A DNA stretch of 64,000 nt from Nanobdellota archaeon (GTDB lineage Archaea > Nanobdellota > Nanobdellia > SCGC-AAA011-G17 > JACPIM01). The position numbers and the translations under genes are program-made. The stretch covers positions 75,091 through 139,090 of the forward strand of contig JBBSWN010000010.1 in assembly GCA_038046265.1 (NCBI GenBank). The letters are read 5' to 3'. This document shows, piece after piece, positions 1-64,000 of the stretch. The notes beneath the pieces are model-generated. The model saw only the letters and a program-made list of their open reading frames with translations, made no database searches and had not been told where the DNA came from. Every line of letters starts with the position of its first letter. Position 1 is the stretch's first letter.

Positions 1-536
1 TGAGTTCTTAAAGGGACATTATTAAATGCAAGGCCGAGACCTTTTGTGAAAGTTGTTTTTGTTATGGAATTAAAGTAGCCGGTGCTGCCAAAAACTGTGC
101 TGACAACAATGCCGTCACCAATAAAATTTGAATTTAAACTTTTATTATTTACTTTTACATTAAACCTAATTGCTTCATATTGGTCTTTGTTTCTTATTAC
201 AATGTCGTTTATTGCTGCCAGCTTCTTGTTATTGTGAATAATATCCAGTTTTAAGTTTTCTTTTAAAGAGAACTTTTTTTGATTTAATTTTTTCAAGATA
301 AAATCAATATTGCTTAAATTATAGATAGAACATAATTTACAGATGCTGTTATCTCTAACTAATAATTTTGGTATTTTCGGGTATTTTCTTTCATTATAGA
401 AGTAAGTGCCGTCACCACCAACGCTAATTATTATTTCGGGATTTCTACTTAATTTCAGGTTTTTATATTTTAGAATTTTTTTGTTTACAAAAGAAACGCT
501 CTTTTTGTTTCTTCCTAAAACCAATATTTTTAGCAT
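1..536 (-). CDS. nadK: NAD kinase (partial; its 3' end lies beyond the window start)
   Basis: Manual minus-strand translation gives MLKILVLGRNKK...IISVGGDGTYFYNER...AAINDIVIRN...GDGIVVSTVFGSTGYFNSITKTTFTKGLGLAFNNVP. It has the GGDGT motif and the DG...ST.GSTxY signature of NAD kinases. There is no stop before position 1. The ATG is at 534-536 and an in-frame stop lies upstream at 762-764. Confidence 0.6.
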   Translation of the reverse strand, partial: MLKILVLGRNKKSVSFVNKKILKYKNLKLSRNPEIIISVGGDGTYFYNERKYPKIPKLLVRDNSICKLCSIYNLSNIDFILKKLNQKKFSLKENLKLDIIHNNKKLAAINDIVIRNKDQYEAIRFNVKVNNKSLNSNFIGDGIVVSTVFGSTGYFNSITKTTFTKGLGLAFNNVPLRT

Positions 537-570
537 TACTTTTATAAAACTAGGATTGTTAATAAAGCTT

Positions 571-1128
571 ATGGCTACTTTTGTTGTAGAGCATTTGGAT
601 GGAAAATTATGGAGATGGTGCTTGATTGAATACAAGCATATATCCAGGATTGTTGGAAAAAAGAGTTTATTGTTTACTAAAGTCAAAAGCAAGGAATTAA
701 GGAGATATGGTAAAGTTTTCAAGAAAAGCGTTTTAGAATTAAGTTTAAAAAATGCCTGTGTTTTAGATCCTGACGCCAAGAAGACTTTAACTCCTAAGGA
801 TGCCAGGAAATTTAAGTATTTTATTTTTGGGGGGATTTTAGGGAGCTATCCTGCCAAGAAAAGAACCAATAAAGAGTTAACAAGGAAATTGAAGTTTACA
901 GCAAGAAATATTGGGAAAAAGCAGTTCAGCACTGACAATGCTGTTTACGTTGTCAGGGAGATTCTGAAAGGAAAAAAATTAAAGGATTTAAAGTTTAAGG
1001 ACAAGATTGAAATACAATTAGGGAAGCATGATTCTGTTATTCTGCCCTACAGATACTTAATTATGAAAGGAAGACCACTTATTTCTGAAGAATTAGTTAA
1101 GTATTTGAAAAGAAGGAAAGAATTTTAG
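571..1128 (+). CDS. Conserved hypothetical protein of about 186 aa (possible SPOUT-like RNA-modification enzyme; unrecognised)
   Basis: The ORF-track frame 406..1128 starts on GTG and would overlap the nadK start. The first ATG is at 571 (MATFVVEHLDGKLWRW...FIFGGILGSYP). It lies divergent to nadK. Confidence 0.4.
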   Translation: MATFVVEHLDGKLWRWCLIEYKHISRIVGKKSLLFTKVKSKELRRYGKVFKKSVLELSLKNACVLDPDAKKTLTPKDARKFKYFIFGGILGSYPAKKRTNKELTRKLKFTARNIGKKQFSTDNAVYVVREILKGKKLKDLKFKDKIEIQLGKHDSVILPYRYLIMKGRPLISEELVKYLKRRKEF

Positions 1129-1183
1129 AGCTTTTATTGAGCTGCTATTAAGAATTTTAAAAAAAAGCAAAATTATGTTTTAA

Positions 1184-1600
1184 TTATTTTTGCTGGTCTT
1201 TTTCAACTAGTTCATTTAATTCTTGTGTCAACTGTTCTGAGTACGTTGCTGCTTTAGTGAGCTCTTCTTTTACTGCTTCCTGGGATTTATTTACATTTTC
1301 TACCTGCACTTTTACCAGCTTAATTGCTTCTTCTACTGTTTTTGTCACTAGAATGCCTGCACCAACGTTTACCATTACATTTCCAGGATCTGCTAGTTTA
1401 CTATTAACAAAAATCCCTGAACCTATAGAAGAAAATATTTCTGAATCTTTCTTAATGTCATTCATTTCAATTAAAGAAGTTTCAAGACTTGTTAATTCTG
1501 CCAACTGCTGCTGGAGCAACATGAATTGTTCCTGGACTTTTTTTATCTGCTGATTTAGAATTTGAAGTTCAATATATTTTTGCTGAATTTCCTGCTTCAT
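1184..1600 (-). CDS. pfdA: Prefoldin alpha subunit
   Basis: 138 aa with coiled-coil ends and a central beta-hairpin region (VNVGAGILVTKTVEEAIKLV). Archaea typically have pfdA near rpl14e. Confidence 0.7.
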   Translation of the reverse strand: MKQEIQQKYIELQILNQQIKKVQEQFMLLQQQLAELTSLETSLIEMNDIKKDSEIFSSIGSGIFVNSKLADPGNVMVNVGAGILVTKTVEEAIKLVKVQVENVNKSQEAVKEELTKAATYSEQLTQELNELVEKDQQK

Positions 1601-1605
1601 TTAAA

Positions 1606-1638
1606 CCCTTTTAGAAAAAGTGTTTACGGAAAACGACT
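1606..1638 (-). repeat. Recurrent upstream motif, copy upstream of pfdA
   Basis: Plus-strand text CCCTTTTAGAAAAAGTGTTTACGGAAAACGAC. Confidence 0.5.
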
Positions 1639-2308
1639 ATTTCTTGGCTCCTTTTTTAGTTTTTTCTGCTTTTGCTTTTTTTGGCTTTGTTTTTTTAGGC
1701 TCTTTTTTTACCTCTTTCTTTGGAACTTCTTTTATTTGAACTTTTTCTTCCTTTTTTAATTCTTTTTTCTCAGGAAGAGCTTTTAGCTTTTTCTTTTTTT
1801 CCTTAACTTCATAACCAAGAGCTTTTAACTCACGCTTTATTGTTTCTGTTGATTCATTTTTTTTAATATCTAATTTTTTATCCAAAGTTTTTAAGTGAAG
1901 AACATTGCATTTTCTTCTTTTTAACTGGCCGTCTATCAAGACAAAATTTTCATCTAATTTATCTATAATAACACATACTGAACCTGCTTCTCTTCCTGCT
2001 GTTTTTACACATAGTTGACCAAGTTCTAAAGGCAGTTCTTTTAGGTTTTTGAATTTTTCAATTATTTTTTCTCTAGAACATTTTGAGCACAAGTTTCCTC
2101 CAAAAGGCCTGGAAACTGTTTTTTGCGAGTATGGAAGATTTCTGAAGACAAACGGTCTTTCTCTTGGTATTCCTTTTAAATCATGACCACAAGAACCGCA
2201 TTTTGCTATTGACGGCTTTCTTTTTATGTAATGAACTGCTAAATTATTTCCAGGTGTTCTTACCTGGATTCTTCTTAAGCTTCTTGTTGCCTGAGGTTGA
2301 AATGCCAT
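1637..2308 (-). CDS. rpl34e-rpl14e: In-frame fusion of ribosomal proteins L34e (N-terminal) and L14e (C-terminal) with a lysine-rich tail
   Basis: The N-terminus MAFQPQATRSLRRIQVRTPG...CGSCGH...CSKCSRE is the L34e zinc ribbon. Residues from about 95 (LGQLCVKTAGREAGSVCVIIDKLDENFVLIDGQLKRRKCNVLHLKTL) are the L14e KOW fold. No stop and no in-frame ATG/GTG/TTG separates the two parts (the junction codons are CTA AAA GAA CTG CCT TTA GAA CTT GGT CAA). A roughly 55-aa K/E-rich tail follows. Confidence 0.7.
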   Translation of the reverse strand: MAFQPQATRSLRRIQVRTPGNNLAVHYIKRKPSIAKCGSCGHDLKGIPRERPFVFRNLPYSQKTVSRPFGGNLCSKCSREKIIEKFKNLKELPLELGQLCVKTAGREAGSVCVIIDKLDENFVLIDGQLKRRKCNVLHLKTLDKKLDIKKNESTETIKRELKALGYEVKEKKKKLKALPEKKELKKEEKVQIKEVPKKEVKKEPKKTKPKKAKAEKTKKGAKK

Positions 2309-2309
2309 T

Positions 2310-2768
2310 TTAGTGTATTTTTAATAATTTTCTTAAGGCTATGTTAAAGATTATTGAAAACAAGATATATGAACCGAGCCATCCCAAGCTTATGCCGAAT
2401 GGCAATGTCAGCAATTTTACTCCTGGAGGAAAAGCTTGCCTTAACCAACCAAAGATAAACAACAAAGGAAGCAAAGTTACCAATGTTGCTGGAAGCGAGT
2501 GCTGTAAGTATTTTAAACTTGTTTCCATTGATCTTTTTTGTATTTCTATTAGTTTCTGGGGGTCATTTTTAAACTTTTGCATTTCTTTTTTAAAATATTC
2601 TGTGTCTTCTTTCAAGGATTTCATTGCATGCTGGTTTGTAAAAAATTTCATAGCCAGGTTTACTATTAAAGTTAAGATAAATGAGATTATAATAATGTTC
2701 CAAGGATTTCCTAAGGAAATTATTGGTCCGAACAAGAAATTAAAGAAACTTTCTAATGCCATTTTCAC
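2310..2768 (-). CDS. DUF106 / Oxa1-superfamily membrane insertase-like protein
   Basis: 152 aa with 3 TM segments and a central charged coiled region. It sits in the conserved position next to secY. Confidence 0.55.
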   Translation of the reverse strand: MKMALESFFNFLFGPIISLGNPWNIIIISFILTLIVNLAMKFFTNQHAMKSLKEDTEYFKKEMQKFKNDPQKLIEIQKRSMETSLKYLQHSLPATLVTLLPLLFIFGWLRQAFPPGVKLLTLPFGISLGWLGSYILFSIIFNIALRKLLKIH

Positions 2769-4165
2769 TCCATCATTTTTCTGAAAGCGGGATTCATGTC
2801 TGCCATGTGCTGCTTACTGATATCTTCATATAATCTGTATATAATCATTACTGTCAGCAAGATTCCTGTTCCACTTGACAATGCTCCGAGCAAGTCTGCT
2901 GTTGCTGCCAACAACCCAACTGCTACTGCTCCCATTACAGTTAAAGGAGAAATGTATCTTTCTAATAATCTTTCAACAACTCTAGGGTCTCTTCTAAAAC
3001 CAGGAACTTGAAGACCAGAATTAATTATTTGTTTTGCCTGGGAGGATGCATCCATTCCAGATGTCTGGACCCAGAAAACTGAAAATATTATAGAACCAAT
3101 TACAAAAGAAAGTATGTAAACCAAGGATTTAAGTATTAAAATTGGATGGAAACTGCCACCTAAAATTTCTGCTGGCAGATTAGGAGCAAAAAGCCAGGCA
3201 ACTAGGCCAGAAACTGGAACATTGCCTGCAAATGTACCTAACAATGGAATGCCTTTGCTTTCTAATAATCTTGCCCATAATTGAATATTTGCAAACAAAG
3301 CAGCTATTAATATAACTGGAATATTTGATGTGTAAATGAATTTTAAAGGCCATCTTATGCCATGACCTCTGATTCTTCCAAAGCTTAATGGAATTTCCAC
3401 TTTCATAGATTGAGCATATGTTGCTATAAGGAAAATTAAAATTGTGAATACAATTAACAAGGCTGCTAGAAAAGCTTCTCTAGGATTTCTTCCTATTAAG
3501 GATAACAAGAAAACCCATAACTGGCCGACTGGACTTTCACCTGTGCCAAATGCAAATGTTCCTGCTCTTGTTAAAGGAGAGAAAATTCTTATAAAAATCT
3601 GGGAAGAAACACCAGCTGCTATAAACAATGAAATACCAGAACCAAAACCCCATTTATTTAAGACTTCATCCATGAACAAGACCACCATGCCACCAACAAA
3701 CAACTGGAATATTAATATTAATTGAAGATAAAAGAATGTTGATTGAAGCAAATTTTGAGCAGGAGCAAGACCACCTAAAAGCACGTAAACTATAGCTTCA
3801 AAAATAATGAAGAATACTGCTGCTATTTTTTGGACACCCTGGAATTTTGTCCTGCCTTCTTTTGTTGTTGTGTCAAATTTCAATATTTCAGAACCTACCA
3901 ACAACTGGAGAACTATGGATGCTGTAACTATCGGGCCAATACCCAAAGATAAAATGCTGCCAAAGCTTGCCCCCAACAATATTGACAAGGATTCAAATTG
4001 AGATAATGCGTTTTGACCAAGACCATACAATGGAACAACACTAAGAATATAGAAGGCTGCTAAAATAGTTAAAGTCCACTTTAACTTAATATTGAAAGAA
4101 AGGTGTTTTTCATCTGGACCTTTTACTTCTGGAAGCTTCCTTATCCAATTGTCGAGAATACTCAT
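2765..4165 (-). CDS. secY: Preprotein translocase subunit SecY
   Basis: 466 aa with 10 TM segments. It ends the ribosomal operon after L15. Confidence 0.9.
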   Translation of the reverse strand: MSILDNWIRKLPEVKGPDEKHLSFNIKLKWTLTILAAFYILSVVPLYGLGQNALSQFESLSILLGASFGSILSLGIGPIVTASIVLQLLVGSEILKFDTTTKEGRTKFQGVQKIAAVFFIIFEAIVYVLLGGLAPAQNLLQSTFFYLQLILIFQLFVGGMVVLFMDEVLNKWGFGSGISLFIAAGVSSQIFIRIFSPLTRAGTFAFGTGESPVGQLWVFLLSLIGRNPREAFLAALLIVFTILIFLIATYAQSMKVEIPLSFGRIRGHGIRWPLKFIYTSNIPVILIAALFANIQLWARLLESKGIPLLGTFAGNVPVSGLVAWLFAPNLPAEILGGSFHPILILKSLVYILSFVIGSIIFSVFWVQTSGMDASSQAKQIINSGLQVPGFRRDPRVVERLLERYISPLTVMGAVAVGLLAATADLLGALSSGTGILLTVMIIYRLYEDISKQHMADMNPAFRKMME

Positions 4166-4572
4166 TGTTCTAAAACTTGTCCACCTGCTTTTTCTATTTT
4201 TTCTTTTGCGCTTTCTGAAAATTTAGGCACTATTACAGTAATTTTCTTGTTTATATTTCCTTTGCCTAATAGTTTGTTATAACCTAGGTTTAATAAATTT
4301 ATTTTGTCTTCCTTGAATTTATTTAAGTCTTGAACATTAATTGTTTTTATTTTTAACAAGACTTTTTGAGGTCTTTTAAAGCCAGTTTTTCCAAAGTAAG
4401 CGTGGCCAAATTGCTTTAAGATCATGGTTTTTCTATGGTCAGATCTTTTACCTGTGCCAGACATTCCATGGCCGCCTCGATTTCCTGCTTTTCTATGCTT
4501 TTTCTTACTACCCCAGCCATATGTATAGCTTCCTTTCTGCCTTGAATTTTTCTTTCTTTTGTTTACTGGCAT
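4162..4572 (-). CDS. rpl15: 50S ribosomal protein L15 (uL15)
   Basis: Basic, glycine-rich N-terminus (GHGMSGTGKR) in the conserved position. Confidence 0.85.
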   Translation of the reverse strand: MPVNKRKKNSRQKGSYTYGWGSKKKHRKAGNRGGHGMSGTGKRSDHRKTMILKQFGHAYFGKTGFKRPQKVLLKIKTINVQDLNKFKEDKINLLNLGYNKLLGKGNINKKITVIVPKFSESAKEKIEKAGGQVLEQ

Positions 4573-4585
4573 GATCTTTTTAAAA

Positions 4586-4640
4586 AAAGCTTTACCAAAA
4601 ATAAGAACTAACCCTTTAACAAAGCGTTAACGGAAAGATT
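4586..4640 (-). repeat. Recurrent upstream motif, copy upstream of rpl15 (element order differs)
   Basis: AAAGCTTTACCAAAAA ... ACCCTTTAACAAAGCGTTAACGGAAAG. Confidence 0.4.
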
Positions 4641-4669
4641 CTTATCAACTCCGATGAACTTTTTTCCTC

Positions 4670-5146
4670 CTAAATCATTTTTTGAATTAAATCATTTATT
4701 TTTTCTTTTCTATAGCCTAATGAACCGCCTAATGAATATGGTTTTTTTGTCCCTGATTTTTCAAAACCACCTTTTGGCGGGCATAATTTGAAAAAATTTT
4801 TTAAACCAGGAATATCCTTGAATTCTTTTTTTGAATTTAAGAACTGCTCTGAAAATTCGTCTAATGATAATTTTGTTTTGTCTTTGACATAATTTTCTGA
4901 GAATTTTTCTTTTTTTGTGATTTTACCTCTTTTAACTAACAATAATTTTAAAGTTTCTTTGTTAATTTCACCCCATGTGACAAAGTCATTTATTTTCTGG
5001 ATTATGCTAGCATAATTTTGAGAAGAAGAAACTATGGTGCATGTAAATTTATTATATAATCTTAATAATTTAAATGTGTCCTTAATTTCCTTTTTTATGT
5101 TTACTTGTCCAGCAAGCCTGACAATAGCTAATCTCTTGTTTTCCAT
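4670..5146 (-). CDS. rpl30: 50S ribosomal protein L30 (uL30)
   Basis: Lies between S5 and L15. The N-terminal ferredoxin-like domain is MENKRLAIVRLAGQVN. Confidence 0.8.
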   Translation of the reverse strand: MENKRLAIVRLAGQVNIKKEIKDTFKLLRLYNKFTCTIVSSSQNYASIIQKINDFVTWGEINKETLKLLLVKRGKITKKEKFSENYVKDKTKLSLDEFSEQFLNSKKEFKDIPGLKNFFKLCPPKGGFEKSGTKKPYSLGGSLGYRKEKINDLIQKMI

Positions 5147-5148
5147 TT

Positions 5149-5961
5149 TTATGATATGACCTCTGGAATTTCTTCTCTTACTTTATGCTGGGTTTTTGTT
5201 GAACTTAATTTTTTCAAAGCATCGAAACAAGATGAAATAAGATTTAGTTTTGTTCTTGACTGGCCGAAGGTTCTTGAATAAACATCTTTAATGCCTGCAA
5301 AATTTAAAAGCTTGGCACATTCTTTTTCAACACAAAGGCCTGTTCCTTTAGGAGCTGGCAAAAGCTCAATTTCAACTGAACTTGTTTTTGCACTTACTGC
5401 AAAAGGTATAGAATGAGAACCTTGGCAACTGCATTCCCAGGAGCCACAACCATTTTTAATTTTCATCAAATTTAACTTTGCTTTTCTGACTGCTTTTTCC
5501 CTTGCCGGGACTGTTTCTTTTGCCTTGCCATAACCAAAACCAACATAACCTTCCTTGTTTCCGACAATTGCTAAAGCTGCGAACTTTGGCTTGTTTCCTT
5601 CTGCTGTTTTTTTCTGGGTCTGCCTCCAGATTGATCTTTTTCCACCGCCAAATTTTCCCTTGCTCTGACCAACCAGGATAAAATCTGTTTCTAAATTAGG
5701 GATTAAAGTATCAACAATTTGAGCTTCAAGGATTCTTAATCCTTTTCCAAGAATTTCATCTATATTAGTTATCTTCCCTTCTTTTACAAGCTTTCCCAAA
5801 GTTGTTTTTGGAGACCAGCCTGAGACTTCTTCTTTTATAACTACACCTGCTGGTAGTTCAGCTTCAGGCAGCGCTTCAATTGACAAAGCAACTTCTGTGC
5901 TTTCAAGCTTGCTTTCTTCTTGTTCTGGAAGTCTTTTCTTCTCCATTGGAACCCTTTTCAT
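5149..5961 (-). CDS. rps5: 30S ribosomal protein S5 (uS5) with an acidic N-terminal extension of about 48 aa
   Basis: It has the dsRBD and S5 C-terminal domain (GKFGGGKRSIWRQ...VGNKEGYVGFGYGKAKE). The canonical start WSPKTTLGKLV is at residue 49. Confidence 0.85.
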   Translation of the reverse strand: MKRVPMEKKRLPEQEESKLESTEVALSIEALPEAELPAGVVIKEEVSGWSPKTTLGKLVKEGKITNIDEILGKGLRILEAQIVDTLIPNLETDFILVGQSKGKFGGGKRSIWRQTQKKTAEGNKPKFAALAIVGNKEGYVGFGYGKAKETVPAREKAVRKAKLNLMKIKNGCGSWECSCQGSHSIPFAVSAKTSSVEIELLPAPKGTGLCVEKECAKLLNFAGIKDVYSRTFGQSRTKLNLISSCFDALKKLSSTKTQHKVREEIPEVIS

Positions 5962-6016
5962 AATGCGTTCACGGAAAACCGGGAACCTTTTTTGGCAAAA
6001 AGCTTCACCAAAAAAA
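5951..6016 (-). repeat. Recurrent upstream motif, copy upstream of and overlapping the rps5 start
   Basis: ACCCTTTTCAT|AATGCGTTCACGGAAAACCGG ... AAAAGCTTCACCAAAAAAA. Confidence 0.5.
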
Positions 6017-6033
6017 CAGGTGAAACCTTGCTT

Positions 6034-6546
6034 TTACTTTAATATTTTTGCCTTAATTTCATTTATATGCTTTCCTAAATCAGGAATCTTGTACTGTTTG
6101 TTTGATTTTTCATAATGATTTATTATGTGTTTTCCTTCTAATCTATCTTGGGAAGGAAGTATTTCTTTTTTATGGGGAATGTTTAAACCAGCATCAATTG
6201 AACCTTTTAATACTGCATACAATCTTGAGCCTTTTACGCTTCTATAAAGGCCTATGTCCAAAATAACTTTTTTTATTCCTTTTGCCAGAGCTTTTTTTCC
6301 AACCAAGATACCAAGAAGATATGCTGCTGGAATATTTTTTTTAGATGACTTAAGGCTGTATTTTTTCTCCAGTTCTTTTGTAGATGCTGACAAAAGTATT
6401 TTGTCACCATTTTCATGAAATTCAATTATTTGAGCTAAAGTGTTTTTTAAGGATTTTCTTACTACTAGCCTTGGTAATCTAGATTTAACTAAGGTTAGCC
6501 TTTTTCTATAATCTGTTCTTCCGTGAATTTTTCTGTTGAACTGCAT
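6034..6546 (-). CDS. rpl18: 50S ribosomal protein L18 (uL18)
   Basis: Begins MQFNRKIHGRTDYRKRL. Conserved position. Confidence 0.8.
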   Translation of the reverse strand: MQFNRKIHGRTDYRKRLTLVKSRLPRLVVRKSLKNTLAQIIEFHENGDKILLSASTKELEKKYSLKSSKKNIPAAYLLGILVGKKALAKGIKKVILDIGLYRSVKGSRLYAVLKGSIDAGLNIPHKKEILPSQDRLEGKHIINHYEKSNKQYKIPDLGKHINEIKAKILK

Positions 6547-6547
6547 T

Positions 6548-7003
6548 TTACTTTCTCTTCAGGAACAAGTTGTTTTCATCCAAGTGTAATTTCAAGTGTC
6601 TTTTACTCCTGAACTGGTTTCCTTTTATCATTTTGTAGACTTTTGAGTATGTTTCTGGAGCAACAAGATTTTTAAGTTTTAACAATTTAATGAATTTTCT
6701 TTGAACACGTACTTTTGTTATCCAAGCTCTTTTTCTAGGAGTTCTTGCTGTCTTTGTACCTTTTCTTGAACCTTGGCCTTTTCTTTTTCCTTTCCTTTTT
6801 TGCAATCTTAATTTATTTGCCCTGAAAGATGAGATTCCTTTTTTTTGCTTTGCTTTTATTGCATCATCATTAATTAATTTTCTAATGTCTGCTTTTGTAA
6901 TAGCTTCTTTAATATCATTCAATCTAGTGTTGTCAAACCAAACTCTGTTTTGACCTGCCTTCAAGATGTCTGCTGCTATTCTTTTCTGGACGTTTAGTTT
7001 CAT
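6548..7003 (-). CDS. rpl19e: 50S ribosomal protein L19e
   Basis: Begins MKLNVQKRIAADILKAGQNRVWFD, the L19e signature. Confidence 0.85.
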   Translation of the reverse strand: MKLNVQKRIAADILKAGQNRVWFDNTRLNDIKEAITKADIRKLINDDAIKAKQKKGISSFRANKLRLQKRKGKRKGQGSRKGTKTARTPRKRAWITKVRVQRKFIKLLKLKNLVAPETYSKVYKMIKGNQFRSKRHLKLHLDENNLFLKRK

Positions 7004-7563
7004 AATCCTGCCTCAAGTACTTTTCTTTTTTCTTCTTTTTCTCTTAATTTTTTTTCTTCATCTGTTTCTTTCTTTTCTTCTTTTACTTCCGGCTTTTTCT
7101 CCGGCTTCTTTTCTTTTATCTTTAGTTTTTCCTTTTTTTCCTTGATTCTTTTTTCAAATTCACTTATCAAGGACTTAATTTTTTCATCTATATTTTTTAT
7201 ATTCTGGATTTTGAAACTTTTTTCTTTTATTTTTTTCAATAATTCAATTCTTTTTTTTGCACCAACTGTTCTTCCTATTATTAAGATATTGTCTTTAGTT
7301 ACTTTTGCTAAATCATTTAAAGAATGAATTAAAATTGGAATTAAACCTTCTTTGCTTAAACCACGAACAAGCCTAGGGCTTTTATAACCAACACTGGGCT
7401 GTTTTCTTTTGCCCAGCTTCTTTTTCCTCATCTTAGAATGAATTCCCTTTGGCTTTCTCCAGGTTTTTTCAAGGTTTTTTCTTGCCGGGTATTCCTGCCT
7501 AATAAATTCTGGCTTGTTGTCTTTTATTTTTTCTCTTAATTCAAGCAATTCTGGGATTTTCAT
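7000..7563 (-). CDS. rpl32e: 50S ribosomal protein L32e with a K/E-rich C-terminal extension
   Basis: Core EFIRQEYPARKNLEKTWRKPKGIHSKMR, followed by a KEKK-repeat tail of about 70 aa. Confidence 0.8.
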   Translation of the reverse strand: MKIPELLELREKIKDNKPEFIRQEYPARKNLEKTWRKPKGIHSKMRKKKLGKRKQPSVGYKSPRLVRGLSKEGLIPILIHSLNDLAKVTKDNILIIGRTVGAKKRIELLKKIKEKSFKIQNIKNIDEKIKSLISEFEKRIKEKKEKLKIKEKKPEKKPEVKEEKKETDEEKKLREKEEKRKVLEAGL

Positions 7564-8126
7564 TTTAAATTTTCTCCTGCTTTTTCTATAATAAAGCAGC
7601 CGTCCTGGAATACACGCCTGTCTTTTTTTCGAATTTTAGTTGCAATTTCAATATTTGCACTAACTTGGCCAGCTTTTTCCTTGTCAAGGCTTTCAACAAC
7701 AATTATGTCACCATTTACTTTTACATTCACATTTTCTATTATATTTGCTGTTCTAGGGACTTTTTCCCCTAAGAAATTTTTAATTATGACTTTGTTTTTT
7801 TCAACAGAAACGCTCATAGGAAAGTGCCCTGAGCAAATTTTTAGCTTATATGTAAAATTATCTTTCACACCTTTTGCCATATTGTCGAAAATTGAAACTC
7901 CTGAATTAAGGTAGTCTTTGGATTTTCTGGAAAGGCCGTGAACAGAGAATTTTAAATTGTTATTTTCTTTTGTTAATTCAACTTTTAATGGTGTGAAGTT
8001 TTTTTGGATCTCTCCTTTTGGGCCTTTTATTTTTAGAATATTGTTATTTAGAGAAACTTCCACGTTTTCCGGGATTTCAATTTCTTCAAAAAGCTTTTTT
8101 TCTTTCATCTTAATAAACATAAGCAA
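7560..8126 (-). CDS. rpl6: 50S ribosomal protein L6 (uL6)
   Basis: Two L6 alpha/beta repeats. Conserved position. Confidence 0.85.
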   Translation of the reverse strand: MLMFIKMKEKKLFEEIEIPENVEVSLNNNILKIKGPKGEIQKNFTPLKVELTKENNNLKFSVHGLSRKSKDYLNSGVSIFDNMAKGVKDNFTYKLKICSGHFPMSVSVEKNKVIIKNFLGEKVPRTANIIENVNVKVNGDIIVVESLDKEKAGQVSANIEIATKIRKKDRRVFQDGCFIIEKAGENLK

Positions 8127-8502
8127 TTAATCTTCCGCCTAATTTTTTTTCTTTTGCCTCCAAATGAGTCATAACGCCTTTTGATGTTGAAACTATCAAG
8201 AAACCAAAGTCCTTGGCTGGAAGATATCTTTTCTCGAATTTTTCATATTCTGTTTTCTTTATATTATACCTAGGTTTTATAGAACCGCATTTGTTGATGT
8301 TTCCAAGCAAATGGATTTTTGCATGGCCACCTTTTATATTTTCTGTGTATTCAATTAAGCCAAGGAAATTGTTATTTTTCATTATTTCAAAAATAACTTT
8401 TATTGTTTTTGATATTGGTTTAACTAGGCAAGACTGTTTTCCAACTTTTTCTGCATTCAAGATATTTGAGAGTGCAGTTGACAATGTGTCGTTCATTGAC
8501 AT
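8110..8502 (-). CDS. rps8: 30S ribosomal protein S8 (uS8)
   Basis: Begins MSMNDTLSTALSNILNAEKVGK and ends RLIAYVY. Confidence 0.85.
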   Translation of the reverse strand: MSMNDTLSTALSNILNAEKVGKQSCLVKPISKTIKVIFEIMKNNNFLGLIEYTENIKGGHAKIHLLGNINKCGSIKPRYNIKKTEYEKFEKRYLPAKDFGFLIVSTSKGVMTHLEAKEKKLGGRLIAYVY

Positions 8503-8503
8503 T

Positions 8504-8734
8504 TTAGCTGTATTTTTTGAATCCTATGTCTCTCGCTATTTCCCTAAAGCACTGCCTGCATAATTTTAGGCCATATTTGCTTATATGGGCTCCAGTTCTG
8601 CCGCATCTCCTGCATTTATGATTCATGTCTCCAACTGACCTTTTTTTTGGAGCATTGTGCTTTATGAACTTGTTTAATTTAGCTGGCTTGTTTTTCAGCT
8701 GCTTAAAAACTTTTTTGTAATTGCTTGTTGTCAT
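8504..8734 (-). CDS. rps14: 30S ribosomal protein S14 type Z (uS14), zinc ribbon
   Basis: Contains the CRRCGR...CRQC zinc motif. Confidence 0.8.
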
Positions 8735-9240
8735 TGTGAGACCTCTAAAGAGTATTTTTTGTTAATGAAGTCAATTGCTTCCTGTTTTGATATTCTATGC
8801 TTCATTGGGATTTTTCTTTTCATTATAGCTCTTTTTTTAATTCTAAAACCAGGCCTCTCCAATGTTACTGAAACATCAAAGCCTATAATTCCAATTGAAG
8901 CATCATACTGAAGGCCGGGAATATCAAGATATTCTGGAACCCCGAATGAAAAATTACCCTGGCTGTCAAATTTCAACAGTGTTACTTTTTCCTTGTTAGC
9001 TACAAGTATTCTTTGCAATAATTCTTCTGCTTTCTTTCCTCTTATAGTTACTTTACATCCTATTTGCAAACCAGGACGAATGTCCCAAGTAGGAATTCTT
9101 TTTTGTGTTGTTGTTGGAACTGGCTTCATGTTTGAGAGTTTATTCAATAATTTAAGGCCTTTTTCCAGTCTTTCACCTGGCCCGCCTGTGCCTATGTTCA
9201 AGGTGATCTTCGCTATCCTGATTTCTTTCATTTTGTTCAT
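8731..9240 (-). CDS. rpl5: 50S ribosomal protein L5 (uL5)
   Basis: Conserved position. Begins [19 protein letters not shown]. Confidence 0.85.
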
Positions 9241-9908
9241 TTTTCAAGCACGAATGAGTAGTCTGCCAAGGTCTCATGAGTTTTGTTTTCAATTTTAAAA
9301 ACAACAATGTCTTTTGAGAATCCCGGGGCTTTTTTTATATCTACTAAAGTTCCTTTGTTTCCAATGTGTTTTCCGCCTGTCAAGTAAATTAATGCGTTTT
9401 TTTCAAATTTCAAGTGTTTTACAATTTTGTTGTCTTTTAATATGACAGAGTCGCGGACTTTATAGTTATCTTTGTCAATTATTAAATTTTCACCATTGTA
9501 AAAGTTTAACTGTGTTTTTTTCTTTTTAAGTGTTTTTTTACCTATAATTTTGCAGATTTTGTAATTGCTTTCTTCTTTGTTAACTTCCTTTAAATCTAAT
9601 TTTCCCTTTAATGAGTAAACTACTTTGTAATGTTTGTTTAAGTCTGGTATAGATAAAGTGTCAAATATTCCAACTGGGAAATCAAACTCTTTTCTTACTT
9701 TATTGTTTATAAGAACTTTATTGTTATTCAGGATTATATTTATTTCCCTTTTTTCTTTTCCTATCTTTAGTATTTCCCTAAGTATTACTCCTAAGGGCAT
9801 ACTTTCTTCTAATTTATGAGGGCCTGGAGATGGTTTTGTGATAAAGGTAGTTGTCTTTCTTTCAACAGGCCATGTACTTGGTGCATTGATTCTTTTTAAG
9901 TGCGTCAT
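9237..9908 (-). CDS. rps4e: 30S ribosomal protein S4e
   Basis: Begins MTHLKRINAPSTWPVERK and has S4/KOW domains. Confidence 0.85.
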   Translation of the reverse strand: MTHLKRINAPSTWPVERKTTTFITKPSPGPHKLEESMPLGVILREILKIGKEKREINIILNNNKVLINNKVRKEFDFPVGIFDTLSIPDLNKHYKVVYSLKGKLDLKEVNKEESNYKICKIIGKKTLKKKKTQLNFYNGENLIIDKDNYKVRDSVILKDNKIVKHLKFEKNALIYLTGGKHIGNKGTLVDIKKAPGFSKDIVVFKIENKTHETLADYSFVLEK

Positions 9909-10300
9909 TTTTTTGTTCCTATTATTTTTTCAACGGATTTTTTCCTTTCCTTGTCTTCCAGATTTAATTCTTTGATAAGGACATTTGAAGGATGAATTGG
10001 GTAAAAAGATTTTGTGCCGTCTTTTTTTGTCATTTCAGCTCCATCAATATAAATTCTTAATTTTCTCAAGTTAACATTGTTAATCAAGCCTAATTTTCCC
10101 TTGAACTGGCCTCTCATTATTATCACTTTGTCTCCTTTTTTTACTGGAAAGTTTCTTCTCTTGTATTTTTTAATTAATTCTTCTGACAAATGAGAGGACA
10201 TCATTTTTTGTTTTATGTTAAATGGAGCGTTAGCTATGTATTTTCTCTGCTTTCTAGGCTGAGTACTTGATATCCATTTCTTTGAAAATGCGTTTTTCAT
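9905..10300 (-). CDS. rpl24: 50S ribosomal protein L24 (uL24)
   Basis: KOW motif KGDKVIIMRGQFKGK. Confidence 0.8.
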   Translation of the reverse strand: MKNAFSKKWISSTQPRKQRKYIANAPFNIKQKMMSSHLSEELIKKYKRRNFPVKKGDKVIIMRGQFKGKLGLINNVNLRKLRIYIDGAEMTKKDGTKSFYPIHPSNVLIKELNLEDKERKKSVEKIIGTKK

Positions 10301-10702
10301 TTATACAACTATGCTGGCAACTTTGGCGACTGCAGGCCATCTGTCAGCAACCTCCTTAGCTATTGGGCCTTTGAACATTGTTCCTTTTGGATTTCCTTTT
10401 TCATCTTTTAATATTATGACTGCGTTGTCTGCAAATTTTATTCTTGTTCCGTCTTTTCTCCTGTATTCTTTTTTCTGCCTAACTACTATTGCTGGAACTA
10501 CTTGTTTCCTCATTTCTGTTTCTCCTTTTTGAACAGCAACCCAGATTAAATCTGAAACTCCGCAAGAAGGCTTTCTTCTTCTTACTGTTTTTGAACCTTT
10601 AATAGATACAATTCTGACTACCTTGGCACCTGAATTATCACAGGTTTCAACTACAGAGCCATGATTCAGGCATTTTGTTACTCTTGCTTTAAGCGCTTTC
10701 AT
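10301..10702 (-). CDS. rpl14: 50S ribosomal protein L14 (uL14)
   Basis: Begins MKALKARVTKCLNHGSVVETCDNSGAK. Confidence 0.9.
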   Translation of the reverse strand: MKALKARVTKCLNHGSVVETCDNSGAKVVRIVSIKGSKTVRRRKPSCGVSDLIWVAVQKGETEMRKQVVPAIVVRQKKEYRRKDGTRIKFADNAVIILKDEKGNPKGTMFKGPIAKEVADRWPAVAKVASIVV

Positions 10703-11027
10703 TTTCTATTATCACGAAGTTTTTCATTTTTGATATTGGGCGACATTCCATTATTTTTACAGTGTCACCAACTTTTATGTCAATACAGGGAGTGGAGTGA
10801 ACATGGATTCTGGATCTTCTTTTTTCAAATCTTTCATATTTCTGCAAGTAAAACAACCTAGGAAATTCAACGTGAGCTGTTTTTTGCGAGGAAATTTTTG
10901 TAACTTTTCCTGTGAAGAAGTTTCCTCTAATTTTCAAGCCTTTATGAAAAGGACAGTGCTTATCATCACAGCTTTTAGCAGGTGATTTCAAATTTATTCC
11001 AGTGTTTGATATTTCTTGTTTTTTCAT
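10689..11027 (-). CDS. rps17: 30S ribosomal protein S17 (uS17)
   Basis: OB fold (GKVTKISSQKTAHVEF...DTVKIMECRPISK). Confidence 0.85.
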   Translation of the reverse strand: MKKQEISNTGINLKSPAKSCDDKHCPFHKGLKIRGNFFTGKVTKISSQKTAHVEFPRLFYLQKYERFEKRRSRIHVHSTPCIDIKVGDTVKIMECRPISKMKNFVIIENESA

Positions 11028-11281
11028 TTTTTTAACCTGTCTTCCGGCCTTCCAACCAGGATTTCTCCATTTACTTTTATTTCATGATTGTCTTTGAAAA
11101 TCTTTAATGTAACTTGGTCTTTTACAAGTGTTAAGGATTTTTCAGGAGTTTTAACTACCAAAGTGTTTTTTGTTTCATCCACTATTGTGCCTTGAATTCC
11201 GATCAAGTTCTTGTTTTTTGATTCTATTACTTCCATTTTCAATCCTATCAGTTCATGCCTTAAAAAATCCTTTAAGTTCAT
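11024..11281 (-). CDS. rnp1: RNase P protein component 1 (Rpp29/Pop4)
   Basis: 85 aa Sm-like protein (GLKMEVIESKNKNLIGIQGTIVDETKNTLVV). It sits in the archaeal position between L29/SUI1 and S17. Confidence 0.65.
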   Translation of the reverse strand: MNLKDFLRHELIGLKMEVIESKNKNLIGIQGTIVDETKNTLVVKTPEKSLTLVKDQVTLKIFKDNHEIKVNGEILVGRPEDRLKK

Positions 11282-11283
11282 GT

Positions 11284-11592
11284 TTAGTTTGTCTCAATTG
11301 CATCGGCTGAAAACCCAAGCCTGATGAGCTCTTCCTTTGTTTTTTCTGTGTGTTCTCCCTGGAGTTCAATTGTGTCTCCTTTTACTGTTCCTCCACATGC
11401 AAATTTTGATTTTAATTTTTTAGCCAAATCCTTAAGGTCAATTTCCTTGTTGTTAATGCCGTAAACAACTGTGATTAGTTTTCCGAATTTTCTTTTTTCA
11501 GTTTTAACTTTTATTCTTTGTCCTTCCTTTGCGATTGTCTGGCAGACGCAAAGGTCTTTTGGCAAGCCACATTTTGAACAAATTTCGTTCAT
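11284..11592 (-). CDS. sui1: Translation initiation factor SUI1 / aIF1
   Basis: CxxC...C start ([13 protein letters not shown]), followed by the SUI1 fold [12 protein letters not shown]...ACGGTVKG. Confidence 0.75.
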
Positions 11593-11810
11593 TTCTTTTT
11601 AGCAACCTCCACAGACTGAGTCTGGTTTTTTTGATTCATTAATGTCAATATTCTTGCAATTGTTCTTCTTGTATTTCTTATTAAAGCGGGCTTTTCAAGT
11701 GTTGTTCCTCTGGCCCTTTTAGCATTTAAGACAATTAATTCTTTTTTAAGTTCAACTAGTTTTGACTTAAGGTCTTCATTTTTCATTTCTCTTAATTCAT
11801 TTATTTTCAT
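11589..11810 (-). CDS. rpl29: 50S ribosomal protein L29 (uL29)
   Basis: Begins [25 protein letters not shown]. Confidence 0.8.
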
Positions 11811-12645
11811 TTTCTATTTTTTCTTCTTTTGGAGCTTGTTCAGAAGCTTCACCAATAACGGGAGTTTCTTCAATTGGTTCTTCTTTAAGCTCTTCTGTTT
11901 TTTCTTCAACTTTTTCTTTTGTTTTTCTTGTTCTTTTTTTCTTTGAAGCTTCTTTGAGAGCCTCACCAGGAACTTCTTCCTTTGATTCAGTTTTTAGTTC
12001 TATTTTTGCTTCTGCTTGTTCCAATGGTTTTTCAACTAACACATTTTCTTTATTTAAAACCAGGATTTTATCTGGGAGTACTACGTCTGGTGTCATGATA
12101 CTTACTTTTATTCCTATTATTCCGGATTTTAATTTCGCCTGGGCAACTGCTTTTTTTACTTTATCTGATGCTATATAGCCAGATTTTTTCAAGTGGCCTG
12201 CTTTAAATCTCCATGATCTTGCTCTTGCGCTAGGGACTTTTCCTGAAATAACTATTTCTGCTCCGAGGGCACCTGAATTGATAATGTCCTGCAAAGTTTT
12301 GTAGCCTACTGACTTAAATCTTTTTGAACCAAATCTTACTAAAGTTGAACTAATTCTGTCTGCAACGAAGTTTGCATCAAGCATGGGATTTTGAATTTCA
12401 CCAATTTCAATCTGGGGGTTTTCCATGCTGAATTTTTTCTTTAAAACATTTGTTAATCTTCTGATATTTTCCCCTTTTTTTCCAACAACTAAGCCGGGCC
12501 TTGTAGTAAAGATAACAACTTTTTCTCCTAAAGGAGTTCTTTGAACTTCTATATGAGAAAATCCTGTCCCAGTAAATTCTGCCTTGACATATTCATGGAT
12601 CTGGAATTCCTTTATTTTCTGACTAACAAATTGTCTTTCAATCAT
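11797..12645 (-). CDS. rps3: 30S ribosomal protein S3 (uS3) with a K/E-rich C-terminal tail
   Basis: KH domain and S3 C-terminal domain, followed by an extension of about 70 aa (KEEVPGEALKEASKKKRTRK...). Confidence 0.85.
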   Translation of the reverse strand: MIERQFVSQKIKEFQIHEYVKAEFTGTGFSHIEVQRTPLGEKVVIFTTRPGLVVGKKGENIRRLTNVLKKKFSMENPQIEIGEIQNPMLDANFVADRISSTLVRFGSKRFKSVGYKTLQDIINSGALGAEIVISGKVPSARARSWRFKAGHLKKSGYIASDKVKKAVAQAKLKSGIIGIKVSIMTPDVVLPDKILVLNKENVLVEKPLEQAEAKIELKTESKEEVPGEALKEASKKKRTRKTKEKVEEKTEELKEEPIEETPVIGEASEQAPKEEKIENENK

Positions 12646-13157
12646 TTTTTAACTTCCTTTGAACCTTCTTTAGAAGAAGCTTCACCAAGACTTTTCTTTG
12701 GACTTTCTTTAGAAGCACTTGGAACTTTTTTTGAATCTGGTTTTTTCTGTTTTTCAAAAGCATAAATTTCAACATTTGTTCTTTTTTGTCTTCTTCCCCT
12801 ATGCCTGCTATAATGCCATGACAATGATGCCTGGTTTGTAATTGCCTTGTCAATCTGCAATGATTCTGAGTTAAGGCCCTTGTTTCTTGCATTGCCTTCC
12901 AATGTTTTTAACAAATTGAGGAAGTGCAGAGATGCTTTTTTTGGATAAAATCCAGGACCTAAATGGCCCTTTTTATGGCCTCTCTTATGATAAAATCTTT
13001 TTAATTTTATTACTGCTTTTTCTTCTATGACTTTGTGCAATGTGTCTTTAATTTTAGAGACTTCCTTGCCTTTCATGAACATGCAGAGCTCTATTGCGTG
13101 CTTTGTTGAAATAGGCAAATTAAATCCAGATGCTTTTACTAAGTCTTTTTCTGCCAT
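12642..13157 (-). CDS. rpl22: 50S ribosomal protein L22 (uL22) with an S/K-rich tail
   Basis: Begins MAEKDLVKASGFNLPISTKHAIELC. Confidence 0.85.
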   Translation of the reverse strand: MAEKDLVKASGFNLPISTKHAIELCMFMKGKEVSKIKDTLHKVIEEKAVIKLKRFYHKRGHKKGHLGPGFYPKKASLHFLNLLKTLEGNARNKGLNSESLQIDKAITNQASLSWHYSRHRGRRQKRTNVEIYAFEKQKKPDSKKVPSASKESPKKSLGEASSKEGSKEVKK

Positions 13158-13163
13158 TTTAAT

Positions 13164-13562
13164 TTACTTCTTAGGAGAAGCTCCTGCACTTGACCTTGTT
13201 GCTCCAATTCCTGGAGCAGAGTGCTGAACTCTCTGCCTTGTTGTAACAAATTCACCAAGTGCATGACCTAATTTCTCAACTGTAATCTGGACAGGAACAA
13301 ATTCCTTTCCACTATAAACATAAATTGTGATTCCTAGAAATTCAGGGATAACAATCATATCCCTGCAGTGGGTTTTTACTATTTTCTTTACTTTCCCTAA
13401 CTTGAATTTTTTTACTTTTTCAACTAGTTTTTTATGCGCTTCTGGAAGACCTCTTTTTAAAATTCTTCGAGGTCTTGAAGTTGTAATTAGCATGAAGTCA
13501 TTTACTGTCATGTCTTTTAATTCTCTTTCATTTTTTCCTTTGTATAATGCTTCTTTTGCCAT
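13164..13562 (-). CDS. rps19: 30S ribosomal protein S19 (uS19)
   Basis: Contains GHALGEFVTTRQRVQHSAPGIGATRSS. Confidence 0.9.
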   Translation of the reverse strand: MAKEALYKGKNERELKDMTVNDFMLITTSRPRRILKRGLPEAHKKLVEKVKKFKLGKVKKIVKTHCRDMIVIPEFLGITIYVYSGKEFVPVQITVEKLGHALGEFVTTRQRVQHSAPGIGATRSSAGASPKK

Positions 13563-13563
13563 T

Positions 13564-14286
13564 TTACTTTCTGCCTGTCCTTCTTGCTGCTACTTTACCA
13601 ACTTTTCTTCCAGGAGGAGCGTCTCTTGAGACTACTTTAATCTTTGCATGTTTTCTTCCTCTTCCTGAACCATAAGGATGGTTTAAAGCATTCATTGCAA
13701 CTGCTGAAGTTTGAGGATAAACTTTTCCTCTTGCTCTCATATAATGCCATCTTTTTCCTGCTTTTACAAAAGGCTTGTCTTTACGTCCATGACCAGATAA
13801 AGTTCCTATTGTTGCCCTGCAGTCTGGGAGGAATTTTCTTTGTTTTTTTGATGGTAATTCTACTAAGATTGAGTTTCTTGTTATGGATATTATTTTTGCA
13901 CAATTTCCAGCTGCTCTGCAGAATTTTCCGCCGTCTCCTGGAAAGCTTTCTATATTATATACTAATGTTCCTTCTGGAATTTGTTTTAAAGGAAGAGTAT
14001 TTCCATTGTTTAAAGAAGATAACAAACCCGATTCTATTTTATCATTAACTCTTAAATTTGAAGGAGCAAGCATAAACGCTTCTTCATTGTTTTCGAATTT
14101 TATTTTTGCCAATGGTGTTGTGTGGCCTGGGCATTTTACTAAGTCAACTACCTTTCCTGTTATTTTTCCTGATTTTTCAAACTGGTCAAATTTTCTATAT
14201 TTTACTTCTGCTAAAAAATGATTGGAGCGAGCTCTATATACGGGTGTTCCTCTTCCACGTCTCCTGATAATTATACGTTTTCCCAT
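13564..14286 (-). CDS. rpl2: 50S ribosomal protein L2 (uL2)
   Basis: Begins MGKRIIIRRRGRGTP and contains HPYGSGRGRKHAKIKVVSRDAPPGRKVG. Confidence 0.9.
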   Translation of the reverse strand: MGKRIIIRRRGRGTPVYRARSNHFLAEVKYRKFDQFEKSGKITGKVVDLVKCPGHTTPLAKIKFENNEEAFMLAPSNLRVNDKIESGLLSSLNNGNTLPLKQIPEGTLVYNIESFPGDGGKFCRAAGNCAKIISITRNSILVELPSKKQRKFLPDCRATIGTLSGHGRKDKPFVKAGKRWHYMRARGKVYPQTSAVAMNALNHPYGSGRGRKHAKIKVVSRDAPPGRKVGKVAARRTGRK

Positions 14287-14603
14287 TATACTTTTACCTC
14301 TGAACCAGTTTCACTTAATATTCTTGTTAATCTACGTTTTGCCTGCATATCTCTTTCTAATTTTTGTTGAGTTATTCTTTCAATTCCAAGTAGACAGGTT
14401 GGCTTGTTTGTTATTTTACCATCTTCTTCCATTATCCAGTTGTCTAATACTAAAAAGAAGACTTCTGGTTGACTTGAGTGAAAAACATGAGCTCCTGTTG
14501 ATTCTGAGAAACCTAAATACGTTGCCGGATTTTCTGGATAACCTTTTATCTTAAAGGCTTCTCCTTTCTTCAAATCTGGTTTTTTGTAATATTCTTCTAC
14601 CAT
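14286..14603 (-). CDS. Hypothetical 105-aa protein inserted between rpl23 and rpl2
   Basis: It is translationally coupled on both sides. There is a 2-nt gap after the rpl23 stop, and its own stop overlaps the rpl2 start. It has no recognisable family and is less lysine-rich than its neighbours. Confidence 0.45.
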   Translation of the reverse strand: MVEEYYKKPDLKKGEAFKIKGYPENPATYLGFSESTGAHVFHSSQPEVFFLVLDNWIMEEDGKITNKPTCLLGIERITQQKLERDMQAKRRLTRILSETGSEVKV

Positions 14604-14605
14604 TT

Positions 14606-14863
14606 TTACATTAATCCTAATTTTGTTGCTACATCAAGAGCTATGTTATCTTTATGGAGCTTTACAAATGCTTTTTTTCCTTCTACTCCTATTAAAGTGT
14701 TTATTTTTTGGACTTTTACATGAAACATTTCTTCAACTGCTTTTTTTATTTCAGGCTTTTTTGCTTTTCTGTCTACTATGAAGACTATTTTGTTTTCTGT
14801 TTCCATTAACTTGAAACATTTTTCAGTTGCTATTGGATATTTTATTATTTCATGACTTTCCAT
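14606..14863 (-). CDS. rpl23: 50S ribosomal protein L23 (uL23)
   Basis: 85 aa, in the conserved position after L4. Confidence 0.8.
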   Translation of the reverse strand: MESHEIIKYPIATEKCFKLMETENKIVFIVDRKAKKPEIKKAVEEMFHVKVQKINTLIGVEGKKAFVKLHKDNIALDVATKLGLM

Positions 14864-15749
14864 TTAAACCTTCTTTCGGGGGTTCTTTTTTGACAGCTTC
14901 TTTTGAAGTTTCTTTTACATATTCTTTTGAAACTTGTTTTATTTCATTAAAAAATAACTTCTTTTCATTTAAAAGATCAATTGCATCTTTTGTGAAAAGA
15001 GTTAATCTTCCAGGAATTCCACCTGGAGCCAATAATTCAACATTAAGATTATTTATTAAAGTGCAGTCAATTCCCTTTATTGAGGACAAGATTCTTGAGA
15101 CGGGACTTTTTTTTGCAATCACGAACAAAGGGCCTTTCTTGTTTTTGTATTTTCTTCCTCTTTTTGAGCCCTGGCCTGCTTTCACTTTTCTAATATTTAT
15201 TCTTTTTAACTCGTTTTCAAGGCCTAATTTTTCAAGGAATTTTACAAGGTCTTTTGTTTTTTTAAGATCATATAATTTATTGTCAATCACTAACGGCAAT
15301 GTTTTGAATAAATGACCTCTTTGTTTTACCAAGATTTCATTTGCAGATGCGCTTAATGCAGATCTGATTGCTTTCCTGTTTTCCTTTGTGTTTATTTTTT
15401 CCTTATATATTTTATAAGCTTTAGGTGGGTGAGCTCTTCTGCCTTTGTATGTTCCTGGAGCAAATGCACCAACCCAGCCAAATTGTGAACCTCTTCTCCA
15501 TATAGTTTTTCTAGCTGATCTTGAAATTCCTTTTCCATATGAAGTTTTGAATTTTCTTCTTCTTCTTGACAATTTTGCTGAAACTCTCTGGCCTGCTTTT
15601 GGATAAGAACCATAAGGCTGTTTTTTATTTGATTTAATTGCCAGGAAAGCTCTTTGGATCAAGTCTTTTCTTAATGGCTCGTTAAATTGAGCAGGCAATT
15701 CTATTGAACCTGACTTACTTCCATCTATATTATATATGTCTGCTTTCAT
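14850..15749 (-). CDS. rpl4: 50S ribosomal protein L4 (uL4) with a K-rich tail
   Basis: Begins MKADIYNIDGSKSGSIELP... and follows L3 in the conserved position. Confidence 0.8.
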   Translation of the reverse strand: MKADIYNIDGSKSGSIELPAQFNEPLRKDLIQRAFLAIKSNKKQPYGSYPKAGQRVSAKLSRRRRKFKTSYGKGISRSARKTIWRRGSQFGWVGAFAPGTYKGRRAHPPKAYKIYKEKINTKENRKAIRSALSASANEILVKQRGHLFKTLPLVIDNKLYDLKKTKDLVKFLEKLGLENELKRINIRKVKAGQGSKRGRKYKNKKGPLFVIAKKSPVSRILSSIKGIDCTLINNLNVELLAPGGIPGRLTLFTKDAIDLLNEKKLFFNEIKQVSKEYVKETSKEAVKKEPPKEGLNGKS

Positions 15750-16708
15750 TCTTTAACCTTTAAATTAACACTTGTTATCTCGAACATTTCTGTTCTTTTT
15801 CCAGGCCTCATTGCCTCTGTCAAGACTATTGGTCTTTTTCTTACTCCGGGTAATGATCCTTTAACAAAAATAAAATCATTATTTATTAATCCATATTTAT
15901 GGAAACCAGAAACTGGGTTTACTTCTTTTACATTGTTGTTTATTTTCACGATTAATTTATTATATTCTGTTCTTTTGTGATAACCCATTTTACCTGTATT
16001 TGGAACTGTGTACCTAACTTTAGAAGGATTCCATGGGCCTGGTGTTCCTATTCCACGTACTTTTTTCTTTGATTTATGCCTTAATCTTTTAACACCAAAT
16101 CTTTTAATCGGGCTTTGGAATCCTTTTCCTTTTGTAACTGCGTGAACGTCTACTAACTGGTTTATCTTGAAAACATCTGAAATCTTGATTTCCTTATCCA
16201 AGAACTGTTTTAAGAACTCCAGCTTTTCTTTTGGAGTCTTTCCACCAGAGGCTATTTCAACAACTTCTGGTTTTTTTCTTTCTATTGACGTTAATGATGG
16301 TTTTGTGTAGACAACCAATCTAACATCATCAAAGTTGTCAGGAATATTGTTTAATTTTTTAGGAATCATAGTTTTTCTTTTTACTTCTTTGTCAATATTT
16401 TTTGAAAAAACTTCAGAAAGAACTTTTAAACCATCAAAATCTTGTTTGTAAAATCTTAAAGAAAGAGCTTTTAACGGGGGGCACTCAAGGATTGTAATTG
16501 GAATGGAAATAATCTGGTTTTTTGTTATTGAATTTGGAGTGTTGTCCTTGACCATTGCATGAGACATTCCAACTTTATAACCAATGAAACCAAGCAACTT
16601 TAATTCTTCTTTTTTAACCCAGTTATGGATTCTTGAATATGGTTTTTGAGCCCTCTTTCTAGGCCAGACCTGCATACTTCCCCTTCTCGGATGATGCCAC
16701 TTTGACAT
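15746..16708 (-). CDS. rpl3: 50S ribosomal protein L3 (uL3)
   Basis: Begins MSKWHHPRRGSMQVWPRKRA and contains FQSPIKRFGVKRLRHK. It is the first gene of the operon. Confidence 0.9.
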   Translation of the reverse strand: MSKWHHPRRGSMQVWPRKRAQKPYSRIHNWVKKEELKLLGFIGYKVGMSHAMVKDNTPNSITKNQIISIPITILECPPLKALSLRFYKQDFDGLKVLSEVFSKNIDKEVKRKTMIPKKLNNIPDNFDDVRLVVYTKPSLTSIERKKPEVVEIASGGKTPKEKLEFLKQFLDKEIKISDVFKINQLVDVHAVTKGKGFQSPIKRFGVKRLRHKSKKKVRGIGTPGPWNPSKVRYTVPNTGKMGYHKRTEYNKLIVKINNNVKEVNPVSGFHKYGLINNDFIFVKGSLPGVRKRPIVLTEAMRPGKRTEMFEITSVNLKVKE

Positions 16709-16721
16709 TTTTATTTTTAAA

Positions 16722-16752
16722 AAAGTTTAATCCAAAACGACTAAACTTGGTT
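16722..16752 (-). repeat. Degenerate copy of the motif upstream of rpl3 (operon leader)
   Basis: AAAAAGTTTAATCCAAAACGACTAAACTTGG aligns with the pfdA copy AAAAAGTGTTTACGGAAAACGACTATTTCTTGG. Confidence 0.35.
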
Positions 16753-16829
16753 TATATTTCTTTCTAGAATCAGCGACTAATTATCGATACAGTAAGGGTA
16801 CTTTTATGAGAAAAATTTGGTTTATAAAG

Positions 16830-17681
16830 CTATTGGTTTTTTTGCATGTTTTCTTTTAATTTTAGAATTGTTTCTTCTATTCTTTTTGTTATATCTGGCA
16901 GTTTAAGGCCTGTTTTTTCTAATTTAGTTGTATCTATAATAGCATCTACTCTTTTTACTTTTGATTTTTTGTCTAATTCTTCTTTTGGTTTTATGTTAAT
17001 TTCCATTTTATCTTTGAGATTATCTTTTAACATTAGCGCTATTTTATGTGGTGAAATAGTTCCTGAATTAGTAATATTAAATATTCCTGTTTGATTTTTG
17101 TCTATTAGATGCTTAGTTGCCAGTAATAAATCATCTGCAATTGTCATGCTATTTGGATTTGTATGAAATTCTTTATAATTCAGCATTTTATGAAGTATAT
17201 TTCTTGGGTGAACTTTAGAACTTAATAATAGCCTTGGTCTTAATATTAATACTTTTAGTCCTTTTTTTATTTTGTCTTGCAGTAACTGGTCTGCCCATGT
17301 TTTTGTCCACGAATAAAATGCAATTGGTTTCGGCAGGTCTGTTTCTTTGAATATTGGCTTACCGTCAATGCTTTCAAATATACAACCAGAAGAAATATGG
17401 ATTAAGAAAATATTATTTTTAAGACAGACTTTTGCTACATTATCTGCACCTAAGGTATTAACTTTGAATGTTTCTAATCTATTTTCTTCACACCAGTCTG
17501 TATTTGTTTTTGCTGCTGTGTTAATTACTATATTTGGCTTGAAATTGTCAACAGCTTTCTGAACTTCTTCTTCGTTTGTTATATCTACTTGCGCTATTTC
17601 AGATTTATAGTTGTTATTATTAAAGAAATCTTTGTATAAGTTCCCTAATTGCCCATTTCCAAAGATAAGAATTTTGTGCAT
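16830..17681 (-). CDS. NAD(P)-dependent sugar reductase, dTDP-4-dehydrorhamnose reductase (RmlD)-like
   Basis: Begins MHKILIFGNGQLGN, with AAKTNTDWCEEN and YSWTKTWADQ in the relative positions of the RmlD motifs. Confidence 0.55.
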   Translation of the reverse strand: MHKILIFGNGQLGNLYKDFFNNNNYKSEIAQVDITNEEEVQKAVDNFKPNIVINTAAKTNTDWCEENRLETFKVNTLGADNVAKVCLKNNIFLIHISSGCIFESIDGKPIFKETDLPKPIAFYSWTKTWADQLLQDKIKKGLKVLILRPRLLLSSKVHPRNILHKMLNYKEFHTNPNSMTIADDLLLATKHLIDKNQTGIFNITNSGTISPHKIALMLKDNLKDKMEINIKPKEELDKKSKVKRVDAIIDTTKLEKTGLKLPDITKRIEETILKLKENMQKNQ

Positions 17682-17744
17682 TTGAAAAAGTATTTATACT
17701 CGTTTTTAGTGGGTCTATGCTATTTATTAAGTTTTTGGAGAAAA

Positions 17745-18638
17745 ATGAAAAAATTGACTTTATTGAATATTAATTTTAATGATAGCAACCATACGCTGGA
17801 GTTATTAGAGAGTTTAAAGAATTCTAATTTTAAGGAATATGACTTTTTAGTATGGGACAATAATTCTACAAAGCCAGAGGCTGCTGAAGCGAGAGATAAA
17901 ATAGAGAAAATGCAGGATATTAAACTAATCAAAAACAGCAAAAATTTAGGTTTTACAGGCGGTGTTAATGGAGCTCTTAAACACATTAAGACAAAATATG
18001 TTTTATTGTTAAATCCAGACACTATAATTGATAAAGATACAATTAAGGAAATGCTAGGTCTTATTGAAGGTGATGAAAAAATAGCTTTTGTAAGCGCAGC
18101 AATTTATAATTATCATCAAAGAGACAAGATAGACTCTTTTGGCGGGAAAATGAGTTTTTTTACTGGCATAGGAAGGCCGTTGAAAATTGAAACTGAAACC
18201 AGAGAATTGAAAGATGGAGAATATTGCGATGCCTGCTGCTTGATGTTTAACAGGGAAATTTTTATAGAATTAGGCGGGTATGATGACAGGTATTTTGCTT
18301 ATGCTGAAACAGAAGATGTTTTATTTAAAGCTATGAAAAAAGGGTATAAAGTTTATATAAACCCTAAGGCAAGAGTATGGCATAAACTATATGGAAGTTC
18401 TGGGGGAAAAAGGAGCAAATTTACAACTTATCATTTAGCTAGAAATAGAATTCTGTTAATGAGGAAGTATTTATCATTACCAAGATTTATGCTCTTTTTA
18501 TTTTTGAATTTATTTTTAATTACTCCGGTACAAACTTTAATATTTTTGAAAAGAAAACAGTTTGATTTAATGCCGAGCTATTATAAGGGAATTTTACACG
18601 GACTTATTGGGAAATATGGAATGGCTTTTTTTGAATAG
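17745..18638 (+). CDS. Glycosyltransferase family 2
   Basis: The ORF-track frame starts on TTG at 17649. The first ATG is at 17745, preceded by GGAG. GT-A fold with a DxD-like region and LNPDTIID. Confidence 0.7.
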   Translation: MKKLTLLNINFNDSNHTLELLESLKNSNFKEYDFLVWDNNSTKPEAAEARDKIEKMQDIKLIKNSKNLGFTGGVNGALKHIKTKYVLLLNPDTIIDKDTIKEMLGLIEGDEKIAFVSAAIYNYHQRDKIDSFGGKMSFFTGIGRPLKIETETRELKDGEYCDACCLMFNREIFIELGGYDDRYFAYAETEDVLFKAMKKGYKVYINPKARVWHKLYGSSGGKRSKFTTYHLARNRILLMRKYLSLPRFMLFLFLNLFLITPVQTLIFLKRKQFDLMPSYYKGILHGLIGKYGMAFFE

Positions 18639-18674
18639 ATTTATATATTAACTTATTTGGTTCTTGCATGCAAA

Positions 18675-19727
18675 ATGATTCAAGATAAAGATTTAATTTT
18701 ATTAAGGGAAGATTTAATTAAATTATCCCGGAGAATAGGTAGAGGAATTTCAGAGGATGTTTTTGGAAGATTATCTATAATAGAAAGAAAAAAACAAGTA
18801 TTTAACCAAAGGACTGAAGGAAATACTTCAAAGCTCGATGCTATTGCAGATACTATTATAGTTTATGAAGCACAAAAAATAGCTCGTAAACATGGAATTC
18901 CAATTTCTATTTTATCTGGTGGAGACAAAATTAAAGAAGAAGTTAATGTTTCTGTATCAGGATCGTTACAAGATAGGGTTGTATTTTCATGTGATGGAGT
19001 TGATGGCACCACAAATGCAATGACTGATGGAATGCCTTGGGCATCTGCTTTATTTGGATATACTGACCCAACAAGCAAACCTTTAGAAGGACTTAAATTT
19101 GGGGATTTTGTTACTGGTGCTGTGTATGTTGTTAGTGGAACTTCATTTGGTACTGTAAAAACGGGAAATTTATTTTTTGCTTATGATGGATGTGATTCTG
19201 CTATATTAAATGATGTTAATGGTGGCTTGTATCCTTTATTAACAACAGAAGAAACACAAGCTAAAAATTGGACATTTGGAATAGATACTATGGCTGCCAG
19301 AGCAACATATCTGCCTGGGCCAGAAAGAGACACAAAAGGAAGCGCTAGAAGACAGAAATTCTGGCAAGCTTTGACAGGATTAATTGGAACTGCTGTAAAT
19401 GATGAAGTTAGATTATTCGGGGCTGGATTAGAGCAAATGGCTATATTATCGCCTGCTACTGATAAAATAGATACAACCTTAAGTTTTTATTCTGGAAATC
19501 CAAGATTAGCTGGATGTTTAGCTGCTTACCAATTTAAAGATAATATTATTGGACCAAAAACAATTTTGAAAAAAGCTGGTGCAAAAGTTGTTGTATTTGC
19601 CGGACCGCAAAAAGGAATGGATATTGATGAAGTTCCATTACAACCACATACACATTATTTAGCTGCTGGTAATGATGAAGTTAAGAACTTTGTTTTAGAT
19701 GCTTTAAAAGATTATAATCCGGATTAA
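18675..19727 (+). CDS. Divergent inositol-monophosphatase/FBPase-family sugar phosphatase (tentative)
   Basis: SCDGVDGTTNAM resembles the DP(I/L)DGT motif. WTFGIDTMAARA resembles WD.AAG, and LAAGNDE lies in the C-terminal region. The first ATG is at 18675; the track's TTG start is at 18657. Confidence 0.35.
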   Translation: MIQDKDLILLREDLIKLSRRIGRGISEDVFGRLSIIERKKQVFNQRTEGNTSKLDAIADTIIVYEAQKIARKHGIPISILSGGDKIKEEVNVSVSGSLQDRVVFSCDGVDGTTNAMTDGMPWASALFGYTDPTSKPLEGLKFGDFVTGAVYVVSGTSFGTVKTGNLFFAYDGCDSAILNDVNGGLYPLLTTEETQAKNWTFGIDTMAARATYLPGPERDTKGSARRQKFWQALTGLIGTAVNDEVRLFGAGLEQMAILSPATDKIDTTLSFYSGNPRLAGCLAAYQFKDNIIGPKTILKKAGAKVVVFAGPQKGMDIDEVPLQPHTHYLAAGNDEVKNFVLDALKDYNPD

Positions 19728-19775
19728 AAACAAATAATTTATAAATTTAATCTATATAAAAAGTTTGGAGGGATT

Positions 19776-21938
19776 ATGACTAGAGTTCTTGTAACAGGAG
19801 GAGCTGGATTTATTGGACACCATTTTATTAATCATTTGCTTGTAAATACTGACTGGGAAATTATTGTTTTAGATAAATTAAATTATGCAAGCTGTGGGTG
19901 GGACAGAGTAAGAGACATAAATGTTTTTAATCCTAAAAGAGTTTCTTTATTGTCTGCTGATTTTTCTCACCTTCTTGATCAGGGACTTGTAAAAGAAATT
20001 GGAGACTGCGATTATATTTTTCATATAGGTGCTGAGACGCACGTCGACAATAGTATTTTGAATCCAGAACCTTTTGTGATGAGTAATGTTGTTGGAACTA
20101 TGAGATTATTGGATTTAGCAAGAACAATGCCAAATTTAAAGAAGATGTTTGTTTTTTCCTGTTATGATCAAGATACATTTGCTTTAACTAAAAATGGAAT
20201 TAAAAAATTTGATGAAATCAAAGTAGATGATAAAGTTTTATCTATTAATCCTAAAACCGGCGAATTAGAAGAAAAGGATGTTGAGGCTGTAATTATTCAA
20301 GATTATGAGGGAGATATGTATCATTTTGAAAGTTCCAGAGCAGACATAAAAGTTACTCCAAATCACAGGATGTTTTTTGTTTCAAGTAAGGAAGGAATTC
20401 AAGTTGAAGAGGCTAGTGAAGTGGCAAAAAGATCAGTTGTTCATTTGCCAAGAGGAAACTGGAAGGGAGAAGATCAAGAAAATATTTTTTTAGAAGGAAT
20501 CGGTTATGTAAAAACAGAAGATCTTTTTTATTTATGTGGTATTTTTATTGGTGATGGATTTACTGCTAAGCAAATAAAGATTATGGAATCGAAGAGCGGT
20601 TTGACTAAATTAGAAAGAATGGATTTGGCAAGAGATTCTGAAACTGGCAGATTTATTAATACTGGAAAGATTGGGCCAATTGAAGTTGTGACTAGTACAA
20701 GCTGGAGAATATTTTTCGATATCCCTGTTTTAGATAAAGCGAGAGAAAGGCTGGAAAACACTTTACAAAGCTTAAATATTAAATATTCTGCACATTCTGG
20801 AAAGTCAGGAGAGCATATTTATTTTTCATCTAAAGAATGGCTGAAATTTTTTGAACAATTTGGAAAAGGTGCAGAAAATAAAAACATTCCTTCATGGATG
20901 CTAGAATATGATAAAAAATATTTGAAGTGTTTATTTGAAGGCCTTATTGATAGTGACGGATATTATGGCAAAAGCCACATTCAATATACTACAATATCTA
21001 AAAAGCTTTTAAAGGATATTTGTGAACTTGGATTTAAATTAGGAAGATACCCTTTTTTTAGAAAACGATATAGTGAATCTATTTTTGAAAACAGAGTAAT
21101 TAAAGGTTATGCTTATTATATTAATTTTCCATTACAAGATGTTAAAATTGGAAATAAAAATGTTAAAATAGAAAATTACAAGGGGAAGATATGGTGTCTG
21201 AAAGTAAAAGATAATAAAAATTTTATTGTTGCCAGAAATGGCAAACTAGCTTTCTGCGGAAATACTGATGAAGTTTATGGACACGCACCAGATGGTGTTG
21301 CTTACAAAGAATGGGACAGGCATAATCCAACAAATCCTTATTCTGCTTCAAAGTCAGGTGGGGAAATGCTGGCTTTATCGTATGCAAATACTTATGGTGT
21401 TCCTGTTGTTATTACAAACTGTATGAATGTTTTTGGTGAAAGACAACATCCTGAAAAATTTATACCAAAAGCATTGAATAAAATTCTTAAAGGAGAGAAA
21501 GTTACTTTACATTATTATCCTGGAAAGGAAAGACCGGGTGCAAGATTCTGGATACATGCAAGAAATGTTGCTGCGGCAATTATGTTTTTAATAGATCATG
21601 GAAAAGTTGGAGAGAAATATAATATTGTTGGAGAAAAAGAAGTTGATAATTTAGAGATTGCAAAAATGATTTCAAAAATTACTGGCAAAGAGTTAAATTA
21701 TGAAATTGATGATACTTATATGGACAGACCAGGACATGACTTAAGGTATGCTCTTGATGGAACAAAAATGAAAGAAATGGGTTGGCATATTCCAATTCCA
21801 TTTGAACAGTCGTTTGAAAAAACAGTCAGATGGATGGTGCACGAAAATAATTTAAGATGGCTTGATATCAGCACTTATTCTAAACTTGTGAATGGAAAAA
21901 ATGCCATGCAAAAAGTTGCACTTCAATCTATCAAGTAA
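19776..21938 (+). CDS. rmlB: dTDP-glucose 4,6-dehydratase (RmlB-type short-chain dehydrogenase) interrupted by an intein
   Basis: GGAGFIGHHF Rossmann motif and the YSASK catalytic motif. The conserved S-TDEVYG motif is split by 368 aa. The spliced extein would be 352 aa. Confidence 0.8.
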   Translation: MTRVLVTGGAGFIGHHFINHLLVNTDWEIIVLDKLNYASCGWDRVRDINVFNPKRVSLLSADFSHLLDQGLVKEIGDCDYIFHIGAETHVDNSILNPEPFVMSNVVGTMRLLDLARTMPNLKKMFVFSCYDQDTFALTKNGIKKFDEIKVDDKVLSINPKTGELEEKDVEAVIIQDYEGDMYHFESSRADIKVTPNHRMFFVSSKEGIQVEEASEVAKRSVVHLPRGNWKGEDQENIFLEGIGYVKTEDLFYLCGIFIGDGFTAKQIKIMESKSGLTKLERMDLARDSETGRFINTGKIGPIEVVTSTSWRIFFDIPVLDKARERLENTLQSLNIKYSAHSGKSGEHIYFSSKEWLKFFEQFGKGAENKNIPSWMLEYDKKYLKCLFEGLIDSDGYYGKSHIQYTTISKKLLKDICELGFKLGRYPFFRKRYSESIFENRVIKGYAYYINFPLQDVKIGNKNVKIENYKGKIWCLKVKDNKNFIVARNGKLAFCGNTDEVYGHAPDGVAYKEWDRHNPTNPYSASKSGGEMLALSYANTYGVPVVITNCMNVFGERQHPEKFIPKALNKILKGEKVTLHYYPGKERPGARFWIHARNVAAAIMFLIDHGKVGEKYNIVGEKEVDNLEIAKMISKITGKELNYEIDDTYMDRPGHDLRYALDGTKMKEMGWHIPIPFEQSFEKTVRWMVHENNLRWLDISTYSKLVNGKNAMQKVALQSIK
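20160..21263 (+). mobile_element. Intein (368 aa) with a LAGLIDADG homing-endonuclease domain, inserted in rmlB
   Basis: It starts with Cys (CYDQDTFALTKNG). Block B is KVTPNHRMF. Two LAGLIDADG motifs are present (LCGIFIGDGF and LFEGLIDSDGYY). The C-terminal block is NFIVARNGKLAFCGN, followed by a +1 Thr. Flanking exteins rejoin as FVFS|TDEVYG. Confidence 0.75.
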
Positions 21939-22027
21939 AACTTTTTAAAAAATTTAATCAAAAGTAATACTGAATTATTAACCAAGTAATAAATATATTT
22001 TTAAACTAATTCTTTTCTAAAATTTAA

Positions 22028-22582
22028 ATGTTACAAACAATTACAAAAGAATTAATTGAAGAAATGGCTGAAAAAGCCAGAACAAGTCCGAGGAAGAGGG
22101 CGCTAAAATGTTTGCATACTCCTCCAAAAGGACCTGAAGATAATTCTTATGAACCACAAAGACTAGTAAATGCTTTTCAAAGAGACACTTATGCACAACC
22201 ACACAAACACGGAAACAGAGATGCAAATGGAAATGAGGATCCTAACAATCCATCTAAATTAGAAACGTTTACAGTTTTAAAAGGAAAGCTTTATGTTGTA
22301 TTTTTTGATGATCAAGGACATTTAAGAGAAGAAATTTTGCTTTCAAATGATTTAATTCCTTATGTTGAAGTTCCACCAGGAACATGGCATACTGTAGTTG
22401 GAGAATCAGAAGTTTCTGTTGGGTTAGAAGTTAAAGTTTTAGATCCAAGCAACCAACAAAGTCCGACATATAATATGAGAACTGATAAATTCTTTGCACC
22501 TTGGGCTCCAAAAGAAGGAACTCCAGAAGCTGTTCAGTATTTAGAAGGTCTAAGAAAAAGATTAGCTATTTTTAGAGCATAA
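22028..22582 (+). CDS. Cupin-fold protein (WbuC-like, or an RmlC-like epimerase)
   Basis: 184 aa with a beta-rich region and conserved His residues (HKHGN...GTWHTV), typical of cupins found in O-antigen loci. Confidence 0.4.
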   Translation: MLQTITKELIEEMAEKARTSPRKRALKCLHTPPKGPEDNSYEPQRLVNAFQRDTYAQPHKHGNRDANGNEDPNNPSKLETFTVLKGKLYVVFFDDQGHLREEILLSNDLIPYVEVPPGTWHTVVGESEVSVGLEVKVLDPSNQQSPTYNMRTDKFFAPWAPKEGTPEAVQYLEGLRKRLAIFRA

Positions 22583-22643
22583 ATTTATAGATTTTTATTA
22601 GTAAACCTTTTTAAATTAAGACTTCTTAGTATTTAAGTGAAAA

Positions 22644-23795
22644 ATGAGGTATGATTTTGTAGTTTTGGGCGCCACTGGCATGCAGGGCAGGATTGTATCT
22701 AGAGACTTATTAGAAAATGGATTTTCTGTTTTAATGTGCGGGAGAGACAAGCCGAGAGTAGACCAAATTTTAGACAAATATGATAAAACTTCTTTTCAAT
22801 ATGTTGACATAAATGACAAGAGCCATGCTTTGGATGTTTTGAAAAAATCAGGAGCTAATGTAGTTGTAAACTGCATGGAGGGAGATTTTAATTTATTAGC
22901 TTTAGAACTTTCAATGAAAGCAAATGCAAGCTGTCTTGACCTTGGGTCTGAAATATGGATGACTAAGAGACAATTAAAATTAAATGATTTATTAAAAAGA
23001 AAAGGATTAATTTCTATTACAGGATGCGGGAGTGTTCCGGGTGTTGGAAATGTAATGCTGACTCATGCTGCAAATAAATTAGATAAAGTTACTGACATTG
23101 ATGTTGGATTTAGCTGGGACTCAAACATAAAGAAGTTTGTTGTGCCATTTTCAATTAAAAGTATTTTAGAAGAGTTTACTGATCCTGCTCCTATTGTACA
23201 GAAAGGAAAATTTATTAAGAAAACTCCTTTAGATTCTGTAATTGTTGACCATCACAGGGAAATTGGGAAGCAGAAAGAATTTTTTGTAAGGCATCCAGAA
23301 ACTTATACTTTTTTCAGGTATTTTAAAGATAAGGGAGTAAAGAACATAAGATTTTATGCTGGATTTCCGCAACATTCTTTTGAAAAGATAATGGCTATGA
23401 TAGATTTAGGGTTAGCAAGTTATGATGAACTTTTAATTAATGGGGTGAAAATAGCTCCTGTTGATTTTTTGACAGAAGTCTTGAAAAGAATTCAAATTCC
23501 CAAAGAATACAAGGAAGAGGAAAATTTATGGGTTAAAGTTACAGGAGAAAAGAACAAGGAGAAGAAAACTATTTTAATGGAATGTATTGTGCCGACTTTA
23601 AGTGGATGGCATGATGCTGGGTGCAATATTGACACTGGAATGCCAGCAAGCATAATGGCCCAGTTTGTGAAAAATGAAACTATTAAAGAGAAGGGAAGTT
23701 TTGCTCCTGAAGCTTGTGTACCGCCAGAACCTTTGTTCAAGGAATTAAGAAAGAGAAAAATGGTTGTTTATGAGAATGGAAGAATAATAAATTAA
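22644..23795 (+). CDS. Saccharopine dehydrogenase-like NAD(P)-binding oxidoreductase
   Basis: Begins MRYDFVVLGATGMQGRIV. The C-terminal domain resembles the Sacchrp_dh family. Confidence 0.5.
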   Translation: MRYDFVVLGATGMQGRIVSRDLLENGFSVLMCGRDKPRVDQILDKYDKTSFQYVDINDKSHALDVLKKSGANVVVNCMEGDFNLLALELSMKANASCLDLGSEIWMTKRQLKLNDLLKRKGLISITGCGSVPGVGNVMLTHAANKLDKVTDIDVGFSWDSNIKKFVVPFSIKSILEEFTDPAPIVQKGKFIKKTPLDSVIVDHHREIGKQKEFFVRHPETYTFFRYFKDKGVKNIRFYAGFPQHSFEKIMAMIDLGLASYDELLINGVKIAPVDFLTEVLKRIQIPKEYKEEENLWVKVTGEKNKEKKTILMECIVPTLSGWHDAGCNIDTGMPASIMAQFVKNETIKEKGSFAPEACVPPEPLFKELRKRKMVVYENGRIIN

Positions 23796-23798
23796 TTC

Positions 23799-25187
23799 TT
23801 AGGCTGCGCTTGATAATTTAATTCCATACAACTGATTGTCTTTATAGCCTCTGAATTTATTATAAACAAGTTTGTAAAGATTTTTTATAGGTTTATTATC
23901 TGGCATGTTAATTAAGACTTTTAACAAACCAGTTTTGTATATAACTGGGTAAGCTGCTGCTACTGCAAACCATTTTTGTAGATGCTCTACTTGTTTTTTA
24001 TTTTTAAGTTTTACTATCGTGGTTTCAAAGAATTTAGGACCAATGTCATTAAAGTCACCTTCTAAAAGACCACGAGATATTGCATATTCTGTTAAAGGCA
24101 AGCCAGGATAAGGCTGGAATATTGAGCACCAAGCATATAAAGGCTTACATTTTATATTCATTTTTAATGTTTCTATGTCTGTTTCTAAACTTGATTCTGG
24201 CAAACCTAAAATATTCTGCAACATGATTTTTATTCCATATTTGTGCAATAAATCTGATGCTTTGTAGACTGTTTCCTTGTCCATTTCTCTTTTAATTACA
24301 ACATTTCTTATATAATCGTCTGCTGCTTCCAAAGCCATGTGAACTGAGTAACAGCCTGCTTCTTTTAATAAACGAGCTGTGTTTTCATCTACAGTGTTCG
24401 GCCTTACGTGACAATGGAAAGGCAAATTAATTTCTTTTTTATATTTTTCTGAGAATTCTTTTAACCAAGGCTTGTTCATTACAAAAATATCATCTTGAAA
24501 ATAAACAAATTTACCGCCATGTTTTTCAAATACTTGTTTTATTTCAGCAATTAAATTATCTACTGATCTCCATCTAACCCACCTTCCTTTTCCACCATAG
24601 ATTTTATCTATTGATGCATTGAAACAGTATTGACATTTATAGGCACAACCCCTGCAAGCTATGAAATGTCTTATTGGTTCATCTTTCCAGATTTTATGTT
24701 CATATGCAACATCTCTATCTGGAAAAGGCAATGTGTCAAGAGATTCATTTAGATTTCTAATTTCATTTTTGTAAATTTTTCCATCTTTTTTTATCCAAAG
24801 ATTTTGAATATTTGTGTAATCTTTTCCTTCGTCATAATTATTTGCCAATTCTGCTATTGCTTCCTCACATTCACCTTGCGCTACAATGTCCATTCCTTCT
24901 TCTTCTATTACTTGTGGGTGGAAAGTTGGATGTGAGCCACCCATTAAAGTCAAGAAATTATGATGTTGTTTTAATTCATTTGTTATTCTTAGAAATTCGG
25001 TTTGACCACCAGTCATTACAGAACCAGCTACAACATCGGGTTTAAAGTCTTGGACTACTTTTTTTAAATCGTCTTGGCCAATAACTGCTATTTTTGTCTG
25101 GTGGTTGTATTTTTTTAGAATTGCACTTATGTATAATAAACCTAAGGGTTCTACAGGATGCTTCCATGCTAAAAATAGAAATTTCAT
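23799..25187 (-). CDS. B12-binding radical SAM enzyme (probable methyltransferase class B)
   Basis: N-terminal cobalamin-binding Rossmann region (GGSHPTFHP), followed by the CAYKCQYC CxxxCxxC motif. Confidence 0.75.
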   Translation of the reverse strand: MKFLFLAWKHPVEPLGLLYISAILKKYNHQTKIAVIGQDDLKKVVQDFKPDVVAGSVMTGGQTEFLRITNELKQHHNFLTLMGGSHPTFHPQVIEEEGMDIVAQGECEEAIAELANNYDEGKDYTNIQNLWIKKDGKIYKNEIRNLNESLDTLPFPDRDVAYEHKIWKDEPIRHFIACRGCAYKCQYCFNASIDKIYGGKGRWVRWRSVDNLIAEIKQVFEKHGGKFVYFQDDIFVMNKPWLKEFSEKYKKEINLPFHCHVRPNTVDENTARLLKEAGCYSVHMALEAADDYIRNVVIKREMDKETVYKASDLLHKYGIKIMLQNILGLPESSLETDIETLKMNIKCKPLYAWCSIFQPYPGLPLTEYAISRGLLEGDFNDIGPKFFETTIVKLKNKKQVEHLQKWFAVAAAYPVIYKTGLLKVLINMPDNKPIKNLYKLVYNKFRGYKDNQLYGIKLSSAA

Positions 25188-25236
25188 AGTTACCTCAACT
25201 ATTGTTAATCTGTTATTTTTATAAAGATTTCGATAT

Positions 25237-26505
25237 TTAATAAGGTTCTATTTTAAGTTTGTCACTAATATCTTTTCCTTGTTCATGCATAAAAATTGTT
25301 TCTGCCATATAATCTATGCCGTCTAGAGTTCCATATTTTTCTTTTAAATCTTGATTAAAACTTCTATTAAATCGTGCTCGATCCACTGCTTTTTCTAATG
25401 ACTTTTTAGGATCGGAAAAATCTATTTCAACACCTAGCTCTAATCTCTCAACACCGTGATTATTCATTATTATTTCTGGATCATCCTTGGGTTTGTATGA
25501 TGGGAATAATAAACCCACATCTAATCCATGTTCTGCCAGCATATGAATAGACCAAACAGAAGACCAACCAGTTCGAGCTATCTGGGCTTTTATTCTTTGA
25601 TTTGCTATTTTAAATGGTGGGTGTTTAATTCCTCCGACTCGATTATTTAAATTGTCATCACTTGAATAAATCTGCAGACCCATTTCTTTAGCAATATCAT
25701 AAAAACCAGATTCTGCCAAACCCTGAATTCCTGTAACAACAACGTAAATTCCATCTTTAGGTAATTCAGTTGTATCTAATTTAGGAACATGCATTTGTGG
25801 TGGACAAGATAATTCTGTTGGTTTTTGTTTTTCTCTTCTTCTCACATAAGAAAATACTCCTGGATCAGAAACAAAATGGAGTTTCTGATAATCTGTTAAT
25901 CTTCCAGCTAAGGGGATTACTTTTTGGATTAATTCTGGATCTATCTGGACTTCGGGAAAACTTAAGGCTCTTGACAGAACTTCTGAAAAGTAGCCTGCAC
26001 CTGCATTCATGTAAAATGCATTTTGGTGTTGCAATCTTATTCTGTTATTAAAATCAAAAACTGCTGTTGTGTCTTTTAGATCTATAGCTACTTTTTCTCC
26101 TGTTAAGGTTTCAAGTTCTCTTTTTTCATTTTCAATTAGTTTTTTTAATTCTTCTTCATTTTCTGCATTATGTACTAAAAAATCTTTTAATGCTTCTTCA
26201 TAATCTGAACCTTTGAAAAAAACTTTATCTAATAAAGCTCCAACCTTTAAATCTAGTAAAAATTCACTAGGATGTTTTTCAAGAAAATCTTTTCCAGCTG
26301 CTTCTTCAGCTATTTCTTTCATAAATTGTTTTTGCCTTGACCCGGGTTCTTTGCCTTTGAAAGCATAGGAAGGAATTAAAGGAAAAACTGCTGGCAGTCT
26401 TTGAAGACCTAGAGCTTCTCTTTGATTATTGTAAGAAATAACAAAGTCAACCATTCTTGAGAACGGGCCATTACCATGAGCAAAATTAATATATATGTGT
26501 GACAT
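25237..26505 (-). CDS. Hypothetical protein (possible GT-B-like fold)
   Basis: 422 aa, not lysine-rich. The C-terminal ARTGWSSVWSIHMLAEHGLDVGLLFP loosely resembles a GT1/GT28 nucleotide-sugar binding region. Confidence 0.3.
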   Translation of the reverse strand: MSHIYINFAHGNGPFSRMVDFVISYNNQREALGLQRLPAVFPLIPSYAFKGKEPGSRQKQFMKEIAEEAAGKDFLEKHPSEFLLDLKVGALLDKVFFKGSDYEEALKDFLVHNAENEEELKKLIENEKRELETLTGEKVAIDLKDTTAVFDFNNRIRLQHQNAFYMNAGAGYFSEVLSRALSFPEVQIDPELIQKVIPLAGRLTDYQKLHFVSDPGVFSYVRRREKQKPTELSCPPQMHVPKLDTTELPKDGIYVVVTGIQGLAESGFYDIAKEMGLQIYSSDDNLNNRVGGIKHPPFKIANQRIKAQIARTGWSSVWSIHMLAEHGLDVGLLFPSYKPKDDPEIIMNNHGVERLELGVEIDFSDPKKSLEKAVDRARFNRSFNQDLKEKYGTLDGIDYMAETIFMHEQGKDISDKLKIEPY

Positions 26506-26546
26506 TTCAAAAAAGTTTAAGTTATTATTTATAAATTCGATTTATT

Positions 26547-27407
26547 CTAATTTAGTAATAAAAATTTATCCTTTATTGTAAAATAACAGGAAGTTAAAAT
26601 TAGCAAGCCACCAATTAAAGTGTAAAGATGTGGAATTTCTTTTAGGAAAATTAAGGAAAGAATTACTGCTCCGACTGGCTCTAAGTAAGTAATCAAGGAA
26701 ACGTTTTGAGCTGGAAGTTTAGTTACTGCTTTAATGAATAATAAAACATTAAAACCTTGGTGAACAATCCCCAATAAAAGCAAAGGCAAAATATCTGCTA
26801 GTAATATTGTTGGCTTCTGATATAAAATAAATGGTAATAAGATAATTACAGAGAAAAACATCTGAGAAAACAAGATTTCTTTGTCATTATAGTGAGTAGA
26901 TGCTTTTTTGAAAAGGAGAATTGTAAGGGCTGAACCGAAAGCTGAAACAATACCTAAAAAAATACCAAATGTATTTTTGCTTGATAAATCTAAATTTGTT
27001 GGATTCAATAAAATTAGCAAACCTGCTAATGACAATATTAACAGAAACCACGATTTCCTTTTTGATTTTTCATTAATTATTAATGGAGCTAATAAAATAA
27101 CTAGAATTGGGAATAAATAATGCGAGAATGTTGCATTTGCAATTGTTGTTAACTGATAGGCATAGAAATAAGCTGAGTTATTTACTGCTCCAAATAAACC
27201 AATTAAAATCGGAATTAACAAATTTCTTTTTGTAAAAAAGTCTTTTAGTTTTTTGTCTTTAAGTAATGAGATTCCAAAGATAATTGTGGCGATTAAAGCA
27301 GCACAAAAGTATATTATTAAACCATTAACAGAAATGAATTTGACAAACAAACCCATAGAACTAAATACTAAAATTGCAGAAATCAAACTCAAATAATTTG
27401 TGTTCAT
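26547..27407 (-). CDS. EamA/DMT-family transporter
   Basis: 286 aa with about 10 TM helices in two repeated halves. Confidence 0.6.
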   Translation of the reverse strand: MNTNYLSLISAILVFSSMGLFVKFISVNGLIIYFCAALIATIIFGISLLKDKKLKDFFTKRNLLIPILIGLFGAVNNSAYFYAYQLTTIANATFSHYLFPILVILLAPLIINEKSKRKSWFLLILSLAGLLILLNPTNLDLSSKNTFGIFLGIVSAFGSALTILLFKKASTHYNDKEILFSQMFFSVIILLPFILYQKPTILLADILPLLLLGIVHQGFNVLLFIKAVTKLPAQNVSLITYLEPVGAVILSLIFLKEIPHLYTLIGGLLILTSCYFTIKDKFLLLN

Positions 27408-27439
27408 ATCTTTTTATCATTTAATTTTATTATAAAACT

Positions 27440-27500
27440 ATACTTTAAATACATTTATAAAACAAAACATTTAAATACATAGAAATACATTTAGATTGAA
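27440..27500 (+). promoter_or_regulatory. AT-rich region upstream of the vapB-like gene with direct repeats AAATACATTTA and a TATA-like TTTATAAA
   Basis: Three copies of AAATACAT lie within 60 nt, and TTTATAAAAC sits at about -35 relative to the ATG at 27501. Confidence 0.3.
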
Positions 27501-27734
27501 ATGGGAACTATAACCATAAATGTAAAAGATGATATTGAGAAAACTTTTAGAAAAAGAGTTTATCAGTTGTATGGCAAGAAAAAAGGAACTTTAGGAAAAG
27601 CACTAGCAGAAGCTATGAAGGAATGGAGCATGAAGAAAGAGTATTTTGATAGATGTATGGCTTTACTAGAAAGAGGAGCTGACATGGGTAAAATTAAGTA
27701 TAAAGAAAGAGATGAGCTGCATGATCGCGATTGA
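27501..27734 (+). CDS. Putative antitoxin (VapB-like)
   Basis: 77-aa basic protein that overlaps the start of the downstream PIN gene. Confidence 0.4.
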   Translation: MGTITINVKDDIEKTFRKRVYQLYGKKKGTLGKALAEAMKEWSMKKEYFDRCMALLERGADMGKIKYKERDELHDRD

Positions 27735-28131
27735 TACAAATATCCTTGTATACGCTTTTGATACTGCTTATAATGAAAAAAGAGAAATATGTAAAAAGAT
27801 TATTAATGAAATCTTTGAAGGCAAAAAAACCGGGGTTGTTACAAATCAAATTTTAGGCGAATTTGCTAATGTAGTAACAAGAAAAATTGAAAAACCACTA
27901 ACAAAGGAAGATACTATTTCAATTATAGGAGCAATATTAGTAAGTAAAAACTGGAAAGTACTAACCTATTCTGGAGAGACTGTGCTAAATGCTTTAAAAT
28001 TAAATAAAAACTTTTGGGATTCTGTTGTTATACAAACACTTAAGGAACATAATGTTAGAGAAATAATTACTGAAAATGTTAGGGATTTTGAAGGTTCTGG
28101 TTTGATTATAATTAATCCATTTGAAAATTAG
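27712..28131 (+). CDS. vapC: PIN-domain toxin (VapC-like)
   Basis: MIAIDTNILVYAFDT N-terminal PIN signature with acidic residues. Confidence 0.7.
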   Translation: MSCMIAIDTNILVYAFDTAYNEKREICKKIINEIFEGKKTGVVTNQILGEFANVVTRKIEKPLTKEDTISIIGAILVSKNWKVLTYSGETVLNALKLNKNFWDSVVIQTLKEHNVREIITENVRDFEGSGLIIINPFEN

Positions 28132-28134
28132 AAA

Positions 28135-29979
28135 TTATTTTTTAATTATTACATTCAGCCACATTGACAATCTGGCAAAAAATAATAAAATTGTCCAGTA
28201 AAATTCTTTTATTGTTCTTGGATAAGTTAAAGCTGAAATTGTGCCTTTCAAGATTTCATTTTTTAGGGATTTAACTTTGGCTTCTTTAATTTTTAATTTA
28301 TTCTGAATAACTTCATGCTTTTTTGCATGCAAAGATTTCTGTTCAAACCATTCATTTAATGTAACTGGATTTTTAACCAAAACTTTTGCGTTTTCAATGT
28401 ATTTTAATTTATAGAAATTTCTCCAGAAAATATATGGTATTAAATGATCTTCAGCAACTCCTAATGGAATTTCCTTTACAAAACCATTTTTGAATGCAAA
28501 TAAATAATTAGTGCCTTCAAAGAATTTTTCCTGCTGTGATAATTCTTTTCTTATTTTATGGGCGCCAGCATCCAGCAATAAATGAGACCAGTAGCCCACC
28601 AAGTTATTTTTTGGATTTAAGGAAATTGGTCTGCCTGTAACGCAGCCAACTGAAGGATCTTTAAAAGAGTTTAAAACTTCATTTATTGAAGAATTTGACA
28701 AGATTGCCAGGTCATTTGTAACTAAAATTATTTTGTTTTTTGCCAATTCAAGACCAGAATTTATTAAATTTGAGTTTTCTTTTTGAAGAACAATTTTTAA
28801 ATTAGGGTATTTTTTTGCAAGGTCTTTTGTATTTTTATCTTTTGATGATATTATTATTTCATATTGAACTGGGATTTTTTGGTCTACAATGGCTCTTAAT
28901 GATTTTTCTGTGTCTTCTAATTTATTTGACATTAATATTATTGACAAGGATTGTTTTTTTACTTCTATGGCTGCATTTAACAAGTCTTTTACATAAACTC
29001 CGTCTATACAACTAGGAATTCTGCCATCATATGAAGAGTAACAGCCAACACAGTCAGATGGTGTAAAGATTTTTAAACCTTGAGTGTACATTTCTATTTC
29101 CTGGGGTGCTGTCTGGCCGAAAAAAGTAATTGTGTTTCTTTTTAATGCCAATGATATATGAAGACCTAATGAATCTGATGTAACAACTGTGTCACAGATT
29201 GAGATTAAGGAAGCTAATTCAAAAATGTAATTTCCACAGCCAGCATTAATTAAAGGCACTCTTGCTTCTGTCAAAATTTTATTGTTTCTCTCAATTTGAT
29301 CAGGACCGCCTAATAAAATTATTTTAGCATTTAATTCTTTGTACAATTTTTGGATTAATTCTATTGTTTTGTCTATTGGCAGACTTTTTAATGGCCATCT
29401 CACGCCTGCTCCTGTGTTGATTCCGACTATGAAGTCGTCTTTTTTTAAATTGTATCTTCTTAGAAAATCTTTTGCAAATTCTTTTTGTTTTTTTGTCAGG
29501 ATTAAAATAGGCGGGTCTTTTTTGTATGTTAATTCTGACAAATCATAGATTAGTTCTGGATAAGTTTTCTTGTTTTTCTTTTTCAATACATCGTTCATTG
29601 GTTTTGGGCCAATCAAGGACATTTTAAAGTAATATTCAGCTGACTTTGTCGGAACTATTTTGTTTTCATTATTAACATAGTAACCATAGATTTTTGCTTT
29701 TTTATTTAAGAAATGAGAAGTTAAAGAACATGCTTCATAATCTTCATCCAGATTAATTACGATATCAAAAGTTTCTTGTTTTAAGTTAAGGATGTTTTCC
29801 TTGCCATAAAGAACTATTTTATTTATGTAAGGATTTGTTTTTACTAAGTCTAGGGCTTCTAATTTTGTGAACCATGTGATTTTAGAATTTGGATATTTTC
29901 TTTTTATACCAGTAAGTATACAAGTTGATCTTAGGACATCACCTAATGCACCTTGCTTTATTATGAGGATATTAGTCAC
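28135..29979 (-). CDS. Bifunctional glycosyltransferase: N-terminal GT9 (heptosyltransferase-like) fused to a C-terminal GT2-like domain
   Basis: The GTG start reads MTNILIIKQGALGDVLRS. The GT9 core is GINTGAGVRWP...LGGPDQ...VTSDSLGLHISLAL. A GT-A-like region of about 270 aa follows. Confidence 0.65.
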   Translation of the reverse strand: MTNILIIKQGALGDVLRSTCILTGIKRKYPNSKITWFTKLEALDLVKTNPYINKIVLYGKENILNLKQETFDIVINLDEDYEACSLTSHFLNKKAKIYGYYVNNENKIVPTKSAEYYFKMSLIGPKPMNDVLKKKNKKTYPELIYDLSELTYKKDPPILILTKKQKEFAKDFLRRYNLKKDDFIVGINTGAGVRWPLKSLPIDKTIELIQKLYKELNAKIILLGGPDQIERNNKILTEARVPLINAGCGNYIFELASLISICDTVVTSDSLGLHISLALKRNTITFFGQTAPQEIEMYTQGLKIFTPSDCVGCYSSYDGRIPSCIDGVYVKDLLNAAIEVKKQSLSIILMSNKLEDTEKSLRAIVDQKIPVQYEIIISSKDKNTKDLAKKYPNLKIVLQKENSNLINSGLELAKNKIILVTNDLAILSNSSINEVLNSFKDPSVGCVTGRPISLNPKNNLVGYWSHLLLDAGAHKIRKELSQQEKFFEGTNYLFAFKNGFVKEIPLGVAEDHLIPYIFWRNFYKLKYIENAKVLVKNPVTLNEWFEQKSLHAKKHEVIQNKLKIKEAKVKSLKNEILKGTISALTYPRTIKEFYWTILLFFARLSMWLNVIIKK

Positions 29980-29985
29980 AATGAG

Positions 29986-30032
29986 CCCTTTTCAGAAAAG
30001 CGTTCACGAAAAACCGGCGCTTCACCAAAAAG
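29986..30032 (-). repeat. Recurrent upstream motif, copy upstream of the GT9-GT2 gene
   Basis: CCCTTTTCAGAAAAGCGTTCACGAAAAACCGGCGCTTCACCAAAAAG. Confidence 0.5.
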
Positions 30033-30033
30033 A

Positions 30034-30618
30034 TTAATCAAATTTTAGTTCGTCATCTTGAACATATTCAAGATTTTTTTGTAATGCCATATATGCTTTT
30101 TGAAGTTCTCTGCCTAAATATGCGCAATGATCTTTTCTAATAGCTAATTTTTCTTTATTGATTATTGTTTGGTAAATGTCAATTGGCTTTTTGCCTGTTA
30201 TTTTCAAGACTAATTTGTTTCTTTCATTGCAGAAACCAACTTCTATTAATTTTTTTTCTTTATTTACTCTTATTAAAAAATAACCTGCTGGATCTAATAC
30301 AAATTCCTTGCTATCATCATAGTCTGCTTTTACTTCCTTTACATTGTCTTGTTTTAATTCTGTTGTGACTATTTCTTTATTATCTTCTAGATTAATGACT
30401 TTGATTGAGTTTGTAGGACAGGAACTTGCTGCTTTTATTAATTTTTCTGCTTCATTATCTGGGAGCTCTAATTCTAGAACTTGAGTATTGTTATTTGTGT
30501 GGCCTTTTTTTAAGAATGCTTTATGGTTTTTTGATTCAAAGTGAGAAGGATCAATGCTAATGCAGCTTCTATTATCAATACATTTTTCCATATCTAATTC
30601 TACTCTTAATTTTTTCAT
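30034..30618 (-). CDS. Ferredoxin-like mono-cluster domain protein with a C-terminal domain of unknown function
   Basis: N-terminal C-x5-C...C-P arrangement (CIDNRSC...SSCPTNSI), as in single-cluster ferredoxins. The C-terminus contains a DPAGYF motif. Confidence 0.4.
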   Translation of the reverse strand: MKKLRVELDMEKCIDNRSCISIDPSHFESKNHKAFLKKGHTNNNTQVLELELPDNEAEKLIKAASSCPTNSIKVINLEDNKEIVTTELKQDNVKEVKADYDDSKEFVLDPAGYFLIRVNKEKKLIEVGFCNERNKLVLKITGKKPIDIYQTIINKEKLAIRKDHCAYLGRELQKAYMALQKNLEYVQDDELKFD

Positions 30619-30655
30619 CTTACTAAGAACACCTTATTTTTTCTTTATATGCTTA

Positions 30656-31816
30656 TTATTTAGACTTTTTAAGCTTATTTATTGTTTCTTTATATAGATT
30701 TAAGGTTCTTTCTGCTATTAAGTCCCAATCATAGTTTTGGGCTTTTTCTTTATTATTTTTAGAGATTTTTTCAGCCAGCTTTTTGTCTTCCAGTAATAAC
30801 AGGATTTTTTCTTTTAGTTTTTGTATGTCGCCGTAATTTACAAAGAAACCGTTTTCAGGATCTTTTATTTCATAAGGAATTCCGTTTACAGGAGAGGCTA
30901 CTATTGGAAGGCCAGATGCCAAGGCTTCAAATAAAGTCAGAGGAAGGCCTTCACGAAAACTGGGCATTACATATATTTCAGAAGACTGGTACATTTTTGC
31001 TATTTTTTCTTTTTCCCTTATCGGGCCAAGGATAACTATATTTGGATCATCAGCAACTAATTCTTTTACTTTATTCAACATTCCTTCATCTGGACCAACT
31101 ATCAAGAATTTTATATCTTTTCTTTCTTTCAGGATTTCTTTTGCTGCCAATACAAACTTGTCAGGGCCTTTAGTTGGATTTAATCTTCCGAAGAACAAGA
31201 CGATTTTTTCTTTTATATTTAACTGTTTTTTGAAGTCATTGTTTTTAATTTTATTGAAGAATATTTTGTCTACACCATTTGGGATTACTATGATTTTTTC
31301 TTTTTTCCCACCATATTTTTCTATAAATGGGATTTCCCAGGGTGTAATTGCAATTATTTTATCTGAGAATTTAAAACTTATTTTGTTTATTGTTTTATAT
31401 GAAATGTTAACCAAGATTCTTCCTACCAAAGATCTGAAACCTTCTGTCCATGGACAATGAGTTGTGTGAACTAAGGGAGTTTTTTTTATTTTAGCTATTA
31501 TTGAGCCGAAAAAAGTATGGGCATGGCCTGAAACATGTGTGTGAATTATGTCGAATTTGTATTTTGATAATGTCCAGAGTAGAGAAGGAAAAATGGAGGC
31601 AAAACTTGCAACTTTTAAAATATGGAAATGCCTGTGAACGTGAACACCATTGATTGTTTCTTCTTTTGTTTTTATCCTGGATTTTTTATCCCAGTCTGAT
31701 GTAAATATATGAACTTCATGACCTTGCTTTACATATCTCTCTGCTAATTCTTTTACAACCTGCTCTACACCACCTATTGTAGGGTAGTAGAATGCTGTGA
31801 CATAGGCTATTTTCAT
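30656..31816 (-). CDS. Glycosyltransferase family 4
   Basis: Contains EGLPLTLFEALASGLPIVAS. The likely start is MKIAYVTAFYYP; the ORF-track start at 31837 is TTG. Confidence 0.75.
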   Translation of the reverse strand: MKIAYVTAFYYPTIGGVEQVVKELAERYVKQGHEVHIFTSDWDKKSRIKTKEETINGVHVHRHFHILKVASFASIFPSLLWTLSKYKFDIIHTHVSGHAHTFFGSIIAKIKKTPLVHTTHCPWTEGFRSLVGRILVNISYKTINKISFKFSDKIIAITPWEIPFIEKYGGKKEKIIVIPNGVDKIFFNKIKNNDFKKQLNIKEKIVLFFGRLNPTKGPDKFVLAAKEILKERKDIKFLIVGPDEGMLNKVKELVADDPNIVILGPIREKEKIAKMYQSSEIYVMPSFREGLPLTLFEALASGLPIVASPVNGIPYEIKDPENGFFVNYGDIQKLKEKILLLLEDKKLAEKISKNNKEKAQNYDWDLIAERTLNLYKETINKLKKSK

Positions 31817-31855
31817 GTGAAAAGGCTTAAAAACCAACTTTATATAGATTTTGCC

Positions 31856-32941
31856 ATGAAAATCTTGTATTCAAACAAATCGTTGTATCCATATGAAGGG
31901 GGGGCAGATATTTCTGCATTTACTTTGTTAGAACATTTGGCTGAAAAGCATGAGGTGAGTGCTTATTACATTGGAGACATAAAGGAAAATTCCAAAGTTA
32001 AGTTATATCCGCAAAAAATAAAGCAAAAAAAAGGATTATGGATTAATTTGTTTTTTTTAAGAAGAAAATGGAAAAAGATATTGAAAAAGGCCATTGAAAA
32101 AGAGAAACCAGACTTAATTATTTCACAAGATTATTTTATAGGGCCAAGCGTTAAAATTGCGAAAAAATATGGTGTTAAAAGCATTATTTTTTTGAGAAGT
32201 TATTTTCATTTAAGCATTGATAATTTTAAAAGTTATCTGCCAGAAGAAGGAAAGTTTACTAGCAAGGATTTAATTTATCAGTTACAATGGCCTTTTTTTA
32301 AGTTTGTTGTAAAGGAAAGCAAGTGGGCTTTAAAAAATGCTGATTTAGTTTGCTCTGTAAGTAATTATATGAGAGATGTTACATTAAAGTTTTGCAATGT
32401 CAAGAGCGAGGTTGTAAGGCCATTTGTTTCTTTTAATGAATGCAAAGCAGAGAGAAAGGGGGATTATATTTTGTATATTAATCCGGACAAGCACAAAGGA
32501 AAGGAGATTTTTGAAAAAATTGCAACTTTACTGCCTTTGAAAAAATTCTTAGTGGCTGGAAAAAAAGACTATAAAACTGAGTTAATGAATGTTGATGTTG
32601 TTGGTTTTGAGGACAAGAAAGAAATTTATTCAAAAGGAAGATTATTGCTAGTGCCTTCTATTTTTCCTGACCCTCATCCTAGAGTTGTGGTAGAAGCTAT
32701 GGTTAATGGAATTCCCTGTGTTGTAAGCGACAGGGGCGGATTAAGGGAAGAAGTGGGGGGAGCGGGAGTTATTGTTGAGGATATTTTTGATATTGATGAA
32801 TGGGTTAAAAAAATAAAAGCTTTTGATGATGAAGAGTTTTACAAAAAAATGAGCAAGTACAGCCAGTTTAAAGCTTTGGAATTTGAGGACAAAAGGCAGT
32901 TTATCAGGTTTGAACATTTACTAAGCAAGTTATTTAATTGA
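31856..32941 (+). CDS. Glycosyltransferase family 4
   Basis: Contains PRVVVEAMVNGIPCVVSDRGGLRE. The first ATG is at 31856; the track's start at 31817 is GTG. Confidence 0.65.
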   Translation: MKILYSNKSLYPYEGGADISAFTLLEHLAEKHEVSAYYIGDIKENSKVKLYPQKIKQKKGLWINLFFLRRKWKKILKKAIEKEKPDLIISQDYFIGPSVKIAKKYGVKSIIFLRSYFHLSIDNFKSYLPEEGKFTSKDLIYQLQWPFFKFVVKESKWALKNADLVCSVSNYMRDVTLKFCNVKSEVVRPFVSFNECKAERKGDYILYINPDKHKGKEIFEKIATLLPLKKFLVAGKKDYKTELMNVDVVGFEDKKEIYSKGRLLLVPSIFPDPHPRVVVEAMVNGIPCVVSDRGGLREEVGGAGVIVEDIFDIDEWVKKIKAFDDEEFYKKMSKYSQFKALEFEDKRQFIRFEHLLSKLFN

Positions 32942-34448
32942 GGAATTTTTTTGATATTTTATTTTTTAAATCTTTTATTAAGTCGAGGTCATCTTTATCT
33001 AGAATTTTTAATAGGTAAACTAGTGATGAATATACTACTAAAATAAACAAGGATGTAATTATCAAGTTAATTTCACTGGAAAATTTGATGTAGTTTTTAA
33101 AAATCAATGTCAAAACTAAAGTTAAAATTAAAGCGATGAAAATTTTTACGTAGTTGAACATAAACGGATGAAGTTTTGTAAATTTATATGAAGTTAACAT
33201 CATTAAAATGGCACCAATAAAGAAAGACAAGGACGTTGCAATTGATGCCCCGACAATACTGTATTTTGGAATAAGGAAGTAATTTAATATTATATTTGAG
33301 AGAGCAAAAATTGCAATTATAATGAAGATTGTTTTTGTTTTCTTTATTACAGAAAGAAGATTCATGCTGATATCACTTAATGAGAAAACTAAGTAACCAA
33401 TGCTTAAGATTGTTAATGGAAGGGCTGCTGATATGTATTCTGATCTAAAAAAAGTAAGAACTAGGTCTTTTGACAACAAGAAAATTATCAGGAAAATAGG
33501 TATGTTTAACAGCAGGGAATATTTTGAGACTTTTTTGTAAATATCACTTATTTGATCTAGGTTGTTTTTACCGTATAGTTCTGATATAATTGGCATGAAC
33601 AAGTACATAATTCCATATATTGGGACTATGATTAAGGTTGAGGTTGGAAGAGCAACATTATATATTCCAACGTCTGAAGTTGTCTTGAAATAACCTATCA
33701 TTAACAAGTCAGTCCAGGCGATTATAAACCACATGAAGTTTTTCAGCATTAAAGGCAGGGAATAATTCAACAATTCTTTTTTGTTTTCTTTTTCTTTAAT
33801 TTCTCTGGAAAATATACTGAAAATTTTCTTGTTGAATGCAAATAATGACAGGAAAAAAACAATTATTATTGAGAGTACGAAACCAAGCAAAGCACCATAT
33901 AATTTAAAACCAAGAGTTATTAAAATAAAAGTTATTATTAATCTTAATGATTTTTCTGTTAATTCCTTGAAAAGGACTTCGTATTCTGGTTTTTGGAATG
34001 CCCTGAATGAAACAAGGATTAACTGGAGAAGTGTGGAGAAAGGAAGAGCAATTGCGATGAACAAAATAACTTTTGTAAGTTCATATTCATCAAAAATTCT
34101 GCTTGAAATAAAGTCAGAGAAGACAATGAGAAGAACTGCAATAAACAAGCTTGAATTTAAGACTGTTTTTAAAGATATTAAAAGAGTATTTTTAACCAAT
34201 GCCTGGTTATTTTTGCCATTGTAAAAAGGAATAAATCTCAAAATGCCTTCATCTAACCCCATCAAAGCAAGAGCGCTAGAAAAGGACAATACTGCAAGGC
34301 CAAGGCTTAACAAGCCGTAATCATGAGAACCTAATTTTATAGCAACAAGAACAACATATAAGTAGGAAAATAGCTTACCAAAGACCATTGAAAATAAAAC
34401 AAGGAAAGCTCCTTTCACTATTTTCTCCATATAAGGCAAAGAATCCAT
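32934..34448 (-). CDS. Oligosaccharide flippase (Wzx/MOP superfamily)
   Basis: 504 aa with about 12-14 TM helices and a MATE-like repeat. Confidence 0.65.
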   Translation of the reverse strand: MDSLPYMEKIVKGAFLVLFSMVFGKLFSYLYVVLVAIKLGSHDYGLLSLGLAVLSFSSALALMGLDEGILRFIPFYNGKNNQALVKNTLLISLKTVLNSSLFIAVLLIVFSDFISSRIFDEYELTKVILFIAIALPFSTLLQLILVSFRAFQKPEYEVLFKELTEKSLRLIITFILITLGFKLYGALLGFVLSIIIVFFLSLFAFNKKIFSIFSREIKEKENKKELLNYSLPLMLKNFMWFIIAWTDLLMIGYFKTTSDVGIYNVALPTSTLIIVPIYGIMYLFMPIISELYGKNNLDQISDIYKKVSKYSLLLNIPIFLIIFLLSKDLVLTFFRSEYISAALPLTILSIGYLVFSLSDISMNLLSVIKKTKTIFIIIAIFALSNIILNYFLIPKYSIVGASIATSLSFFIGAILMMLTSYKFTKLHPFMFNYVKIFIALILTLVLTLIFKNYIKFSSEINLIITSLFILVVYSSLVYLLKILDKDDLDLIKDLKNKISKKFLN

Positions 34449-34501
34449 TTTTTTAAGAAGAAGTGTTAAATTTAAAAACCTTTTCAGTATAGCTTTTGGG
34501 A

Positions 34502-36373
34502 ATGTGCGGGATAGCTGGATTTAATTTTGAGGACAAGGATTTAATTAAAAAGATGTGCGACTCTATTGAGCACAGAGGACCTGATGATTTTGGTTTTTAT
34601 TCTGATAAATTCTGCACTATTGGAAACAGGAGATTGAGCATTATTGACTTAAAGAAAGGGAAGCAGCCTATTTCTAATGAAGATGGAACAATATGGGTTG
34701 TTTTTAACGGGGAAATTTACAATTTTTTAGACATTAAAGATGAGTTAGAGAAGAGGGGGCATAATTTTTACACAAACACTGACACAGAAGTAATTGTACA
34801 TGCTTACCAGGAATACAAGGAAGACTGTGTTAAATTATTCAGGGGGATGTTTGCTTTTTGTGTTTATGATGCTAATGAGAAGAAATTGTTTTTAGCAAGA
34901 GACAGGACAGGAAAAAAACCCCTGTATTATTATCATGAAAATGATAAATTCTTATTTGGGTCTGAATTAAAGGCTTTATTATGTTATGAAGAGCTAAAGA
35001 AGGAAATAAATTTAGAGGGAGTTCATCATTATTTAACTTTTGGATATGTGCCAACACCATTAACAATTTTAAGGAATGTTAAGAAATTAGAGCCAGGGCA
35101 TTATTTAATTTTTAAAAATAATGAAATTACAATTGAGAAGTACTGGGATGTAAATTTTAACGAGATAAAAAGCTCTGAAGAATATTTTGCAAACAGGATT
35201 TATGAAATTTTGAAGGACAGTGTTAAAATAAGGCTAGTTGGAGATGTTCCTATCGGCGCTTTCTTGTCTGGTGGGAGTGATTCAAGCATTGTTGTCGGGC
35301 TAATGTCAAAGTTTCAGAAAGTAAAGACTTTTTCCATTGGATTTAGCGAGAAAGATTTTGATGAATTAAACTATGCAAAGATAGTGAGTGAGAAATTTAA
35401 TACTGACCACAAGGAGTTTAATGTTTCTGTTAATCTAACTAAAGATTTACCATTTATTATGAAGCAGTTTGATGAGCCTTTTGTTGACCCTTCTGCCTTA
35501 CCTACTTATTATTTATGCAAATTAACAAGGGAGCATGTCAAAGTTGCCTTGAGCGGTGATGGTGGGGATGAAGTTTTTGCTGGATATACAAGATATAATC
35601 CATGGAACCAGGATAAAATTGCTAAGGTCTACAGGTTTATGCCTCCTTTTTTAAAATCTGGTTTAGGAAAAATATCAGGGCTAGTTTATGACAAGACTAA
35701 GAATAATTTTTTCAGGAAATTCAAGAAAATTAATGACTTAAGCAGCTTAAATAAAGAAGAAAGGTGGATGTCAAAACTAAACTTGTTTAATGAGGAAGAG
35801 AAAAAAGAATTATACTTAGAAAAGCCAGATGTTCCAGATTCTTTTTCTGTAATAAATTATCATTTCAAGAAATGCAATTCAAGGAATTTTTTAAACAAGA
35901 TGCTGTATGCTGACATGAAGACTTTTTTATTAGATGATGGATTAACAAAGGTTGACAGGATGAGCATGATGAATTCTCTGGAAGTAAGAAATCCTTTTTT
36001 AGACACCTATGTGATTGACTTAGCTTCTGGAATTCCTGCTTACTTGAAAATCAAGAATGGAATAAATAAATATATTTTGAAAAAAGCTTTTTCAGATTTA
36101 CTGCCAAAGGAGATTTTAGAAAGAGGGAAACAAGGTTTTGATGTTCCAATAAAACACTGGATTAAGAATGAGTTAAAGGATTTAGTCAATACAGAATTAA
36201 TTAACGATGTTAGTAAAAGAAATTTCTTTAAAAAAGATTATGTAAAGAAGATCATAGATGAACATAATTCTGACAGAAGAGATAATTCAAGAAGAATTTG
36301 GAGCTTATTGATGCTGGAATTATGGAACAAAATTTATATGGATAATATAGATATAAAGAAAATTAAGCTTTAG
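34502..36373 (+). CDS. asnB: Asparagine synthase (glutamine-hydrolysing)-family amidotransferase
   Basis: Begins MCGIAGF with the Cys2 nucleophile, and has the SGGSDSS PP-loop. The ATG is at 34502; the track's start at 34496 is TTG. Confidence 0.85.
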   Translation: MCGIAGFNFEDKDLIKKMCDSIEHRGPDDFGFYSDKFCTIGNRRLSIIDLKKGKQPISNEDGTIWVVFNGEIYNFLDIKDELEKRGHNFYTNTDTEVIVHAYQEYKEDCVKLFRGMFAFCVYDANEKKLFLARDRTGKKPLYYYHENDKFLFGSELKALLCYEELKKEINLEGVHHYLTFGYVPTPLTILRNVKKLEPGHYLIFKNNEITIEKYWDVNFNEIKSSEEYFANRIYEILKDSVKIRLVGDVPIGAFLSGGSDSSIVVGLMSKFQKVKTFSIGFSEKDFDELNYAKIVSEKFNTDHKEFNVSVNLTKDLPFIMKQFDEPFVDPSALPTYYLCKLTREHVKVALSGDGGDEVFAGYTRYNPWNQDKIAKVYRFMPPFLKSGLGKISGLVYDKTKNNFFRKFKKINDLSSLNKEERWMSKLNLFNEEEKKELYLEKPDVPDSFSVINYHFKKCNSRNFLNKMLYADMKTFLLDDGLTKVDRMSMMNSLEVRNPFLDTYVIDLASGIPAYLKIKNGINKYILKKAFSDLLPKEILERGKQGFDVPIKHWIKNELKDLVNTELINDVSKRNFFKKDYVKKIIDEHNSDRRDNSRRIWSLLMLELWNKIYMDNIDIKKIKL

Positions 36374-36755
36374 ATTCTCTTTCTTTTTTAATAGTTTCAT
36401 ATAAGTCATTTAGTGCATTTCTTAATTCTGCAATTTCAACTGGTTTTCTAAAGAAGTAATCTGGTTCAAGAGATTTCCATTCATCTTGGCCTTTAGAATC
36501 TCCTGAATTAGCAATTATTCTTGGTTTATGCCCTAAGCTTCTTGCCTTTTTAACAATATTAGGGCCGTAAGGAAGTCCATTACAATAAGTATCTGATAAA
36601 ACAATCTCTGGTTTTTTTAAAATTAAATCAATGCCTTCTTTTTCGGTCATTGCCAGTTCAGTTTTAAAACCCAATCTGTCAACTACTGTCCTGAATACAC
36701 CTGCGGGACTATCATCATCTTCAATGATTAGAACTGTTATATCTTTCTTTTCCAT
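36363..36755 (-). CDS. Stand-alone response-regulator receiver domain
   Basis: 130 aa with an EDDD acidic pocket, a phospho-acceptor Asp in VLSDTY, and a conserved Lys. Confidence 0.65.
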   Translation of the reverse strand: MEKKDITVLIIEDDDSPAGVFRTVVDRLGFKTELAMTEKEGIDLILKKPEIVLSDTYCNGLPYGPNIVKKARSLGHKPRIIANSGDSKGQDEWKSLEPDYFFRKPVEIAELRNALNDLYETIKKERESKA

Positions 36756-36845
36756 ATTGTTATTACTTATAAATAGTATTTATAAAGGTTTCTCTTTAGG
36801 TTAGTTTTAAATAGAGGGTTTTGTTTATATAGAAAAGGAGGGATT

Positions 36846-37982
36846 ATGACTTTAAACCAGTTTTCTAATGCTGAAAGAATGGCTTATCAGGTAATTAGGA
36901 AAATACCAGCAAGAATAAAGAATCCTTTAGTTGCAAATATCAATAGATTTAGAGTAAAGAGAGTGAAGAATTTTCAAACACCACAAAATTTGATTTTTTA
37001 TGTTACTGATTACTGCAATGCAAGATGCTCTCATTGTTTTTACTGGAAGAATTTGAACAAGAGACAAGATGAAATGACATTAGATCAAATAAAGACAATG
37101 ATAAAATCATTGAAAACACAATTAAACATGCTGGTAATCACTGGTGGGGAGCCTTTTATCAGAAAAGATCTTTATGAGATATGCTCTGCTTTTTACCAGA
37201 TAAACAAGACAAAAAGAATTAACATTGTGACTAATGGATTATTAGGAACTAAAATTCTTGATACAGTAACAAGACTAGTTACTGAAAATCCTGATAAAAG
37301 ACTGACTATTATTGTTTCTTTAGATGGTTTAGAAGACACGCACAATATGATAAGAAGAGTTCCTAATATATGGAAAAAGGACATTGAATTAATTGATGAT
37401 TTAAAGAAAATTGCTGAACAGCATTCTAACTTGTCATTGTTTGTAAATTTGACTATGACAAAGACAAATATACATGAAGTAAAGCCTTTAAGCAAATTTG
37501 TTAAAGATGAATTAAAGATTAATTTTAAGGTAAATGTTTTAAGGACAGGAAAAAATTATTATCAAGTTCCAAAAGAAATTTTAATGGATTATGAGCCTGA
37601 GATTTCCAACCAGCCAAGTGTTGAGGAATTAGAAGAAGTTTATGAATGGATGGACAAAGAGACTGAGGATTTACCAGGAAAAGTTGAGGTTTTGAAACTA
37701 AAGCACTCAATTGACATGATAAAGCATGAGAAGCCAACTTTAAAATGTTTGGCTGGGTATAATGACGGGGTGGTTTTTCCAACTGGGAAAGTTGCTATAT
37801 GCGAGCCTACAAAATCTTTTGCAGATTTAAAAGATTATAATTTTGACTTTAACAAATTATGGAATTCTAAGGAAGCCCAGTTAATGAGACAGCAGACTAG
37901 CGAGTGTTTTTGTCTGCAATCCTGCAACTTGCTTAATTCTATGAAATATGACACAGCTACACTTAAAAACCTGCTAAAGTAA
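36846..37982 (+). CDS. Radical SAM enzyme with a C-terminal SPASM/twitch Cys cluster
   Basis: CNARCSHC CxxxCxxC motif plus a C-terminal Cys-rich region (CEPT...CFCLQSC). GGAGGG lies upstream. Confidence 0.7.
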   Translation: MTLNQFSNAERMAYQVIRKIPARIKNPLVANINRFRVKRVKNFQTPQNLIFYVTDYCNARCSHCFYWKNLNKRQDEMTLDQIKTMIKSLKTQLNMLVITGGEPFIRKDLYEICSAFYQINKTKRINIVTNGLLGTKILDTVTRLVTENPDKRLTIIVSLDGLEDTHNMIRRVPNIWKKDIELIDDLKKIAEQHSNLSLFVNLTMTKTNIHEVKPLSKFVKDELKINFKVNVLRTGKNYYQVPKEILMDYEPEISNQPSVEELEEVYEWMDKETEDLPGKVEVLKLKHSIDMIKHEKPTLKCLAGYNDGVVFPTGKVAICEPTKSFADLKDYNFDFNKLWNSKEAQLMRQQTSECFCLQSCNLLNSMKYDTATLKNLLK

Positions 37983-38038
37983 GCTTTTTGAGAAAAAGCT
38001 TAAGCAAAAAGCATAAGAAAGCCTTTAGGAAAAATAAA

Positions 38039-39184
38039 ATGAAAACTACATTAGTGTCAAGCACATTGTCTAGCAATCCTTTTATTAGAATGTATCCTTT
38101 TGGAAGAATTTTAAGTGAAAAATATGAGACCAAGATTACAGGACCTGTAAATTCAAATGGAATTTATGAGCCTTTGAGAAATGAAGAATGGAATATAAAG
38201 CCTGTAAAGGAACTTAAAATATTTCCTTTTTACTTGAAGACTTTTTATGATATCTGCAAAAAAGTTGATTCTGATATTGTGCATGTTTTTAAGCCGAAAG
38301 TTTACAGTTACGGAGCAGGATTATGGCTAAAGTTATTGAAAAACAAGAAAATAATTTTGGATATTGATGACTGGGAGAGCCAGTATGTTTATGATAATTA
38401 TTTTTCTTTAAATCCAGCTGACATTATGAAATTTTTTTTAGTTGATTTTTATTATCCTGAAAGTTATTTTTCAAAGAAAATATTAGAAAAATTAAGGAAT
38501 TATTCTGACAGGATTATTGTTGATGCCTTATGCCTGCAAAAGAAGTTTGGAGGAACTTATATTCCGTCTGGGGCTGACACTGATTTGTTTGATCCTGAAA
38601 AATACAACGGGAAAAGGATAAGAGAGAAGTTTGGTGTTGAGAAAGATGAAATTTTAGTTTCTTTTATAGGAACTCCCAGAAAGCATAAAGGAATATTAGA
38701 ATTATTGTGGGCTTTTAAGGAAGCAAGAAAAGAAAACCACAAAATAAAATTAATGATTATTGGAGCTAGTTCTGATAATAAATTTGCCAATGAATTAAGA
38801 AAAAAAGAAGGAATTATTGTAGAGAATTACAGACCACATAATGAGATTCCGGAGTATGTTGCTGCTGCTGACATTATAGCTACTCCTTTGAAAAGCAATC
38901 CTTCTGCTATGATGCAGATGCCATACAAAATTTACGAAATGATGTCAATGGCAAAACCAATTATTGCAACTAATGTTGCTGATATTTCAATTGCCTTGAA
39001 AAACTGCGGGACAGTTATTGAGCCTAATAACTTAGAACAGTTAAAGAAAGGAATTTTAGAGTACAGCGAGAATATCAAATTAAGAAACCTGCATGGAAAA
39101 AGAGCAAGAGAAAAATGCATTAAGGAATACAGCTTTGATGTTATAAGAAAAAGAATTTTTGAAGTTTATGATAATTTAAGTTAA
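38039..39184 (+). CDS. Glycosyltransferase family 4
   Basis: GT-B C-terminal motifs. The first ATG is at 38039; the track's TTG start is at 37988. Confidence 0.6.
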   Translation: MKTTLVSSTLSSNPFIRMYPFGRILSEKYETKITGPVNSNGIYEPLRNEEWNIKPVKELKIFPFYLKTFYDICKKVDSDIVHVFKPKVYSYGAGLWLKLLKNKKIILDIDDWESQYVYDNYFSLNPADIMKFFLVDFYYPESYFSKKILEKLRNYSDRIIVDALCLQKKFGGTYIPSGADTDLFDPEKYNGKRIREKFGVEKDEILVSFIGTPRKHKGILELLWAFKEARKENHKIKLMIIGASSDNKFANELRKKEGIIVENYRPHNEIPEYVAAADIIATPLKSNPSAMMQMPYKIYEMMSMAKPIIATNVADISIALKNCGTVIEPNNLEQLKKGILEYSENIKLRNLHGKRAREKCIKEYSFDVIRKRIFEVYDNLS

Positions 39185-40179
39185 TTCTTGACCAGATTAT
39201 TTTGTTTTTCTACGAGATTTTCTTTCATAAATTCAATGTATCTTTTTAAACCTAATTCCAGATTGTGTTTTGGATTATAACCTAGAAGGTTTTTTGCTTT
39301 TGTTGGATCTAAAGTTCCTCTTTTAGGTCTCTTAAATCCAGCATCTTTGTTTACATATTCAATCTGGAGGTCTTGAAAATGTGATTTAAGAATCATTGCA
39401 AAATCTAGTAAAGATCTTGCTTCACCGAATGTAATATTAAATGTTTCATTTTGAGCTTTTGGTTCGAATGTTGCCAGAACAAACCCGTCTGCTAAATCTT
39501 CAACATATGTAAAGTCCAACTTTTCTTCCCCATTATTAAATAATTTTATTGGTTTTTTAAGAACTGCATTTTCTACAAATATCTGAGTAACTCTTCTGTT
39601 TAAATCTGTTGGGCCGTAAACCGCTGACGGCCTTATTATTGTATAGTCTAAATTGCTTCTTATGCCTGCTATTTTTGTTAAGTGTTCGCCAAATAATTTT
39701 GTTGCACCATATATGTTTACTGGAGTTAAAGGATGATCTTCAGTTATTTTGTCAAACAAGAAATTGCCGTAAACCATGCTAGATGATGTATAAACAAATC
39801 TTTCAACGAGACTATATTCTTCAACTGCTGATAAAAGATTGGCCGTGCCTAGGCAAGTATTGGAGATAGATTCATAAATATTTTTTTCACTAATTTCTGC
39901 AACTGGAATTGCTGCCAAGTGAATGACTCTTGTTGGCTGGTGTTTTTTTATAATTCTTGATATAATCTCTTGGTTAGTTGTGCTGCCTCTTTCAAAAGTT
40001 ATAGAGTTTTCTAGGCCCTGGAATCTTAATTTTATGTATTTACTATATTGTCCTGTTAATGGGGGAGAATATTGTTCGAAAGCATCTAGAATAACTATTT
40101 CATGACCTAGTTCAACAAGTTTTCTGACAATGTGGGAACCTATAAATCCAGCTCCACCTGTTATGAGTATTTTGGCCAT
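39181..40179 (-). CDS. NAD-dependent sugar epimerase/dehydratase (UDP-sugar 4-epimerase or 4,6-dehydratase class)
   Basis: Begins MAKILITGGAGFIGSH and has the YGATK catalytic motif. Confidence 0.75.
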   Translation of the reverse strand: MAKILITGGAGFIGSHIVRKLVELGHEIVILDAFEQYSPPLTGQYSKYIKLRFQGLENSITFERGSTTNQEIISRIIKKHQPTRVIHLAAIPVAEISEKNIYESISNTCLGTANLLSAVEEYSLVERFVYTSSSMVYGNFLFDKITEDHPLTPVNIYGATKLFGEHLTKIAGIRSNLDYTIIRPSAVYGPTDLNRRVTQIFVENAVLKKPIKLFNNGEEKLDFTYVEDLADGFVLATFEPKAQNETFNITFGEARSLLDFAMILKSHFQDLQIEYVNKDAGFKRPKRGTLDPTKAKNLLGYNPKHNLELGLKRYIEFMKENLVEKQNNLVKN

Positions 40180-40282
40180 AAGTCACCTTTGATAAAGCAT
40201 TTATAGTGCTATTTATAAAATTTTTGCATTTTTGATGTTTGATAATGAAAAAGCTTTTTAATGAACATGGGTGTTTAGGAAT

Positions 40283-41488
40283 ATGCCAACAATAACTTTA
40301 GTATGCAATGAATTTCCACCAATTATAATGGGTGGTGTGGGAAATACAGCAAGAGTATTAGCAAATAATTATTCTAAAATAAAAAATTTAAAAGTCAATG
40401 TAGTTACTGCAAGATATAATGAGAATAAGGATTTACCAAGAATAGAAAAAAAAGGAAATTTAACAATTTATAGAATTAAGGCCCCAAATTGGCTTGAGGC
40501 TATTATAGGAAAGATATACAAAAAAAATTTGTGCTTTCCTTTTTATGCTGGCTTGTTTTCTTTATTTAATAAAAAATTAATTAAGGAGTCAGATTTAATT
40601 CACAGCTTACATGTAAGGGATGTTCCTTTTTTTAGGACTTATGGAAAACCTGTTGTTTTGAATATAAGTGATTTTTATTCTTCTATTATTCCTTTTAATT
40701 TTTTTAAGTATCCGTATAAATGGGAGAGGGGAAAATTTTATAAATATTTAAATCATATGTGGTTTAGAATATTGGACAGATTAAGTATTGATAAGGCTAT
40801 GGCTATTTTATGCGAGTGTTATTATGCAAAAAACATAATTGAAAAAAATTATATGTCTTCTCATGGAAAAACTTTTATGATACATAAAGGGATAGATTTT
40901 CCTAAATTTAAGAAAGTGAAGAAAGAAATAGATATTTTATTTATAGGTTCTAGATTTGAGATTAAAGGTGCTAAAGAAGTTTTATATGCTGTTAATTTGT
41001 TAAAGAAAAAATATCCTAAAATAAAATGTTTAATGATAGGGAGGTATTCTAAATTTGATTATGATTATGAAAAGTTTATCAATGAAAATAATTTAAAAGA
41101 TAAAATAACTATTTTGGGAAATACTCCACATGATGAGTTAATTAAATATTTATTAAAATCAAAAATTTATGTTATTCCAACTCATTTAGAGAGTTTAGCT
41201 CAAACAACAATAGAGGCTATGGCTTGTAAGGTACCTGTGATTTCTTCTAATGTTGGAGGGCAACCAGAGGCTGTTACTCAGGATATTGGATTTATTGTTG
41301 AGCCTACTGATTATGAAGCAATAGCAAAATATGTTGATTTTTTATTACAAAATCCAAAAAAAGCTAAAGAAATGGGTGAAAAAAGTTTTAAAAAAGCTAA
41401 AGAGGAATTTTCTGAAGAATTAATGGTTAAAAAATATATTGAAGTTTACAATTTATTTTTACCTGAAAACAAGAAAATAATAGTTTAA
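40283..41488 (+). CDS. Glycosyltransferase family 4
   Basis: GT-B fold, with the C-terminal domain ESLAQTTIEAMACKVPVISSNVGG. ATG at 40283. Confidence 0.7.
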   Translation: MPTITLVCNEFPPIIMGGVGNTARVLANNYSKIKNLKVNVVTARYNENKDLPRIEKKGNLTIYRIKAPNWLEAIIGKIYKKNLCFPFYAGLFSLFNKKLIKESDLIHSLHVRDVPFFRTYGKPVVLNISDFYSSIIPFNFFKYPYKWERGKFYKYLNHMWFRILDRLSIDKAMAILCECYYAKNIIEKNYMSSHGKTFMIHKGIDFPKFKKVKKEIDILFIGSRFEIKGAKEVLYAVNLLKKKYPKIKCLMIGRYSKFDYDYEKFINENNLKDKITILGNTPHDELIKYLLKSKIYVIPTHLESLAQTTIEAMACKVPVISSNVGGQPEAVTQDIGFIVEPTDYEAIAKYVDFLLQNPKKAKEMGEKSFKKAKEEFSEELMVKKYIEVYNLFLPENKKIIV

Positions 41489-42093
41489 TGACTTATCAAG
41501 TATCAATAGATGAATTAGCAAATTTTATAAGTTTATTACTTAGTGATTTTTATATGGTTTTTAGATTGATTTTAGAAAGACTTGTAGTTTATCCATTGAA
41601 TTTAATCCCTTCATTAGTTGGTGTTATTTTAAGAAGAGGTTTTTATAAATTTTTGTTTAAAAAAATGGGAAAGAAAGTAGTAATAAAAGAGTTTAATGTT
41701 ATAAAGCACTTGGGAAATATAGAAATAGGTAATTATAGTGAAATTAACCAGTTTTGTTTTATTAATGCAATGGGGGGGTTAAAAATTGGAGATTATTGTC
41801 AAATAGCTCCTATGGTTTCTTTGGTAACATTTAATTATAAAAAAGATAATTTACCAATGCCTTATATTAAGCAAGGCGAGGAGAAAAAAAGCATAGAATT
41901 AGGAAATAATGTCTGGCTAGGAAATAAAGTTACTGTTGTGGCTGGTGTAAAAATAGGAGATAATTCTATTATAGGAGCAAATAGCGTTGTTACAAAAGAT
42001 GTGCCAGCAAATTCTATTGCAGTTGGAAGTCCTGCAACTGTTGTTAAACAGTTTAAAAACAACAAATGGGTTGATATTAAATATAATAAGTAA
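41488..42093 (+). CDS. Hexapeptide-repeat sugar N/O-acetyltransferase
   Basis: Left-handed beta-helix repeats (VWLGNKVTVVAGVKIGDNSIIGANSVV). Its start overlaps the upstream stop. Confidence 0.7.
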   Translation: MTYQVSIDELANFISLLLSDFYMVFRLILERLVVYPLNLIPSLVGVILRRGFYKFLFKKMGKKVVIKEFNVIKHLGNIEIGNYSEINQFCFINAMGGLKIGDYCQIAPMVSLVTFNYKKDNLPMPYIKQGEEKKSIELGNNVWLGNKVTVVAGVKIGDNSIIGANSVVTKDVPANSIAVGSPATVVKQFKNNKWVDIKYNK

Positions 42094-42126
42094 ATTTATA
42101 AATTCTATCTATAAAAATTTAAGGAC

Positions 42127-43209
42127 ATGAACATTTCATTTAACAAACCTATTTTAGGTAAAGAGGAAGAAGAAAAGGTACTAGAGGTAATTAGATCTGG
42201 AAATTTATTATTAGGAAATAAAGTTGAAGAGTTTGAGAAAGAATTTGCGAAGTATATTGGAGTAAAGCACTGTATATGCACAAGCTCCGGAACAACTGCC
42301 TTGAATACTGTTTTAAGAGCAAACGGCATTAAAGAAGGTGATGAAGTAATTACAACGCCATTGTCTTTTATTGCTACTGCTAATTCTGTTTTACATTTAA
42401 ATGCAAAACCGGTTTTTGCTGATATAGATGAAAATACTTTTACAATAAACCCTAGTTTAATCAAGGAAAAAATTACAAAAAAGACAAGAGCAATTTTACC
42501 AGTAAGCTTGTATGGACATCCTTGCTACATGGATGAGATTAAAGAGATTGCTGAAAAGCATAATTTACTAGTTATAGAGGATTGTGCACAATCACATGGA
42601 TCTGAGTATAAGGGAAGAAAAACAGGCTCCTTGACAATGAGTTCTGCTTTTAGTTTTGACCCTACAAAAAGCATTTCAAGTGCTGGAGGGGGGGCTGTTG
42701 TTACTAATGATGACAAGATTATGGAAATGTCAAGGATGATAAGGATACACGGGCAAAGAGAAAAAAACAACCATGAAATTCTGGGTTTTAACTACAAGAT
42801 GAATGATATCTCTGCTGTAATTTTAATAGAGCAATTAAAGAAAATAGACAATTTTTTGAAAAGAAGAAAAGAAAATGCAGATTTTTTAACAAGGAATTTA
42901 AAAGATTTAAAGTGGCTGAAAGTTCCAGAAGTAAAAGAGAACTGCAGACATTCATTCAGCAGATTTACAATTAAAGTAATTGGAAAAAACAGAGATGAAG
43001 TTATGAAGAAGTTAAATGAAAAAGGAATTGGAACAGGATTGTTTTATCCGAAGCCGATTCACAAGCAGAAGGTATATATTGATTTAAATTACAAAGACAG
43101 TCTGCCTGTTGCTGAAAAAATATGCAGCCAGATTTTAAGTCTGCCAGTTCATCCAGGATTAAACAAGGAAGAACTAGAATATATAGTAGAAATAATGAAT
43201 TCTATTTAA
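42127..43209 (+). CDS. DegT/DnrJ/EryC1-family sugar aminotransferase (PLP-dependent)
   Basis: Pyridoxal-lysine region FSFDPTKSISSAGGGAVVTND. Confidence 0.8.
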   Translation: MNISFNKPILGKEEEEKVLEVIRSGNLLLGNKVEEFEKEFAKYIGVKHCICTSSGTTALNTVLRANGIKEGDEVITTPLSFIATANSVLHLNAKPVFADIDENTFTINPSLIKEKITKKTRAILPVSLYGHPCYMDEIKEIAEKHNLLVIEDCAQSHGSEYKGRKTGSLTMSSAFSFDPTKSISSAGGGAVVTNDDKIMEMSRMIRIHGQREKNNHEILGFNYKMNDISAVILIEQLKKIDNFLKRRKENADFLTRNLKDLKWLKVPEVKENCRHSFSRFTIKVIGKNRDEVMKKLNEKGIGTGLFYPKPIHKQKVYIDLNYKDSLPVAEKICSQILSLPVHPGLNKEELEYIVEIMNSI

Positions 43210-44263
43210 GTCTTTTTGAAATTTCTTCTGCTATTGCAAAACAAGATGTAAGGCCAGGAGAATCTATACCTAATAAATGGAAGACGTTTTCTGGATTTTC
43301 TTCTATTAAAAAGTCATTTATGCTTAATTTAGATCTTATTCCAGAAAATCCTTCTTCTAGGTCTGAAATTTCAACTGCAGGGAAATAAGGCTTAATTGCT
43401 TCATAAAAAAGTAAAGCTGGAAGCTTGTCTCTTGTATAGTCTGTTTTTTCTTCTATTTTTCTTGATGATGGACCAACTAAAAGTTTATCTTCAAATGTTG
43501 GAGTTAAATGGATGCCTAAGAAAGTATCTGAAGGAACTGGGTAAACTGGTCTTGAAACTAATGCTGCTTTTTTTCCTTTTATTTCAAAATATTCTCCCCT
43601 ATATGGTATAATTTTGTGCTTTCTGCTTTTAGTTATCATTGTGTAGATTTCATCTGCAAAAAGGCCTGTTGCATTAATTACGAAATTAAAATTATCGCTG
43701 CCTCTTTCTTCTGTTTCTATTTTTACTTCATCATTTTCTTTTGATATATTTTTGATTTTGGAATTTCTTAAAATGACAACTCCTCTTTTACTGCACTCTC
43801 TTTCTAATGCATTTACTAATTCAGCAACATCGACTATTCCAGATGTTGGCGAGAAAAGAGCTGATCTTGCCTCGATATACGGCTCCAGTTTTTTTACTTC
43901 TTCTCTTGAAAGTTTAGATAAAGGGACGTTATTATTTAAGCCATTTTCAAATAATTTTTCTAGTTCTTTTTCATCTGCTTCAGTTACTGCTACAATAAGC
44001 TTGCCATCTTTTTTATATTTTATTTTATGTCTTTCACAAAAATCATAGAGCAATTTGTTTCCTTCTATACAAAGTCTCTTTTTCAAAGAATTTCCAGGAT
44101 AATATAAACCAGAGTGAACAACTCCTGAGTTTCGAGAAGATGAATGGGCAAAGAGAAAAGGCTCTTTTTCAAACAAGAAAACGTTTGTGAATAAGGATAA
44201 TTCATATGCTACTGCGCAGCCGACAATACCACCACCAATTATAGCAACTTTTTCCTCTATCAT
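43202..44263 (-). CDS. FAD-dependent oxidoreductase (LhgO/GlpA-like)
   Basis: Dinucleotide-binding motif VAIIGGGIVGCAVAYEL. Confidence 0.6.
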   Translation of the reverse strand: MIEEKVAIIGGGIVGCAVAYELSLFTNVFLFEKEPFLFAHSSSRNSGVVHSGLYYPGNSLKKRLCIEGNKLLYDFCERHKIKYKKDGKLIVAVTEADEKELEKLFENGLNNNVPLSKLSREEVKKLEPYIEARSALFSPTSGIVDVAELVNALERECSKRGVVILRNSKIKNISKENDEVKIETEERGSDNFNFVINATGLFADEIYTMITKSRKHKIIPYRGEYFEIKGKKAALVSRPVYPVPSDTFLGIHLTPTFEDKLLVGPSSRKIEEKTDYTRDKLPALLFYEAIKPYFPAVEISDLEEGFSGIRSKLSINDFLIEENPENVFHLLGIDSPGLTSCFAIAEEISKRLK

Positions 44264-44264
44264 G

Positions 44265-44951
44265 TTAGAAAAGATTTTTGAAAACTATCCACATATATCT
44301 TGGGCCGTGCTTTGTCATTGATATATTAGATTTACCTGAAACTCTTTTTAATTCTCTGCTAGGCACTTCAAGAATTTTGTAACCTTTTTTAATGCATTTT
44401 ATGCACATTTCTGTTTCTATTTCAGTATGTTTTGAGACAAGGTTTAAATTTTTAAGAGCAATTACTTTAAAAGCCCTAAACCCGTTTTGGGTGTCCTGCA
44501 TTTCTGTCTTAAAGCGCCAGTTAATTATTTGAGCGATGCACATTGAGAAAAAAACCCTTAAAAACTTGTTAAAGTCACCGTACATCTCCTCGCTTCCACC
44601 AAGAAATCTAGAACCTATGACCATATCTGCTTTGTTTTCTATAATTGGCTGGACTAAGGAAGGAATGTCAGATGCAATATGAGAGCCATCACTGTCAATA
44701 AAAACAACAATTTCATCATCTTTTAAATAATCTATAGAAGTTCTTATGCCGTCGCCTTTTCCAAGGCCATTATCAAATATTACTTTTGCACCAAGCTGTT
44801 TTGCAATTTCAGGTGTTTTGTCCTTGTTTTTTTTAGCAACACTTACGATTATTTCATCACAAAAAGGCTTTACTTCTTTTATTGTCCTGCCTATTGTTGA
44901 TTCCTCGTTATATGCTGGGATAACAACTATTATTTTAGGTATTAAGGACAT
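44265..44951 (-). CDS. Glycosyltransferase family 2 (dolichyl-phosphate sugar synthase-like)
   Basis: Contains IIVVIPAYNEESTI and DSDG. The ATG is at 44951; the track's upstream start is TTG. Confidence 0.65.
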   Translation of the reverse strand: MSLIPKIIVVIPAYNEESTIGRTIKEVKPFCDEIIVSVAKKNKDKTPEIAKQLGAKVIFDNGLGKGDGIRTSIDYLKDDEIVVFIDSDGSHIASDIPSLVQPIIENKADMVIGSRFLGGSEEMYGDFNKFLRVFFSMCIAQIINWRFKTEMQDTQNGFRAFKVIALKNLNLVSKHTEIETEMCIKCIKKGYKILEVPSRELKRVSGKSNISMTKHGPRYMWIVFKNLF

Positions 44952-44997
44952 ACAAACTGGGAGAAACAAGGTGTTTTTAAACTTTCTTGTGATTTAA

Positions 44998-46338
44998 TTA
45001 ATAGCCACCTTTCAATAAAAAGGTTTTTCCCATGTCAAACAAGTACTTTGCTTCATGAACAGAAAACCTTTTCATGAATGAAGTAAAATAAGCTGGCCTA
45101 AGGTAAAATCTTTTTAAAAAGTATTTGTATCTTTTGTTTAACTCAGGATCTTTATTATAAAAGTAAAGCAAGCCATCCCAATTACCTTCTTTATATTCTT
45201 CATCATATTCATCAAACAAAGGAGAGCCTGGAACTGGTGTGAAAAAAGACAACCATAAATAGTCTGGATTTATTTTCTTTGCAAGAGAGACGCTTTTTTC
45301 TAAGTCTTCCCATTCTTCACCTGGCAGACCAACAATAAAGTAGGATTTTGTTTTTAAACCAACTTTTCTTGCAACTTTAAAAGTTTCTTCAATCATGCTA
45401 ATGGTGATTCCTTTTCTTACATTGTTAAGGACTTTCTGGCTTCCGCTTTCAACGCCAAAAGAAACAACTTCACAACCTGCTTCTTTCATAGCTCTTAAAG
45501 TTTCTTCAGATATTTTTACTCTTAACTGCGAGGACCATCTTATTCCTAAATCTTTTATTGCTGCACAGATTTCTTGAACTCTGTCTTCTTCTGTTGTAAA
45601 ATTGACATCATCAAAAATAATGCTTCTTATTCCGAATTTTTCCTTAAGCATTTTTATTTCGGCAACAATGTTTTCAGTGCTTCTATATCTAGTTCTTCTT
45701 TGAAATGTTGTGTAGTCTGCACAAAATGTACAAGTAAAAGGACAGCCTCTTGATGAATTTATTTGGGTTGTTAATTCACCTGGCTTGCAAACAAAACCAA
45801 ACTGAACTGTGCCTGCATATTTTTTTAAGTTTATTAAATGCCTTGCAGGGAAAGGAAAATTGTCTAAGTTCTCTTCAAGTTCACGAGGCTTGTTTTTATG
45901 TATGCCATTTTCATCTTTATATGCAAGGCCATCAATTTTACTTTGTTCTTTGCCCTGGCAATATTCCAGGAATGTCCATTCAGATTCACCGAAGCATGCT
46001 GCTTCACATTTTAATTCTTCAATTGTTCTTTCTGGAAATGCGCTTGCATGAGGACCGCCTGCAATTACTTTTGCATTGTGATCATGAGCAAATTTTGTCA
46101 AGTAAATAGCTCTTTTTATACAAGGACTTACCACGCCCAAGCCTACAATATCTGGCTTGAATTGCTTTACTGCGTCTTCAAAAATGTCACCACATAATTC
46201 ATCAACTATTTTGACTTCAAAATTATTAGCTTCCAGCATGCTGGCTACATATAAAAGACCAATAGGCTGATGCCTGCCGCCCACTGCTTTCATATTACCC
46301 ATGACGTCATTATCGACGCGAACCAGCAAAATTTTCAT
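44998..46338 (-). CDS. B12-binding radical SAM enzyme
   Basis: N-terminal cobalamin-binding domain (AGGPHASAFPE), followed by CPFTCTFC. Confidence 0.75.
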   Translation of the reverse strand: MKILLVRVDNDVMGNMKAVGGRHQPIGLLYVASMLEANNFEVKIVDELCGDIFEDAVKQFKPDIVGLGVVSPCIKRAIYLTKFAHDHNAKVIAGGPHASAFPERTIEELKCEAACFGESEWTFLEYCQGKEQSKIDGLAYKDENGIHKNKPRELEENLDNFPFPARHLINLKKYAGTVQFGFVCKPGELTTQINSSRGCPFTCTFCADYTTFQRRTRYRSTENIVAEIKMLKEKFGIRSIIFDDVNFTTEEDRVQEICAAIKDLGIRWSSQLRVKISEETLRAMKEAGCEVVSFGVESGSQKVLNNVRKGITISMIEETFKVARKVGLKTKSYFIVGLPGEEWEDLEKSVSLAKKINPDYLWLSFFTPVPGSPLFDEYDEEYKEGNWDGLLYFYNKDPELNKRYKYFLKRFYLRPAYFTSFMKRFSVHEAKYLFDMGKTFLLKGGY

Positions 46339-47225
46339 TAGTTTTTTACCTCTTTAATCCAAAGCTTTAATCCTGTATCAAAATCAAGTGGTTTAAAGTT
46401 TAAATCTTTTTCTGCGGGGCCAATGTCCAAGGCTCTTTGCTTTTGAGTCATGCTTAAATATTGTTCATGTGTCATCAGCCAATGCATGCCTAGAGCTTCA
46501 TTTACCTTAATTATGAATTTAAACGGCCAGGCAGGCACTTTGATGTATTTTTTACTGCCTGGAGTTAATCGGCCTATTTTTTTCATATATTCTTTTATAG
46601 TTAATTTGGTTGCTCCACCAATATAATAAGTTTTGTTTAAGGCTATTTTAGATTCAAGAACTTTCATTATTATAGAAATTATGTCATCTATATAAACTGG
46701 GCGTATTTCAGCATCTCCTATAACTGGGATAATTGAGTGCTTTCTTAACAAATTATATGTCATTGTCAAACCTTTGTCTCCTTTTCCGTAAATCATGGCG
46801 GGCCTTATTATTACAAAAGGGATTTTGCTGTTTTTAACTATTATTTCACTTTGGAGCTTGCTGTTTCCGTAAATTCCCAGTTCTTTAAATGTTGCATTAA
46901 CAGAACTAAAGTGAATAATTTTCTTTACAGAATTTAACTGGCATGCTTCAATCAAATTTTTAGTTCCAAGGACGTTTACAGAGTAATTTGTATTTTTATT
47001 TATTGACTGGACTGCTGCTGCAAGATGAACAACATAGTCAATATTTTTTGCTGCGTCTATTAAACTGTTTTTGTCAAGCAAATTTCCGTGAACAAGTTCG
47101 ACATTTTCCTTAAATTCAGGCTTAGTTTTTGAGAACAAGCAACGAACTTTGTATTTTTTTACAGCTTCTTTAACAAAATGCTTTCCTATGAAACCTGTAG
47201 AACCTGTTATTAAAATATTTTTCAT
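46338..47225 (-). CDS. NAD-dependent epimerase/dehydratase
   Basis: Begins MKNILITGSTGFIGKHF. Its stop overlaps the start of the downstream rSAM gene. Confidence 0.7.
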   Translation of the reverse strand: MKNILITGSTGFIGKHFVKEAVKKYKVRCLFSKTKPEFKENVELVHGNLLDKNSLIDAAKNIDYVVHLAAAVQSINKNTNYSVNVLGTKNLIEACQLNSVKKIIHFSSVNATFKELGIYGNSKLQSEIIVKNSKIPFVIIRPAMIYGKGDKGLTMTYNLLRKHSIIPVIGDAEIRPVYIDDIISIIMKVLESKIALNKTYYIGGATKLTIKEYMKKIGRLTPGSKKYIKVPAWPFKFIIKVNEALGMHWLMTHEQYLSMTQKQRALDIGPAEKDLNFKPLDFDTGLKLWIKEVKN

Positions 47226-47231
47226 AGCAAA

Positions 47232-48356
47232 TTATTTTTTGTAAAGAGGATGGAATAACAAATTAATTTCAGTCTGGTTGTTCCAGAAACAAGCTCTGCA
47301 CTCTCGAACTTTTTCCCTGTCGTTTTTAATTTCATTTGAGTACCAGTATTCTTTAAGAGGTGTCTTGCGAATATTAGGACCTTTGTCTACTTCACCTTCC
47401 ATTCTAGGGAAACATGGATAAATGTCACCATAAGCACCTATACATAATGTTGCGTAGCCAGCATAGCAAGAAAATGGAAGTTTTTTATGGGCAAATGCAT
47501 CTTTAAAAAGTTTAAGATACGCCAAAGAGTTTTCAATAGCTTTTGACTTTTGTCTGATATTAATTAATTGGTCTACTGCTCTGTTTAATTTTTCTATTTT
47601 TTCTTCATCAATTTTAAATTCTGAGCTGTTTTCCTTTCCTGTGCTAAACAAGCCAATGTCATGGAACGGCATGAAACTAATATGATCAACACCTTTTTTC
47701 TTAAGAATAGTAACTAAATCAATTAATTGATCAACATTATAATTGCTTACTACATTAACTACGACAATTTTTATTCTGCTTTTCAATTCTTTTCTTAATT
47801 CAACTATGTTATCTATTGCTTGCAATACTTTTTCGTAAGAGCCATTGCCACGGATAGCATCATGTGTTTCTGGCAAAGCGCCATCTACAGAAAAGCCAAT
47901 GGCATCTAAACCAGACTCTACAACTTTTCTTGCGATTTGCTTGGAAGCAATTATTGTGCCATTAGAAGACATATGAGTGACCATTCCTTTTTGCTTTGTA
48001 TATTTAATTAAGTCAAGCATGTCCGGCCTTAAAATCGGTTCACCGCCTGTAAAACCAATTCCTGCTGTACCTATTTCTGCAAAATCATCAATTAAATTGT
48101 ACATTTCTTCTGTTGAAAGCTCTTTTTTGTCATGCTGCTTGTCATATTCACCAGGACCTTTCCAAAGAAAACACATAGGGCATCTTAGATTGCATTTATA
48201 GGTAACAACTATTGAACCATGGAACGGGCCAGCATAGGATTTTCGTCTTGCACGGGAAAGAATTAGGCCACTGTATTGAAGCCCTCTTTTTGGACCAATA
48301 AGGACGTCACCTTCTACAGTTTTCTTTAATAAGTAGGATAAGTAGAGATCTCTCAT
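47232..48356 (-). CDS. Radical SAM enzyme (SPASM/twitch type)
   Basis: CNLRCPMC motif, with additional C-terminal cysteines (CYAGYATLCIGAYGDIYPCF...CRAC). Confidence 0.7.
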   Translation of the reverse strand: MRDLYLSYLLKKTVEGDVLIGPKRGLQYSGLILSRARRKSYAGPFHGSIVVTYKCNLRCPMCFLWKGPGEYDKQHDKKELSTEEMYNLIDDFAEIGTAGIGFTGGEPILRPDMLDLIKYTKQKGMVTHMSSNGTIIASKQIARKVVESGLDAIGFSVDGALPETHDAIRGNGSYEKVLQAIDNIVELRKELKSRIKIVVVNVVSNYNVDQLIDLVTILKKKGVDHISFMPFHDIGLFSTGKENSSEFKIDEEKIEKLNRAVDQLINIRQKSKAIENSLAYLKLFKDAFAHKKLPFSCYAGYATLCIGAYGDIYPCFPRMEGEVDKGPNIRKTPLKEYWYSNEIKNDREKVRECRACFWNNQTEINLLFHPLYKK

Positions 48357-48490
48357 TTTAGCCTTAATTTTGCTAGATTCTTTTTAAATTTTTCGCAAGA
48401 GCTGTTTATTTATATATGGTAGTAAATATAATTTTTAAGGAAGAAGTGTTTCAGGGTTTCGATAGGTATTTATATTAAATCTATTCACTT

Positions 48491-49567
48491 ATGAATCCTA
48501 AAATGAAACCTCTTTACTGCATTTCGAAAAAATTATTGATGTCGAATTATAAAAGGCTAGATAGTCCTTGCAAGATTACATTTGCAATTACATATGCCTG
48601 TACATTTCTCTGCAAAACATGCAACATAGGAAAGAATTATTTAGCAAACCCAAGACAAACCAGAGAGGGAGAATTAAGTTATGAGGAAATTGGAGCAATT
48701 TTTAGGAAGGCAAGACCATCATGGCTTCAGATAACTGGAGGAGAGCCTTTTATGAGAAATGTTTACCAGATTTTAAAGTCAATTACAGAAAACAATGATG
48801 AACTTTATGTTGCTCATACAACAACAAATGGAATAGATACAAAAAATATTGTTGAGCAGGTAAAAAAAATTCTTGGTTTAAAAATTCCGCGTTTTGTTGT
48901 TTCTATAAGCGTGGATGGTTTTGAGGAATTTCACAATGAAGTTAGAGGGATAAAAGGTTCTTTTGACAAGTGCCTGGCAACTTTTTTTGAATTAAAAAAA
49001 CTTGAGAACAGGCATTTTAATGTTTTTATAAGCTATACATCTTCTCCTTTTAACATGGGCAGAATAGAGACATTTATACAAGAGATGGGGAAGAAATATG
49101 GAATAGAACCAAAGTACATACACATGAATTTATACCACACATCAAGCCATTATTTTAAAAATACAGAGCAGCAGAAGACAGAAGATTATAACAAAAATGT
49201 GCTTAATGAAATAAGAGCTTACAGGAGACTTAAAAAAGGAAATGACTGGAAGGTTAGTTTTTTTGAGAACAGGTATTCCAAGTTTGTTGAGAAATTTGTT
49301 GAAACTGGGAAGTCTCCTCTGCCGTGCAAGGCATTAAATTCTTCCTGTTTCATGGATCCTTATGGAAATGTTTTTCCCTGCCTGGTGTGGACAAAGAAAT
49401 TAGGGAATATAAGAGAATTTGATTTAGATCTGAAGAAATTATGGCAAGACCCTAATGTTGTAAAAATGCAGGAAGATGCAGAAGCTTTAAGATGCCCAAA
49501 CTGCTGGACTCCCTGCGAAGCTTATCAGACAATTGCAGGCAACATAGGGAAAAGCTTGATAAAGTAA
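48491..49567 (+). CDS. Radical SAM enzyme (SPASM/twitch type)
   Basis: CTFLCKTC motif plus C-terminal cysteines (CKALNSSCF...FPC...CPNCWTPC). Confidence 0.7.
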   Translation: MNPKMKPLYCISKKLLMSNYKRLDSPCKITFAITYACTFLCKTCNIGKNYLANPRQTREGELSYEEIGAIFRKARPSWLQITGGEPFMRNVYQILKSITENNDELYVAHTTTNGIDTKNIVEQVKKILGLKIPRFVVSISVDGFEEFHNEVRGIKGSFDKCLATFFELKKLENRHFNVFISYTSSPFNMGRIETFIQEMGKKYGIEPKYIHMNLYHTSSHYFKNTEQQKTEDYNKNVLNEIRAYRRLKKGNDWKVSFFENRYSKFVEKFVETGKSPLPCKALNSSCFMDPYGNVFPCLVWTKKLGNIREFDLDLKKLWQDPNVVKMQEDAEALRCPNCWTPCEAYQTIAGNIGKSLIK

Positions 49568-49586
49568 TTTTAGAATTTTAAGCAAC

Positions 49587-51386
49587 ATGATAGAGAAAAT
49601 AAGGAATTATTTGCTTTTAAATCCACTTGCAATAGACTTAATTTTATTAGCTATTATAACTATTTTTTTAGGATTTCTTGGTGGAATTCCTCTTGGAATG
49701 CAGGATTCAATTTTAGGACCTGCACTTAATGCTGCCAAAAGATTTGGGAATCCAAGATATTTTGCTTCACCTGGTTTTGTTATTTATATTTTTATGATTG
49801 CTTATAGTTTTTTGTTTATTTTTCTTTATTTAATAGGAAAAGTTAATAGTGCCAATGAGTTTAGAAATTTATTTGAAACTGATGTTATTTTTGATAATGT
49901 TGCTTTTCATTTATTAGGATATTTAATTATTATTTTGTTTTCTATAATTGGGGTGGTTTTTACTTACTTAATTGCTTATAAATTAACTAGAAAAAGAAGT
50001 ATTTCATTTTTAGCTGGCCTGTTTTTAGCAACTTCTTTATTATGGGTTACAAATTCACATCTTTTAACTGTGAATATTCCTTATGCAGCTATTGTTACAG
50101 GAACAATATTTCTTGTTTTAAAATTTGTAAAAGAAAAAGAACTAAATAAGAAGCATTTAATTATTTTAGGGATAGCCCTAGGAGTTTCCTGCTCAACAAA
50201 ATATAACGGGTTTTTAGTTTCTTCTATTATATTTGCCCCGATGATATATTCTTATTGGGGAAAATTCAAACTTTTATTGAAGCATATTTTAATAATTGGG
50301 CTAACAGCTACTTTTGTATTTGTTGTTTTTAATCCATATATATTTCTTGATTATGAGACATTTAAAGGGTATAATGAGATACAGAAAAACTCTTTGTCAA
50401 AAGGCTGGTATGGTTTTGAGAGCGAGACAAGGTATACTTTTAAGGAACATATAACACAGTCACTTTATTTTGGGTATGGGCTTTTTCCTTTAATTTTGGC
50501 TTTAATCGGTGTTTTGTATGTTATAATAAGCAAGGAAATTAATATTACAGCAAAAATTACAATAATAGTTTTTCCCCTGATTTTTTATTTTGTCATGGGA
50601 TTGTCAAAATCTCTTTTATACAGATATATGCTTCCAGTTTTTCCTTTACTGGCAGTATTTTCTGGACTAGGAGTTTATTTTTTATATTTGAATTTAACTA
50701 AGTTAGCAAATAATTCTGACAGTAAAAAATTCATAGTTTTATTTCTTTTAGTAATCAGCATTGTTTCTTTGTATCCAAATATAAGAGATTCTGTCAAGCA
50801 TGATTTACTTTTAAGAGAAACAGATACAAGAACTGATTTATTAGATATTTTAAATCAAGCTGGGCTAAATGATGTCAAATTAAATATTTACTATGGGAGA
50901 TATTTAAGCGATGCTATTTACAATAACTCAAATGTTAAAATTGAAAATAATTTGTTTGCACAAAGCATTGATGAAAATGTTTTTGAAGATGAAGCTAATG
51001 TAATTGCTTTTGACAGCATTTCTCATGACAGGGTTGTTTTCAGCAACAGAAAAGGGAATCAGGAAATGATTTATGAGAATTATTCTGGACATTTTGGACT
51101 GCCTAATGACATTAAGAAAAATTACAGAAATTTTGAAAATCTGCATGTAATTCAAATAAGCCCTTTTAATGTTCCAAAAGAACAAGTTCCTTATTCACAG
51201 CAGTCTGGAACTGCTCCATTCAGGCCTGATTTAAAGTTTAGAGTTAAGCCAGGACCATTTATTGAGATTTATTTTAAGAGCAAGATTATTGCAGATAAAT
51301 TAATGAATTCATGCAACAGGCAAAACATTAATTGCAAGCTGTTAACAGGAAAGGAAAGCTATTATTTCAGGAGTATAAGGGCTTGA
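49587..51386 (+). CDS. Polytopic membrane protein (possible GT-C glycosyltransferase)
   Basis: About 400 aa with multiple TM helices, followed by a soluble domain of about 180 aa. Confidence 0.35.
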   Translation: MIEKIRNYLLLNPLAIDLILLAIITIFLGFLGGIPLGMQDSILGPALNAAKRFGNPRYFASPGFVIYIFMIAYSFLFIFLYLIGKVNSANEFRNLFETDVIFDNVAFHLLGYLIIILFSIIGVVFTYLIAYKLTRKRSISFLAGLFLATSLLWVTNSHLLTVNIPYAAIVTGTIFLVLKFVKEKELNKKHLIILGIALGVSCSTKYNGFLVSSIIFAPMIYSYWGKFKLLLKHILIIGLTATFVFVVFNPYIFLDYETFKGYNEIQKNSLSKGWYGFESETRYTFKEHITQSLYFGYGLFPLILALIGVLYVIISKEINITAKITIIVFPLIFYFVMGLSKSLLYRYMLPVFPLLAVFSGLGVYFLYLNLTKLANNSDSKKFIVLFLLVISIVSLYPNIRDSVKHDLLLRETDTRTDLLDILNQAGLNDVKLNIYYGRYLSDAIYNNSNVKIENNLFAQSIDENVFEDEANVIAFDSISHDRVVFSNRKGNQEMIYENYSGHFGLPNDIKKNYRNFENLHVIQISPFNVPKEQVPYSQQSGTAPFRPDLKFRVKPGPFIEIYFKSKIIADKLMNSCNRQNINCKLLTGKESYYFRSIRA

Positions 51387-51462
51387 GCAACCCGAAAACT
51401 ATATAAATATAGTACAATGAATTAACAATAGTTTATGATTATTATGTTTAAATGAGGGCAAT

Positions 51463-53031
51463 ATGCAAAAAGAGAAATATGAAGTTTTACTGATTAATCC
51501 TGGATTTAATCAGAAGAGTTTTCAATTTTACCAGAATATTCCAGTTGATCTTCTTGAATTAGGATCATATTTAGTTGCAAAAGGAATCAAGGTAAAAATA
51601 TTAGACTGTTCTGTGAGAGAGAAATATGATGATTATGTAAGGGAATATGCAAAAGACGCTATTTTAGTCGGCATAGGTGTTATGAATGCACAGATTACAT
51701 CTGCTTTTGAGATTATGAACATTATAAGATCTGTGAACCCAAATGTTAAATTTATCTGGGGGGGAGCACATTCAACTTTGTATCCTTTGCAAACTATCCA
51801 GCATAAAGATGTGGATTTTATTGTTGTTGGAGAGGGAGAAGAACCTTTGTATAATCTTTATTTAGCAATAAAGAACAATACTACTTATGAAAATATTAAT
51901 GGTATAGGTTACAGGAAAAACGAGGAAATAAAAATAAATCAACCTCATCCTTTGATTGATGTAAACAAGCTGCCAATAATTGACTATAGCTTAATAGATG
52001 AAGAAATGCTAGATTTGTACAGACATAATAATACAGACACTTTTTTTCCAGTAACAACAAGCAGAGGATGCCCTCATAGATGCAGTTTTTGCATAAATGT
52101 TGTTACAAAAAACAGGTGGAGAGGGAAAAATCCAGAAAAAGTTCTAGAGGAATTATCTTATGTTTACAATAAACTAGGAATTACTAAAATCAGGTTTAGA
52201 GATGAGTTGTTTTTTGTTGATAAAGAAAGAGTAAAGAAAATATTAAAAGGTTTAATTGAAAGAAATGTAAAGATTGACTGGAGAGCTAACTGCAAGGCTG
52301 ATTATTTTAGAAGAGGACTTATAGATGATGAGATGATGAAATATGTAAAAGAGAGCGGGTGTAGTGAACTAGGAATTGGTGCAGAGAGCGGAAGCCAAAG
52401 AATGCTTGATTTGATAAAAAAGGACAACACTGTTGAGGATGTATTGAACATGGTAAGAATATGCCATCAATGGGGCATTAGAGGAAATTATTCTTTTATG
52501 ATAGGACTGCCTAAAGAAACAAAAGAAGAAATGATAAAAACAATTAAGTTTATCAAAAAAATAAAAAAACTAGATCCAAATTCTTTTATTATAGGACCAC
52601 AACCTTACAGACCTTATCCTGGGGGAGAACTGTTTGAACATGCAGTAAGTTTGGGATGGAAAGAACCACAGACTCTTGAGGGGTGGGCTGGTAACTATTC
52701 AGAAATGTTATTTGCACCAACATCCAAGATGTTTCCGTGGATTGAAGATCCTGTTTTTGTTGACAATTTATTGTTATATACAAAATTTGCTTCAAACACT
52801 TTTGGACAGATTAAAGAAAGATATGCTTCTGGATCTACAAGAATAAAGGCACCTAAATTATTTATTTATGCTTTTGCTTTATGGTGCAAATTAAGATGGA
52901 CTGCGGGTGTATATGACAAGTTTTTCGAGATAAAATTAATTGAAAAATATTACAAACACAGAATTAAGAAGAATGAGCAGATGCCCAATGCTGCTTCAAA
53001 TCATGTTATGGAGTCATTTGCTGCCGAATAA
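51463..53031 (+). CDS. B12-binding radical SAM enzyme
   Basis: Cobalamin-binding N-terminal domain, followed by CPHRCSFC. Confidence 0.75.
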   Translation: MQKEKYEVLLINPGFNQKSFQFYQNIPVDLLELGSYLVAKGIKVKILDCSVREKYDDYVREYAKDAILVGIGVMNAQITSAFEIMNIIRSVNPNVKFIWGGAHSTLYPLQTIQHKDVDFIVVGEGEEPLYNLYLAIKNNTTYENINGIGYRKNEEIKINQPHPLIDVNKLPIIDYSLIDEEMLDLYRHNNTDTFFPVTTSRGCPHRCSFCINVVTKNRWRGKNPEKVLEELSYVYNKLGITKIRFRDELFFVDKERVKKILKGLIERNVKIDWRANCKADYFRRGLIDDEMMKYVKESGCSELGIGAESGSQRMLDLIKKDNTVEDVLNMVRICHQWGIRGNYSFMIGLPKETKEEMIKTIKFIKKIKKLDPNSFIIGPQPYRPYPGGELFEHAVSLGWKEPQTLEGWAGNYSEMLFAPTSKMFPWIEDPVFVDNLLLYTKFASNTFGQIKERYASGSTRIKAPKLFIYAFALWCKLRWTAGVYDKFFEIKLIEKYYKHRIKKNEQMPNAASNHVMESFAAE

Positions 53032-53093
53032 TTATTTTATAAATAAATATTTAAATGATTAATTATAGGAGAATTTAATTTAAAGGTGAAAAG

Positions 53094-54530
53094 ATGAGAG
53101 TTGTAGTTGCTAATCCTCCATGGCCAGGTTCTGGTTATGGAACAAGAAGTAATGTAAGATGGCCTCATAGAAGGGGAGATAAAGTTCTTACTTATCCTAT
53201 TTACTTAGCTTATGCTGTTTCAATGCTAAAACAAGATGGTTTTCAGGCTTGGGGTATTGATGCAGTGGACAAGGAATGGGGAATTTCTGAATTTATCCAG
53301 AAAATAAAAGATTATAAGCCAGCAATTGTTTTTATGGAAGTTTCTGCACCTTCTTTTATTTATGATTTAGAGACTGCACAGAAAGTAAAGGAAGAAGTTG
53401 GATGCATTGTTGCTTTTTGCGGACCTCACATGAATTATCACCATGAAAAAACAATCAAAAATTATAATTTTGTTGACATAACAATAAGGGATGAATTTGA
53501 CATTATAATAAAAAATGTCTGCAGAGCTTTATCTGACAACAAGCCTTTGTCAAGTGTTTTGGGAATTACTTACAGGGAATTTGGAAGAGTAATTGTGAAT
53601 GAAAAAAAACCATTTGAAGAAAATCTAGATTCATTGCCTTTTCCAGACAGAGATGATTTTGCAATGGAAAGCTATGTACAAGGTTTTTATGCTGGAAAGA
53701 AAACTGCAATGATGCTTCAAAGCAGAGGATGTCCTGCAAGATGCACTTTCTGCATATGGCCGCAAACAATGACAGGACACTCACATAGAAGAAGAAGTCC
53801 TAAGAATATATGTGATGAAATTGAATATTTAAAGAATAAGTATGGGGTAGATGAAGTTTTCTTTGATGATGATACTTTTATTATTGACAAGAAAGCGGGG
53901 ATTGAATTATTAGATGAAATGATAAAAACAAAATTAAATGTCCCATGGATGTGCATGTGCAGAGTAAATTCAGTTGACAATGAGGTACTGGCCAAGATGA
54001 AGGGGGCTGGGTGCACACAAGTTTATTATGGTTTTGAGTCTGGATCACAAAAAATACTTAATTCTATCAAGAAAGGAGCAACACCACAGCAGGCTTTGGA
54101 CATTGTCAGGGAGACACCAAGACTAGGGATGTATGCTGCTGGGAGTTTTATCATTGGACTGCCAGAAGATGACATGGCAACTATTAATGACACTATCAAA
54201 TTTGCAATCAAGCTAAAGGCAAATTATGTGCAGTTTGTTTTGGCAGAAGCACTGCCTGGAACTGAAATGTATGAGACAGCTGTAAATGAAAATCTTTTAA
54301 AGATTAATTCCTGGTCTGAATTAGACGGAACTCACGGGAATTTTTTGCAGACAAAGTACTTAAATAATCATGAATTAAAAGGAATGTTAAGGAAGTGCTA
54401 CATAAAGTACTATACTTCTCCGAGCATTGTGTGGGAAAATGTAAAGAAAGTAAGAAACATGAATGATGTCAGGAAGTTATTGAGAGGGGCTAATTCTGTT
54501 TTGGCGAGAATAATGTACTACAAGGAATAA
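53094..54530 (+). CDS. B12-binding radical SAM enzyme
   Basis: Cobalamin-binding N-terminal domain, followed by CPARCTFC. It lies in tandem with the previous paralogue. Confidence 0.75.
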   Translation: MRVVVANPPWPGSGYGTRSNVRWPHRRGDKVLTYPIYLAYAVSMLKQDGFQAWGIDAVDKEWGISEFIQKIKDYKPAIVFMEVSAPSFIYDLETAQKVKEEVGCIVAFCGPHMNYHHEKTIKNYNFVDITIRDEFDIIIKNVCRALSDNKPLSSVLGITYREFGRVIVNEKKPFEENLDSLPFPDRDDFAMESYVQGFYAGKKTAMMLQSRGCPARCTFCIWPQTMTGHSHRRRSPKNICDEIEYLKNKYGVDEVFFDDDTFIIDKKAGIELLDEMIKTKLNVPWMCMCRVNSVDNEVLAKMKGAGCTQVYYGFESGSQKILNSIKKGATPQQALDIVRETPRLGMYAAGSFIIGLPEDDMATINDTIKFAIKLKANYVQFVLAEALPGTEMYETAVNENLLKINSWSELDGTHGNFLQTKYLNNHELKGMLRKCYIKYYTSPSIVWENVKKVRNMNDVRKLLRGANSVLARIMYYKE

Positions 54531-54574
54531 ATTAAAACGAGCAATTTAAAAATACAAAGATAGAGTTTTTTTAT

Positions 54575-55474
54575 ATGGAAATAATTTTTTTAGTGCTAGC
54601 TTTTTTCTTGAATGTAATTATTGATCTTTTAATAAGTGGGCAGTATAGATACCTTGTTAAATTTATTGAGAAAAAGATAAGCTACCTTAGTGCTTTAGTA
54701 ATAGTTTCTTTATCTTTTTTTCTAAGATTAATACTAGTTTCAAAGAGCGGGTCTTTTTTAGGGACTCCTATTGCGGGAAAACTAAAAGAGGGAATTTCAC
54801 TAACAAAAGGAGCATTGATAATTGCTTTTGAAAACATTACTTATACTTTATGGCAATTATTTATTTTGGTTTTTATTTTAGCATTTAACAGGGAGTTTAT
54901 TGAAGAAAATATCATAATTGCAATACCATTAGTTTTTTTAATAATAGTGTTAATGATCATGTGTCTTTATAAGTATGAGAAAATTCTTTACTTGATTTTT
55001 AAGATTTATAGTTTTTTTCCTGTTAAACTGAAAAATATAATTAGGAAAACAGGCCTTAAAAAAGAAAATATAGAGAGCCAGTTTAACAAGCTAAAAATGC
55101 TGTTTTCAAACAAACTTTTTTTATTAAACTATAATTTAATTTCTTTGCTGATAATTTTGATAAGCCCTTATTCACTTGTTTTTTTAGGAAAATTTTATTC
55201 AATAAGTGTAAACTATTTTGATTCTTTTAGTGTTTACTGGTTTTCCTTTATTTTAGGAAGATTAAGCGGGATGCCTATAGGTTTAGGTGTAAGGGATGTT
55301 TCAACTGGTTATTTACTGACAAATTTAGGGATTTCAACACAGATATCTTTGCAAATTGTTTTTTTATCCAGGGTTGTTTCTTTTTTCCCGTTTTTTCCAA
55401 TCGGACTGGGGTGTTTTATCAAGTACGGCAAGGAGAAAATTTTCAGCATTATTTACAACAAGAACAAGGATTAA
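54575..55474 (+). CDS. Integral membrane protein (flippase-like)
   Basis: 299 aa with about 8 TM helices. Confidence 0.4.
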   Translation: MEIIFLVLAFFLNVIIDLLISGQYRYLVKFIEKKISYLSALVIVSLSFFLRLILVSKSGSFLGTPIAGKLKEGISLTKGALIIAFENITYTLWQLFILVFILAFNREFIEENIIIAIPLVFLIIVLMIMCLYKYEKILYLIFKIYSFFPVKLKNIIRKTGLKKENIESQFNKLKMLFSNKLFLLNYNLISLLIILISPYSLVFLGKFYSISVNYFDSFSVYWFSFILGRLSGMPIGLGVRDVSTGYLLTNLGISTQISLQIVFLSRVVSFFPFFPIGLGCFIKYGKEKIFSIIYNKNKD

Positions 55475-57219
55475 ATTTTTAACCTGTAAATTCTAATTCC
55501 TTCGTTTTCTATTTGGGCCAAGAAAATCTTTTGCTTGGTGGTTATTATATAATGCATTTTTTTCAGGTCTTGATCTCCAAAGAACAAGTTATGGTTGAGC
55601 CAAAAACCTGTTAATGAAACATACTGAGCTGGGTATTGGTTTTCTTTTATAACTGAATAAGTTGAAGAAACATTTATTAAAGGATTGCCCTCAATTTCAA
55701 ACAAGATGTTTTTTATTTTGTCATGATCAACATCATTTAAGTAAAGGCCAACCTGGCTTTGAGGGCTCTCATATATTTTTTTAGCCTGGTGGTTGTTTAT
55801 TGTGAAATTCAATGCATTTACTATGATAAAAACTGTTAAGACAAGGAAAACTATTTTCTTGAATTTTAATTTGTTTATTAAAAAGAAACTAGCTATAGGG
55901 AGAATTATGAAAAAAGCCATCATAATAAAGAATATTGGAAAATTAAATAGATGGTTTATTGAAAGTTCCTTGTTTATGATATAGTTTAAAAGTATGTTTA
56001 ATGCTCCAATGTGAGTTAAGGAAAGGTTGTTAATGGGTGTTAAATTTGAAAATATAAGCTGAGTAGATATTATAAAAAAAGGGATGCTAAAGACAATTAT
56101 TTTTTTCAACTTATTTTTTTGCTCAGAAGTATAGTTATTTAAGCCAATTACGCCGAGGATTAAAACTAAAGGTGAAAGAATATCCATGTACCTAAAAATT
56201 GGTCTTCCTGTGTAAAACTTGAAAAAAGACGGCAAAGAAGAATCTGATGGGCCGAGAGCATTATTTGAAAGAACAAGAGTAAAACTTAAAATTGAAACTA
56301 GTGCGACAATTGCAAAACAAAATAATTTTCTGCTGTCTTTTATATTTTTAAATGCGAAAAAGGACAAGAAGAAAAATATCAGGCCAGACGATATTGACAA
56401 GGCGACAAGGTGCATAATTATCCAGTTAACTAAAGAAATTATGTAAGGAAATAAGCCGCCATGTTTTGAAGGTGTTAGAAATGAGTCTAGGTTGTCTTTT
56501 GCAGTGTCTTCAACAATGCCTGCTATGCTCGGGCCAAAGTGAATATAATTTCTAATTAACCAAGGAGAGATTATTAAAAGAAGAACAAAGATGCTGACGA
56601 TAATGTTCTTGCAGTTTAGTTTTTCCTTTAATGTCAGTCTTTTTATTAAAATTGAGACAAAGAAAATCGGGATTAATATTAAGCCCAAGTTTTTTGTCAG
56701 GAATGACAAGGAAATAAAAACAGATGCAAGAACATTGTTTTTTAGAGTGTTTTCCTTTAAGGACTTGTAAATAAAGTAAATTGAAGAAAGGAATAATGGG
56801 AAAAAAAGATTTTCAGCCAAGATATAGCTAGAGAAAGAGAAAAATACAGGAAGGAAAGCTGTTAAAACTACAAAATAATTTCTTTTATCTTCTTCCAGTA
56901 ATTCTTTAGAAAAGAAATATGCAGGGATTATCACTAAAGTTGAGATGAATGAATTTATTATTTTCATTAAAAAGTATATTATTTCCATATTTTTTGCAAG
57001 GTAAGCTATGGATAAAATTACAGGGTAAAGTGGCGGGTAAAAAGGAGATGGTATATTTTCTGACAAGACAAAATTATGAGTAAAGAAGAAACTTCTTGCT
57101 AATTTTGAATAAATATATTCATCCCAAAATCCTGTTGGGGAGGAAATAAAATAAGACAAGATAATCTTAATTACTACGATTATTGAGTAAATATAGACAA
57201 GTTTTTTTGTAGGGCTCAT
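55471..57219 (-). CDS. GT-C family membrane glycosyltransferase (PMT/ArnT-like)
   Basis: WDEYIYSKLARS acidic first-loop motif followed by more than 10 TM helices. Confidence 0.5.
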   Translation of the reverse strand: MSPTKKLVYIYSIIVVIKIILSYFISSPTGFWDEYIYSKLARSFFFTHNFVLSENIPSPFYPPLYPVILSIAYLAKNMEIIYFLMKIINSFISTLVIIPAYFFSKELLEEDKRNYFVVLTAFLPVFFSFSSYILAENLFFPLFLSSIYFIYKSLKENTLKNNVLASVFISLSFLTKNLGLILIPIFFVSILIKRLTLKEKLNCKNIIVSIFVLLLIISPWLIRNYIHFGPSIAGIVEDTAKDNLDSFLTPSKHGGLFPYIISLVNWIIMHLVALSISSGLIFFFLSFFAFKNIKDSRKLFCFAIVALVSILSFTLVLSNNALGPSDSSLPSFFKFYTGRPIFRYMDILSPLVLILGVIGLNNYTSEQKNKLKKIIVFSIPFFIISTQLIFSNLTPINNLSLTHIGALNILLNYIINKELSINHLFNFPIFFIMMAFFIILPIASFFLINKLKFKKIVFLVLTVFIIVNALNFTINNHQAKKIYESPQSQVGLYLNDVDHDKIKNILFEIEGNPLINVSSTYSVIKENQYPAQYVSLTGFWLNHNLFFGDQDLKKMHYIITTKQKIFLAQIENEGIRIYRLKI

Positions 57220-57277
57220 TTTTTTTAAGTTTTACAAGGAAAACTTTATAATTACTTCTTTTTAAATATTTTCTGTT

Positions 57278-58306
57278 ATGAGAAATGAGGTTTATATTGA
57301 GATAATTAATGAAGGAATAAACAAGATATTAGGATTTCAGGATACTAGGAAGGGGGCTTTGACAGAGGGGTGTTTTTTTTATCCTTACTGGAGAAATAAA
57401 AGAGAGAGTTACGTAAATTCCAGGTGGCAGGAAGCTGTATTGAGCTTAAGCTGGTATTTTAACAAGTTCAGCAATGAGGAAATTTGGGAAAGGATTGTAA
57501 AGGGAATTGATTTTTGGAGTAGATTACAGCAGAACAATGGAAGTTTTCCAGAGTATTCAAGACATGACAGGAGCTTTTCTGCCACTGCTTTTTCCACCTT
57601 GGCTATTGTAAATTCATTAAATTTGATTAATTATTCAAAGGAAAAGTGGCTTGAAAGGATAAAAAAAAGCTGTGATTATTTAATTAAAAATGATGATTTT
57701 GTCTTCATTAGAAATGAACTTGCTGCTTCTTTAGTATTATTGAAAGCTGGAGAATATTTACATGAGCCTAATTATTTAAATGAAAGCGAGAAGAAATTTG
57801 ATTTTGTCTTGAAAAAACAAAATGAGAAAGGCTATTTTAGCGAGGAAGGGGTTTTTGACTTAAGCTACAATACCATGATACTTGAGTTACTAGGAAATTA
57901 TTATTTAAGCACAAATGACAGAAAAATCTTGGAAAGCGCAGACAAGTTTATCAACTTTTTTCATAATTTGGATTTAAAGACTTACAGGAAATACAAAAAA
58001 GCAAACTGGGTTATTATCGGCGGGTTCGAAATTTTTTCAAATGAAGTAAAAAACGGAAAAGAAGCGCTTGTCAAGGCTTTAAATAATTTTAATTTTCATC
58101 ATTTAGATTATGACAATAATTTTTGCACTGATTTATACAGGTTGTGTTATGCTTATGACAATTTTAAAGAAGATTTAGAGCATCTTGAATTAAAATCTGA
58201 GCTAAATGTGAATACTTATTATTCTGGAAGACAATCCAAAATCTTGAATATTTTAAGGCCTTTTGGAATACATAATTTTATGAGAATAAAGCAGAAACTT
58301 TTTTGA
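57278..58306 (+). CDS. Hypothetical protein, possibly alpha/alpha-toroid repeat
   Basis: Contains QQNNGSFPEY, a QW-like repeat. Confidence 0.3.
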   Translation: MRNEVYIEIINEGINKILGFQDTRKGALTEGCFFYPYWRNKRESYVNSRWQEAVLSLSWYFNKFSNEEIWERIVKGIDFWSRLQQNNGSFPEYSRHDRSFSATAFSTLAIVNSLNLINYSKEKWLERIKKSCDYLIKNDDFVFIRNELAASLVLLKAGEYLHEPNYLNESEKKFDFVLKKQNEKGYFSEEGVFDLSYNTMILELLGNYYLSTNDRKILESADKFINFFHNLDLKTYRKYKKANWVIIGGFEIFSNEVKNGKEALVKALNNFNFHHLDYDNNFCTDLYRLCYAYDNFKEDLEHLELKSELNVNTYYSGRQSKILNILRPFGIHNFMRIKQKLF

Positions 58307-58365
58307 AAAAGTTTCATTAAAAATAAGAACCTAGTTTCTTATCATCTCCTAGGATTATATGAAAA

Positions 58366-58818
58366 TTATTTTAGTTTTTCAATTTCTAAAACTATTTTGT
58401 TAAATGCTTCTGGAGTGTTTGCACAAGACTCTGATCTTTTTGTTATTTCTTTGTTTAAATAAACTCTTAACAATATAATCGGGCAGTTTTCCCCAGCTCC
58501 TTCCATATAAGGAGGGATTGAATTAAATTCGTCACTATCAACTAAGGATTTAAGGTAATTTAAGTCTGCTTCTAACAAAGTGTTTTCATTTTTAGTTTCT
58601 TCCTTATTTTTATTTATTAAAGAAGTTATGTATTTTCCTGTTGAATAAATTTGATATTTATTTGTTACACCGCTTTCTTGTGTTTTTTCAAGGGAAATAA
58701 TTAATTTTTCCTGTTCAACCGGCGGCTGATAAACTGGAGCTGGCTCTTGTTTTGAACATCCTGAAATAACTAACAAAGATAGTGTTAGTAAAATGAATAT
58801 ATATTTTGAAATTTTCAT
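58366..58818 (-). CDS. Putative lipoprotein
   Basis: Signal peptide ending in the lipobox-like ISGCS. Confidence 0.4.
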   Translation of the reverse strand: MKISKYIFILLTLSLLVISGCSKQEPAPVYQPPVEQEKLIISLEKTQESGVTNKYQIYSTGKYITSLINKNKEETKNENTLLEADLNYLKSLVDSDEFNSIPPYMEGAGENCPIILLRVYLNKEITKRSESCANTPEAFNKIVLEIEKLK

Positions 58819-58884
58819 ATGTTTTTTGTTATTAGTTAGTTTAAAAAGGTTTCGGGAAAGGCTAGAAATATTCTTCGTAGATTT

Positions 58885-60324
58885 TTATTCAGGGGGGCGC
58901 CCTGATCCTCCTGCTAATAAGGCTGCTGCTCCGAGAACGTATTTTCTTAAGATAGGCCAATTATCTATGTTTTTTATTTTTCTGAAAATTACTTTTGGCC
59001 TGAAATAGAAACTTTTTAATGCCAATCTCTGCATTGCTTTTAATTCTTCTGATGTTCTGCCATGAGTTGTCCAAGGAAGCTGGTCGTCTGAGAAACCACC
59101 CCAGGTTTGATAATTATCCCAGTCTGCCTGGCTTGATGTTAAAATGCCGTGTTCTTTTGCATCTTTATACAACTGGGTGCCTGGATATGGAATTGTTACT
59201 GTGAACTGGGCCCAGTCTGGATCTAATTCTTTTGCAAAATTGATCGTTGCCATGTCATCATCTTTTGATGCTCCTGGCAGACCAATCATAAAGTAACCTC
59301 TTGTTTCTAATCCAGCTTCTCTAGCCCACTTGAAAGCATTTCTTATTTGATCGAGGGTTGCATCTTTATGAATAGTATCAATTAATTTTTGAGTTCCGCC
59401 TTCAACACCAAAATGAATACCACCACAACCAGCTGACTTCATTTTTTTTAATAATTCTAAATCAACTAATCCTGCTCTTGTAATGCAGTCCCAAATCATT
59501 TTTTCATTTAACTTTTCTTTTATTATTGCATCACATAATTCTATTGTTCTTTTTTTGCTTAATGTAAAGGTATCATCTCTTATTAGAATTTCTTTTGCTC
59601 CAAAATCATTAACTAACATTTTCATTTCTTCTACGACTCTTGGAACTGAGTGCATTCTATATCCGGTATTTGCTGTTGAACAAAATGTACATCTATAAGG
59701 ACATCCTCTTGTTGTTACCATAGTATAAGCTGGAAGTCTTTTGTAATAAGAAACAGAAGGCCTGTATAAATTCATTTTTATTAACTTTCTGTCTGGTATT
59801 GGAAAAAAATCTAAATCCTGGATTTTCGGTTTTGGTTCATTTTTAATTGTAATTCCATTTTCTTTGTAAACAATGCCTTTTACATTATTTAACGGGATAT
59901 TTTTTTCAAAAGCATCCAGAATTTCCTTAAAAGTAACTTCTGCTTCACCAATTGTAACAATATCAATGCATTCTTCCTGCGCTGTTTCCATTGGCCTTAC
60001 TGATGCATGAGAACCACCAACAATTGTTTTAATATTTGGATTTACTTTTTTAGTAATTTTACAAACTCCCAATGATTGAGAAAACATTGATGTAAGCATT
60101 GCAACACCAACAACATCATAATTATTATTTTTTATATGAAGCTCTAATTCTTCTGTAGAAATTCCTTCTGCCTCACAATCTAGGATTTCAGCTTTGTGGC
60201 CATTATGATTGAGAAAAGTAGCGATATATAATAGGCTTAATGGTTCAGATTTAGGACCTACTTTTTTACCTAATTTTTTCCAATAGCCGTTGTCTAATGA
60301 CGGCATTACTAATAGTGCTTTCAT
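58885..60324 (-). CDS. B12-binding radical SAM enzyme
   Basis: Cobalamin-binding N-terminal domain, followed by CPYRCTFC. Confidence 0.75.
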   Translation of the reverse strand: MKALLVMPSLDNGYWKKLGKKVGPKSEPLSLLYIATFLNHNGHKAEILDCEAEGISTEELELHIKNNNYDVVGVAMLTSMFSQSLGVCKITKKVNPNIKTIVGGSHASVRPMETAQEECIDIVTIGEAEVTFKEILDAFEKNIPLNNVKGIVYKENGITIKNEPKPKIQDLDFFPIPDRKLIKMNLYRPSVSYYKRLPAYTMVTTRGCPYRCTFCSTANTGYRMHSVPRVVEEMKMLVNDFGAKEILIRDDTFTLSKKRTIELCDAIIKEKLNEKMIWDCITRAGLVDLELLKKMKSAGCGGIHFGVEGGTQKLIDTIHKDATLDQIRNAFKWAREAGLETRGYFMIGLPGASKDDDMATINFAKELDPDWAQFTVTIPYPGTQLYKDAKEHGILTSSQADWDNYQTWGGFSDDQLPWTTHGRTSEELKAMQRLALKSFYFRPKVIFRKIKNIDNWPILRKYVLGAAALLAGGSGRPPE

Positions 60325-60337
60325 TTTAACCTTTTTT

Positions 60338-60386
60338 ACCCTTTTTACGAAAAGCGTTCACGTAAAAACGCAAAGCTTAACCAAAG
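60338..60386 (-). repeat. Recurrent upstream motif, copy upstream of the B12-rSAM gene 58885..60324
   Basis: ACCCTTTTTACGAAAAGCGTTCACGTAAAAACGCAAAGCTTAACCAAAG. Confidence 0.5.
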
Positions 60387-60468
60387 ATCTTTAACTATAG
60401 TTGATTTTAAATGTTTATATTTTAATGCTTTAAATATTTTTATATATTTTCTTATTTTCTTGTTTTTT

Positions 60469-61332
60469 ATGGAATTTAAGAATTTAACTGAAAATGTCAA
60501 AATTCCAGTTCTAGGTTTGGGAACTGGGGGGTTTGGGAGTGTTTTTGACACTTTAGCTTTAAAGAACAGGAAAAGCGTTTCTATTATTCAAGAGGCGATA
60601 AAATTAGGTGTAACTCATATTGACACTGCTGAATTATATGCTAATGGGTATTGCGAAAAATTGGTTGGGGAAGCTATAAATGAGTTTAAAAGAGAAGATT
60701 TATTTATAACTACAAAAGTTTCTCCTGATAATTTAAAGTATAATGATCTAATAAATTCTGCCAAAAACAGCCTGAAAAGATTACAGACTAAATATATTGA
60801 TTTATATTTAATTCATAATTATAATCCAAATATTCCTTTAAAGGAAACAATGGAAGCAATGGATTTTTTAGTTGAACAAAAATTAGTGAGACTTATTGGG
60901 GTAAGCAATTTTACAGTTGAAGAGTTAAAAGAAGCCCAGAAATTCACAAAAAACAGAATAACTGCAAACCAGATTGAGTATAATTTGTTTTATAGAAACA
61001 AGACTACAAACGGGTTTTTAAAAAACCAGAACATTGAAATGGAGTCTAAGATAATTCCTTATTGCCAAGAAAACAACATAATTATTATTGCTTACAGGCC
61101 ATTGGCAAAGGGAGAGTTGTTTAAGAAGGAAATTCCTATTTTAGATGAATTATGCAGAAAGTACAATAAGACAAGAGCACAAATTGCCTTGAACTGGTTA
61201 ATTTCTAAAGACAAAGTTGTTACAATACCAAAATCTTCTAATTTAGAGCATATTAAAGAGAATTTAGGAGCTTTAGGATGGAGAATGGAGAAAGAAGATT
61301 TAGAGAAATTGGATAAAATTGAATTTTCTTAG
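60469..61332 (+). CDS. Aldo/keto reductase
   Basis: MEFKNL...IPVLGLGTG and the AKR TIM-barrel motifs. The ATG is at 60469; the track's start is TTG. Confidence 0.75.
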   Translation: MEFKNLTENVKIPVLGLGTGGFGSVFDTLALKNRKSVSIIQEAIKLGVTHIDTAELYANGYCEKLVGEAINEFKREDLFITTKVSPDNLKYNDLINSAKNSLKRLQTKYIDLYLIHNYNPNIPLKETMEAMDFLVEQKLVRLIGVSNFTVEELKEAQKFTKNRITANQIEYNLFYRNKTTNGFLKNQNIEMESKIIPYCQENNIIIIAYRPLAKGELFKKEIPILDELCRKYNKTRAQIALNWLISKDKVVTIPKSSNLEHIKENLGALGWRMEKEDLEKLDKIEFS

Positions 61333-61406
61333 TTTTATATTAATCTAATAGTAGTAACAAATAGAAAGGTTTATAAACTAAATTTTTACTAGAAAATTAA
61401 AGAAAA

Positions 61407-62369
61407 ATGTCAAATCCAAACCACAAAGCAAAGAGAGATTATCTTGTTGGGAAGCTTATAGACGGGGCTTTGGCTCTTTCTGAGTTGTTTTATCAAAACT
61501 TAACGAATCCAGCAACTGACAGCAAATGTTTAGCCAGATCTCTTAATGACAAATATGATTTGACTAAAAACCAAAGAGGTAAATTAAGACAAATCTCTAA
61601 TAAAATTGAAAGAGCAAAAAGTATTGTTGGTTTTTTAACTTCTGAGTATCAATTAGGACAAAAAGGAAATTTCGAAAAAAGACAGGCGTTGTATAGATTA
61701 ATTTATGGAAAAGAACCTCCAAAAGAATTTACTATAAAACCACATTCTTTTACTATGGGTGTTTATGCTCAAAAAGAGTGCTTTAAAGAAGATGTAATGG
61801 GTGATGCTGGATCTTTAGATGTTACTATAAATGATGTGTTAAGAGATAATGGGGAAGAGATAAAGAAAGGGACTTTTAGATTTAGAAATTTAGATAATTT
61901 AGTTTTTAGAGTAAATTGTGATGATCCTGATTTTTTAGCTGAATATAAGGAAAAAGGGTTAGGAAATACTTTTGTTGAAAGGCATGAAATAAAACATATT
62001 ATTGATATATTGTGCTGGGACTATAGTGATTTTTCTGATGAATTATCTGCTGACATGTTTGCAGGACATTGGGACAGAACAAGCATTTATTTGGGAACAA
62101 TGGCTGTGGAGGCAAAAGTAAAAAAGATGAAAAGAGATTTAGAAAGATTAAAGAAAGAAGGATGCCCTGAAATTGCAATTAAGTTAAAAGAAGATGCTTT
62201 ATCTAAGGTAGAAAAATCATTTAGAGATTTTTTAGCTATTTCATTAGATGATTTAAAGGAAGTTAGCGATAACTTAGACAATACTGCTTTATCTTACGTT
62301 GTTGGGATGATTCCTTCTAGAGAGTTAGCTAGAAAAATTAAATTAATTAAAGAACATTTGAAAAAATAA
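61407..62369 (+). CDS. Hypothetical protein with an HExxH motif (possible zinc metallopeptidase)
   Basis: Contains VERHEIKHIID. Confidence 0.35.
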   Translation: MSNPNHKAKRDYLVGKLIDGALALSELFYQNLTNPATDSKCLARSLNDKYDLTKNQRGKLRQISNKIERAKSIVGFLTSEYQLGQKGNFEKRQALYRLIYGKEPPKEFTIKPHSFTMGVYAQKECFKEDVMGDAGSLDVTINDVLRDNGEEIKKGTFRFRNLDNLVFRVNCDDPDFLAEYKEKGLGNTFVERHEIKHIIDILCWDYSDFSDELSADMFAGHWDRTSIYLGTMAVEAKVKKMKRDLERLKKEGCPEIAIKLKEDALSKVEKSFRDFLAISLDDLKEVSDNLDNTALSYVVGMIPSRELARKIKLIKEHLKK

Positions 62370-62398
62370 TTGAGATTATAGACTTTTATTTATATATA

Positions 62399-63283
62399 TT
62401 ACTTTCTAACAGAATCTGCGAAGAAACCAAATAAGACTATCTGGACGCCTACTACTATTAAAAGCATTGTTAGAATTTGGGAAGGTATGTGGCCTACTTG
62501 CCCTGTTGTTATAAAGAAGTAAATTAATCTTAAGCCAATTAAAAAACCCACTAAAATAAATGTCAAGCCTATTGAGCCAAAGAATTTTAATGGTTCAAAG
62601 TCACGGTAAATTCTTAATATATTTATCCAGGCTTTTAATGCATAATCAAGAGAATTTTTAAACAACCTGCTGTCTCTTGTTTTGTTAGTTGTAATTGGGA
62701 TTTCTGCTATTCTCATTTTTGCTTTTCCTGCTCTTATTAATTGTTCTTGAGTGTATGTAAAAGTGTTGATTAAAGGAAGTTCTGCCACTTCTTTTCTAAA
62801 TGCCCTAAATCCAGTTGTTGTATCTCTTAATTTTGTTTTTAACAAGCTGGAGAAGACTTTTGCAAATGCTACGTTTCCTAACTTTTTCATTAAAGAGCCT
62901 GAGTACTGGCCCTGCCCAAATCTACTTCCCAGAACTAAGTCATAACCTTCCTGGATTTTTTTTATTAAATGAGGTATATACTGAGAAGGATATTGATTGT
63001 CGGCATCTGTATGAACTATGATGTCTGCATTTAATTCCAAGCATTTTTCCATTTCTGTTTTGAATGTCTCTGCAAGTCCTTTATTTCTTGAGTGTGAGAA
63101 GACAATAGCCCCTTTTTCCTTTGCAACTTCAACTGTCTTGTCTCTAGAGCCATCATTTATAACTAAAATTTTATAATTATAATTATTTGAATTCATTATA
63201 TTTTTTATTTCATCAATTACTTTAGGCAGAGTGTTTTCTTCATTATACGCTGGTATTGTTACAACTATAAGTTCTTTTGACAT
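62399..63283 (-). CDS. Glycosyltransferase family 2 with C-terminal TM helices (dolichyl-phosphate hexose synthase-like)
   Basis: IPAYNEENTL and TDADNQ motifs, with 2 C-terminal TM helices. Confidence 0.7.
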   Translation of the reverse strand: MSKELIVVTIPAYNEENTLPKVIDEIKNIMNSNNYNYKILVINDGSRDKTVEVAKEKGAIVFSHSRNKGLAETFKTEMEKCLELNADIIVHTDADNQYPSQYIPHLIKKIQEGYDLVLGSRFGQGQYSGSLMKKLGNVAFAKVFSSLLKTKLRDTTTGFRAFRKEVAELPLINTFTYTQEQLIRAGKAKMRIAEIPITTNKTRDSRLFKNSLDYALKAWINILRIYRDFEPLKFFGSIGLTFILVGFLIGLRLIYFFITTGQVGHIPSQILTMLLIVVGVQIVLFGFFADSVRK

Positions 63284-63486
63284 TTTCGAGAATTAATACT
63301 TTAAGTGCTTTTTAAAGCTTCTGATAGGCTTTTAGAAAAAGCCTAAACAAAAACTATTGGAAGATTTTTACTTGTTTAAAAAGGGTTTTGAAAAACTTAC
63401 GAATTTAATTCTGCAAAATCGAAAATATTTCGAAAATTTTTGGGAAGTTATTATAAAGAATTTTGCATTATAAAATAATGTGAAAA

Positions 63487-63558
63487 GCCATCGTAAGTTA
63501 ATGGTAAACTATTGGGCTCGTCACCCCGGCAATGCGAGTTCGAATCTCGCCGATGGCT
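63487..63558 (+). tRNA. tRNA, probable anticodon CGU (Thr), atypical anticodon arm
   Basis: 72-nt cloverleaf folded by hand. Acceptor GCCATCG/CGATGGC, D arm AGTT/AACT with a GG loop, T arm GCGAG-TTCGAAT-CTCGC. The anticodon stem has one T-C mismatch, and loop CTCGTCA has C at position 37. Confidence 0.55.
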
Positions 63559-63615
63559 CACAATAGCTAAGCTATCAAAAGTTAATTAGTATTTAGAATT
63601 TATAAGGTTATTGGT

Positions 63616-64000
63616 TTAATTTGTATAAAGATCAATGTGCAGCATTTTCTTTCCAAAGTAAATTCCAACATATCTGTCTGGTTTTGCTTTTCTATATTCT
63701 CTTTTTGGTGTTGAAATTATTATTTCATTTGAGTTTTCTATGTTACCTAATTTTGCCAGTGTTTTTACTATTTCTTCAAGATTATCTTCTGTTTGAAATA
63801 ATGTTTGAAGAAATTTTTCTGCAAGAGTATAGTATTCATTTTTTAGTGAATTTACTTTTCTTATATTGAGAATAGGAACTCCAACTCTTCTTTCTAGGTT
63901 TGAGTCTTTTAAAACACCGAGAAGATTTTTATCATTGAATCTTACTTGAGTGGTTGTTCTTAAGAAGAGTTCTCGACCGAATTTTTCGCTTTTTCCTAAT
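63616..64000 (-). CDS. Hypothetical protein (partial; the N-terminus lies beyond the window end)
   Basis: Manual minus-strand translation gives an open frame of more than 125 codons (...VGVPILNIRKVN...YVGIYFGKKMLHIDLYTN*). The stop is at 63616-63618. Confidence 0.35.
   Translation of the reverse strand, partial: LGKSEKFGRELFLRTTTQVRFNDKNLLGVLKDSNLERRVGVPILNIRKVNSLKNEYYTLAEKFLQTLFQTEDNLEEIVKTLAKLGNIENSNEIIISTPKREYRKAKPDRYVGIYFGKKMLHIDLYTN

Follow-up and report, generated by a model that had tools for sequence, protein, structure and literature searches.

A recurrent hairpin unit at gene junctions of a woesearchaeal genome is probably a very small palindromic repeat

Results

The window, by which we mean the whole 64,000-nt stretch analyzed here, comes from a Woesearchaeota (DPANN) archaeon of 31% GC and carries ribosomal-protein, prefoldin, radical-SAM and GT genes with a short recurrent motif at several of their junctions (Table 1). 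A sequence-only reading had described four clear copies and one rearranged copy, and these are real: all five were recovered, in a search with filters off, by a covariance model trained on 41 units from outside the window. That search returned 10 window copies at E<0.05 (E 2e-6 to 0.04), and 10/10 lie on the minus strand. The long consensus matched the window twice, against 0 matches expected from 100 shuffles, and the 15-mer core seven times against 1.6 expected. The model found nothing at 16722-16752, where a degenerate copy had been reported and where there is at best a decayed remnant, and it gave only a weak match to the copy proposed near 63314-63343 (unit g). The motif had also been placed exclusively upstream of minus-strand genes. 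The strand holds throughout, but unit h, the copy in L22 and the copy at 58291 had been missed, and the uniform feature is the DNA strand rather than placement before a gene.

Table 1. Motif copies in the window, with covariance-model scores and gene context (a to h, units or composites)
Copy	Position	Strand	Type	Sequence	Bits	E	Context
a	1600..1633	-	CGT-type	TTTTCCGT AAACACTTTT tct AAAAGGGTTT	42.2	2.3e-6	L34e stop (1637) to prefoldin-alpha ATG (1600); 2 nt from hairpin end to ATG
b2	4570..4601	-	GGT-type	TTTTTGGT AAAGCTTTTT tt AAAAAGATC		0.0098	Flush with L15 ATG (4572)
b1	4606..4637	-	CGT-type, stem shortened	CTTTCCGT TAACGCTTTG TTAAAGGGTTA		0.03	Downstream of L30 stop (4670); one 70-nt composite with b2
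c2	5946..5978	-	CGT-type	TTTTCCGT GAACGCATTA tg AAAAGGGTTC		0.0093	2 nt from hairpin end to S5 ATG (5946)
c1	5980..6014	-	GGT-type	TTTTTGGT GAAGCTTTTT gcca AAAAAGGTTC	37.6	1.9e-5	After L18 stop (6034); upstream of c2, in tandem with 36-nt period
L22 copy	12658..12691	-		CTTGGT GAAGCTTCTT cta AAGAAGGTTC		1.6e-4	Coding sequence of L22
d	29980..30031	-	Truncated GGT-type (30017-30031) + full CGT-type (29980-30013)	TTTTTGGTGAAGCG (truncated unit)	38.7	1.1e-5	Entire gap from Fer4/DUF4346 gene stop (30034) to GT9-GT2 start (29979)
h	37977..38010	-	Perfect 10-bp palindrome	TTTTTGCT TAAGCTTTTT ctc AAAAAGCTTA	30.6	4.6e-4	Between plus-strand genes, radical SAM (36846..37982) and GT1 (from ~38039); reverse-oriented to both
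58291 copy	58291..58323	-	Weak relative, membership uncertain	TTTTTAAT GAAACTTTTT ca AAAAAGTTTC	21.1	0.036	Convergent junction: over 3' end of 57278..58306 (+), downstream of 58366..58818 (-)
e	60334..60386	-	Truncated GGT-type + CGT-type (60334-60367)	TTTGGTTAAGCTTTGCG (truncated unit)	28	1.5e-3	Divergent intergenic region; 13 nt upstream of a separate AAGGT Shine-Dalgarno-like box, then ATG of B12/radical-SAM gene (60324)
g	63321..63353	-	Weak, borderline	TTTTTGTT TAGGCTTTTT ct AAAAGCCTA	16.1	0.34	Followed by ordinary BRE/TATA (GAAGCTTTAAAAAG) 24 nt before ATG of GT2 gene 62399..63283

The unit is about 32 nt long. It opens with a T-run followed by S-S-G-T and continues into a 10-bp hairpin (RAA-s-GC-TTTT / AAAA-G-s-GTTY) that has a single conserved mismatch and a free loop of 3-5 nt. 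The small inverted repeat described earlier is genuine, with a stem longer than had been recognized. The hairpin is real and its covariation clear: the observed score was attained by 0 of 500 shuffles, slid controls scored lower, the closing pair is AU in 20 cases, GC in 17 and GU in 1, and compensated stem variants such as GAGGC...GGCTC and CTTCTT...AAGAAG also occur. The motif matches no Rfam family. Two subtypes co-occur, a CGT-type marked by CGTRAACGC (TTTTCCGT-RAACGCTTTT...AAAAGGGTTY) and a GGT-type marked by GGTRAAGC (TTTTTGGT-RAAGCTTTTT...AAAAAGsTTY), and they combine into composites of 42-70 nt made either of units in tandem or of a truncated unit followed by a full one. The CTTCACCAAAAA that had been noted as often following the consensus is no block of its own; it represents another unit of the sister subtype, in many cases truncated.

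Copies elsewhere also share a strand, with four more in the window's own genome (locus L256) and 6/6, 4/4 and 3/3 at the further loci L083, L118 and L139. This clustering is confounded with gene orientation. Both orientations relative to genes occur, with reversed copies exemplified by unit h, L118 993, L189 and L004, and the effects of strand and gene orientation can be told apart in only two copies, h and L118 993.

Relation to promoters and start codons

The ordinary promoter in this genome is a BRE/TATA consensus, GAAAnnTTTATAAA, located 21-30 nt before the ATG. As this is a distinct sequence, the possibility that the motif is simply the generic promoter consensus was rejected. Most window genes have their TATA box at 21-23 nt from the ATG, a distance that implies leaderless mRNAs. 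Most forward copies of the unit, by comparison, end their hairpin 0-3 nt before the ATG, and a tight 2-nt spacing recurs in a, b2 and c2 of the window, four times in L083 and twice each in L118 and L256. In these flush copies the 3' arm sets an AGGG or AGGT 5-7 nt before the ATG, the same distance as that of the genome's other Shine-Dalgarno-like boxes, and no more than 9-12 nt separate the motif's A/T-rich part from the ATG. That spacing, together with the frequent G or C in the loops (CTG, CGT, GCC, CGC), disfavors an internal promoter.

Turnover at junctions and insertion into coding sequence

Over short evolutionary time, units have come and gone at gene junctions, have been duplicated and have replaced one another. 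The prefoldin-alpha site is filled in two relatives, by a CGT-type unit in L001 and a GGT-type unit in L002, and the L30|L15 junction, with two units in the window, has one GGT-type unit in L002 and none in L001, where the spacer is 1 nt. Upstream of S5, both subtypes are present in the window, only the GGT-type in L001 and only the CGT-type in L002; among the more distant relatives L003-L020, the S5 upstream regions listed have no unit. The L1 site holds a GGT-type unit in the window's genome and a CGT-type unit in L001. At site d the spacer is 6 nt in both L205 (88% protein identity) and L207 (71%), and composite d is therefore a 48-nt insertion; the junction orthologous to that of unit h holds a tandem of 2-3 units in L205. 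Within the genome, the 70-nt b1+b2 composite has a near-identical counterpart upstream of an ATP-cone gene at an unlinked position (L256 14322-14391), with 3-4 differences in ~70 nt when counted by eye, and this is a recent copy-paste. The AAGCTTTGCGG-TTTTCCGTGAAYGC composite of site e is likewise present twice in L118.

Units can also land in frame within coding sequence. The L22 copy reads LGEASSKEGS in the C-terminal tail of the protein, a segment missing from L207 in the protein alignment, and it retains the hairpin with CTTCTT/AAGAAG in place of the T-runs. L205 carries the same variant in its L4 and S3 tails, L002 has it as well, and across the L4, S3 and L22 tails (L205, L002 and the window) synonymous positions are kept and only the loop varies. 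On other archaeal contigs, in-frame units interrupt an IS200-like transposase as well as conserved proteins unrelated to one another, namely Dph2 (an 18-aa insert relative to PDB 6bxm), a P-type ATPase, a GT4 and a 434-aa protein; the insertions in the last three all read NPFxKSV(H/Y)GK. Homologues of the IS200-like TnpA carry two independent +39-nt insertions at different positions, neither with a target-site duplication.

Discussion

The motif is likely to be a family of very small palindromic repeats of the REP/RPE/MJRE kind rather than a shared regulatory switch. Three regulatory readings have to be weighed against this. The one we would take most seriously, although we consider it unlikely, is a cis-acting RNA hairpin in the intercistronic region or 5' UTR that controls translation or mRNA processing, either by sequestering or presenting the AGGG/AGGT box of the 3' arm or as a cleavage site that frees near-leaderless downstream cistrons in an organism whose mRNAs are otherwise leaderless. 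The stem covariation, the flush position of most forward copies, the Shine-Dalgarno-like spacing of the 3' arm and the leaderless mRNAs implied by TATA spacing all fit this reading, and in composites AAACGCTT has two alternative partners, AAGCGTTT upstream and AAAAGGGTTT downstream, giving two exclusive hairpins. However, single-sequence folds are no stabler than shuffles (z -0.4 to -1.4), some copies are reversed, sit at convergent junctions or lie within ORFs, sites are unconserved in relatives at 71-88% identity, and the downstream genes have no common function. An RNA role fits co-option of a mobile repeat yet leaves the distribution unexplained.

Somewhat less probable still is transcription punctuation, in which the upstream transcript would end at the T-runs and the palindrome RAAsGC-TTTT-N3-AAAA-GsGTTY would serve as a BRE/TATA-like promoter in both directions. 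The two palindrome halves do each resemble the local promoter consensus; reverse-oriented copies, for example L189, place the A/T core ~17-26 nt before a start codon by hand count; in unit e2 the distance from the core to the downstream ATG is 21 nt; ordinary promoters that resemble half-units directly follow unit g and L083 9474; and the T-run 8-mer of forward flush copies is at a distance of 23-26 nt from the ATG. (In the reverse-oriented copy of L122, an AAGGAG leader follows instead.) Against this, a start 22-25 nt downstream of the A/T core of flush copies would fall inside the ORF, the G/C-containing loops are unlike a TATA box, TTTTCCGT and TTTTTGGT would make poor ones, and copies lie within coding sequence. 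Further, runs of T>=5 are not depleted on the coding sense strand (222 observed, ~99 expected), so T-runs are unlikely to be strong terminators here. The remaining proposal, an operator for a sequence-specific DNA-binding regulator of a ribosomal-protein and glycan gene regulon, seems very improbable. The strongly conserved GTRAAsGC block, the palindromic core and the recurrence before several genes would suit it, but the same genes in close relatives are without sites, and this lack of conservation at orthologous positions largely refutes it. Tandem arrays, both orientations and copies in coding sequence speak against it as well, as do units within enzymes and a transposase of unrelated archaea, a conserved leader on one side only and the lack of any regulator gene associated with the copies.

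The sequence-only reading is partly confirmed as an observation and partly supported as an interpretation: among the four options it listed, the MITE/REP-type repetitive element is favored, and the operator and the internal promoter are not.

The closest parallels to the palindromic-repeat reading come from known small repeats. REP/BIME elements of Proteobacteria are mobilized by RAYT, a Y1/HUH transposase of the IS200/IS605 superfamily. Like the present unit they are imperfect palindromes of ~30-35 nt that keep a conserved single-stranded 5' flank. Both are found at gene junctions in operons, singly, as tandem pairs or in clusters, and both turn over quickly between relatives and lack target-site duplications; some unit-carrying genomes, moreover, have an IS200-like Y1 transposase. 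The present units differ in being archaeal, in lacking a GTAG head, in their A/T-rich stems with a conserved mismatch and in occurring within ORFs, and we found no RAYT flanked by units, the TnpA genes seen being interrupted by a unit, not flanked. Correia/NEMIS-type MITEs upstream of genes can provide incidental promoters, processing sites or terminators (PMC10969869). These and other bacterial MITEs resemble the unit as small non-autonomous repeats directly upstream of genes, but they have terminal inverted repeats with TA duplications, and their parent IS family is known, whereas the unit showed neither a target-site duplication nor a parent IS. In Rickettsia, RPE palindromes of a reduced genome occupy intergenic DNA and also form in-frame parts of conserved protein genes (PMC2229807, PMC10969869), as the present units do; RPE are 100-150 bp and restricted to Rickettsia, and the present unit is 32-45 nt and found in Woesearchaeota and in euryarchaeal-like contigs that encode PGF-CTERM (38-49% GC). 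The MJRE1-3 palindromes of Methanocaldococcus jannaschii (Suyama et al. 2005) are, as described in PMC2229807, mostly extragenic with a few coding copies that keep frame. By that description they resemble in placement the present archaeal units, which are much shorter and belong to another lineage.

As for how such a repeat might spread, units would propagate strand-specifically as single-stranded DNA hairpins, possibly through a Y1/HUH (IS200- or RAYT-like) enzyme or through replication-coupled template switching. A tblastn search found no transposase in the window or the examined Woesearchaeota loci, and neither a target-site duplication nor defined termini were seen for the unit. The 32-nt unit is also below the size of any classical MITE, and the tight 2-nt hairpin-ATG spacing might just as well result from selection for a role in translation or RNA processing; the same applies to the bias toward ribosomal-protein, chaperone and L1/L10 junctions. 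If the unit is a mobile repeat, intercistronic copies in this compact genome would survive mainly where ~2 nt lie between the end of the hairpin and the following ATG, and ATG-flush copies may persist because the 3' arm (AAAGGGTT or AAAGGTT) supplies a Shine-Dalgarno-like AGGG/AGGT that would replace the displaced native one. A translation-related side effect is possible, and any influence on expression would be a by-product rather than the cause of the recurrence.

Structure and occurrence of the repeat

The window (31.5% GC) carries an archaeal ribosomal-protein cluster (L3 to L15, SecY, L34e and prefoldin alpha) followed by genes for glycan synthesis. The nearest relatives of its S5 protein belong to Candidatus Woesearchaeota / Nanoarchaeota MAGs (85% identity in L001, 82% in L002 and 74% in L003), and contigs of Hainich groundwater metagenomes encode proteins identical to those of the window. 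A short repeat recurs through this stretch; on the evidence below, its copies probably form a family of palindromic repeats that proliferates. In minus-strand reading, each unit consists of a T-run, S-S-G-T and a 10-bp hairpin with a 3-5-nt loop, 32 nt in total. Two subtypes occur, CGT (TTTTCCGT-RAACGCTTTT-loop-AAAAGGGTTY) and GGT (TTTTTGGT-RAAGCTTTTT-loop-AAAAAGsTTY), each with one conserved non-Watson-Crick position, G.G or G.A. Across 41 aligned sequences, AU closes the stem in 20, GC in 17 and GU in 1, another pair is CG in 22 and UA in 18, and none of 500 shuffles matched the observed covariation score; further compensated stem variants include CTTCTT/AAGAAG and GAGGC/GGCTC. Single-sequence RNA folds of the units showed no unusual stability. 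At gathering thresholds Rfam matched only a tRNA in the window and nothing at any unit in 18 loci, permissive Rfam scans returned chance-level matches only, and no description of this repeat was found in the searchable literature, where queries with literal unit sequences and on Woesearchaeota/DPANN promoter motifs gave nothing relevant.

A covariance model (R1) built from 41 units, none of them from the window, was run against the window without filters and gave ten matches at E<0.05, every one of them in minus orientation; a site near 63321-63353 was borderline (E 0.34). The source contig was extended by only about 9 kb leftwards and about 2 kb rightwards, and four further units lie in 9 kb of this genome adjoining the window. 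The frequency is approximately one occupied junction per 5-6 kb. The observation made from sequence alone is borne out in part. Copies claimed by the sequence-only reading were present where it had placed them, except that its "degenerate" copy at 16722 was not recovered by R1, and the recurrence it described exceeds chance (two occurrences of the long consensus with none expected, and seven of a 15-mer core against 1.6 expected). Its statement that copies always precede minus-strand genes holds for the strand but not for the placement: three matches that it missed lie between two plus-strand genes, within the L22 coding sequence and at a convergent junction, and these change the picture it gave. 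The extension CTTCACCAAAAA, which it had described as often following the motif, is in fact another unit, belonging to the sister subtype. Before S5 and L15 this additional unit is complete, with a 36-nt period, and at the composite sites d and e it is truncated.

Repeat units and the tRNA gene located in the window
Feature	Position	Strand	Basis
Unit	1600-1633	-	R1, E<0.05
Unit	4570-4601	-	R1, E<0.05
Unit	4606-4637	-	R1, E<0.05
Unit	5946-5978	-	R1, E<0.05
Unit	5980-6014	-	R1, E<0.05
Unit, within L22 coding sequence	12658-12691	-	R1, E<0.05
Unit	29980-30013	-	R1, E<0.05
Unit, between two plus-strand genes	37977-38010	-	R1, E<0.05
Unit, convergent junction	58291-58323	-	R1, E<0.05
Unit	60334-60367	-	R1, E<0.05
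tRNA-Thr (CGU)	63487-63559	+	Sole Rfam or ARAGORN match in window

Turnover at orthologous junctions

The motif is not a conserved operator: orthologous junctions among close relatives differ in unit content. Upstream of S5 both subtypes are present in the window, only the GGT-type in L001 and only the CGT-type in L002, and no unit was found upstream of S5 in the more distant relatives L003-L020 whose upstream regions were printed. At the L30|L15 junction the window carries two units and L002 a single one, and L001 has just a 1-nt spacer without any unit. At site d, the junction between Fer4/DUF4346 and GT9-GT2, the spacer is 6 nt in two relatives (L205, with an 88% identical ortholog, and L207, 71%), and the window has a 48-nt insertion. 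The unit that precedes L1 is GGT-type in this genome and CGT-type in L001. The 70-nt two-unit composite before L15 recurs nearly identically (3-4 differences, counted by eye) before an unlinked ATP-cone gene of the same genome (L256); to judge from that likeness, the pair is a recent copy-paste. The regulatory readings proposed from sequence alone are unsupported as the primary explanation, and the alternative offered alongside them, an element of "MITE or REP type", is supported.

Copies within coding sequence

The copy in L22 codes for LGEASSKEGS within the C-terminal tail of the protein. In L205 the tails of L4 and S3 carry this same nucleotide variant, as do several places in L002; L207 is without these ribosomal-protein tail segments. 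Across the paralogous tail sites synonymous positions are constant and only the loop varies, which points to conservation or spread of these copies as nucleotides rather than as peptide. In L004, units lie inside ribosomal-protein tails in reverse orientation.

Units also interrupt genes in other archaeal contigs. In a Dph2 the unit forms an 18-residue insert relative to PDB 6bxm, and a P-type ATPase, a GT4 and a 434-aa protein each contain an in-frame unit, all reading NPFxKSV(H/Y)GK. Genes for IS200-like Y1 transposases, 68% identical to one another, are interrupted by one and the same 42-45-nt composite, but in two different places; each insertion adds 39 nt net without a target-site duplication. 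Such transposase genes with an in-frame unit are found at L103 2171-2746 and L185 3819-4340, and also in L099, L113, L131, L174 and L184; the unit follows SSK or SCYH in the protein, the contigs are archaeal (39-45% GC), and the interrupted copies are themselves multicopy.

Orientation and spacing

Units within a locus cluster on one DNA strand (ten of ten in the window, plus the four in the adjoining 9 kb, six of six in L083, four of four in L118 and three of three in L139). Where the strand of the gene and that of the element can be separated, at window unit h and at L118 993, the DNA strand is kept and the gene strand is not followed. Insertion of IS200/IS605 elements is strand-specific, uses ssDNA and is coupled to replication; the same-strand clustering fits insertion of this type, and with two informative cases is only suggestive of it.

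Forward copies bring the end of the hairpin to within 0-3 nt of the start codon (window units a, b2 at the L30|L15 junction and c2 before S5, four in L083, and two each in L118 and L256). With only 0-10 nt between the genes of these operons, any tolerated insertion abuts both of its neighbours. The 3' arm of the unit puts AGGG/AGGT at -11 to -7, the position of the other Shine-Dalgarno-like boxes of this genome, and the junction copies that survive would be those that substitute for the displaced ribosome-binding site.

Distribution in metagenomes

A scan of metagenomes with the pattern TTTTNSGTRAAN{0,1}GCTTTTN{3,5}AAAAG matched at least 119 loci, and among 80 Woesearchaeota loci this same pattern matched L001 and L002 only. 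The CGT-type metagenome matches listed are on contigs of 26-49% GC and have in common features that the pattern did not impose, namely CC in the leader, GGTT in the 3' arm, the G.G mismatch and R...Y covariation (among these listed matches, A with T in 21/26 and G with C in 12/20). Neighbouring PGF-CTERM and CARDB proteins and a Methanoperedens-like Dph2 suggest euryarchaeal hosts for some of the unit-bearing contigs.

The GGT-type pattern also matches a high-GC alphaproteobacterial repeat family, with a SAM-alpha riboswitch nearby, and giant-virus MAGs. We do not claim homology across domains, since most of the bases in common were fixed by the search pattern itself, and the stems of the giant-virus hairpins follow a pairing register unlike that of the archaeal unit. 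The alphaproteobacterial sequence (TTGAAAAGTCAGG...ATTATAAAGG-TTTTTGGTGAAGCTTTTTCCAAAAAGCTTCAGAAGACGCCGCCTTTTTGAAAAAAGGCGGC, with an 18-mer in common with the archaeal GGT-type unit) is a dispersed repeat of about 100 nt on contigs and proviruses of 55-70% GC (L086-L188, assembly ERZ746981 and others; high-GC entries of L208-L255) and looks like a REP/terminator-type element. In the giant-virus MAGs (21-31% GC; GVMAG contigs in L213-L254, and L169, L172 and L126), intergenic, AT-rich TTTTTGGTAAAGCTTTTT-N3-AAAAAGCTTA hairpins form tandem arrays with a 39-nt period and dispersed copies. On L195, a 2986-nt contig of 45% GC whose 593-aa protein is capsid-like by eye only, three GGT-type units closely precede the ORFs, and two of the three are arranged divergently as a pair. 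GGT-type units also occur directly after, or in long inserts of, intron-containing tRNA genes (L158 1-250, L098 7699-7851 and L101 3828-3946); in L158 the 3' half of the tRNA is duplicated, reminiscent of an integration site.

Comparison with regulatory signals and known elements

A generic promoter of this genome, which the sequence-only reading had named among its refuting outcomes, can be ruled out: the motif differs in sequence and, in flush copies, in its spacing to ATG. Most other window genes are preceded by cGAAAnnTTTATAAA-type BRE/TATA boxes, whose 3' end stands either 21-23 nt from ATG, a leaderless spacing, or 28-30 nt from it, which leaves a short leader with GGAGG/AGGTGA. In an archaeal promoter a purine-rich BRE precedes an 8-bp box made of A/T only, and the 3' end of the box is ~22 nt (leaderless) to 30 nt upstream of the start; flush forward units instead have an A/T core 9-12 nt from ATG, broken by loops containing G/C. 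The BRE/TATA geometry does hold for some copies that are reversed or more distant. A bacterial-type intrinsic terminator has its T-run after the hairpin, and here it comes before; the T-run as an archaeal terminator is weakened by the over-representation, not depletion, of runs of T>=5 in sense coding DNA. A K-turn or box C/D reading of GTGAA disagrees, by inspection, with several copies (units a and e2; L002) that are without the required second GA. With integron attC sites (RYYYAAC...GTTRRRY boxes, extrahelical bases, 55-140 nt, at cassette 3' ends) the unit has only AAC...GTT in common; its flanks misfit RYYY/RRRY, it measures 26 nt arm to arm, and its context is a ribosomal-protein operon. 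The sequences of dif and ORB sites also misfit. A group II intron domain V match in L174 lies ~1.6 kb from a unit, but no intron ORF or boundary could be tied to the unit, and its conserved flanks proved to be an IS200-like tnpA gene.

Among mobile elements, REP/BIME sequences are short (about 20-40 nt) multicopy imperfect palindromes, single or clustered, as is the repeat here (32 nt, 10-bp stem, one mismatch), and its behaviour matches theirs (PMC2229807; PMC10969869). However, REP hairpins have GTAG/GTGG at the 5' foot, where our unit has TTTT(T)-SS-GT and then R as the first stem base; they are strictly extragenic, and ours lies also inside L22, L4 and S3 tails, Dph2, ATPase, GT4 and TnpA; and their genomes encode a RAYT, a Y1 transposase, with repeats on both sides of its gene. 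We found no flanked RAYT, and no Y1 transposase either in the window or among the Woesearchaeota loci examined (partial genomes); in other unit-bearing archaeal contigs the unit is inside the IS200-like TnpA gene. MITEs have terminal inverted repeats and a target-site duplication. The only inverted repeat here is the hairpin, no target-site duplication appeared in the comparison of filled and empty states at site d and two TnpA sites, and no parent autonomous IS with the same ends was seen in a total of ~95 kb from this genome and close relatives. Occurrence both between genes and in-frame in conserved, unrelated proteins (Dph2, TnpA, ATPase, GT4 and ribosomal-protein tails) is RPE-like, the Rickettsia RPE being known for in-frame fusions in conserved genes (PMC2229807; PMC10969869). 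The MJRE of Methanocaldococcus are also small palindromic repeats of matching behaviour (Suyama et al. 2005, as cited in PMC2229807). Because a GTAG foot, strictly extragenic placement and a target-site duplication are lacking, and neither a flanked RAYT nor a parent IS was found in the sequence covered, we file the repeat under the general kind "small palindromic interspersed repeat", outside every named family.

How the units spread, and any effect on expression, we infer only. One joint reading would make them an archaeal counterpart of REP, ssDNA hairpins moved replication-strand-specifically by an IS200/RAYT-like Y1 enzyme, spread horizontally among DPANN and euryarchaeal hosts, and co-opted in Woesearchaeota as "operon punctuation" that has a ribosome-binding box built in and extends the tails of ribosomal proteins; taken whole, we consider it unlikely. 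If its strand-specific, Y1-transposase-linked part were true, REP/RAYT-type biology would extend to Archaea.

DPANN genomes are tiny, tightly packed and usually thought poor in selfish DNA, and they are a new host group for a known kind of element. Here a 32-nt repeat splits a conserved ribosomal-protein operon and lengthens ribosomal-protein tails, and the same unit stands in-frame in essential enzymes of unrelated archaea; the parallel with the Rickettsia RPE suggests that such elements are general in reduced genomes. Motif scans of MAGs can wrongly take the units for regulatory motifs, promoters or small RNAs. The units also make strain-level indels, and gene calling can go wrong around them, for example through false N-terminal extensions.

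Other features of the host stretch

The L30 call is 96 aa with a 283-nt gap at 2205-2778 of L257, a contig from another Hainich well, and 158 aa with a 97-nt gap at 4573-5146 of the window; this discrepancy, beside the two-unit composite, reflects either a frameshift between strains or a difference between the assemblies. Upstream of L3 (window 16740-16830, minus strand), an ordinary BRE/TATA is followed by a leader of ~45 nt (ACCCTTACTGTATCGATAATTAGTCGCTGATTCTAGAAAGAGGA) that is kept in relatives with 71-88% protein identity (L205 16232-16345 and L207 15777-15878). It could be the leader of a ribosomal-protein operon or a site of autoregulation, and has no relation to the hairpin repeat. Long extensions occur in the window's S5 (5149-5946; ~100 aa, N-terminal), L34e (1637-2308; C-terminal) and S3 (11797-12645; C-terminal), the S3 tail being Lys/Glu-rich with additional, decayed GEAS..KE-type segments within it. 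The B12-binding radical SAM protein is 462 aa in the window (23799-25187) and in its L205 ortholog, and the ortholog in the 71% relative (L207 12159-14876) contains an intein (PF14890), giving a product of 905 aa.

Follow-up and report, generated by a model that had tools for sequence, protein, structure and literature searches.

A single open reading frame in the window, which is the whole stretch of 64,000 nucleotides that was analysed, encodes the ribosomal proteins L34e (eL34) and L14e (eL14) as one protein, and it stands in the gene order L15, secY, DUF106, fusion, prefoldin alpha (Table 1). The DUF106 gene lies immediately upstream of the fusion, a position that is kept in related loci, and the prefoldin alpha gene downstream is found both in the fused clade and in the unfused relatives closest to it. 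secY, the DUF106 gene and the fusion are separated by 1 nt at most or overlap, leaving no room for adk or cmk: adk is missing between secY and DUF106, which overlap or abut in the window, and between the L34e and L14e modules there is only the six-codon linker in the place of cmk. Searches with phmmer --max, seeded with a verified archaeal Adk, a verified archaeal Cmk and an E. coli Adk sequence, found no adk- or cmk-like ORF anywhere in the 64-kb window (all E > 0.2). These three seeds replaced a Walker-A regular expression for kinases, which was dropped because it would miss bacterial-type Adk. With abutting genes, a linker of six codons and no Adk- or Cmk-like ORF in 64 kb, the absence of both kinase genes from this site, as stated in the original prediction, is upheld.

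Table 1. Features of the fusion locus and the basis of their assignment (positions in the window)
Feature	Position	Strand	Description and basis
L15	4162-4572	(-)	first of the order L15, secY, DUF106, fusion, prefoldin alpha
secY, 466 aa	2765..4165	(-)	PF00344, E 4.7e-65; NCBIfam NF006341, 357.9 bits
DUF106 / EMC3-TMCO1-like (archaeal YidC-like) membrane protein, 150-152 aa	2310..2768	(-)	PF01956, 29.1 bits vs cut-off 27.1
rpl34e-rpl14e fusion gene	1637..2308	(-)	223 codons, ATG start, stop 1637-1639; ORF list; both families matched in Pfam and in NCBIfam
eL34 module, aa 1-87	2048..2308	(-)	PF01199, PDB eL34 chains, Foldseek
Linker NLKELP, 6 residues, aa 88-93	2030..2047	(-)	read off the sequence
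eL14 SH3/KOW barrel, aa 94-173	1790..2029	(-)	NF003320, PDB 2JOY/2KDS, Foldseek
Lys-rich C-terminal tail, aa 174-223, predicted disordered	1640..1789	(-)	23 Lys/50 residues, AlphaFold2
Prefoldin alpha	1184..1600	(-)	TIGR00293, 78.7 bits; downstream of the fusion

That one frame comprises L34e, L14e and a lysine-rich tail, as had been read from the sequence at the outset, is borne out by profile matches to both families and by the 23 lysines within aa 174-223. Pfam Ribosomal_L34e (PF01199) matches aa 7-86 with an E-value of 7e-27 (score 94 bits, cut-off 27), and the NCBIfam L34e equivalog NF003143 matches aa 7-87 with 89.5 bits, a little short of its cut-off of 97. PDB eL34 chains align to aa 5-87 of the fusion protein, eL34 chains are also found among the Foldseek matches, and all four cysteines of the zinc ribbon (CxxC...CxxC; C37, C40, C74 and C77) are present in the eL34 module. 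The same four cysteines have been lost in some fused relatives (P0026-P0028). The following part, aa 94-173, is matched by the NCBIfam L14e equivalog NF003320 (score 100.2 bits, cut-off 87) and by the PDB L14e chains 2JOY and 2KDS (E 2e-19). Pfam KOW gave no match reaching E 0.01 on the fusion protein of the window; the family is annotated in many of the stand-alone L14e relatives and is present in two fused proteins, P0126 and P0134. The AlphaFold2 model, which was used module by module as its output carries no inter-domain error estimate, gives the eL14 part an SH3-like β-barrel fold with strands at 98-145, and Foldseek aligns this part to the archaeal eL14 chains of 8HKU, 6SKF and 9QF4 with a TM-score of 0.72-0.78 and an rmsd of 2.2-2.4 Å. 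Residues 182-223 of the tail are predicted to be disordered by AlphaFold2. Among the stand-alone L14e relatives, 190 of 202 have a tail of at least 30 aa (median 60 aa, about 35% Lys), so the origin of the lysine-rich tail is not the fusion; the predicted tail does exist, but it is not attributable to the joining of the two genes.

The codons of the junction NLKELPLELGQL are AAC CTA AAA GAA CTG CCT TTA GAA CTT GGT CAA CTA. Direct reading over 2030-2047 agrees with the original prediction of a junction lacking stop and start, in that it contains no stop, no in-frame ATG, GTG or TTG, and no GGAGG-like Shine-Dalgarno sequence. The intact fusion protein would have a mass of about 25 kDa, and NLKELPLELGQLCVK and ELPLELGQLCVK are peptides of the encoded fusion that span the L34e/L14e junction.

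The identical 223-aa product is encoded on eight contigs, and the four places among the matches listed are an ENA assembly of the sample Hain_H51_01um and Logan assemblies of three separate runs. The host is a groundwater DPANN archaeon (Woesearchaeota), in accordance with its earlier description as a reduced-genome archaeon. Fused proteins account for 46 of the 271 relatives fetched, and in an alignment of 23 fused homologues the frame is kept down to 35% identity, both domains being strongly conserved with invariant or nearly invariant core residues in each half. Among representatives of 50%-identity clusters, 1,759 match at E <= 1e-3, and 13-14 of the best 150 of these, which were the ones examined, span both halves of the profile. 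A scan pattern applied to a genome collection accepts only V or T as its fourth residue and therefore missed the window genome (DGQLKRRKCN). The fusion is real and not an artefact.

Gene order was compared in 81 sequences, the window and the 80 top-listed loci, a biased sample in which single-frame tblastn matches come first; 79 loci carry both L34e and L14e. In 76 of these 79, almost all of which bear the label Woesearchaeota or Nanoarchaeota, the two genes are directly adjacent without cmk. The superoperon ends with L15-secY-DUF106-L34e-L14e in nearly all related loci, and the L34e stop codon often abuts the L14e start. No adk-like ORF was found in the 80 loci, DUF106 following secY in all 52 loci that show both, and the only loci with a detected cmk are L064 and L065 (DUF106-cmk-L14e) and the Methanothermococcus locus L074 (L34e-cmk-L14e). 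The gene order secY-HP-L34e-L14e has also been described in DPANN archaeon GW2011_AR10 (PMC10833476). Since 76 of 79 loci are adjacent without cmk and none has adk after secY, the loss of adk and cmk from the site is old and clade-wide, a trait from the ancestor of a very large group rather than one peculiar to this genome. It is the general state of the group and no news in itself; none of the 52 loci with secY has adk before DUF106. The fusion is present in 10 of the 81 sequences and is younger than the kinase loss, adjacency of L34e and L14e having come first. The original prediction that cmk was excised and its neighbours fused is right in that cmk is absent and the genes are fused, but these are two events far apart in time. 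The L14e gene is in the frame of L34e in 62 of the 79 loci, and this apparent excess was rejected as evidence because the top-80 list favours single-frame tblastn matches; the out-of-frame loci are nearly all L059 and L061-L080.

Compared with the canonical archaeal tail, secY-adk-DUF106-rpl34e-cmk-rpl14e, both modules of the window gene are clear orthologues by sequence and fold, and they follow secY and DUF106 in the same order and orientation; the canonical L34e-cmk-L14e arrangement itself is seen in L074. The window differs in having one ORF instead of two, neither adk nor cmk, and a Lys-rich tail of about 50 aa on the eL14 part. The kinase-free adjacent arrangement is shared with AR10 (PMC10833476) and AR15 (L008). 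In these archaea, however, the two genes are separate, AR15 having an in-frame stop and a spacer of about 14 codons between L34e and L14e, whereas in the window the stop is gone.

The unfused sisters L031 and L042 have the junction '...RSV*MTELLGR', and L018 has 'ARKG*KMIEIGRL', each in frame with a single stop. The mechanism would most simply be loss of the rpl34e stop codon between already abutting genes, presumably a point loss followed by replacement of the initiator Met of L14e. One sub-lineage of Woesearchaeota lacks the stop, and its protein consists of the eL34 zinc ribbon, a linker of 5-8 residues, the eL14 barrel and the Lys-rich tail. In the short-linker fused proteins the linker measures 5-8 aa, apart from two cases of 11-12 aa, and contains the conserved motif K-x-x-P-[LI]-E-[IV]-G. 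A tree of L34e and L14e gathers all short-linker fusions in one clade with a bootstrap of 70, and the fused clade has a bootstrap of 58 in a five-protein neighbour-joining tree; these values give moderate support to a single origin of the main fused clade, and the predicted use of the fusion as a lineage marker is sustained for this sub-lineage of Woesearchaeota. Genomes of the fused clade include JAGWAC01, CAYWEX01, CAZELK01, JACPNF01, CAZRVI01, CAYSNL01 and JBBSWZ01. More divergent fusions with linkers of 11-18 residues suggest further independent origins. The divergent long-linker fusions comprise P0124, P0126, P0128-P0131, P0134 and P0136, and only P0126 among them is labelled Woesearchaeota. 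L075 is unfused, with a proper TAA-AA-ATG junction and an AAGGAG Shine-Dalgarno sequence, yet it is nested in the fused clade as sister of L006/L016 with 100% bootstrap, so the history includes a subsequent fission or else fusion on more than one occasion. The fused frame and the linker motif persist across about 35-100% identity, so the fused product is under selection.

The archaeal 50S subunit contains two copies of eL14, copy 2 being located at H58/ES20L, the site of eukaryotic eL27 (Armache et al., 2013; PMC3553981), and archaeal ribosome entries in the PDB each have two eL14 chains versus one eL34 chain. In 6SKF/6TH6 the eL34 chain is Be and one of the eL14 chains is BM; in 9QF4 eL34 is chain Bb and eL14 is chains BK and BL. 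A covalent 1:1 fusion with a six-residue linker, set against two eL14 and one eL34, forces a choice of eL14 site. H58 is clamped by proteins including eL27 and eL34 (PMC7145529); rabbit and yeast proximity networks place eL27 and eL34 within the same region, eL34-eL27-eL30-uL2-eL43, and the wheat network groups eL27, eL30 and eL34. The vicinity of eL34 and eL27 is thus taken from region-level proximity networks and the 'clamp' statement; the main text of Poirot and Timsit (PMC4881015) contains no matching term for a direct eL34-eL27 contact. At its canonical position eL14 has uL6 and eL20 as partners, and eL34 is not one of them (PMC9932298).

From this literature, the eL34 part would occupy its normal place in domain III, and the tethered eL14 barrel would bind to the neighbouring second eL14 site at H58/ES20L. 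The canonical eL14 site, at H41/H25 behind the central protuberance, is probably beyond reach of the six-residue linker; it would then stay empty, or be occupied by a second fusion molecule whose eL34 part is free or by the product of an undetected second L14e gene. It is tentatively proposed, as a possibility that is still rather doubtful, that the second 'promiscuous' eL14 copy is hard-wired to H58/ES20L beside eL34, that the site which eukaryotes fixed via the paralogue eL27 is here fixed covalently, that the canonical site is vacant or holds a second fusion molecule, and that the recurrent fusions reflect structural affinity. In the archaeal second eL14 copy and eukaryotic eL27 (PMC3553981), an eL14-type SH3 barrel likewise binds H58/ES20L, the domain-III neighbourhood of eL34, and the fusion would make this neighbourhood covalent. 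Unlike the fused barrel, whose placement is deduced, the second copy in known archaea is an unattached product of the same gene, and in eukaryotes it is represented by a separate paralogue. If docking at the second eL14 site is true, the recurrence of fusions with short linkers and with linkers of 11-18 aa would mirror a structural affinity beyond gene crowding. The forced choice of eL14 site makes the fusion a natural test of whether eL27 of eukaryotes descends from a second eL14 binding site.

Gene crowding might itself be the cause, the fusion being a neutral accident of extreme gene packing in which one of the parts docks and its partner persists as a tolerated flexible extension without structural consequence. 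Genes do overlap or abut in this clade, fusions have apparently arisen more than once with linkers of 5-8 and 11-18 aa, and there is an apparent reversal in L075; on the other hand, the strong conservation of both domains in the fused proteins, with invariant or nearly invariant core residues per half, and the conservation of the short linker in length and motif over the main clade make a neutral accident unlikely.

Eukaryotic ubiquitin-eL40 and ubiquitin-eS31 are ribosomal-protein fusion genes whose products are cleaved. The window gene resembles them in that a ribosomal protein is made within a larger fused precursor, but in those cases the partner is ubiquitin and the precursor is cleaved, whereas here two ribosomal proteins are joined with no sign of cleavage. 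Post-translational cleavage into free L34e and L14e in this style would leave an ordinary ribosome, the fusion only enforcing co-expression, and would settle the problem of stoichiometry and geometry posed by two eL14 sites and one eL34 site. This is quite improbable: the conservation of the linker motif P-[LI]-E-[IV]-G speaks for it, but E-[IV]-G-[RQ] is just the conserved N-terminal sequence of stand-alone L14e proteins, the fusion protein has no recognisable cleavage motif, and the cut product would still be 1:1, not 1:2. To our knowledge, there is no protease, cleavage motif or precedent for such processing of archaeal ribosomal proteins.

An unchanged ribosome architecture makes it the simplest assumption that each part occupies its canonical site, eL34 that in domain III and eL14 that behind the central protuberance by uL6 and eL20, with the linker bridging them. 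However, eL34 lies in the H58 cluster with eL27, eL30, uL2 and eL43, near the exit-tunnel side, and a linker of 5-8 residues reaches about 20-25 Å at most, so that this placement is very hard to accept. A lost stop codon or a frameshift falsely joining two separate genes can practically be dismissed, for although indels are possible in MAG contigs and one database record, P0032 (161 aa, 'L14e'), splits the L14e part of a fused ORF off as a gene of its own, the identical ORF occurs on eight contigs, with separate sequencing runs among them, the frame is kept despite many linker substitutions in 46 proteins from many samples and MAGs, and P0032, whose first codon is an Ile codon within an ORF that runs on without a break, is thus an annotation truncation rather than a real start.

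A genuine, vertically inherited eL34/eL14 gene fusion, with stop-codon loss and docking at the second eL14 site as its putative steps, is regarded as the probable reading of the locus with good confidence. In full-text searches no paper on an L34e-L14e fusion came up; the relevant matches were the AR10 gene order and studies of the two eL14 sites. As a clean rare genomic change, the fusion marks a sub-clade of Woesearchaeota, which is useful where phylogeny is poorly resolved. Public records of it are inconsistent, P0032 being a 161-aa piece named L14e, P0131 being named L34e only and P0126 'hypothetical', so that marker pipelines expecting separate L14e and L34e could miscount completeness or misalign these proteins.

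A single 223-codon open reading frame (ORF) near the end of the archaeal ribosomal-protein superoperon, which occupies the minus strand in the first 16.7 kb of the window (G+C about 31%), encodes ribosomal proteins L34e and L14e as one polypeptide. Residues 7-86 of the product match Ribosomal_L34e in Pfam (E 7e-27), retaining all four zinc-ribbon cysteines (C37, C40, C74 and C77), and residues 94-173 match the NCBIfam L14e equivalog (100.2 bits; cut-off 87). The linker of six codons and the sequence on either side (AAC CTA AAA GAA CTG CCT TTA GAA CTT GGT CAA CTA) contain neither a stop codon nor ATG, GTG or TTG, nor a Shine-Dalgarno-like purine run, and thus there is no ordinary signal for separate initiation of L14e. 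These matches and the junction DNA bear out the original prediction of one ORF for L34e, L14e and a lysine-rich tail with an open junction. The AlphaFold2 model (mean pLDDT 69; below 50 for residues 182-223) has an extended, eL34-like N-terminal half followed by an SH3-like barrel. In Foldseek, the first half resembles eL34 chains and the barrel resembles archaeal eL14 chains (TM 0.72-0.78, rmsd 2.2-2.4 Å).

Features of the window
Feature	Position	Strand	Remarks
Prefoldin alpha	1184-1600	-	after the fusion ORF
L34e-L14e fusion ORF, 223 codons	1637-2308	-	Pfam and NCBIfam matches
DUF106/EMC3-TMCO1-like membrane protein, 150-152 aa	2310-2768	-	between secY and the fusion
secY	2765-4165	-	between L15 and the DUF106 gene; Pfam/NCBIfam
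L15	4162-4572	-	near superoperon end, before secY
S5, 270 aa	5149-5961	-	Pfam S5 N-terminal domain from residue 113
L32e, 187 aa	7000-7563	-	Lys/Glu-rich C-terminal tail
L2 (presumed)	13564-14286		assigned by operon order
105-aa ORF	14286-14603	-	no Pfam match
L23 (presumed)	14606-14863		assigned by operon order
PIN-domain protein, 139 aa, with an overlapping upstream 77-aa ORF	27501-28131	+	no Pfam match for the 77-aa ORF

The fusion is genuine. Exactly the same protein occurs on eight contigs; the four places listed are an ENA assembly (sample label Hain_H51_01um) and the Logan assemblies of three separate runs (ERR3858113-5). A search of 5.8 billion proteins yielded 29 fused homologues with 37-100% identity, and in an alignment of 23 of them both halves are conserved, as are the length and motif of the linker. 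A profile was also run against 1.84 billion representatives clustered at 50% identity. Of these, 1,759 matched (E <= 1e-3), almost exclusively as single L14e or L34e proteins, and among the 150 best matches 13-14 cover both profile halves. Among the proteins fetched, 46 of 271 are fused.

For comparison of gene order, 80 related loci were listed by a pattern scan with one genome per species, and these and the window (81 sequences) were analysed in six frames, using one profile for L34e and another for L14e. Nearly every locus has the label Woesearchaeota, Nanoarchaeota or Nanoarchaeia; there are also some that the database lists as 'uncultured Methanosarcinales', and a single one from Methanothermococcus. 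The commonest order is L15-secY-DUF106-L34e-L14e, followed by prefoldin alpha in the closer relatives of the window. Both genes are present in 79 of the 81 sequences and directly adjacent in 76 of these, with spacers of 7 to about 170 nt. They are fused in only 10 of the 81 (the window, L001-L006, L016, L022 and L044). The DUF106 protein of many loci, L007-L014 among them, exceeds that of the window by about 100 aa and aligns with it in two segments, indicating an inserted domain.

With verified seeds (Methanococcus voltae AdkA, identical to PDB 1KHT, and Methanothermococcus Cmk from L074), no Adk-like ORF was detected in the 80 loci, and Cmk was found only in L074 (L34e-cmk-L14e) and in L064 and L065 (DUF106-cmk-L14e, without L34e). 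The latter two, from Nanoarchaeota, keep cmk with no L34e seen, the reverse of the woesearchaeotal loci. A 476-nt stretch without an ORF separates L34e from L14e in L069 (6250-6724), which might be a decayed cmk. Within the window no Adk- or Cmk-like ORF was detected (all E > 0.2, filters off; the seeds here also included an E. coli Adk). In PMC10833476, the order secY-HP-L34e-L14e, without kinase genes, is printed for AR10, a DPANN archaeon, and the order L34e-L14e-Cbf5 for certain Asgard genomes. Both AdkA and L34E are among the abbreviations listed for the gene-neighbourhood figure of Makarova et al. (PMC5898192). The predicted absence of adk and cmk from this site is therefore real, but it is old, clade-wide, already on record and separate in time from the fusion; excision of cmk and fusion of its neighbours as one event is contradicted by the many adjacent, unfused pairs.

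In unfused relatives, the rpl34e stop codon lies directly against the rpl14e start in frame, as in '...RSV*MTELLGR' (L031, L042), '...ARKG*KMIEIGRL' (L018) and '...RSI*GEHMLDIGR' (L063). Judging from these sequences, this is likely the precursor state: a single substitution in the stop codon would produce a fusion with the linker length observed, after which the position of the L14e initiator methionine would be free to vary. In fused proteins the residue here is usually Leu or Ile and frequently follows a Pro (P-[LI]-E-[IV]-G). In a neighbour-joining tree of secY, L15, DUF106, L34e and L14e (1,028 columns), all secY-bearing fused loci form one clade (bootstrap 58) with L031 and L042 as sister, and in a tree of L34e and L14e from 112 sequences, one clade holds every short-linker fusion (bootstrap 70). 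The unfused L075, with a regular TAA-AA-ATG junction and an upstream AAGGAG motif, is nested within the fused clade (100% bootstrap with L006/L016), which implies either repeated fusion or a subsequent fission. Outside the main clade lie L044 (17-aa linker), a loose divergent set (P0124, P0126, P0128-P0131, P0134 and P0136; linkers of 13-18 aa) and, despite its short linker, the pair P0123/P0029, so that further independent origins are likely. Repeated fusion is the expected outcome for abutting co-oriented genes. P0131 and P0134 are strongly acidic, with linkers of 13-15 aa, possibly from halophiles, and share a further C-terminal motif, conserved and about 35 aa long ('...KDDIKEYAKEEWGVELSTNDLKDEMIDQLFDEIE'), without a Pfam match.

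The tail (residues 174-223) contains 23 Lys in 50 residues. The stand-alone L14e relatives recovered have tails of at least 30 aa in 190 of 202 cases (median 60 aa, about 35% Lys), and thus the tail was inherited by the fusion, not made by it; Methanothermococcus L14e has only 78 aa in all. The eL14 C-terminal extension has been described as eukaryote-specific and missing in archaeal homologues (PMC9932298), to which these relatives are an exception, at least by length. S5 has about 110 residues ahead of its domain, an unusually long acidic/Lys-rich extension, and L32e ends in a tail of about 65 aa like that of L14e. Charged low-complexity extensions thus seem to occur on several ribosomal proteins of this genome.

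In the archaeal 50S subunit, L14e occupies two sites. The canonical one lies behind the central protuberance (H41 and the tip of H25, beside LX), and the second, at H58/ES20L, corresponds to that of eukaryotic eL27 (PMC3553981). Two-site binding is independently reflected in archaeal ribosome entries of the PDB, which by sequence search contain two eL14 chains against one eL34 chain each (18 eL14 chains in nine entries of the 8HKU type, six in three of the 6SKF type and eight in four of the 4V6U type). Canonical eL14 contacts uL6 and eL20 (PMC9932298), while H58 is clamped by eL27, eL34, uL2, eL19, eL22, uL23 and eL43 (PMC7145529). In ribosome proximity networks of rabbit and yeast, eL34, eL27, eL30, uL2 and eL43 fall into one region; in the wheat network, eL27, eL30 and eL34 are grouped. 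A six-residue linker would reach about 20-25 Å at most, presumably too short to bridge eL34 and the canonical site of eL14, while it could join eL34 to the neighbouring second site. Given this reach and proximity, the fusion is predicted from the literature to tether the eL14 barrel at the eL27-equivalent site. Cleavage of the precursor into its parts is a less likely alternative. With the barrel tethered, the canonical site would be filled by a second fusion molecule whose eL34 part is free or by the product of a second L14e gene, or be left vacant.

Neither the two modules nor their gene order without kinase genes is new; full-text literature searches found no description of the covalent L34e-L14e architecture. 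The fusion is a solid lineage marker, and its structural implication is modest and testable. Public records treat it inconsistently: P0032 (161 aa), named '50S ribosomal protein L14e', is part of an uninterrupted ORF in L004 (5947-6732, plus strand), and its called start is an Ile codon inside the L34e-L14e frame, a truncated call that hides the fusion. Other fused proteins are named 'L34e' only in one record and 'hypothetical' in another.

Elsewhere in the window, the 105-aa ORF lies between the presumed L23 and L2 genes, inside the L3-L4-L23-L2 block, which is normally invariant. Glycosyltransferases, radical-SAM enzymes and sugar epimerases, judged by eye from ORF N-termini only, are encoded in a large region at 16.8-63 kb. 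The PIN-domain protein and the 77-aa ORF, located in this region, are likely a VapBC-type toxin-antitoxin pair.

Follow-up and report, generated by a model that had tools for sequence, protein, structure and literature searches.

The window analysed here, that is, the whole stretch of 64,000 nucleotides, contains a ribosomal protein (r-protein) operon in the order L3-L4-L23-[X]-L2-S19-L22-S3-L29-SUI1-p29-S17-L14-L24-S4e-L5-S14-S8-L6-L32e-L19e-L18-S5-L30-L15. Apart from the gene that we call X, this cluster is canonical for archaea and complete, and leaves no gap to be filled. A 158-aa gene between S5 and L15, which had no precomputed Pfam match, turned out not to be novel but a divergent L30. 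The preliminary description took L3-L4-L23-L2 to be the canonical archaeal order, as is indeed the case (PMC10833476), and reported between L23 and L2 a 105-codon open reading frame (ORF) that starts 2 nt after the L23 stop codon and whose own stop overlaps the L2 start. The coordinates confirm this arrangement:

14286..14603, minus strand: gene X, a 105-codon ORF running from ATG to TAA, identical to NCBI MEK6936771.1 and annotated there as 'hypothetical protein'
14606..14863, minus strand: uL23 gene (85 aa; PF00276, E 8.3e-18), directly upstream of X
13564..14286, minus strand: uL2 gene (240 aa; PF03947, E 4.4e-39), directly downstream of X
14604..14608, minus strand: 5′ junction L23/X, with the L23 stop TAA at 14608..14606, a 2-nt spacer at 14605..14604 and the X ATG at 14603..14601
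14284..14288, minus strand: 3′ junction X/L2, TAATG, with the X TAA at 14288..14286 and the L2 ATG at 14286..14284, one base being common to both
14615..14618, minus strand: Shine-Dalgarno-like AGGA before X, in the last L23 codons (Leu-Gly-Leu), 11 nt upstream of the X ATG
14296..14300, minus strand: Shine-Dalgarno-like GAGGT before L2, within the 3′-terminal part of X, 9 nt before the L2 ATG

On the coding strand, the 5′ junction reads ...GGATTAATG TAA AA ATG GTA... and the 3′ junction reads ...GTA TAATG GGA.... No RNA element was found with Rfam over positions 13000..17200. Several shadow ORFs overlap the X region on the opposite strand.

The source of MEK6936771.1 is a Nanoarchaeota metagenome-assembled genome (MAG), and the identical X gene was assembled independently in several Hainich groundwater samples. 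Judged from composition, the chance of a 105-codon open frame at 31% GC is P ~2e-4 to 9e-4, and shuffling of the region kept a frame of the length of X open in 5 of 100,000 cases. X has a GC content of 0.33 and a GC3 of 0.21; both resemble its neighbours and are native-like. It had been described as less lysine-rich than these neighbours. This stands in so far as its lysine content (10.5%) is the lowest among ten operon genes measured, the other nine ranging from 11.3 to 18.8%, but uL2 (11.3%) is nearly as poor and takes its charge from arginine. The net charge of X is 0, as compared to +5 to +46 for the other operon genes measured, among which X is alone in having no net positive charge.

A word-indexed homologue search with the X protein alone matched only X itself. 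Relatives were found by an exhaustive phmmer search of 1.84 billion representatives, which yielded ten small relatives of 100-119 aa, and one further relative came from metagenome contigs scanned with a three-member alignment. The X family hence comprises 12 distinct sequences, all of 100-119 aa. Gene context is known for 11 distinct sequences, and in 10 of them X is located between uL23 (upstream) and uL2 (downstream). The order L23-X-L2 is found in the window and L001-L003, L004, L005, L010/L011, L013, L015, L016, L017/L021 and L018-L020, with an additional 92-aa ORF between L2 and S19 in L005, while in L009 a pentapeptide-repeat gene (197 aa) lies between X and L2. The exception is P0010, on the 1.1-kb contig L014, where the X homologue is surrounded by small membrane-like ORFs and no ribosomal gene lies close by.

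Scanning GTDB species genomes with the uL2 of the window retrieved two close and three distant relatives. The close ones are Woesearchaeota MAGs (uL2 identity of 89% and 85%), and both carry a homologue of 113 or 107 aa in the order L23-X-L2, contrary to the absence from closely related genomes that the preliminary description had named, together with a lack of expression, as evidence against its proposal. Among the distant ones, L006 and L007 (uL2 53% and 49%) have no X, and L23 joins L2 with a 1-nt or 9-nt spacer, so that the canonical order is seen there too; the third is L008 (uL2 41%), the statement on X absence covering L006 and L007. In the window, uL23 is of normal length for archaea and ends in the same C-terminus (ATKLGLM) as its counterparts in the X-less genomes. 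X-bearing genomes therefore form a narrow Woesearchaeota/Nanoarchaeota clade with a uL2 identity of at least 72%, the next relatives standing at ~50% with L23 and L2 directly adjacent; clade-wide presence of X rests on the uL2-based scan together with the X-based searches. Because X is absent where uL2 identity is 53% or lower (L006 and L007), with L23 abutting L2, this distribution shows that X was gained a single time between uL23 and uL2, by the ancestor of a narrow DPANN lineage of Woesearchaeota type, and has been retained ever since. The proposal that X is lineage-specific holds, and the suggested check of its position in related genomes gave a conserved one. Neither the rest of the 64-kb window nor any of the loci retrieved contains a paralogue of X, the sole extra match being a C-terminal remnant in L012 (see below). 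Altogether, there is little doubt in our view that X is a real, conserved, clade-restricted and position-locked protein-coding gene.

It had also been suggested that X could be a foreign insertion, tolerated because translational coupling is preserved. With respect to the outgroups in which L23 and L2 are joined, X is indeed an insertion, but its foreign origin is not borne out: GC and GC3 are native, no repeats bracket X as insertion scars, and no viral or defence relatives were found in PHROGs, PADLOC, IMG/VR (two scans) or GenBank phages (tblastn). A Foldseek search against BFVD gave nothing significant either, and the sequence contains neither a signal peptide nor a membrane segment. Neither composition, nor repeats, nor viral or defence homologues mark X as recently acquired mobile, viral or defence cargo. 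The homologue of L014, with its non-ribosomal context, is a hint that the source of X may lie outside the operon.

The preserved coupling arrangement, on the other hand, is well documented, since tight coupling-type junctions are present at both ends of X in every relative. At the 5′ end, the L23 stop TAA is followed by 1-2 nt and the X ATG in 10/10 related loci, and an AGGA motif encoded by the conserved L23 Leu-Gly-Leu precedes the X start by 10-11 nt in 9/10. At the 3′ end, the next gene starts -1, 0 or +1 nt from the X stop in the relatives other than L012, and one of the motifs AGGAG, GAGGT, GGAG, GAGG or AGGA precedes the gene that follows X by 9-16 nt in seven of nine loci (at 9-13 nt in five of these), often encoded by a conserved Gly of the X C-terminus. 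From their sequence and placement we infer that the AGGA and GAGGT motifs of the window function as Shine-Dalgarno elements and, by analogy with the translational coupling known from prokaryotic operons, that ribosomes reinitiate across these junctions. Locus L012 offers a further example. There, the X stop overlaps the ATG (ATGA) of a 20-codon mini-ORF, MTQIKKTKLAKILSDVGVKL, which sits between X and L2, ends in TAAATG at the L2 start, and matches the C-terminal helix of the X family (profile positions 87-107). This mini-ORF is thus a leftover of an earlier X allele, retained as a link in the coupling chain, as can be read directly from the sequence.

The conservation of position and junctions is combined with a rapidly changing protein. 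In an alignment of 11 X sequences, seven positions are invariant and five near-invariant, at ~35% identity to the window protein, and the length range of 100-119 aa arises from indels in a single loop. Pairwise dN/dS (Nei-Gojobori) is 0.29-0.80 in 15 of 15 X pairs, against 0.05-0.32 for the flanking genes, and non-synonymous divergence is 0.21-0.63 for X against 0.03-0.21 for L23 and L2. Amino-acid identity shows the same contrast (36-68% for X; 72-94% for the flanking genes and 64-96% for L3, L4, L23, L2, S19, L22, S3 and L29 taken together). These comparisons firmly support the estimate that the X protein changes ~10 times faster than its neighbours.

Furthermore, the relationships among X proteins do not follow those of the r-proteins. 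In the six long loci compared, the r-proteins of the window (W), L004 and L010 are ~90% identical to each other, those of L005 and L009 form a second group with 85-96% identity to each other, and L013 is an outlier, with ~64-79% identity to the rest. The window X is only 36-42% identical to the X of every other genome, its closest relatives included, and the X of L004 is 68% identical to that of L009, from the other r-protein group, but 40-42% identical to those of W and L010. The synonymous divergence of X is above that of the flanks in some pairs and below it in others. This pattern could reflect allele exchange or deep allelic lineages, but because dS is near saturation we take it as only a hint.

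The L004-type allele is present in one aquifer population as 13 variants, all full length (113 aa), with amino-acid changes at seven positions in many combinations, some of them beside the invariant Asp of the LLDDHW motif. Among L004, L019 and L020 there is one synonymous change in ~1,060 flanking codons and one non-synonymous change in 114 codons of X. In L018, whose assembly writes ambiguous consensus sites as N, such sites occur at 17.5 per kb in X and at 2.5 per kb overall. Within a single aquifer population, polymorphism has a hot spot in X.

Searches of Pfam, NCBIfam, PHROGs, PADLOC and PDB sequences, with X alone or with the 11-member alignment, gave no family match; a profile search of PDB sequences with X returned nothing, and no r-protein, KOW, Tudor or SH3 Pfam family matched any of 11 X members at E values up to 1. 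Comparison by hhalign with each of 14 operon neighbours (L3, L4, L23, L2, S19, L22, S3, L29, SUI1, p29, S17, L14, L24 and S4e) gave a probability of at most 1.9%, which dismisses X as a duplicate, fragment or extension of a neighbour and rules out a diverged copy of a neighbouring barrel protein (the uL2 SH3 domain, uL24, eS4, uS17 or p29). The concern that X could be a mispredicted extension of L2 or L23 is further answered by the lengths and ends of these two genes, which are normal and as in the outgroups. We also examined a match in phmmer between the window X and P0008, an 836-aa bacterial repeat protein (E 2.4e-6 over four stretches) composed of InlB B-repeats (Pfam Flg_new_2). X is not a divergent InlB B-repeat: hhalign of the family profile against P0008 or its aligned repeats gave 0.3-0.5%, and no X member matches Flg_new_2.

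Structure prediction with AlphaFold2 was poor for the single X sequence (pLDDT 66.7) and confident for the 11-sequence alignment (pLDDT 88.6, pTM 0.81). The model consists of seven beta-strands (residues 16-78) followed by a helix (residues 79-99). Foldseek searches with it against PDB and BFVD found nothing significant, the best weak matches being KOW and Tudor domains. X is hence predicted to be a small beta-barrel of the Tudor/KOW/SH3 class with a C-terminal helix, an assignment of fold class only from which no homology is inferred. The conserved residues Y17, Y22, Y29, F41 and W56, together with the invariant H39 and D54, could form an aromatic cage or a ligand pocket.

The explanation that we propose for these observations is that X is an accessory protein specific to this clade, which translational coupling keeps locked in the operon and which may act peripherally on the translation apparatus. 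X would be translated from a polycistronic L3-L4-L23-X-L2 mRNA by termination-reinitiation and, being on a coupled polycistronic mRNA, would be made at roughly r-protein levels. Given the junctions described above, coupled translation of X is probable. L2 translation would now depend on ribosomes reading through X, and if L2 initiation depends on termination at the X stop, removal of X would harm an essential gene unless the deletion were precise. Such a positional lock by coupling would explain why frame and junctions are invariant despite the drift of the sequence. The protein itself would be a soluble, uncharged small beta-barrel (Tudor/KOW/SH3 type) with an amphipathic C-terminal helix, and these properties point to a binding adaptor more than to an enzyme or to a core protein that binds rRNA. 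We take its most likely function to be the binding of a partner protein at the margin of the translation machinery, either on the ribosome surface or in the form of newly made, basic uL2 or uL23, with a binding surface under weak or diversifying selection. For this whole chain, function included, we estimate a probability of roughly 0.4.

The functional part of this explanation, a peripheral adaptor on the translation machinery, is tentative, and we would put it short of even odds. It is favoured by the operon position, by the expected synthesis at r-protein levels and by the type of barrel, which is common among ribosome- and polymerase-binding proteins. It is also supported by the other non-ribosomal genes fixed in the archaeal cluster, SUI1 and RNase P p29 (PMC10833476), which are both present in the window and are translation- or RNA-related. 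Operon position and fold class are also the arguments for the ribosome association that the preliminary description had put forward as a candidate role. The link to translation is weakened by the zero net charge and low identity of X, both unlike ribosomal proteins, by its polymorphism hot spot, by the L014 homologue that lacks a ribosomal context, and by the unrelated extra genes of L009 and L005. A more specific version, in which a DPANN-lineage-specific protein docks on the large subunit or escorts nascent uL2/uL23 while conflict, with a ribosome-targeting viral or host factor for instance, diversifies its surface, is rather unlikely. If true, a hypervariable ribosome-associated protein would be encoded inside the most conserved gene block of archaea.

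Almost as likely as a peripheral translation role, and still unlikely on balance, is that X is hitchhiking cargo of unrelated function, for instance in the host, virus or cell-cell conflicts of episymbiotic archaea, with the operon as expression platform and an arms race driving change. Such cargo would fit a non-synonymous divergence ~10 times that of the flanking genes, an X tree in disagreement with the r-protein tree (X of L004 nearest to that of L009, r-proteins grouping W, L004 and L010), the seven-position amino-acid polymorphism in one aquifer population with its enrichment of ambiguous sites, the homologue outside ribosomal context in L014, and the neutral charge. In addition, the unrelated genes inserted beside X in sister genomes (the pentapeptide-repeat gene of L009 and the 92-aa ORF of L005) suggest that the operon of this clade accepts cargo irrespective of function, and Hsp20 in the S10-spc cluster of Thor and Odin archaea is published non-ribosomal cargo (PMC10833476). 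Against this, neither PADLOC and PHROGs nor the contigs of IMG/VR and the phages of GenBank gave a match to X, whose sequence also lacks a signal peptide and a membrane segment; X is native-like in composition and its pairwise dN/dS stays below 1; moreover, it has been kept at one junction while uL2 diverged to 72%, a long time for dispensable cargo. Another possibility is that X is a relay ORF, whose product does little or nothing by itself and in which selection mainly keeps the frame and the junctions that deliver ribosomes to the L2 start, clean removal being hard. Junctions and ORF integrity are indeed the most conserved features of X, its length varies from 100 to 119 aa, dN/dS reaches 0.7-0.8 in some pairs, and L012 keeps a 20-codon leftover as a coupled mini-ORF. 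We nevertheless consider a mere spacer decidedly improbable, because of the invariant residues (seven, with five near-invariant ones, at ~35% mean identity), the fold predicted confidently from just 11 sequences, and dN/dS values that are consistently below 1; a functionless protein made at r-protein levels would also be costly for a streamlined genome.

That X is a new core ribosomal protein of the lineage, stoichiometric in the large subunit near uL23/uL2 and perhaps replacing a lost component, has a very slim chance. Operon position and coupling would give the stoichiometric synthesis that this requires, but the neutral charge and the ~10-fold faster evolution are unlike those of a ribosomal protein; polymorphism is high, none of 11 X members matches an r-protein Pfam family even at E up to 1, and the cluster is complete, with uL23 and uL2 of normal length. 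Finally, AT-rich genomes yield shadow ORFs, such as those overlapping X on the opposite strand, and in principle X could be artefactual: a frame open by chance, the product of a faulty assembly or a piece of L23 or L2 wrongly split off. This is refuted, its probability being practically nil, by the identical gene assembled independently from several samples, by the homologues in 10 other lineages, by the rarity of such a frame among the shuffles (5/100,000), and by L23 and L2 being full length and without profile similarity to X. The preferred reading is an accessory protein locked by coupling and perhaps linked to translation.

Few known gene orders are as stable as the L3-L4-L23-L2 block, which serves as a phylogenetic marker set for uncultured archaea; a gene splitting it calls for practical caution with pipelines that assume a contiguous ribosomal block. 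X is a natural example suggesting that a newly arrived gene can become fixed in an essential operon through translational coupling. It is also a candidate lineage-specific translation-associated protein in DPANN archaea, whose ribosomes, to our knowledge, have had no biochemical study. If X is unrelated cargo, it is instead a curiosity of genome organisation and not of ribosome biology.

A full-text literature search found no paper describing X at the L23-L2 junction. The likeness to the Tudor-like RNA-polymerase-interacting domains of CarD/CdnL, Mfd and PcrA/UvrD is one of fold class only: these are bacterial, 8-13% identical to X and without sequence or profile match, whereas X carries additional strands and only one helix at its C-terminus. 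PipX has a Tudor-like/KOW-like domain followed by C-terminal helices, but it shows no sequence similarity to X (Foldseek probability 0.04), is confined to cyanobacteria and occurs in another gene context. As compared to the KOW/SH3-barrel proteins (uL2 SH3 domain, uL24, eS4, bL19 and the KOW domains of Spt5/NusG), X is non-basic and matches no KOW or r-protein Pfam family, and those encoded beside it in the operon reach an hhalign probability below 2%. With respect to its place in the genome, X resembles SUI1/aIF1, RNase P p29 and Hsp20 in being a co-oriented non-r-protein gene inside the archaeal S10-spc cluster (PMC10833476). Hsp20 is found in the cluster of Thor- and Odinarchaeota, which the authors of that study regard as an unusual case of horizontal transfer in so conserved a cluster (PMC10833476). 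X shares with Hsp20 the restriction to one lineage, and was hence acquired secondarily. On the other hand, SUI1 and p29 occur throughout the archaea, evolve slowly and have known functions, whereas X is hypervariable, and Hsp20 belongs to a known family, whereas X belongs to none and splits the L23-L2 pair itself. What is new in X as compared to these systems is a family without annotated relative, a position that splits L23 from L2, and the combination of a strict position with a hypervariable sequence.

Gene X, which has 105 aa in the window and is lodged between uL23 and uL2, is accompanied in related genomes by additional ORFs within the ribosomal operon:

L009, 1686..2279, + strand: pentapeptide-repeat protein of 197 aa (PF00805, E 6.8e-21), between X and uL2.
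L005, 3725..4003, + strand: 92-aa ORF, the second extra ORF of this locus, between uL2 and uS19.
L012, 920..982, + strand: mini-ORF of 20 codons, MTQIKKTKLAKILSDVGVKL, between X and uL2.

The pentapeptide-repeat gene, in one sister genome, is joined to the preceding X through a TAAAATG junction, and the 92-aa ORF, found in another sister genome (Woesearchaeota SRP178908_co1_347), is packed tightly against uL2 and uS19. The latter matched nothing in Pfam or PHROG, and none of the other loci contained a relative. Cargo in this clade seems to land repeatedly at the L23-L2 junction.

The mini-ORF of L012, which matches the C-terminal helix typical of X proteins, keeps the overlaps ATGA and TAAATG. 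It looks like the remaining 3′ end of an X allele that has since been replaced.

X also varies within a population. One of its alleles (protein cluster P0003/P0014-P0025, from a single aquifer population) is represented by 13 co-occurring variants, all of them full-length. At locus L018, consensus ambiguities reach 17.5 per kb in X (3995..4336), as compared with 2.5 per kb across L018 overall. Some of the changes, namely E62D/K, H64N and W65L, fall within the conserved LLDDHW motif. A separate deviation was observed at the start of uL2 in L016 (597..616, + strand), where the protein begins MCKRII, MGKRII being invariant elsewhere; this may be a real variant or a sequencing error, the contig being short.

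A sole family member was found without ribosomal operon context:

L014 (contig of 1.1 kb), 192..545, + strand: P0010, 117 aa, X family.

Its neighbours are small overlapping ORFs, two of which encode a hydrophobic segment, and none of these flanking ORFs gave a family match.

Two other genes of the window were noted:

Window 4670..5146, - strand: divergent uL30, 158 aa, between uS5 and uL15.
Window 19776..21938, + strand: NAD-dependent epimerase/dehydratase (GDP-mannose dehydratase-like), 720 aa, intein-bearing.

The former lacks a precomputed Pfam match; this divergent uL30 scores slightly below the Pfam threshold (PF00327, 22.3 bits for a cut-off of 23). The intein of the latter is indicated by the precomputed Pfam annotation of L001, an identical contig, which has a hit to PF14890 (Intein_splicing) there. 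An intein-bearing radical-SAM gene was also observed upstream of the operon in L013.
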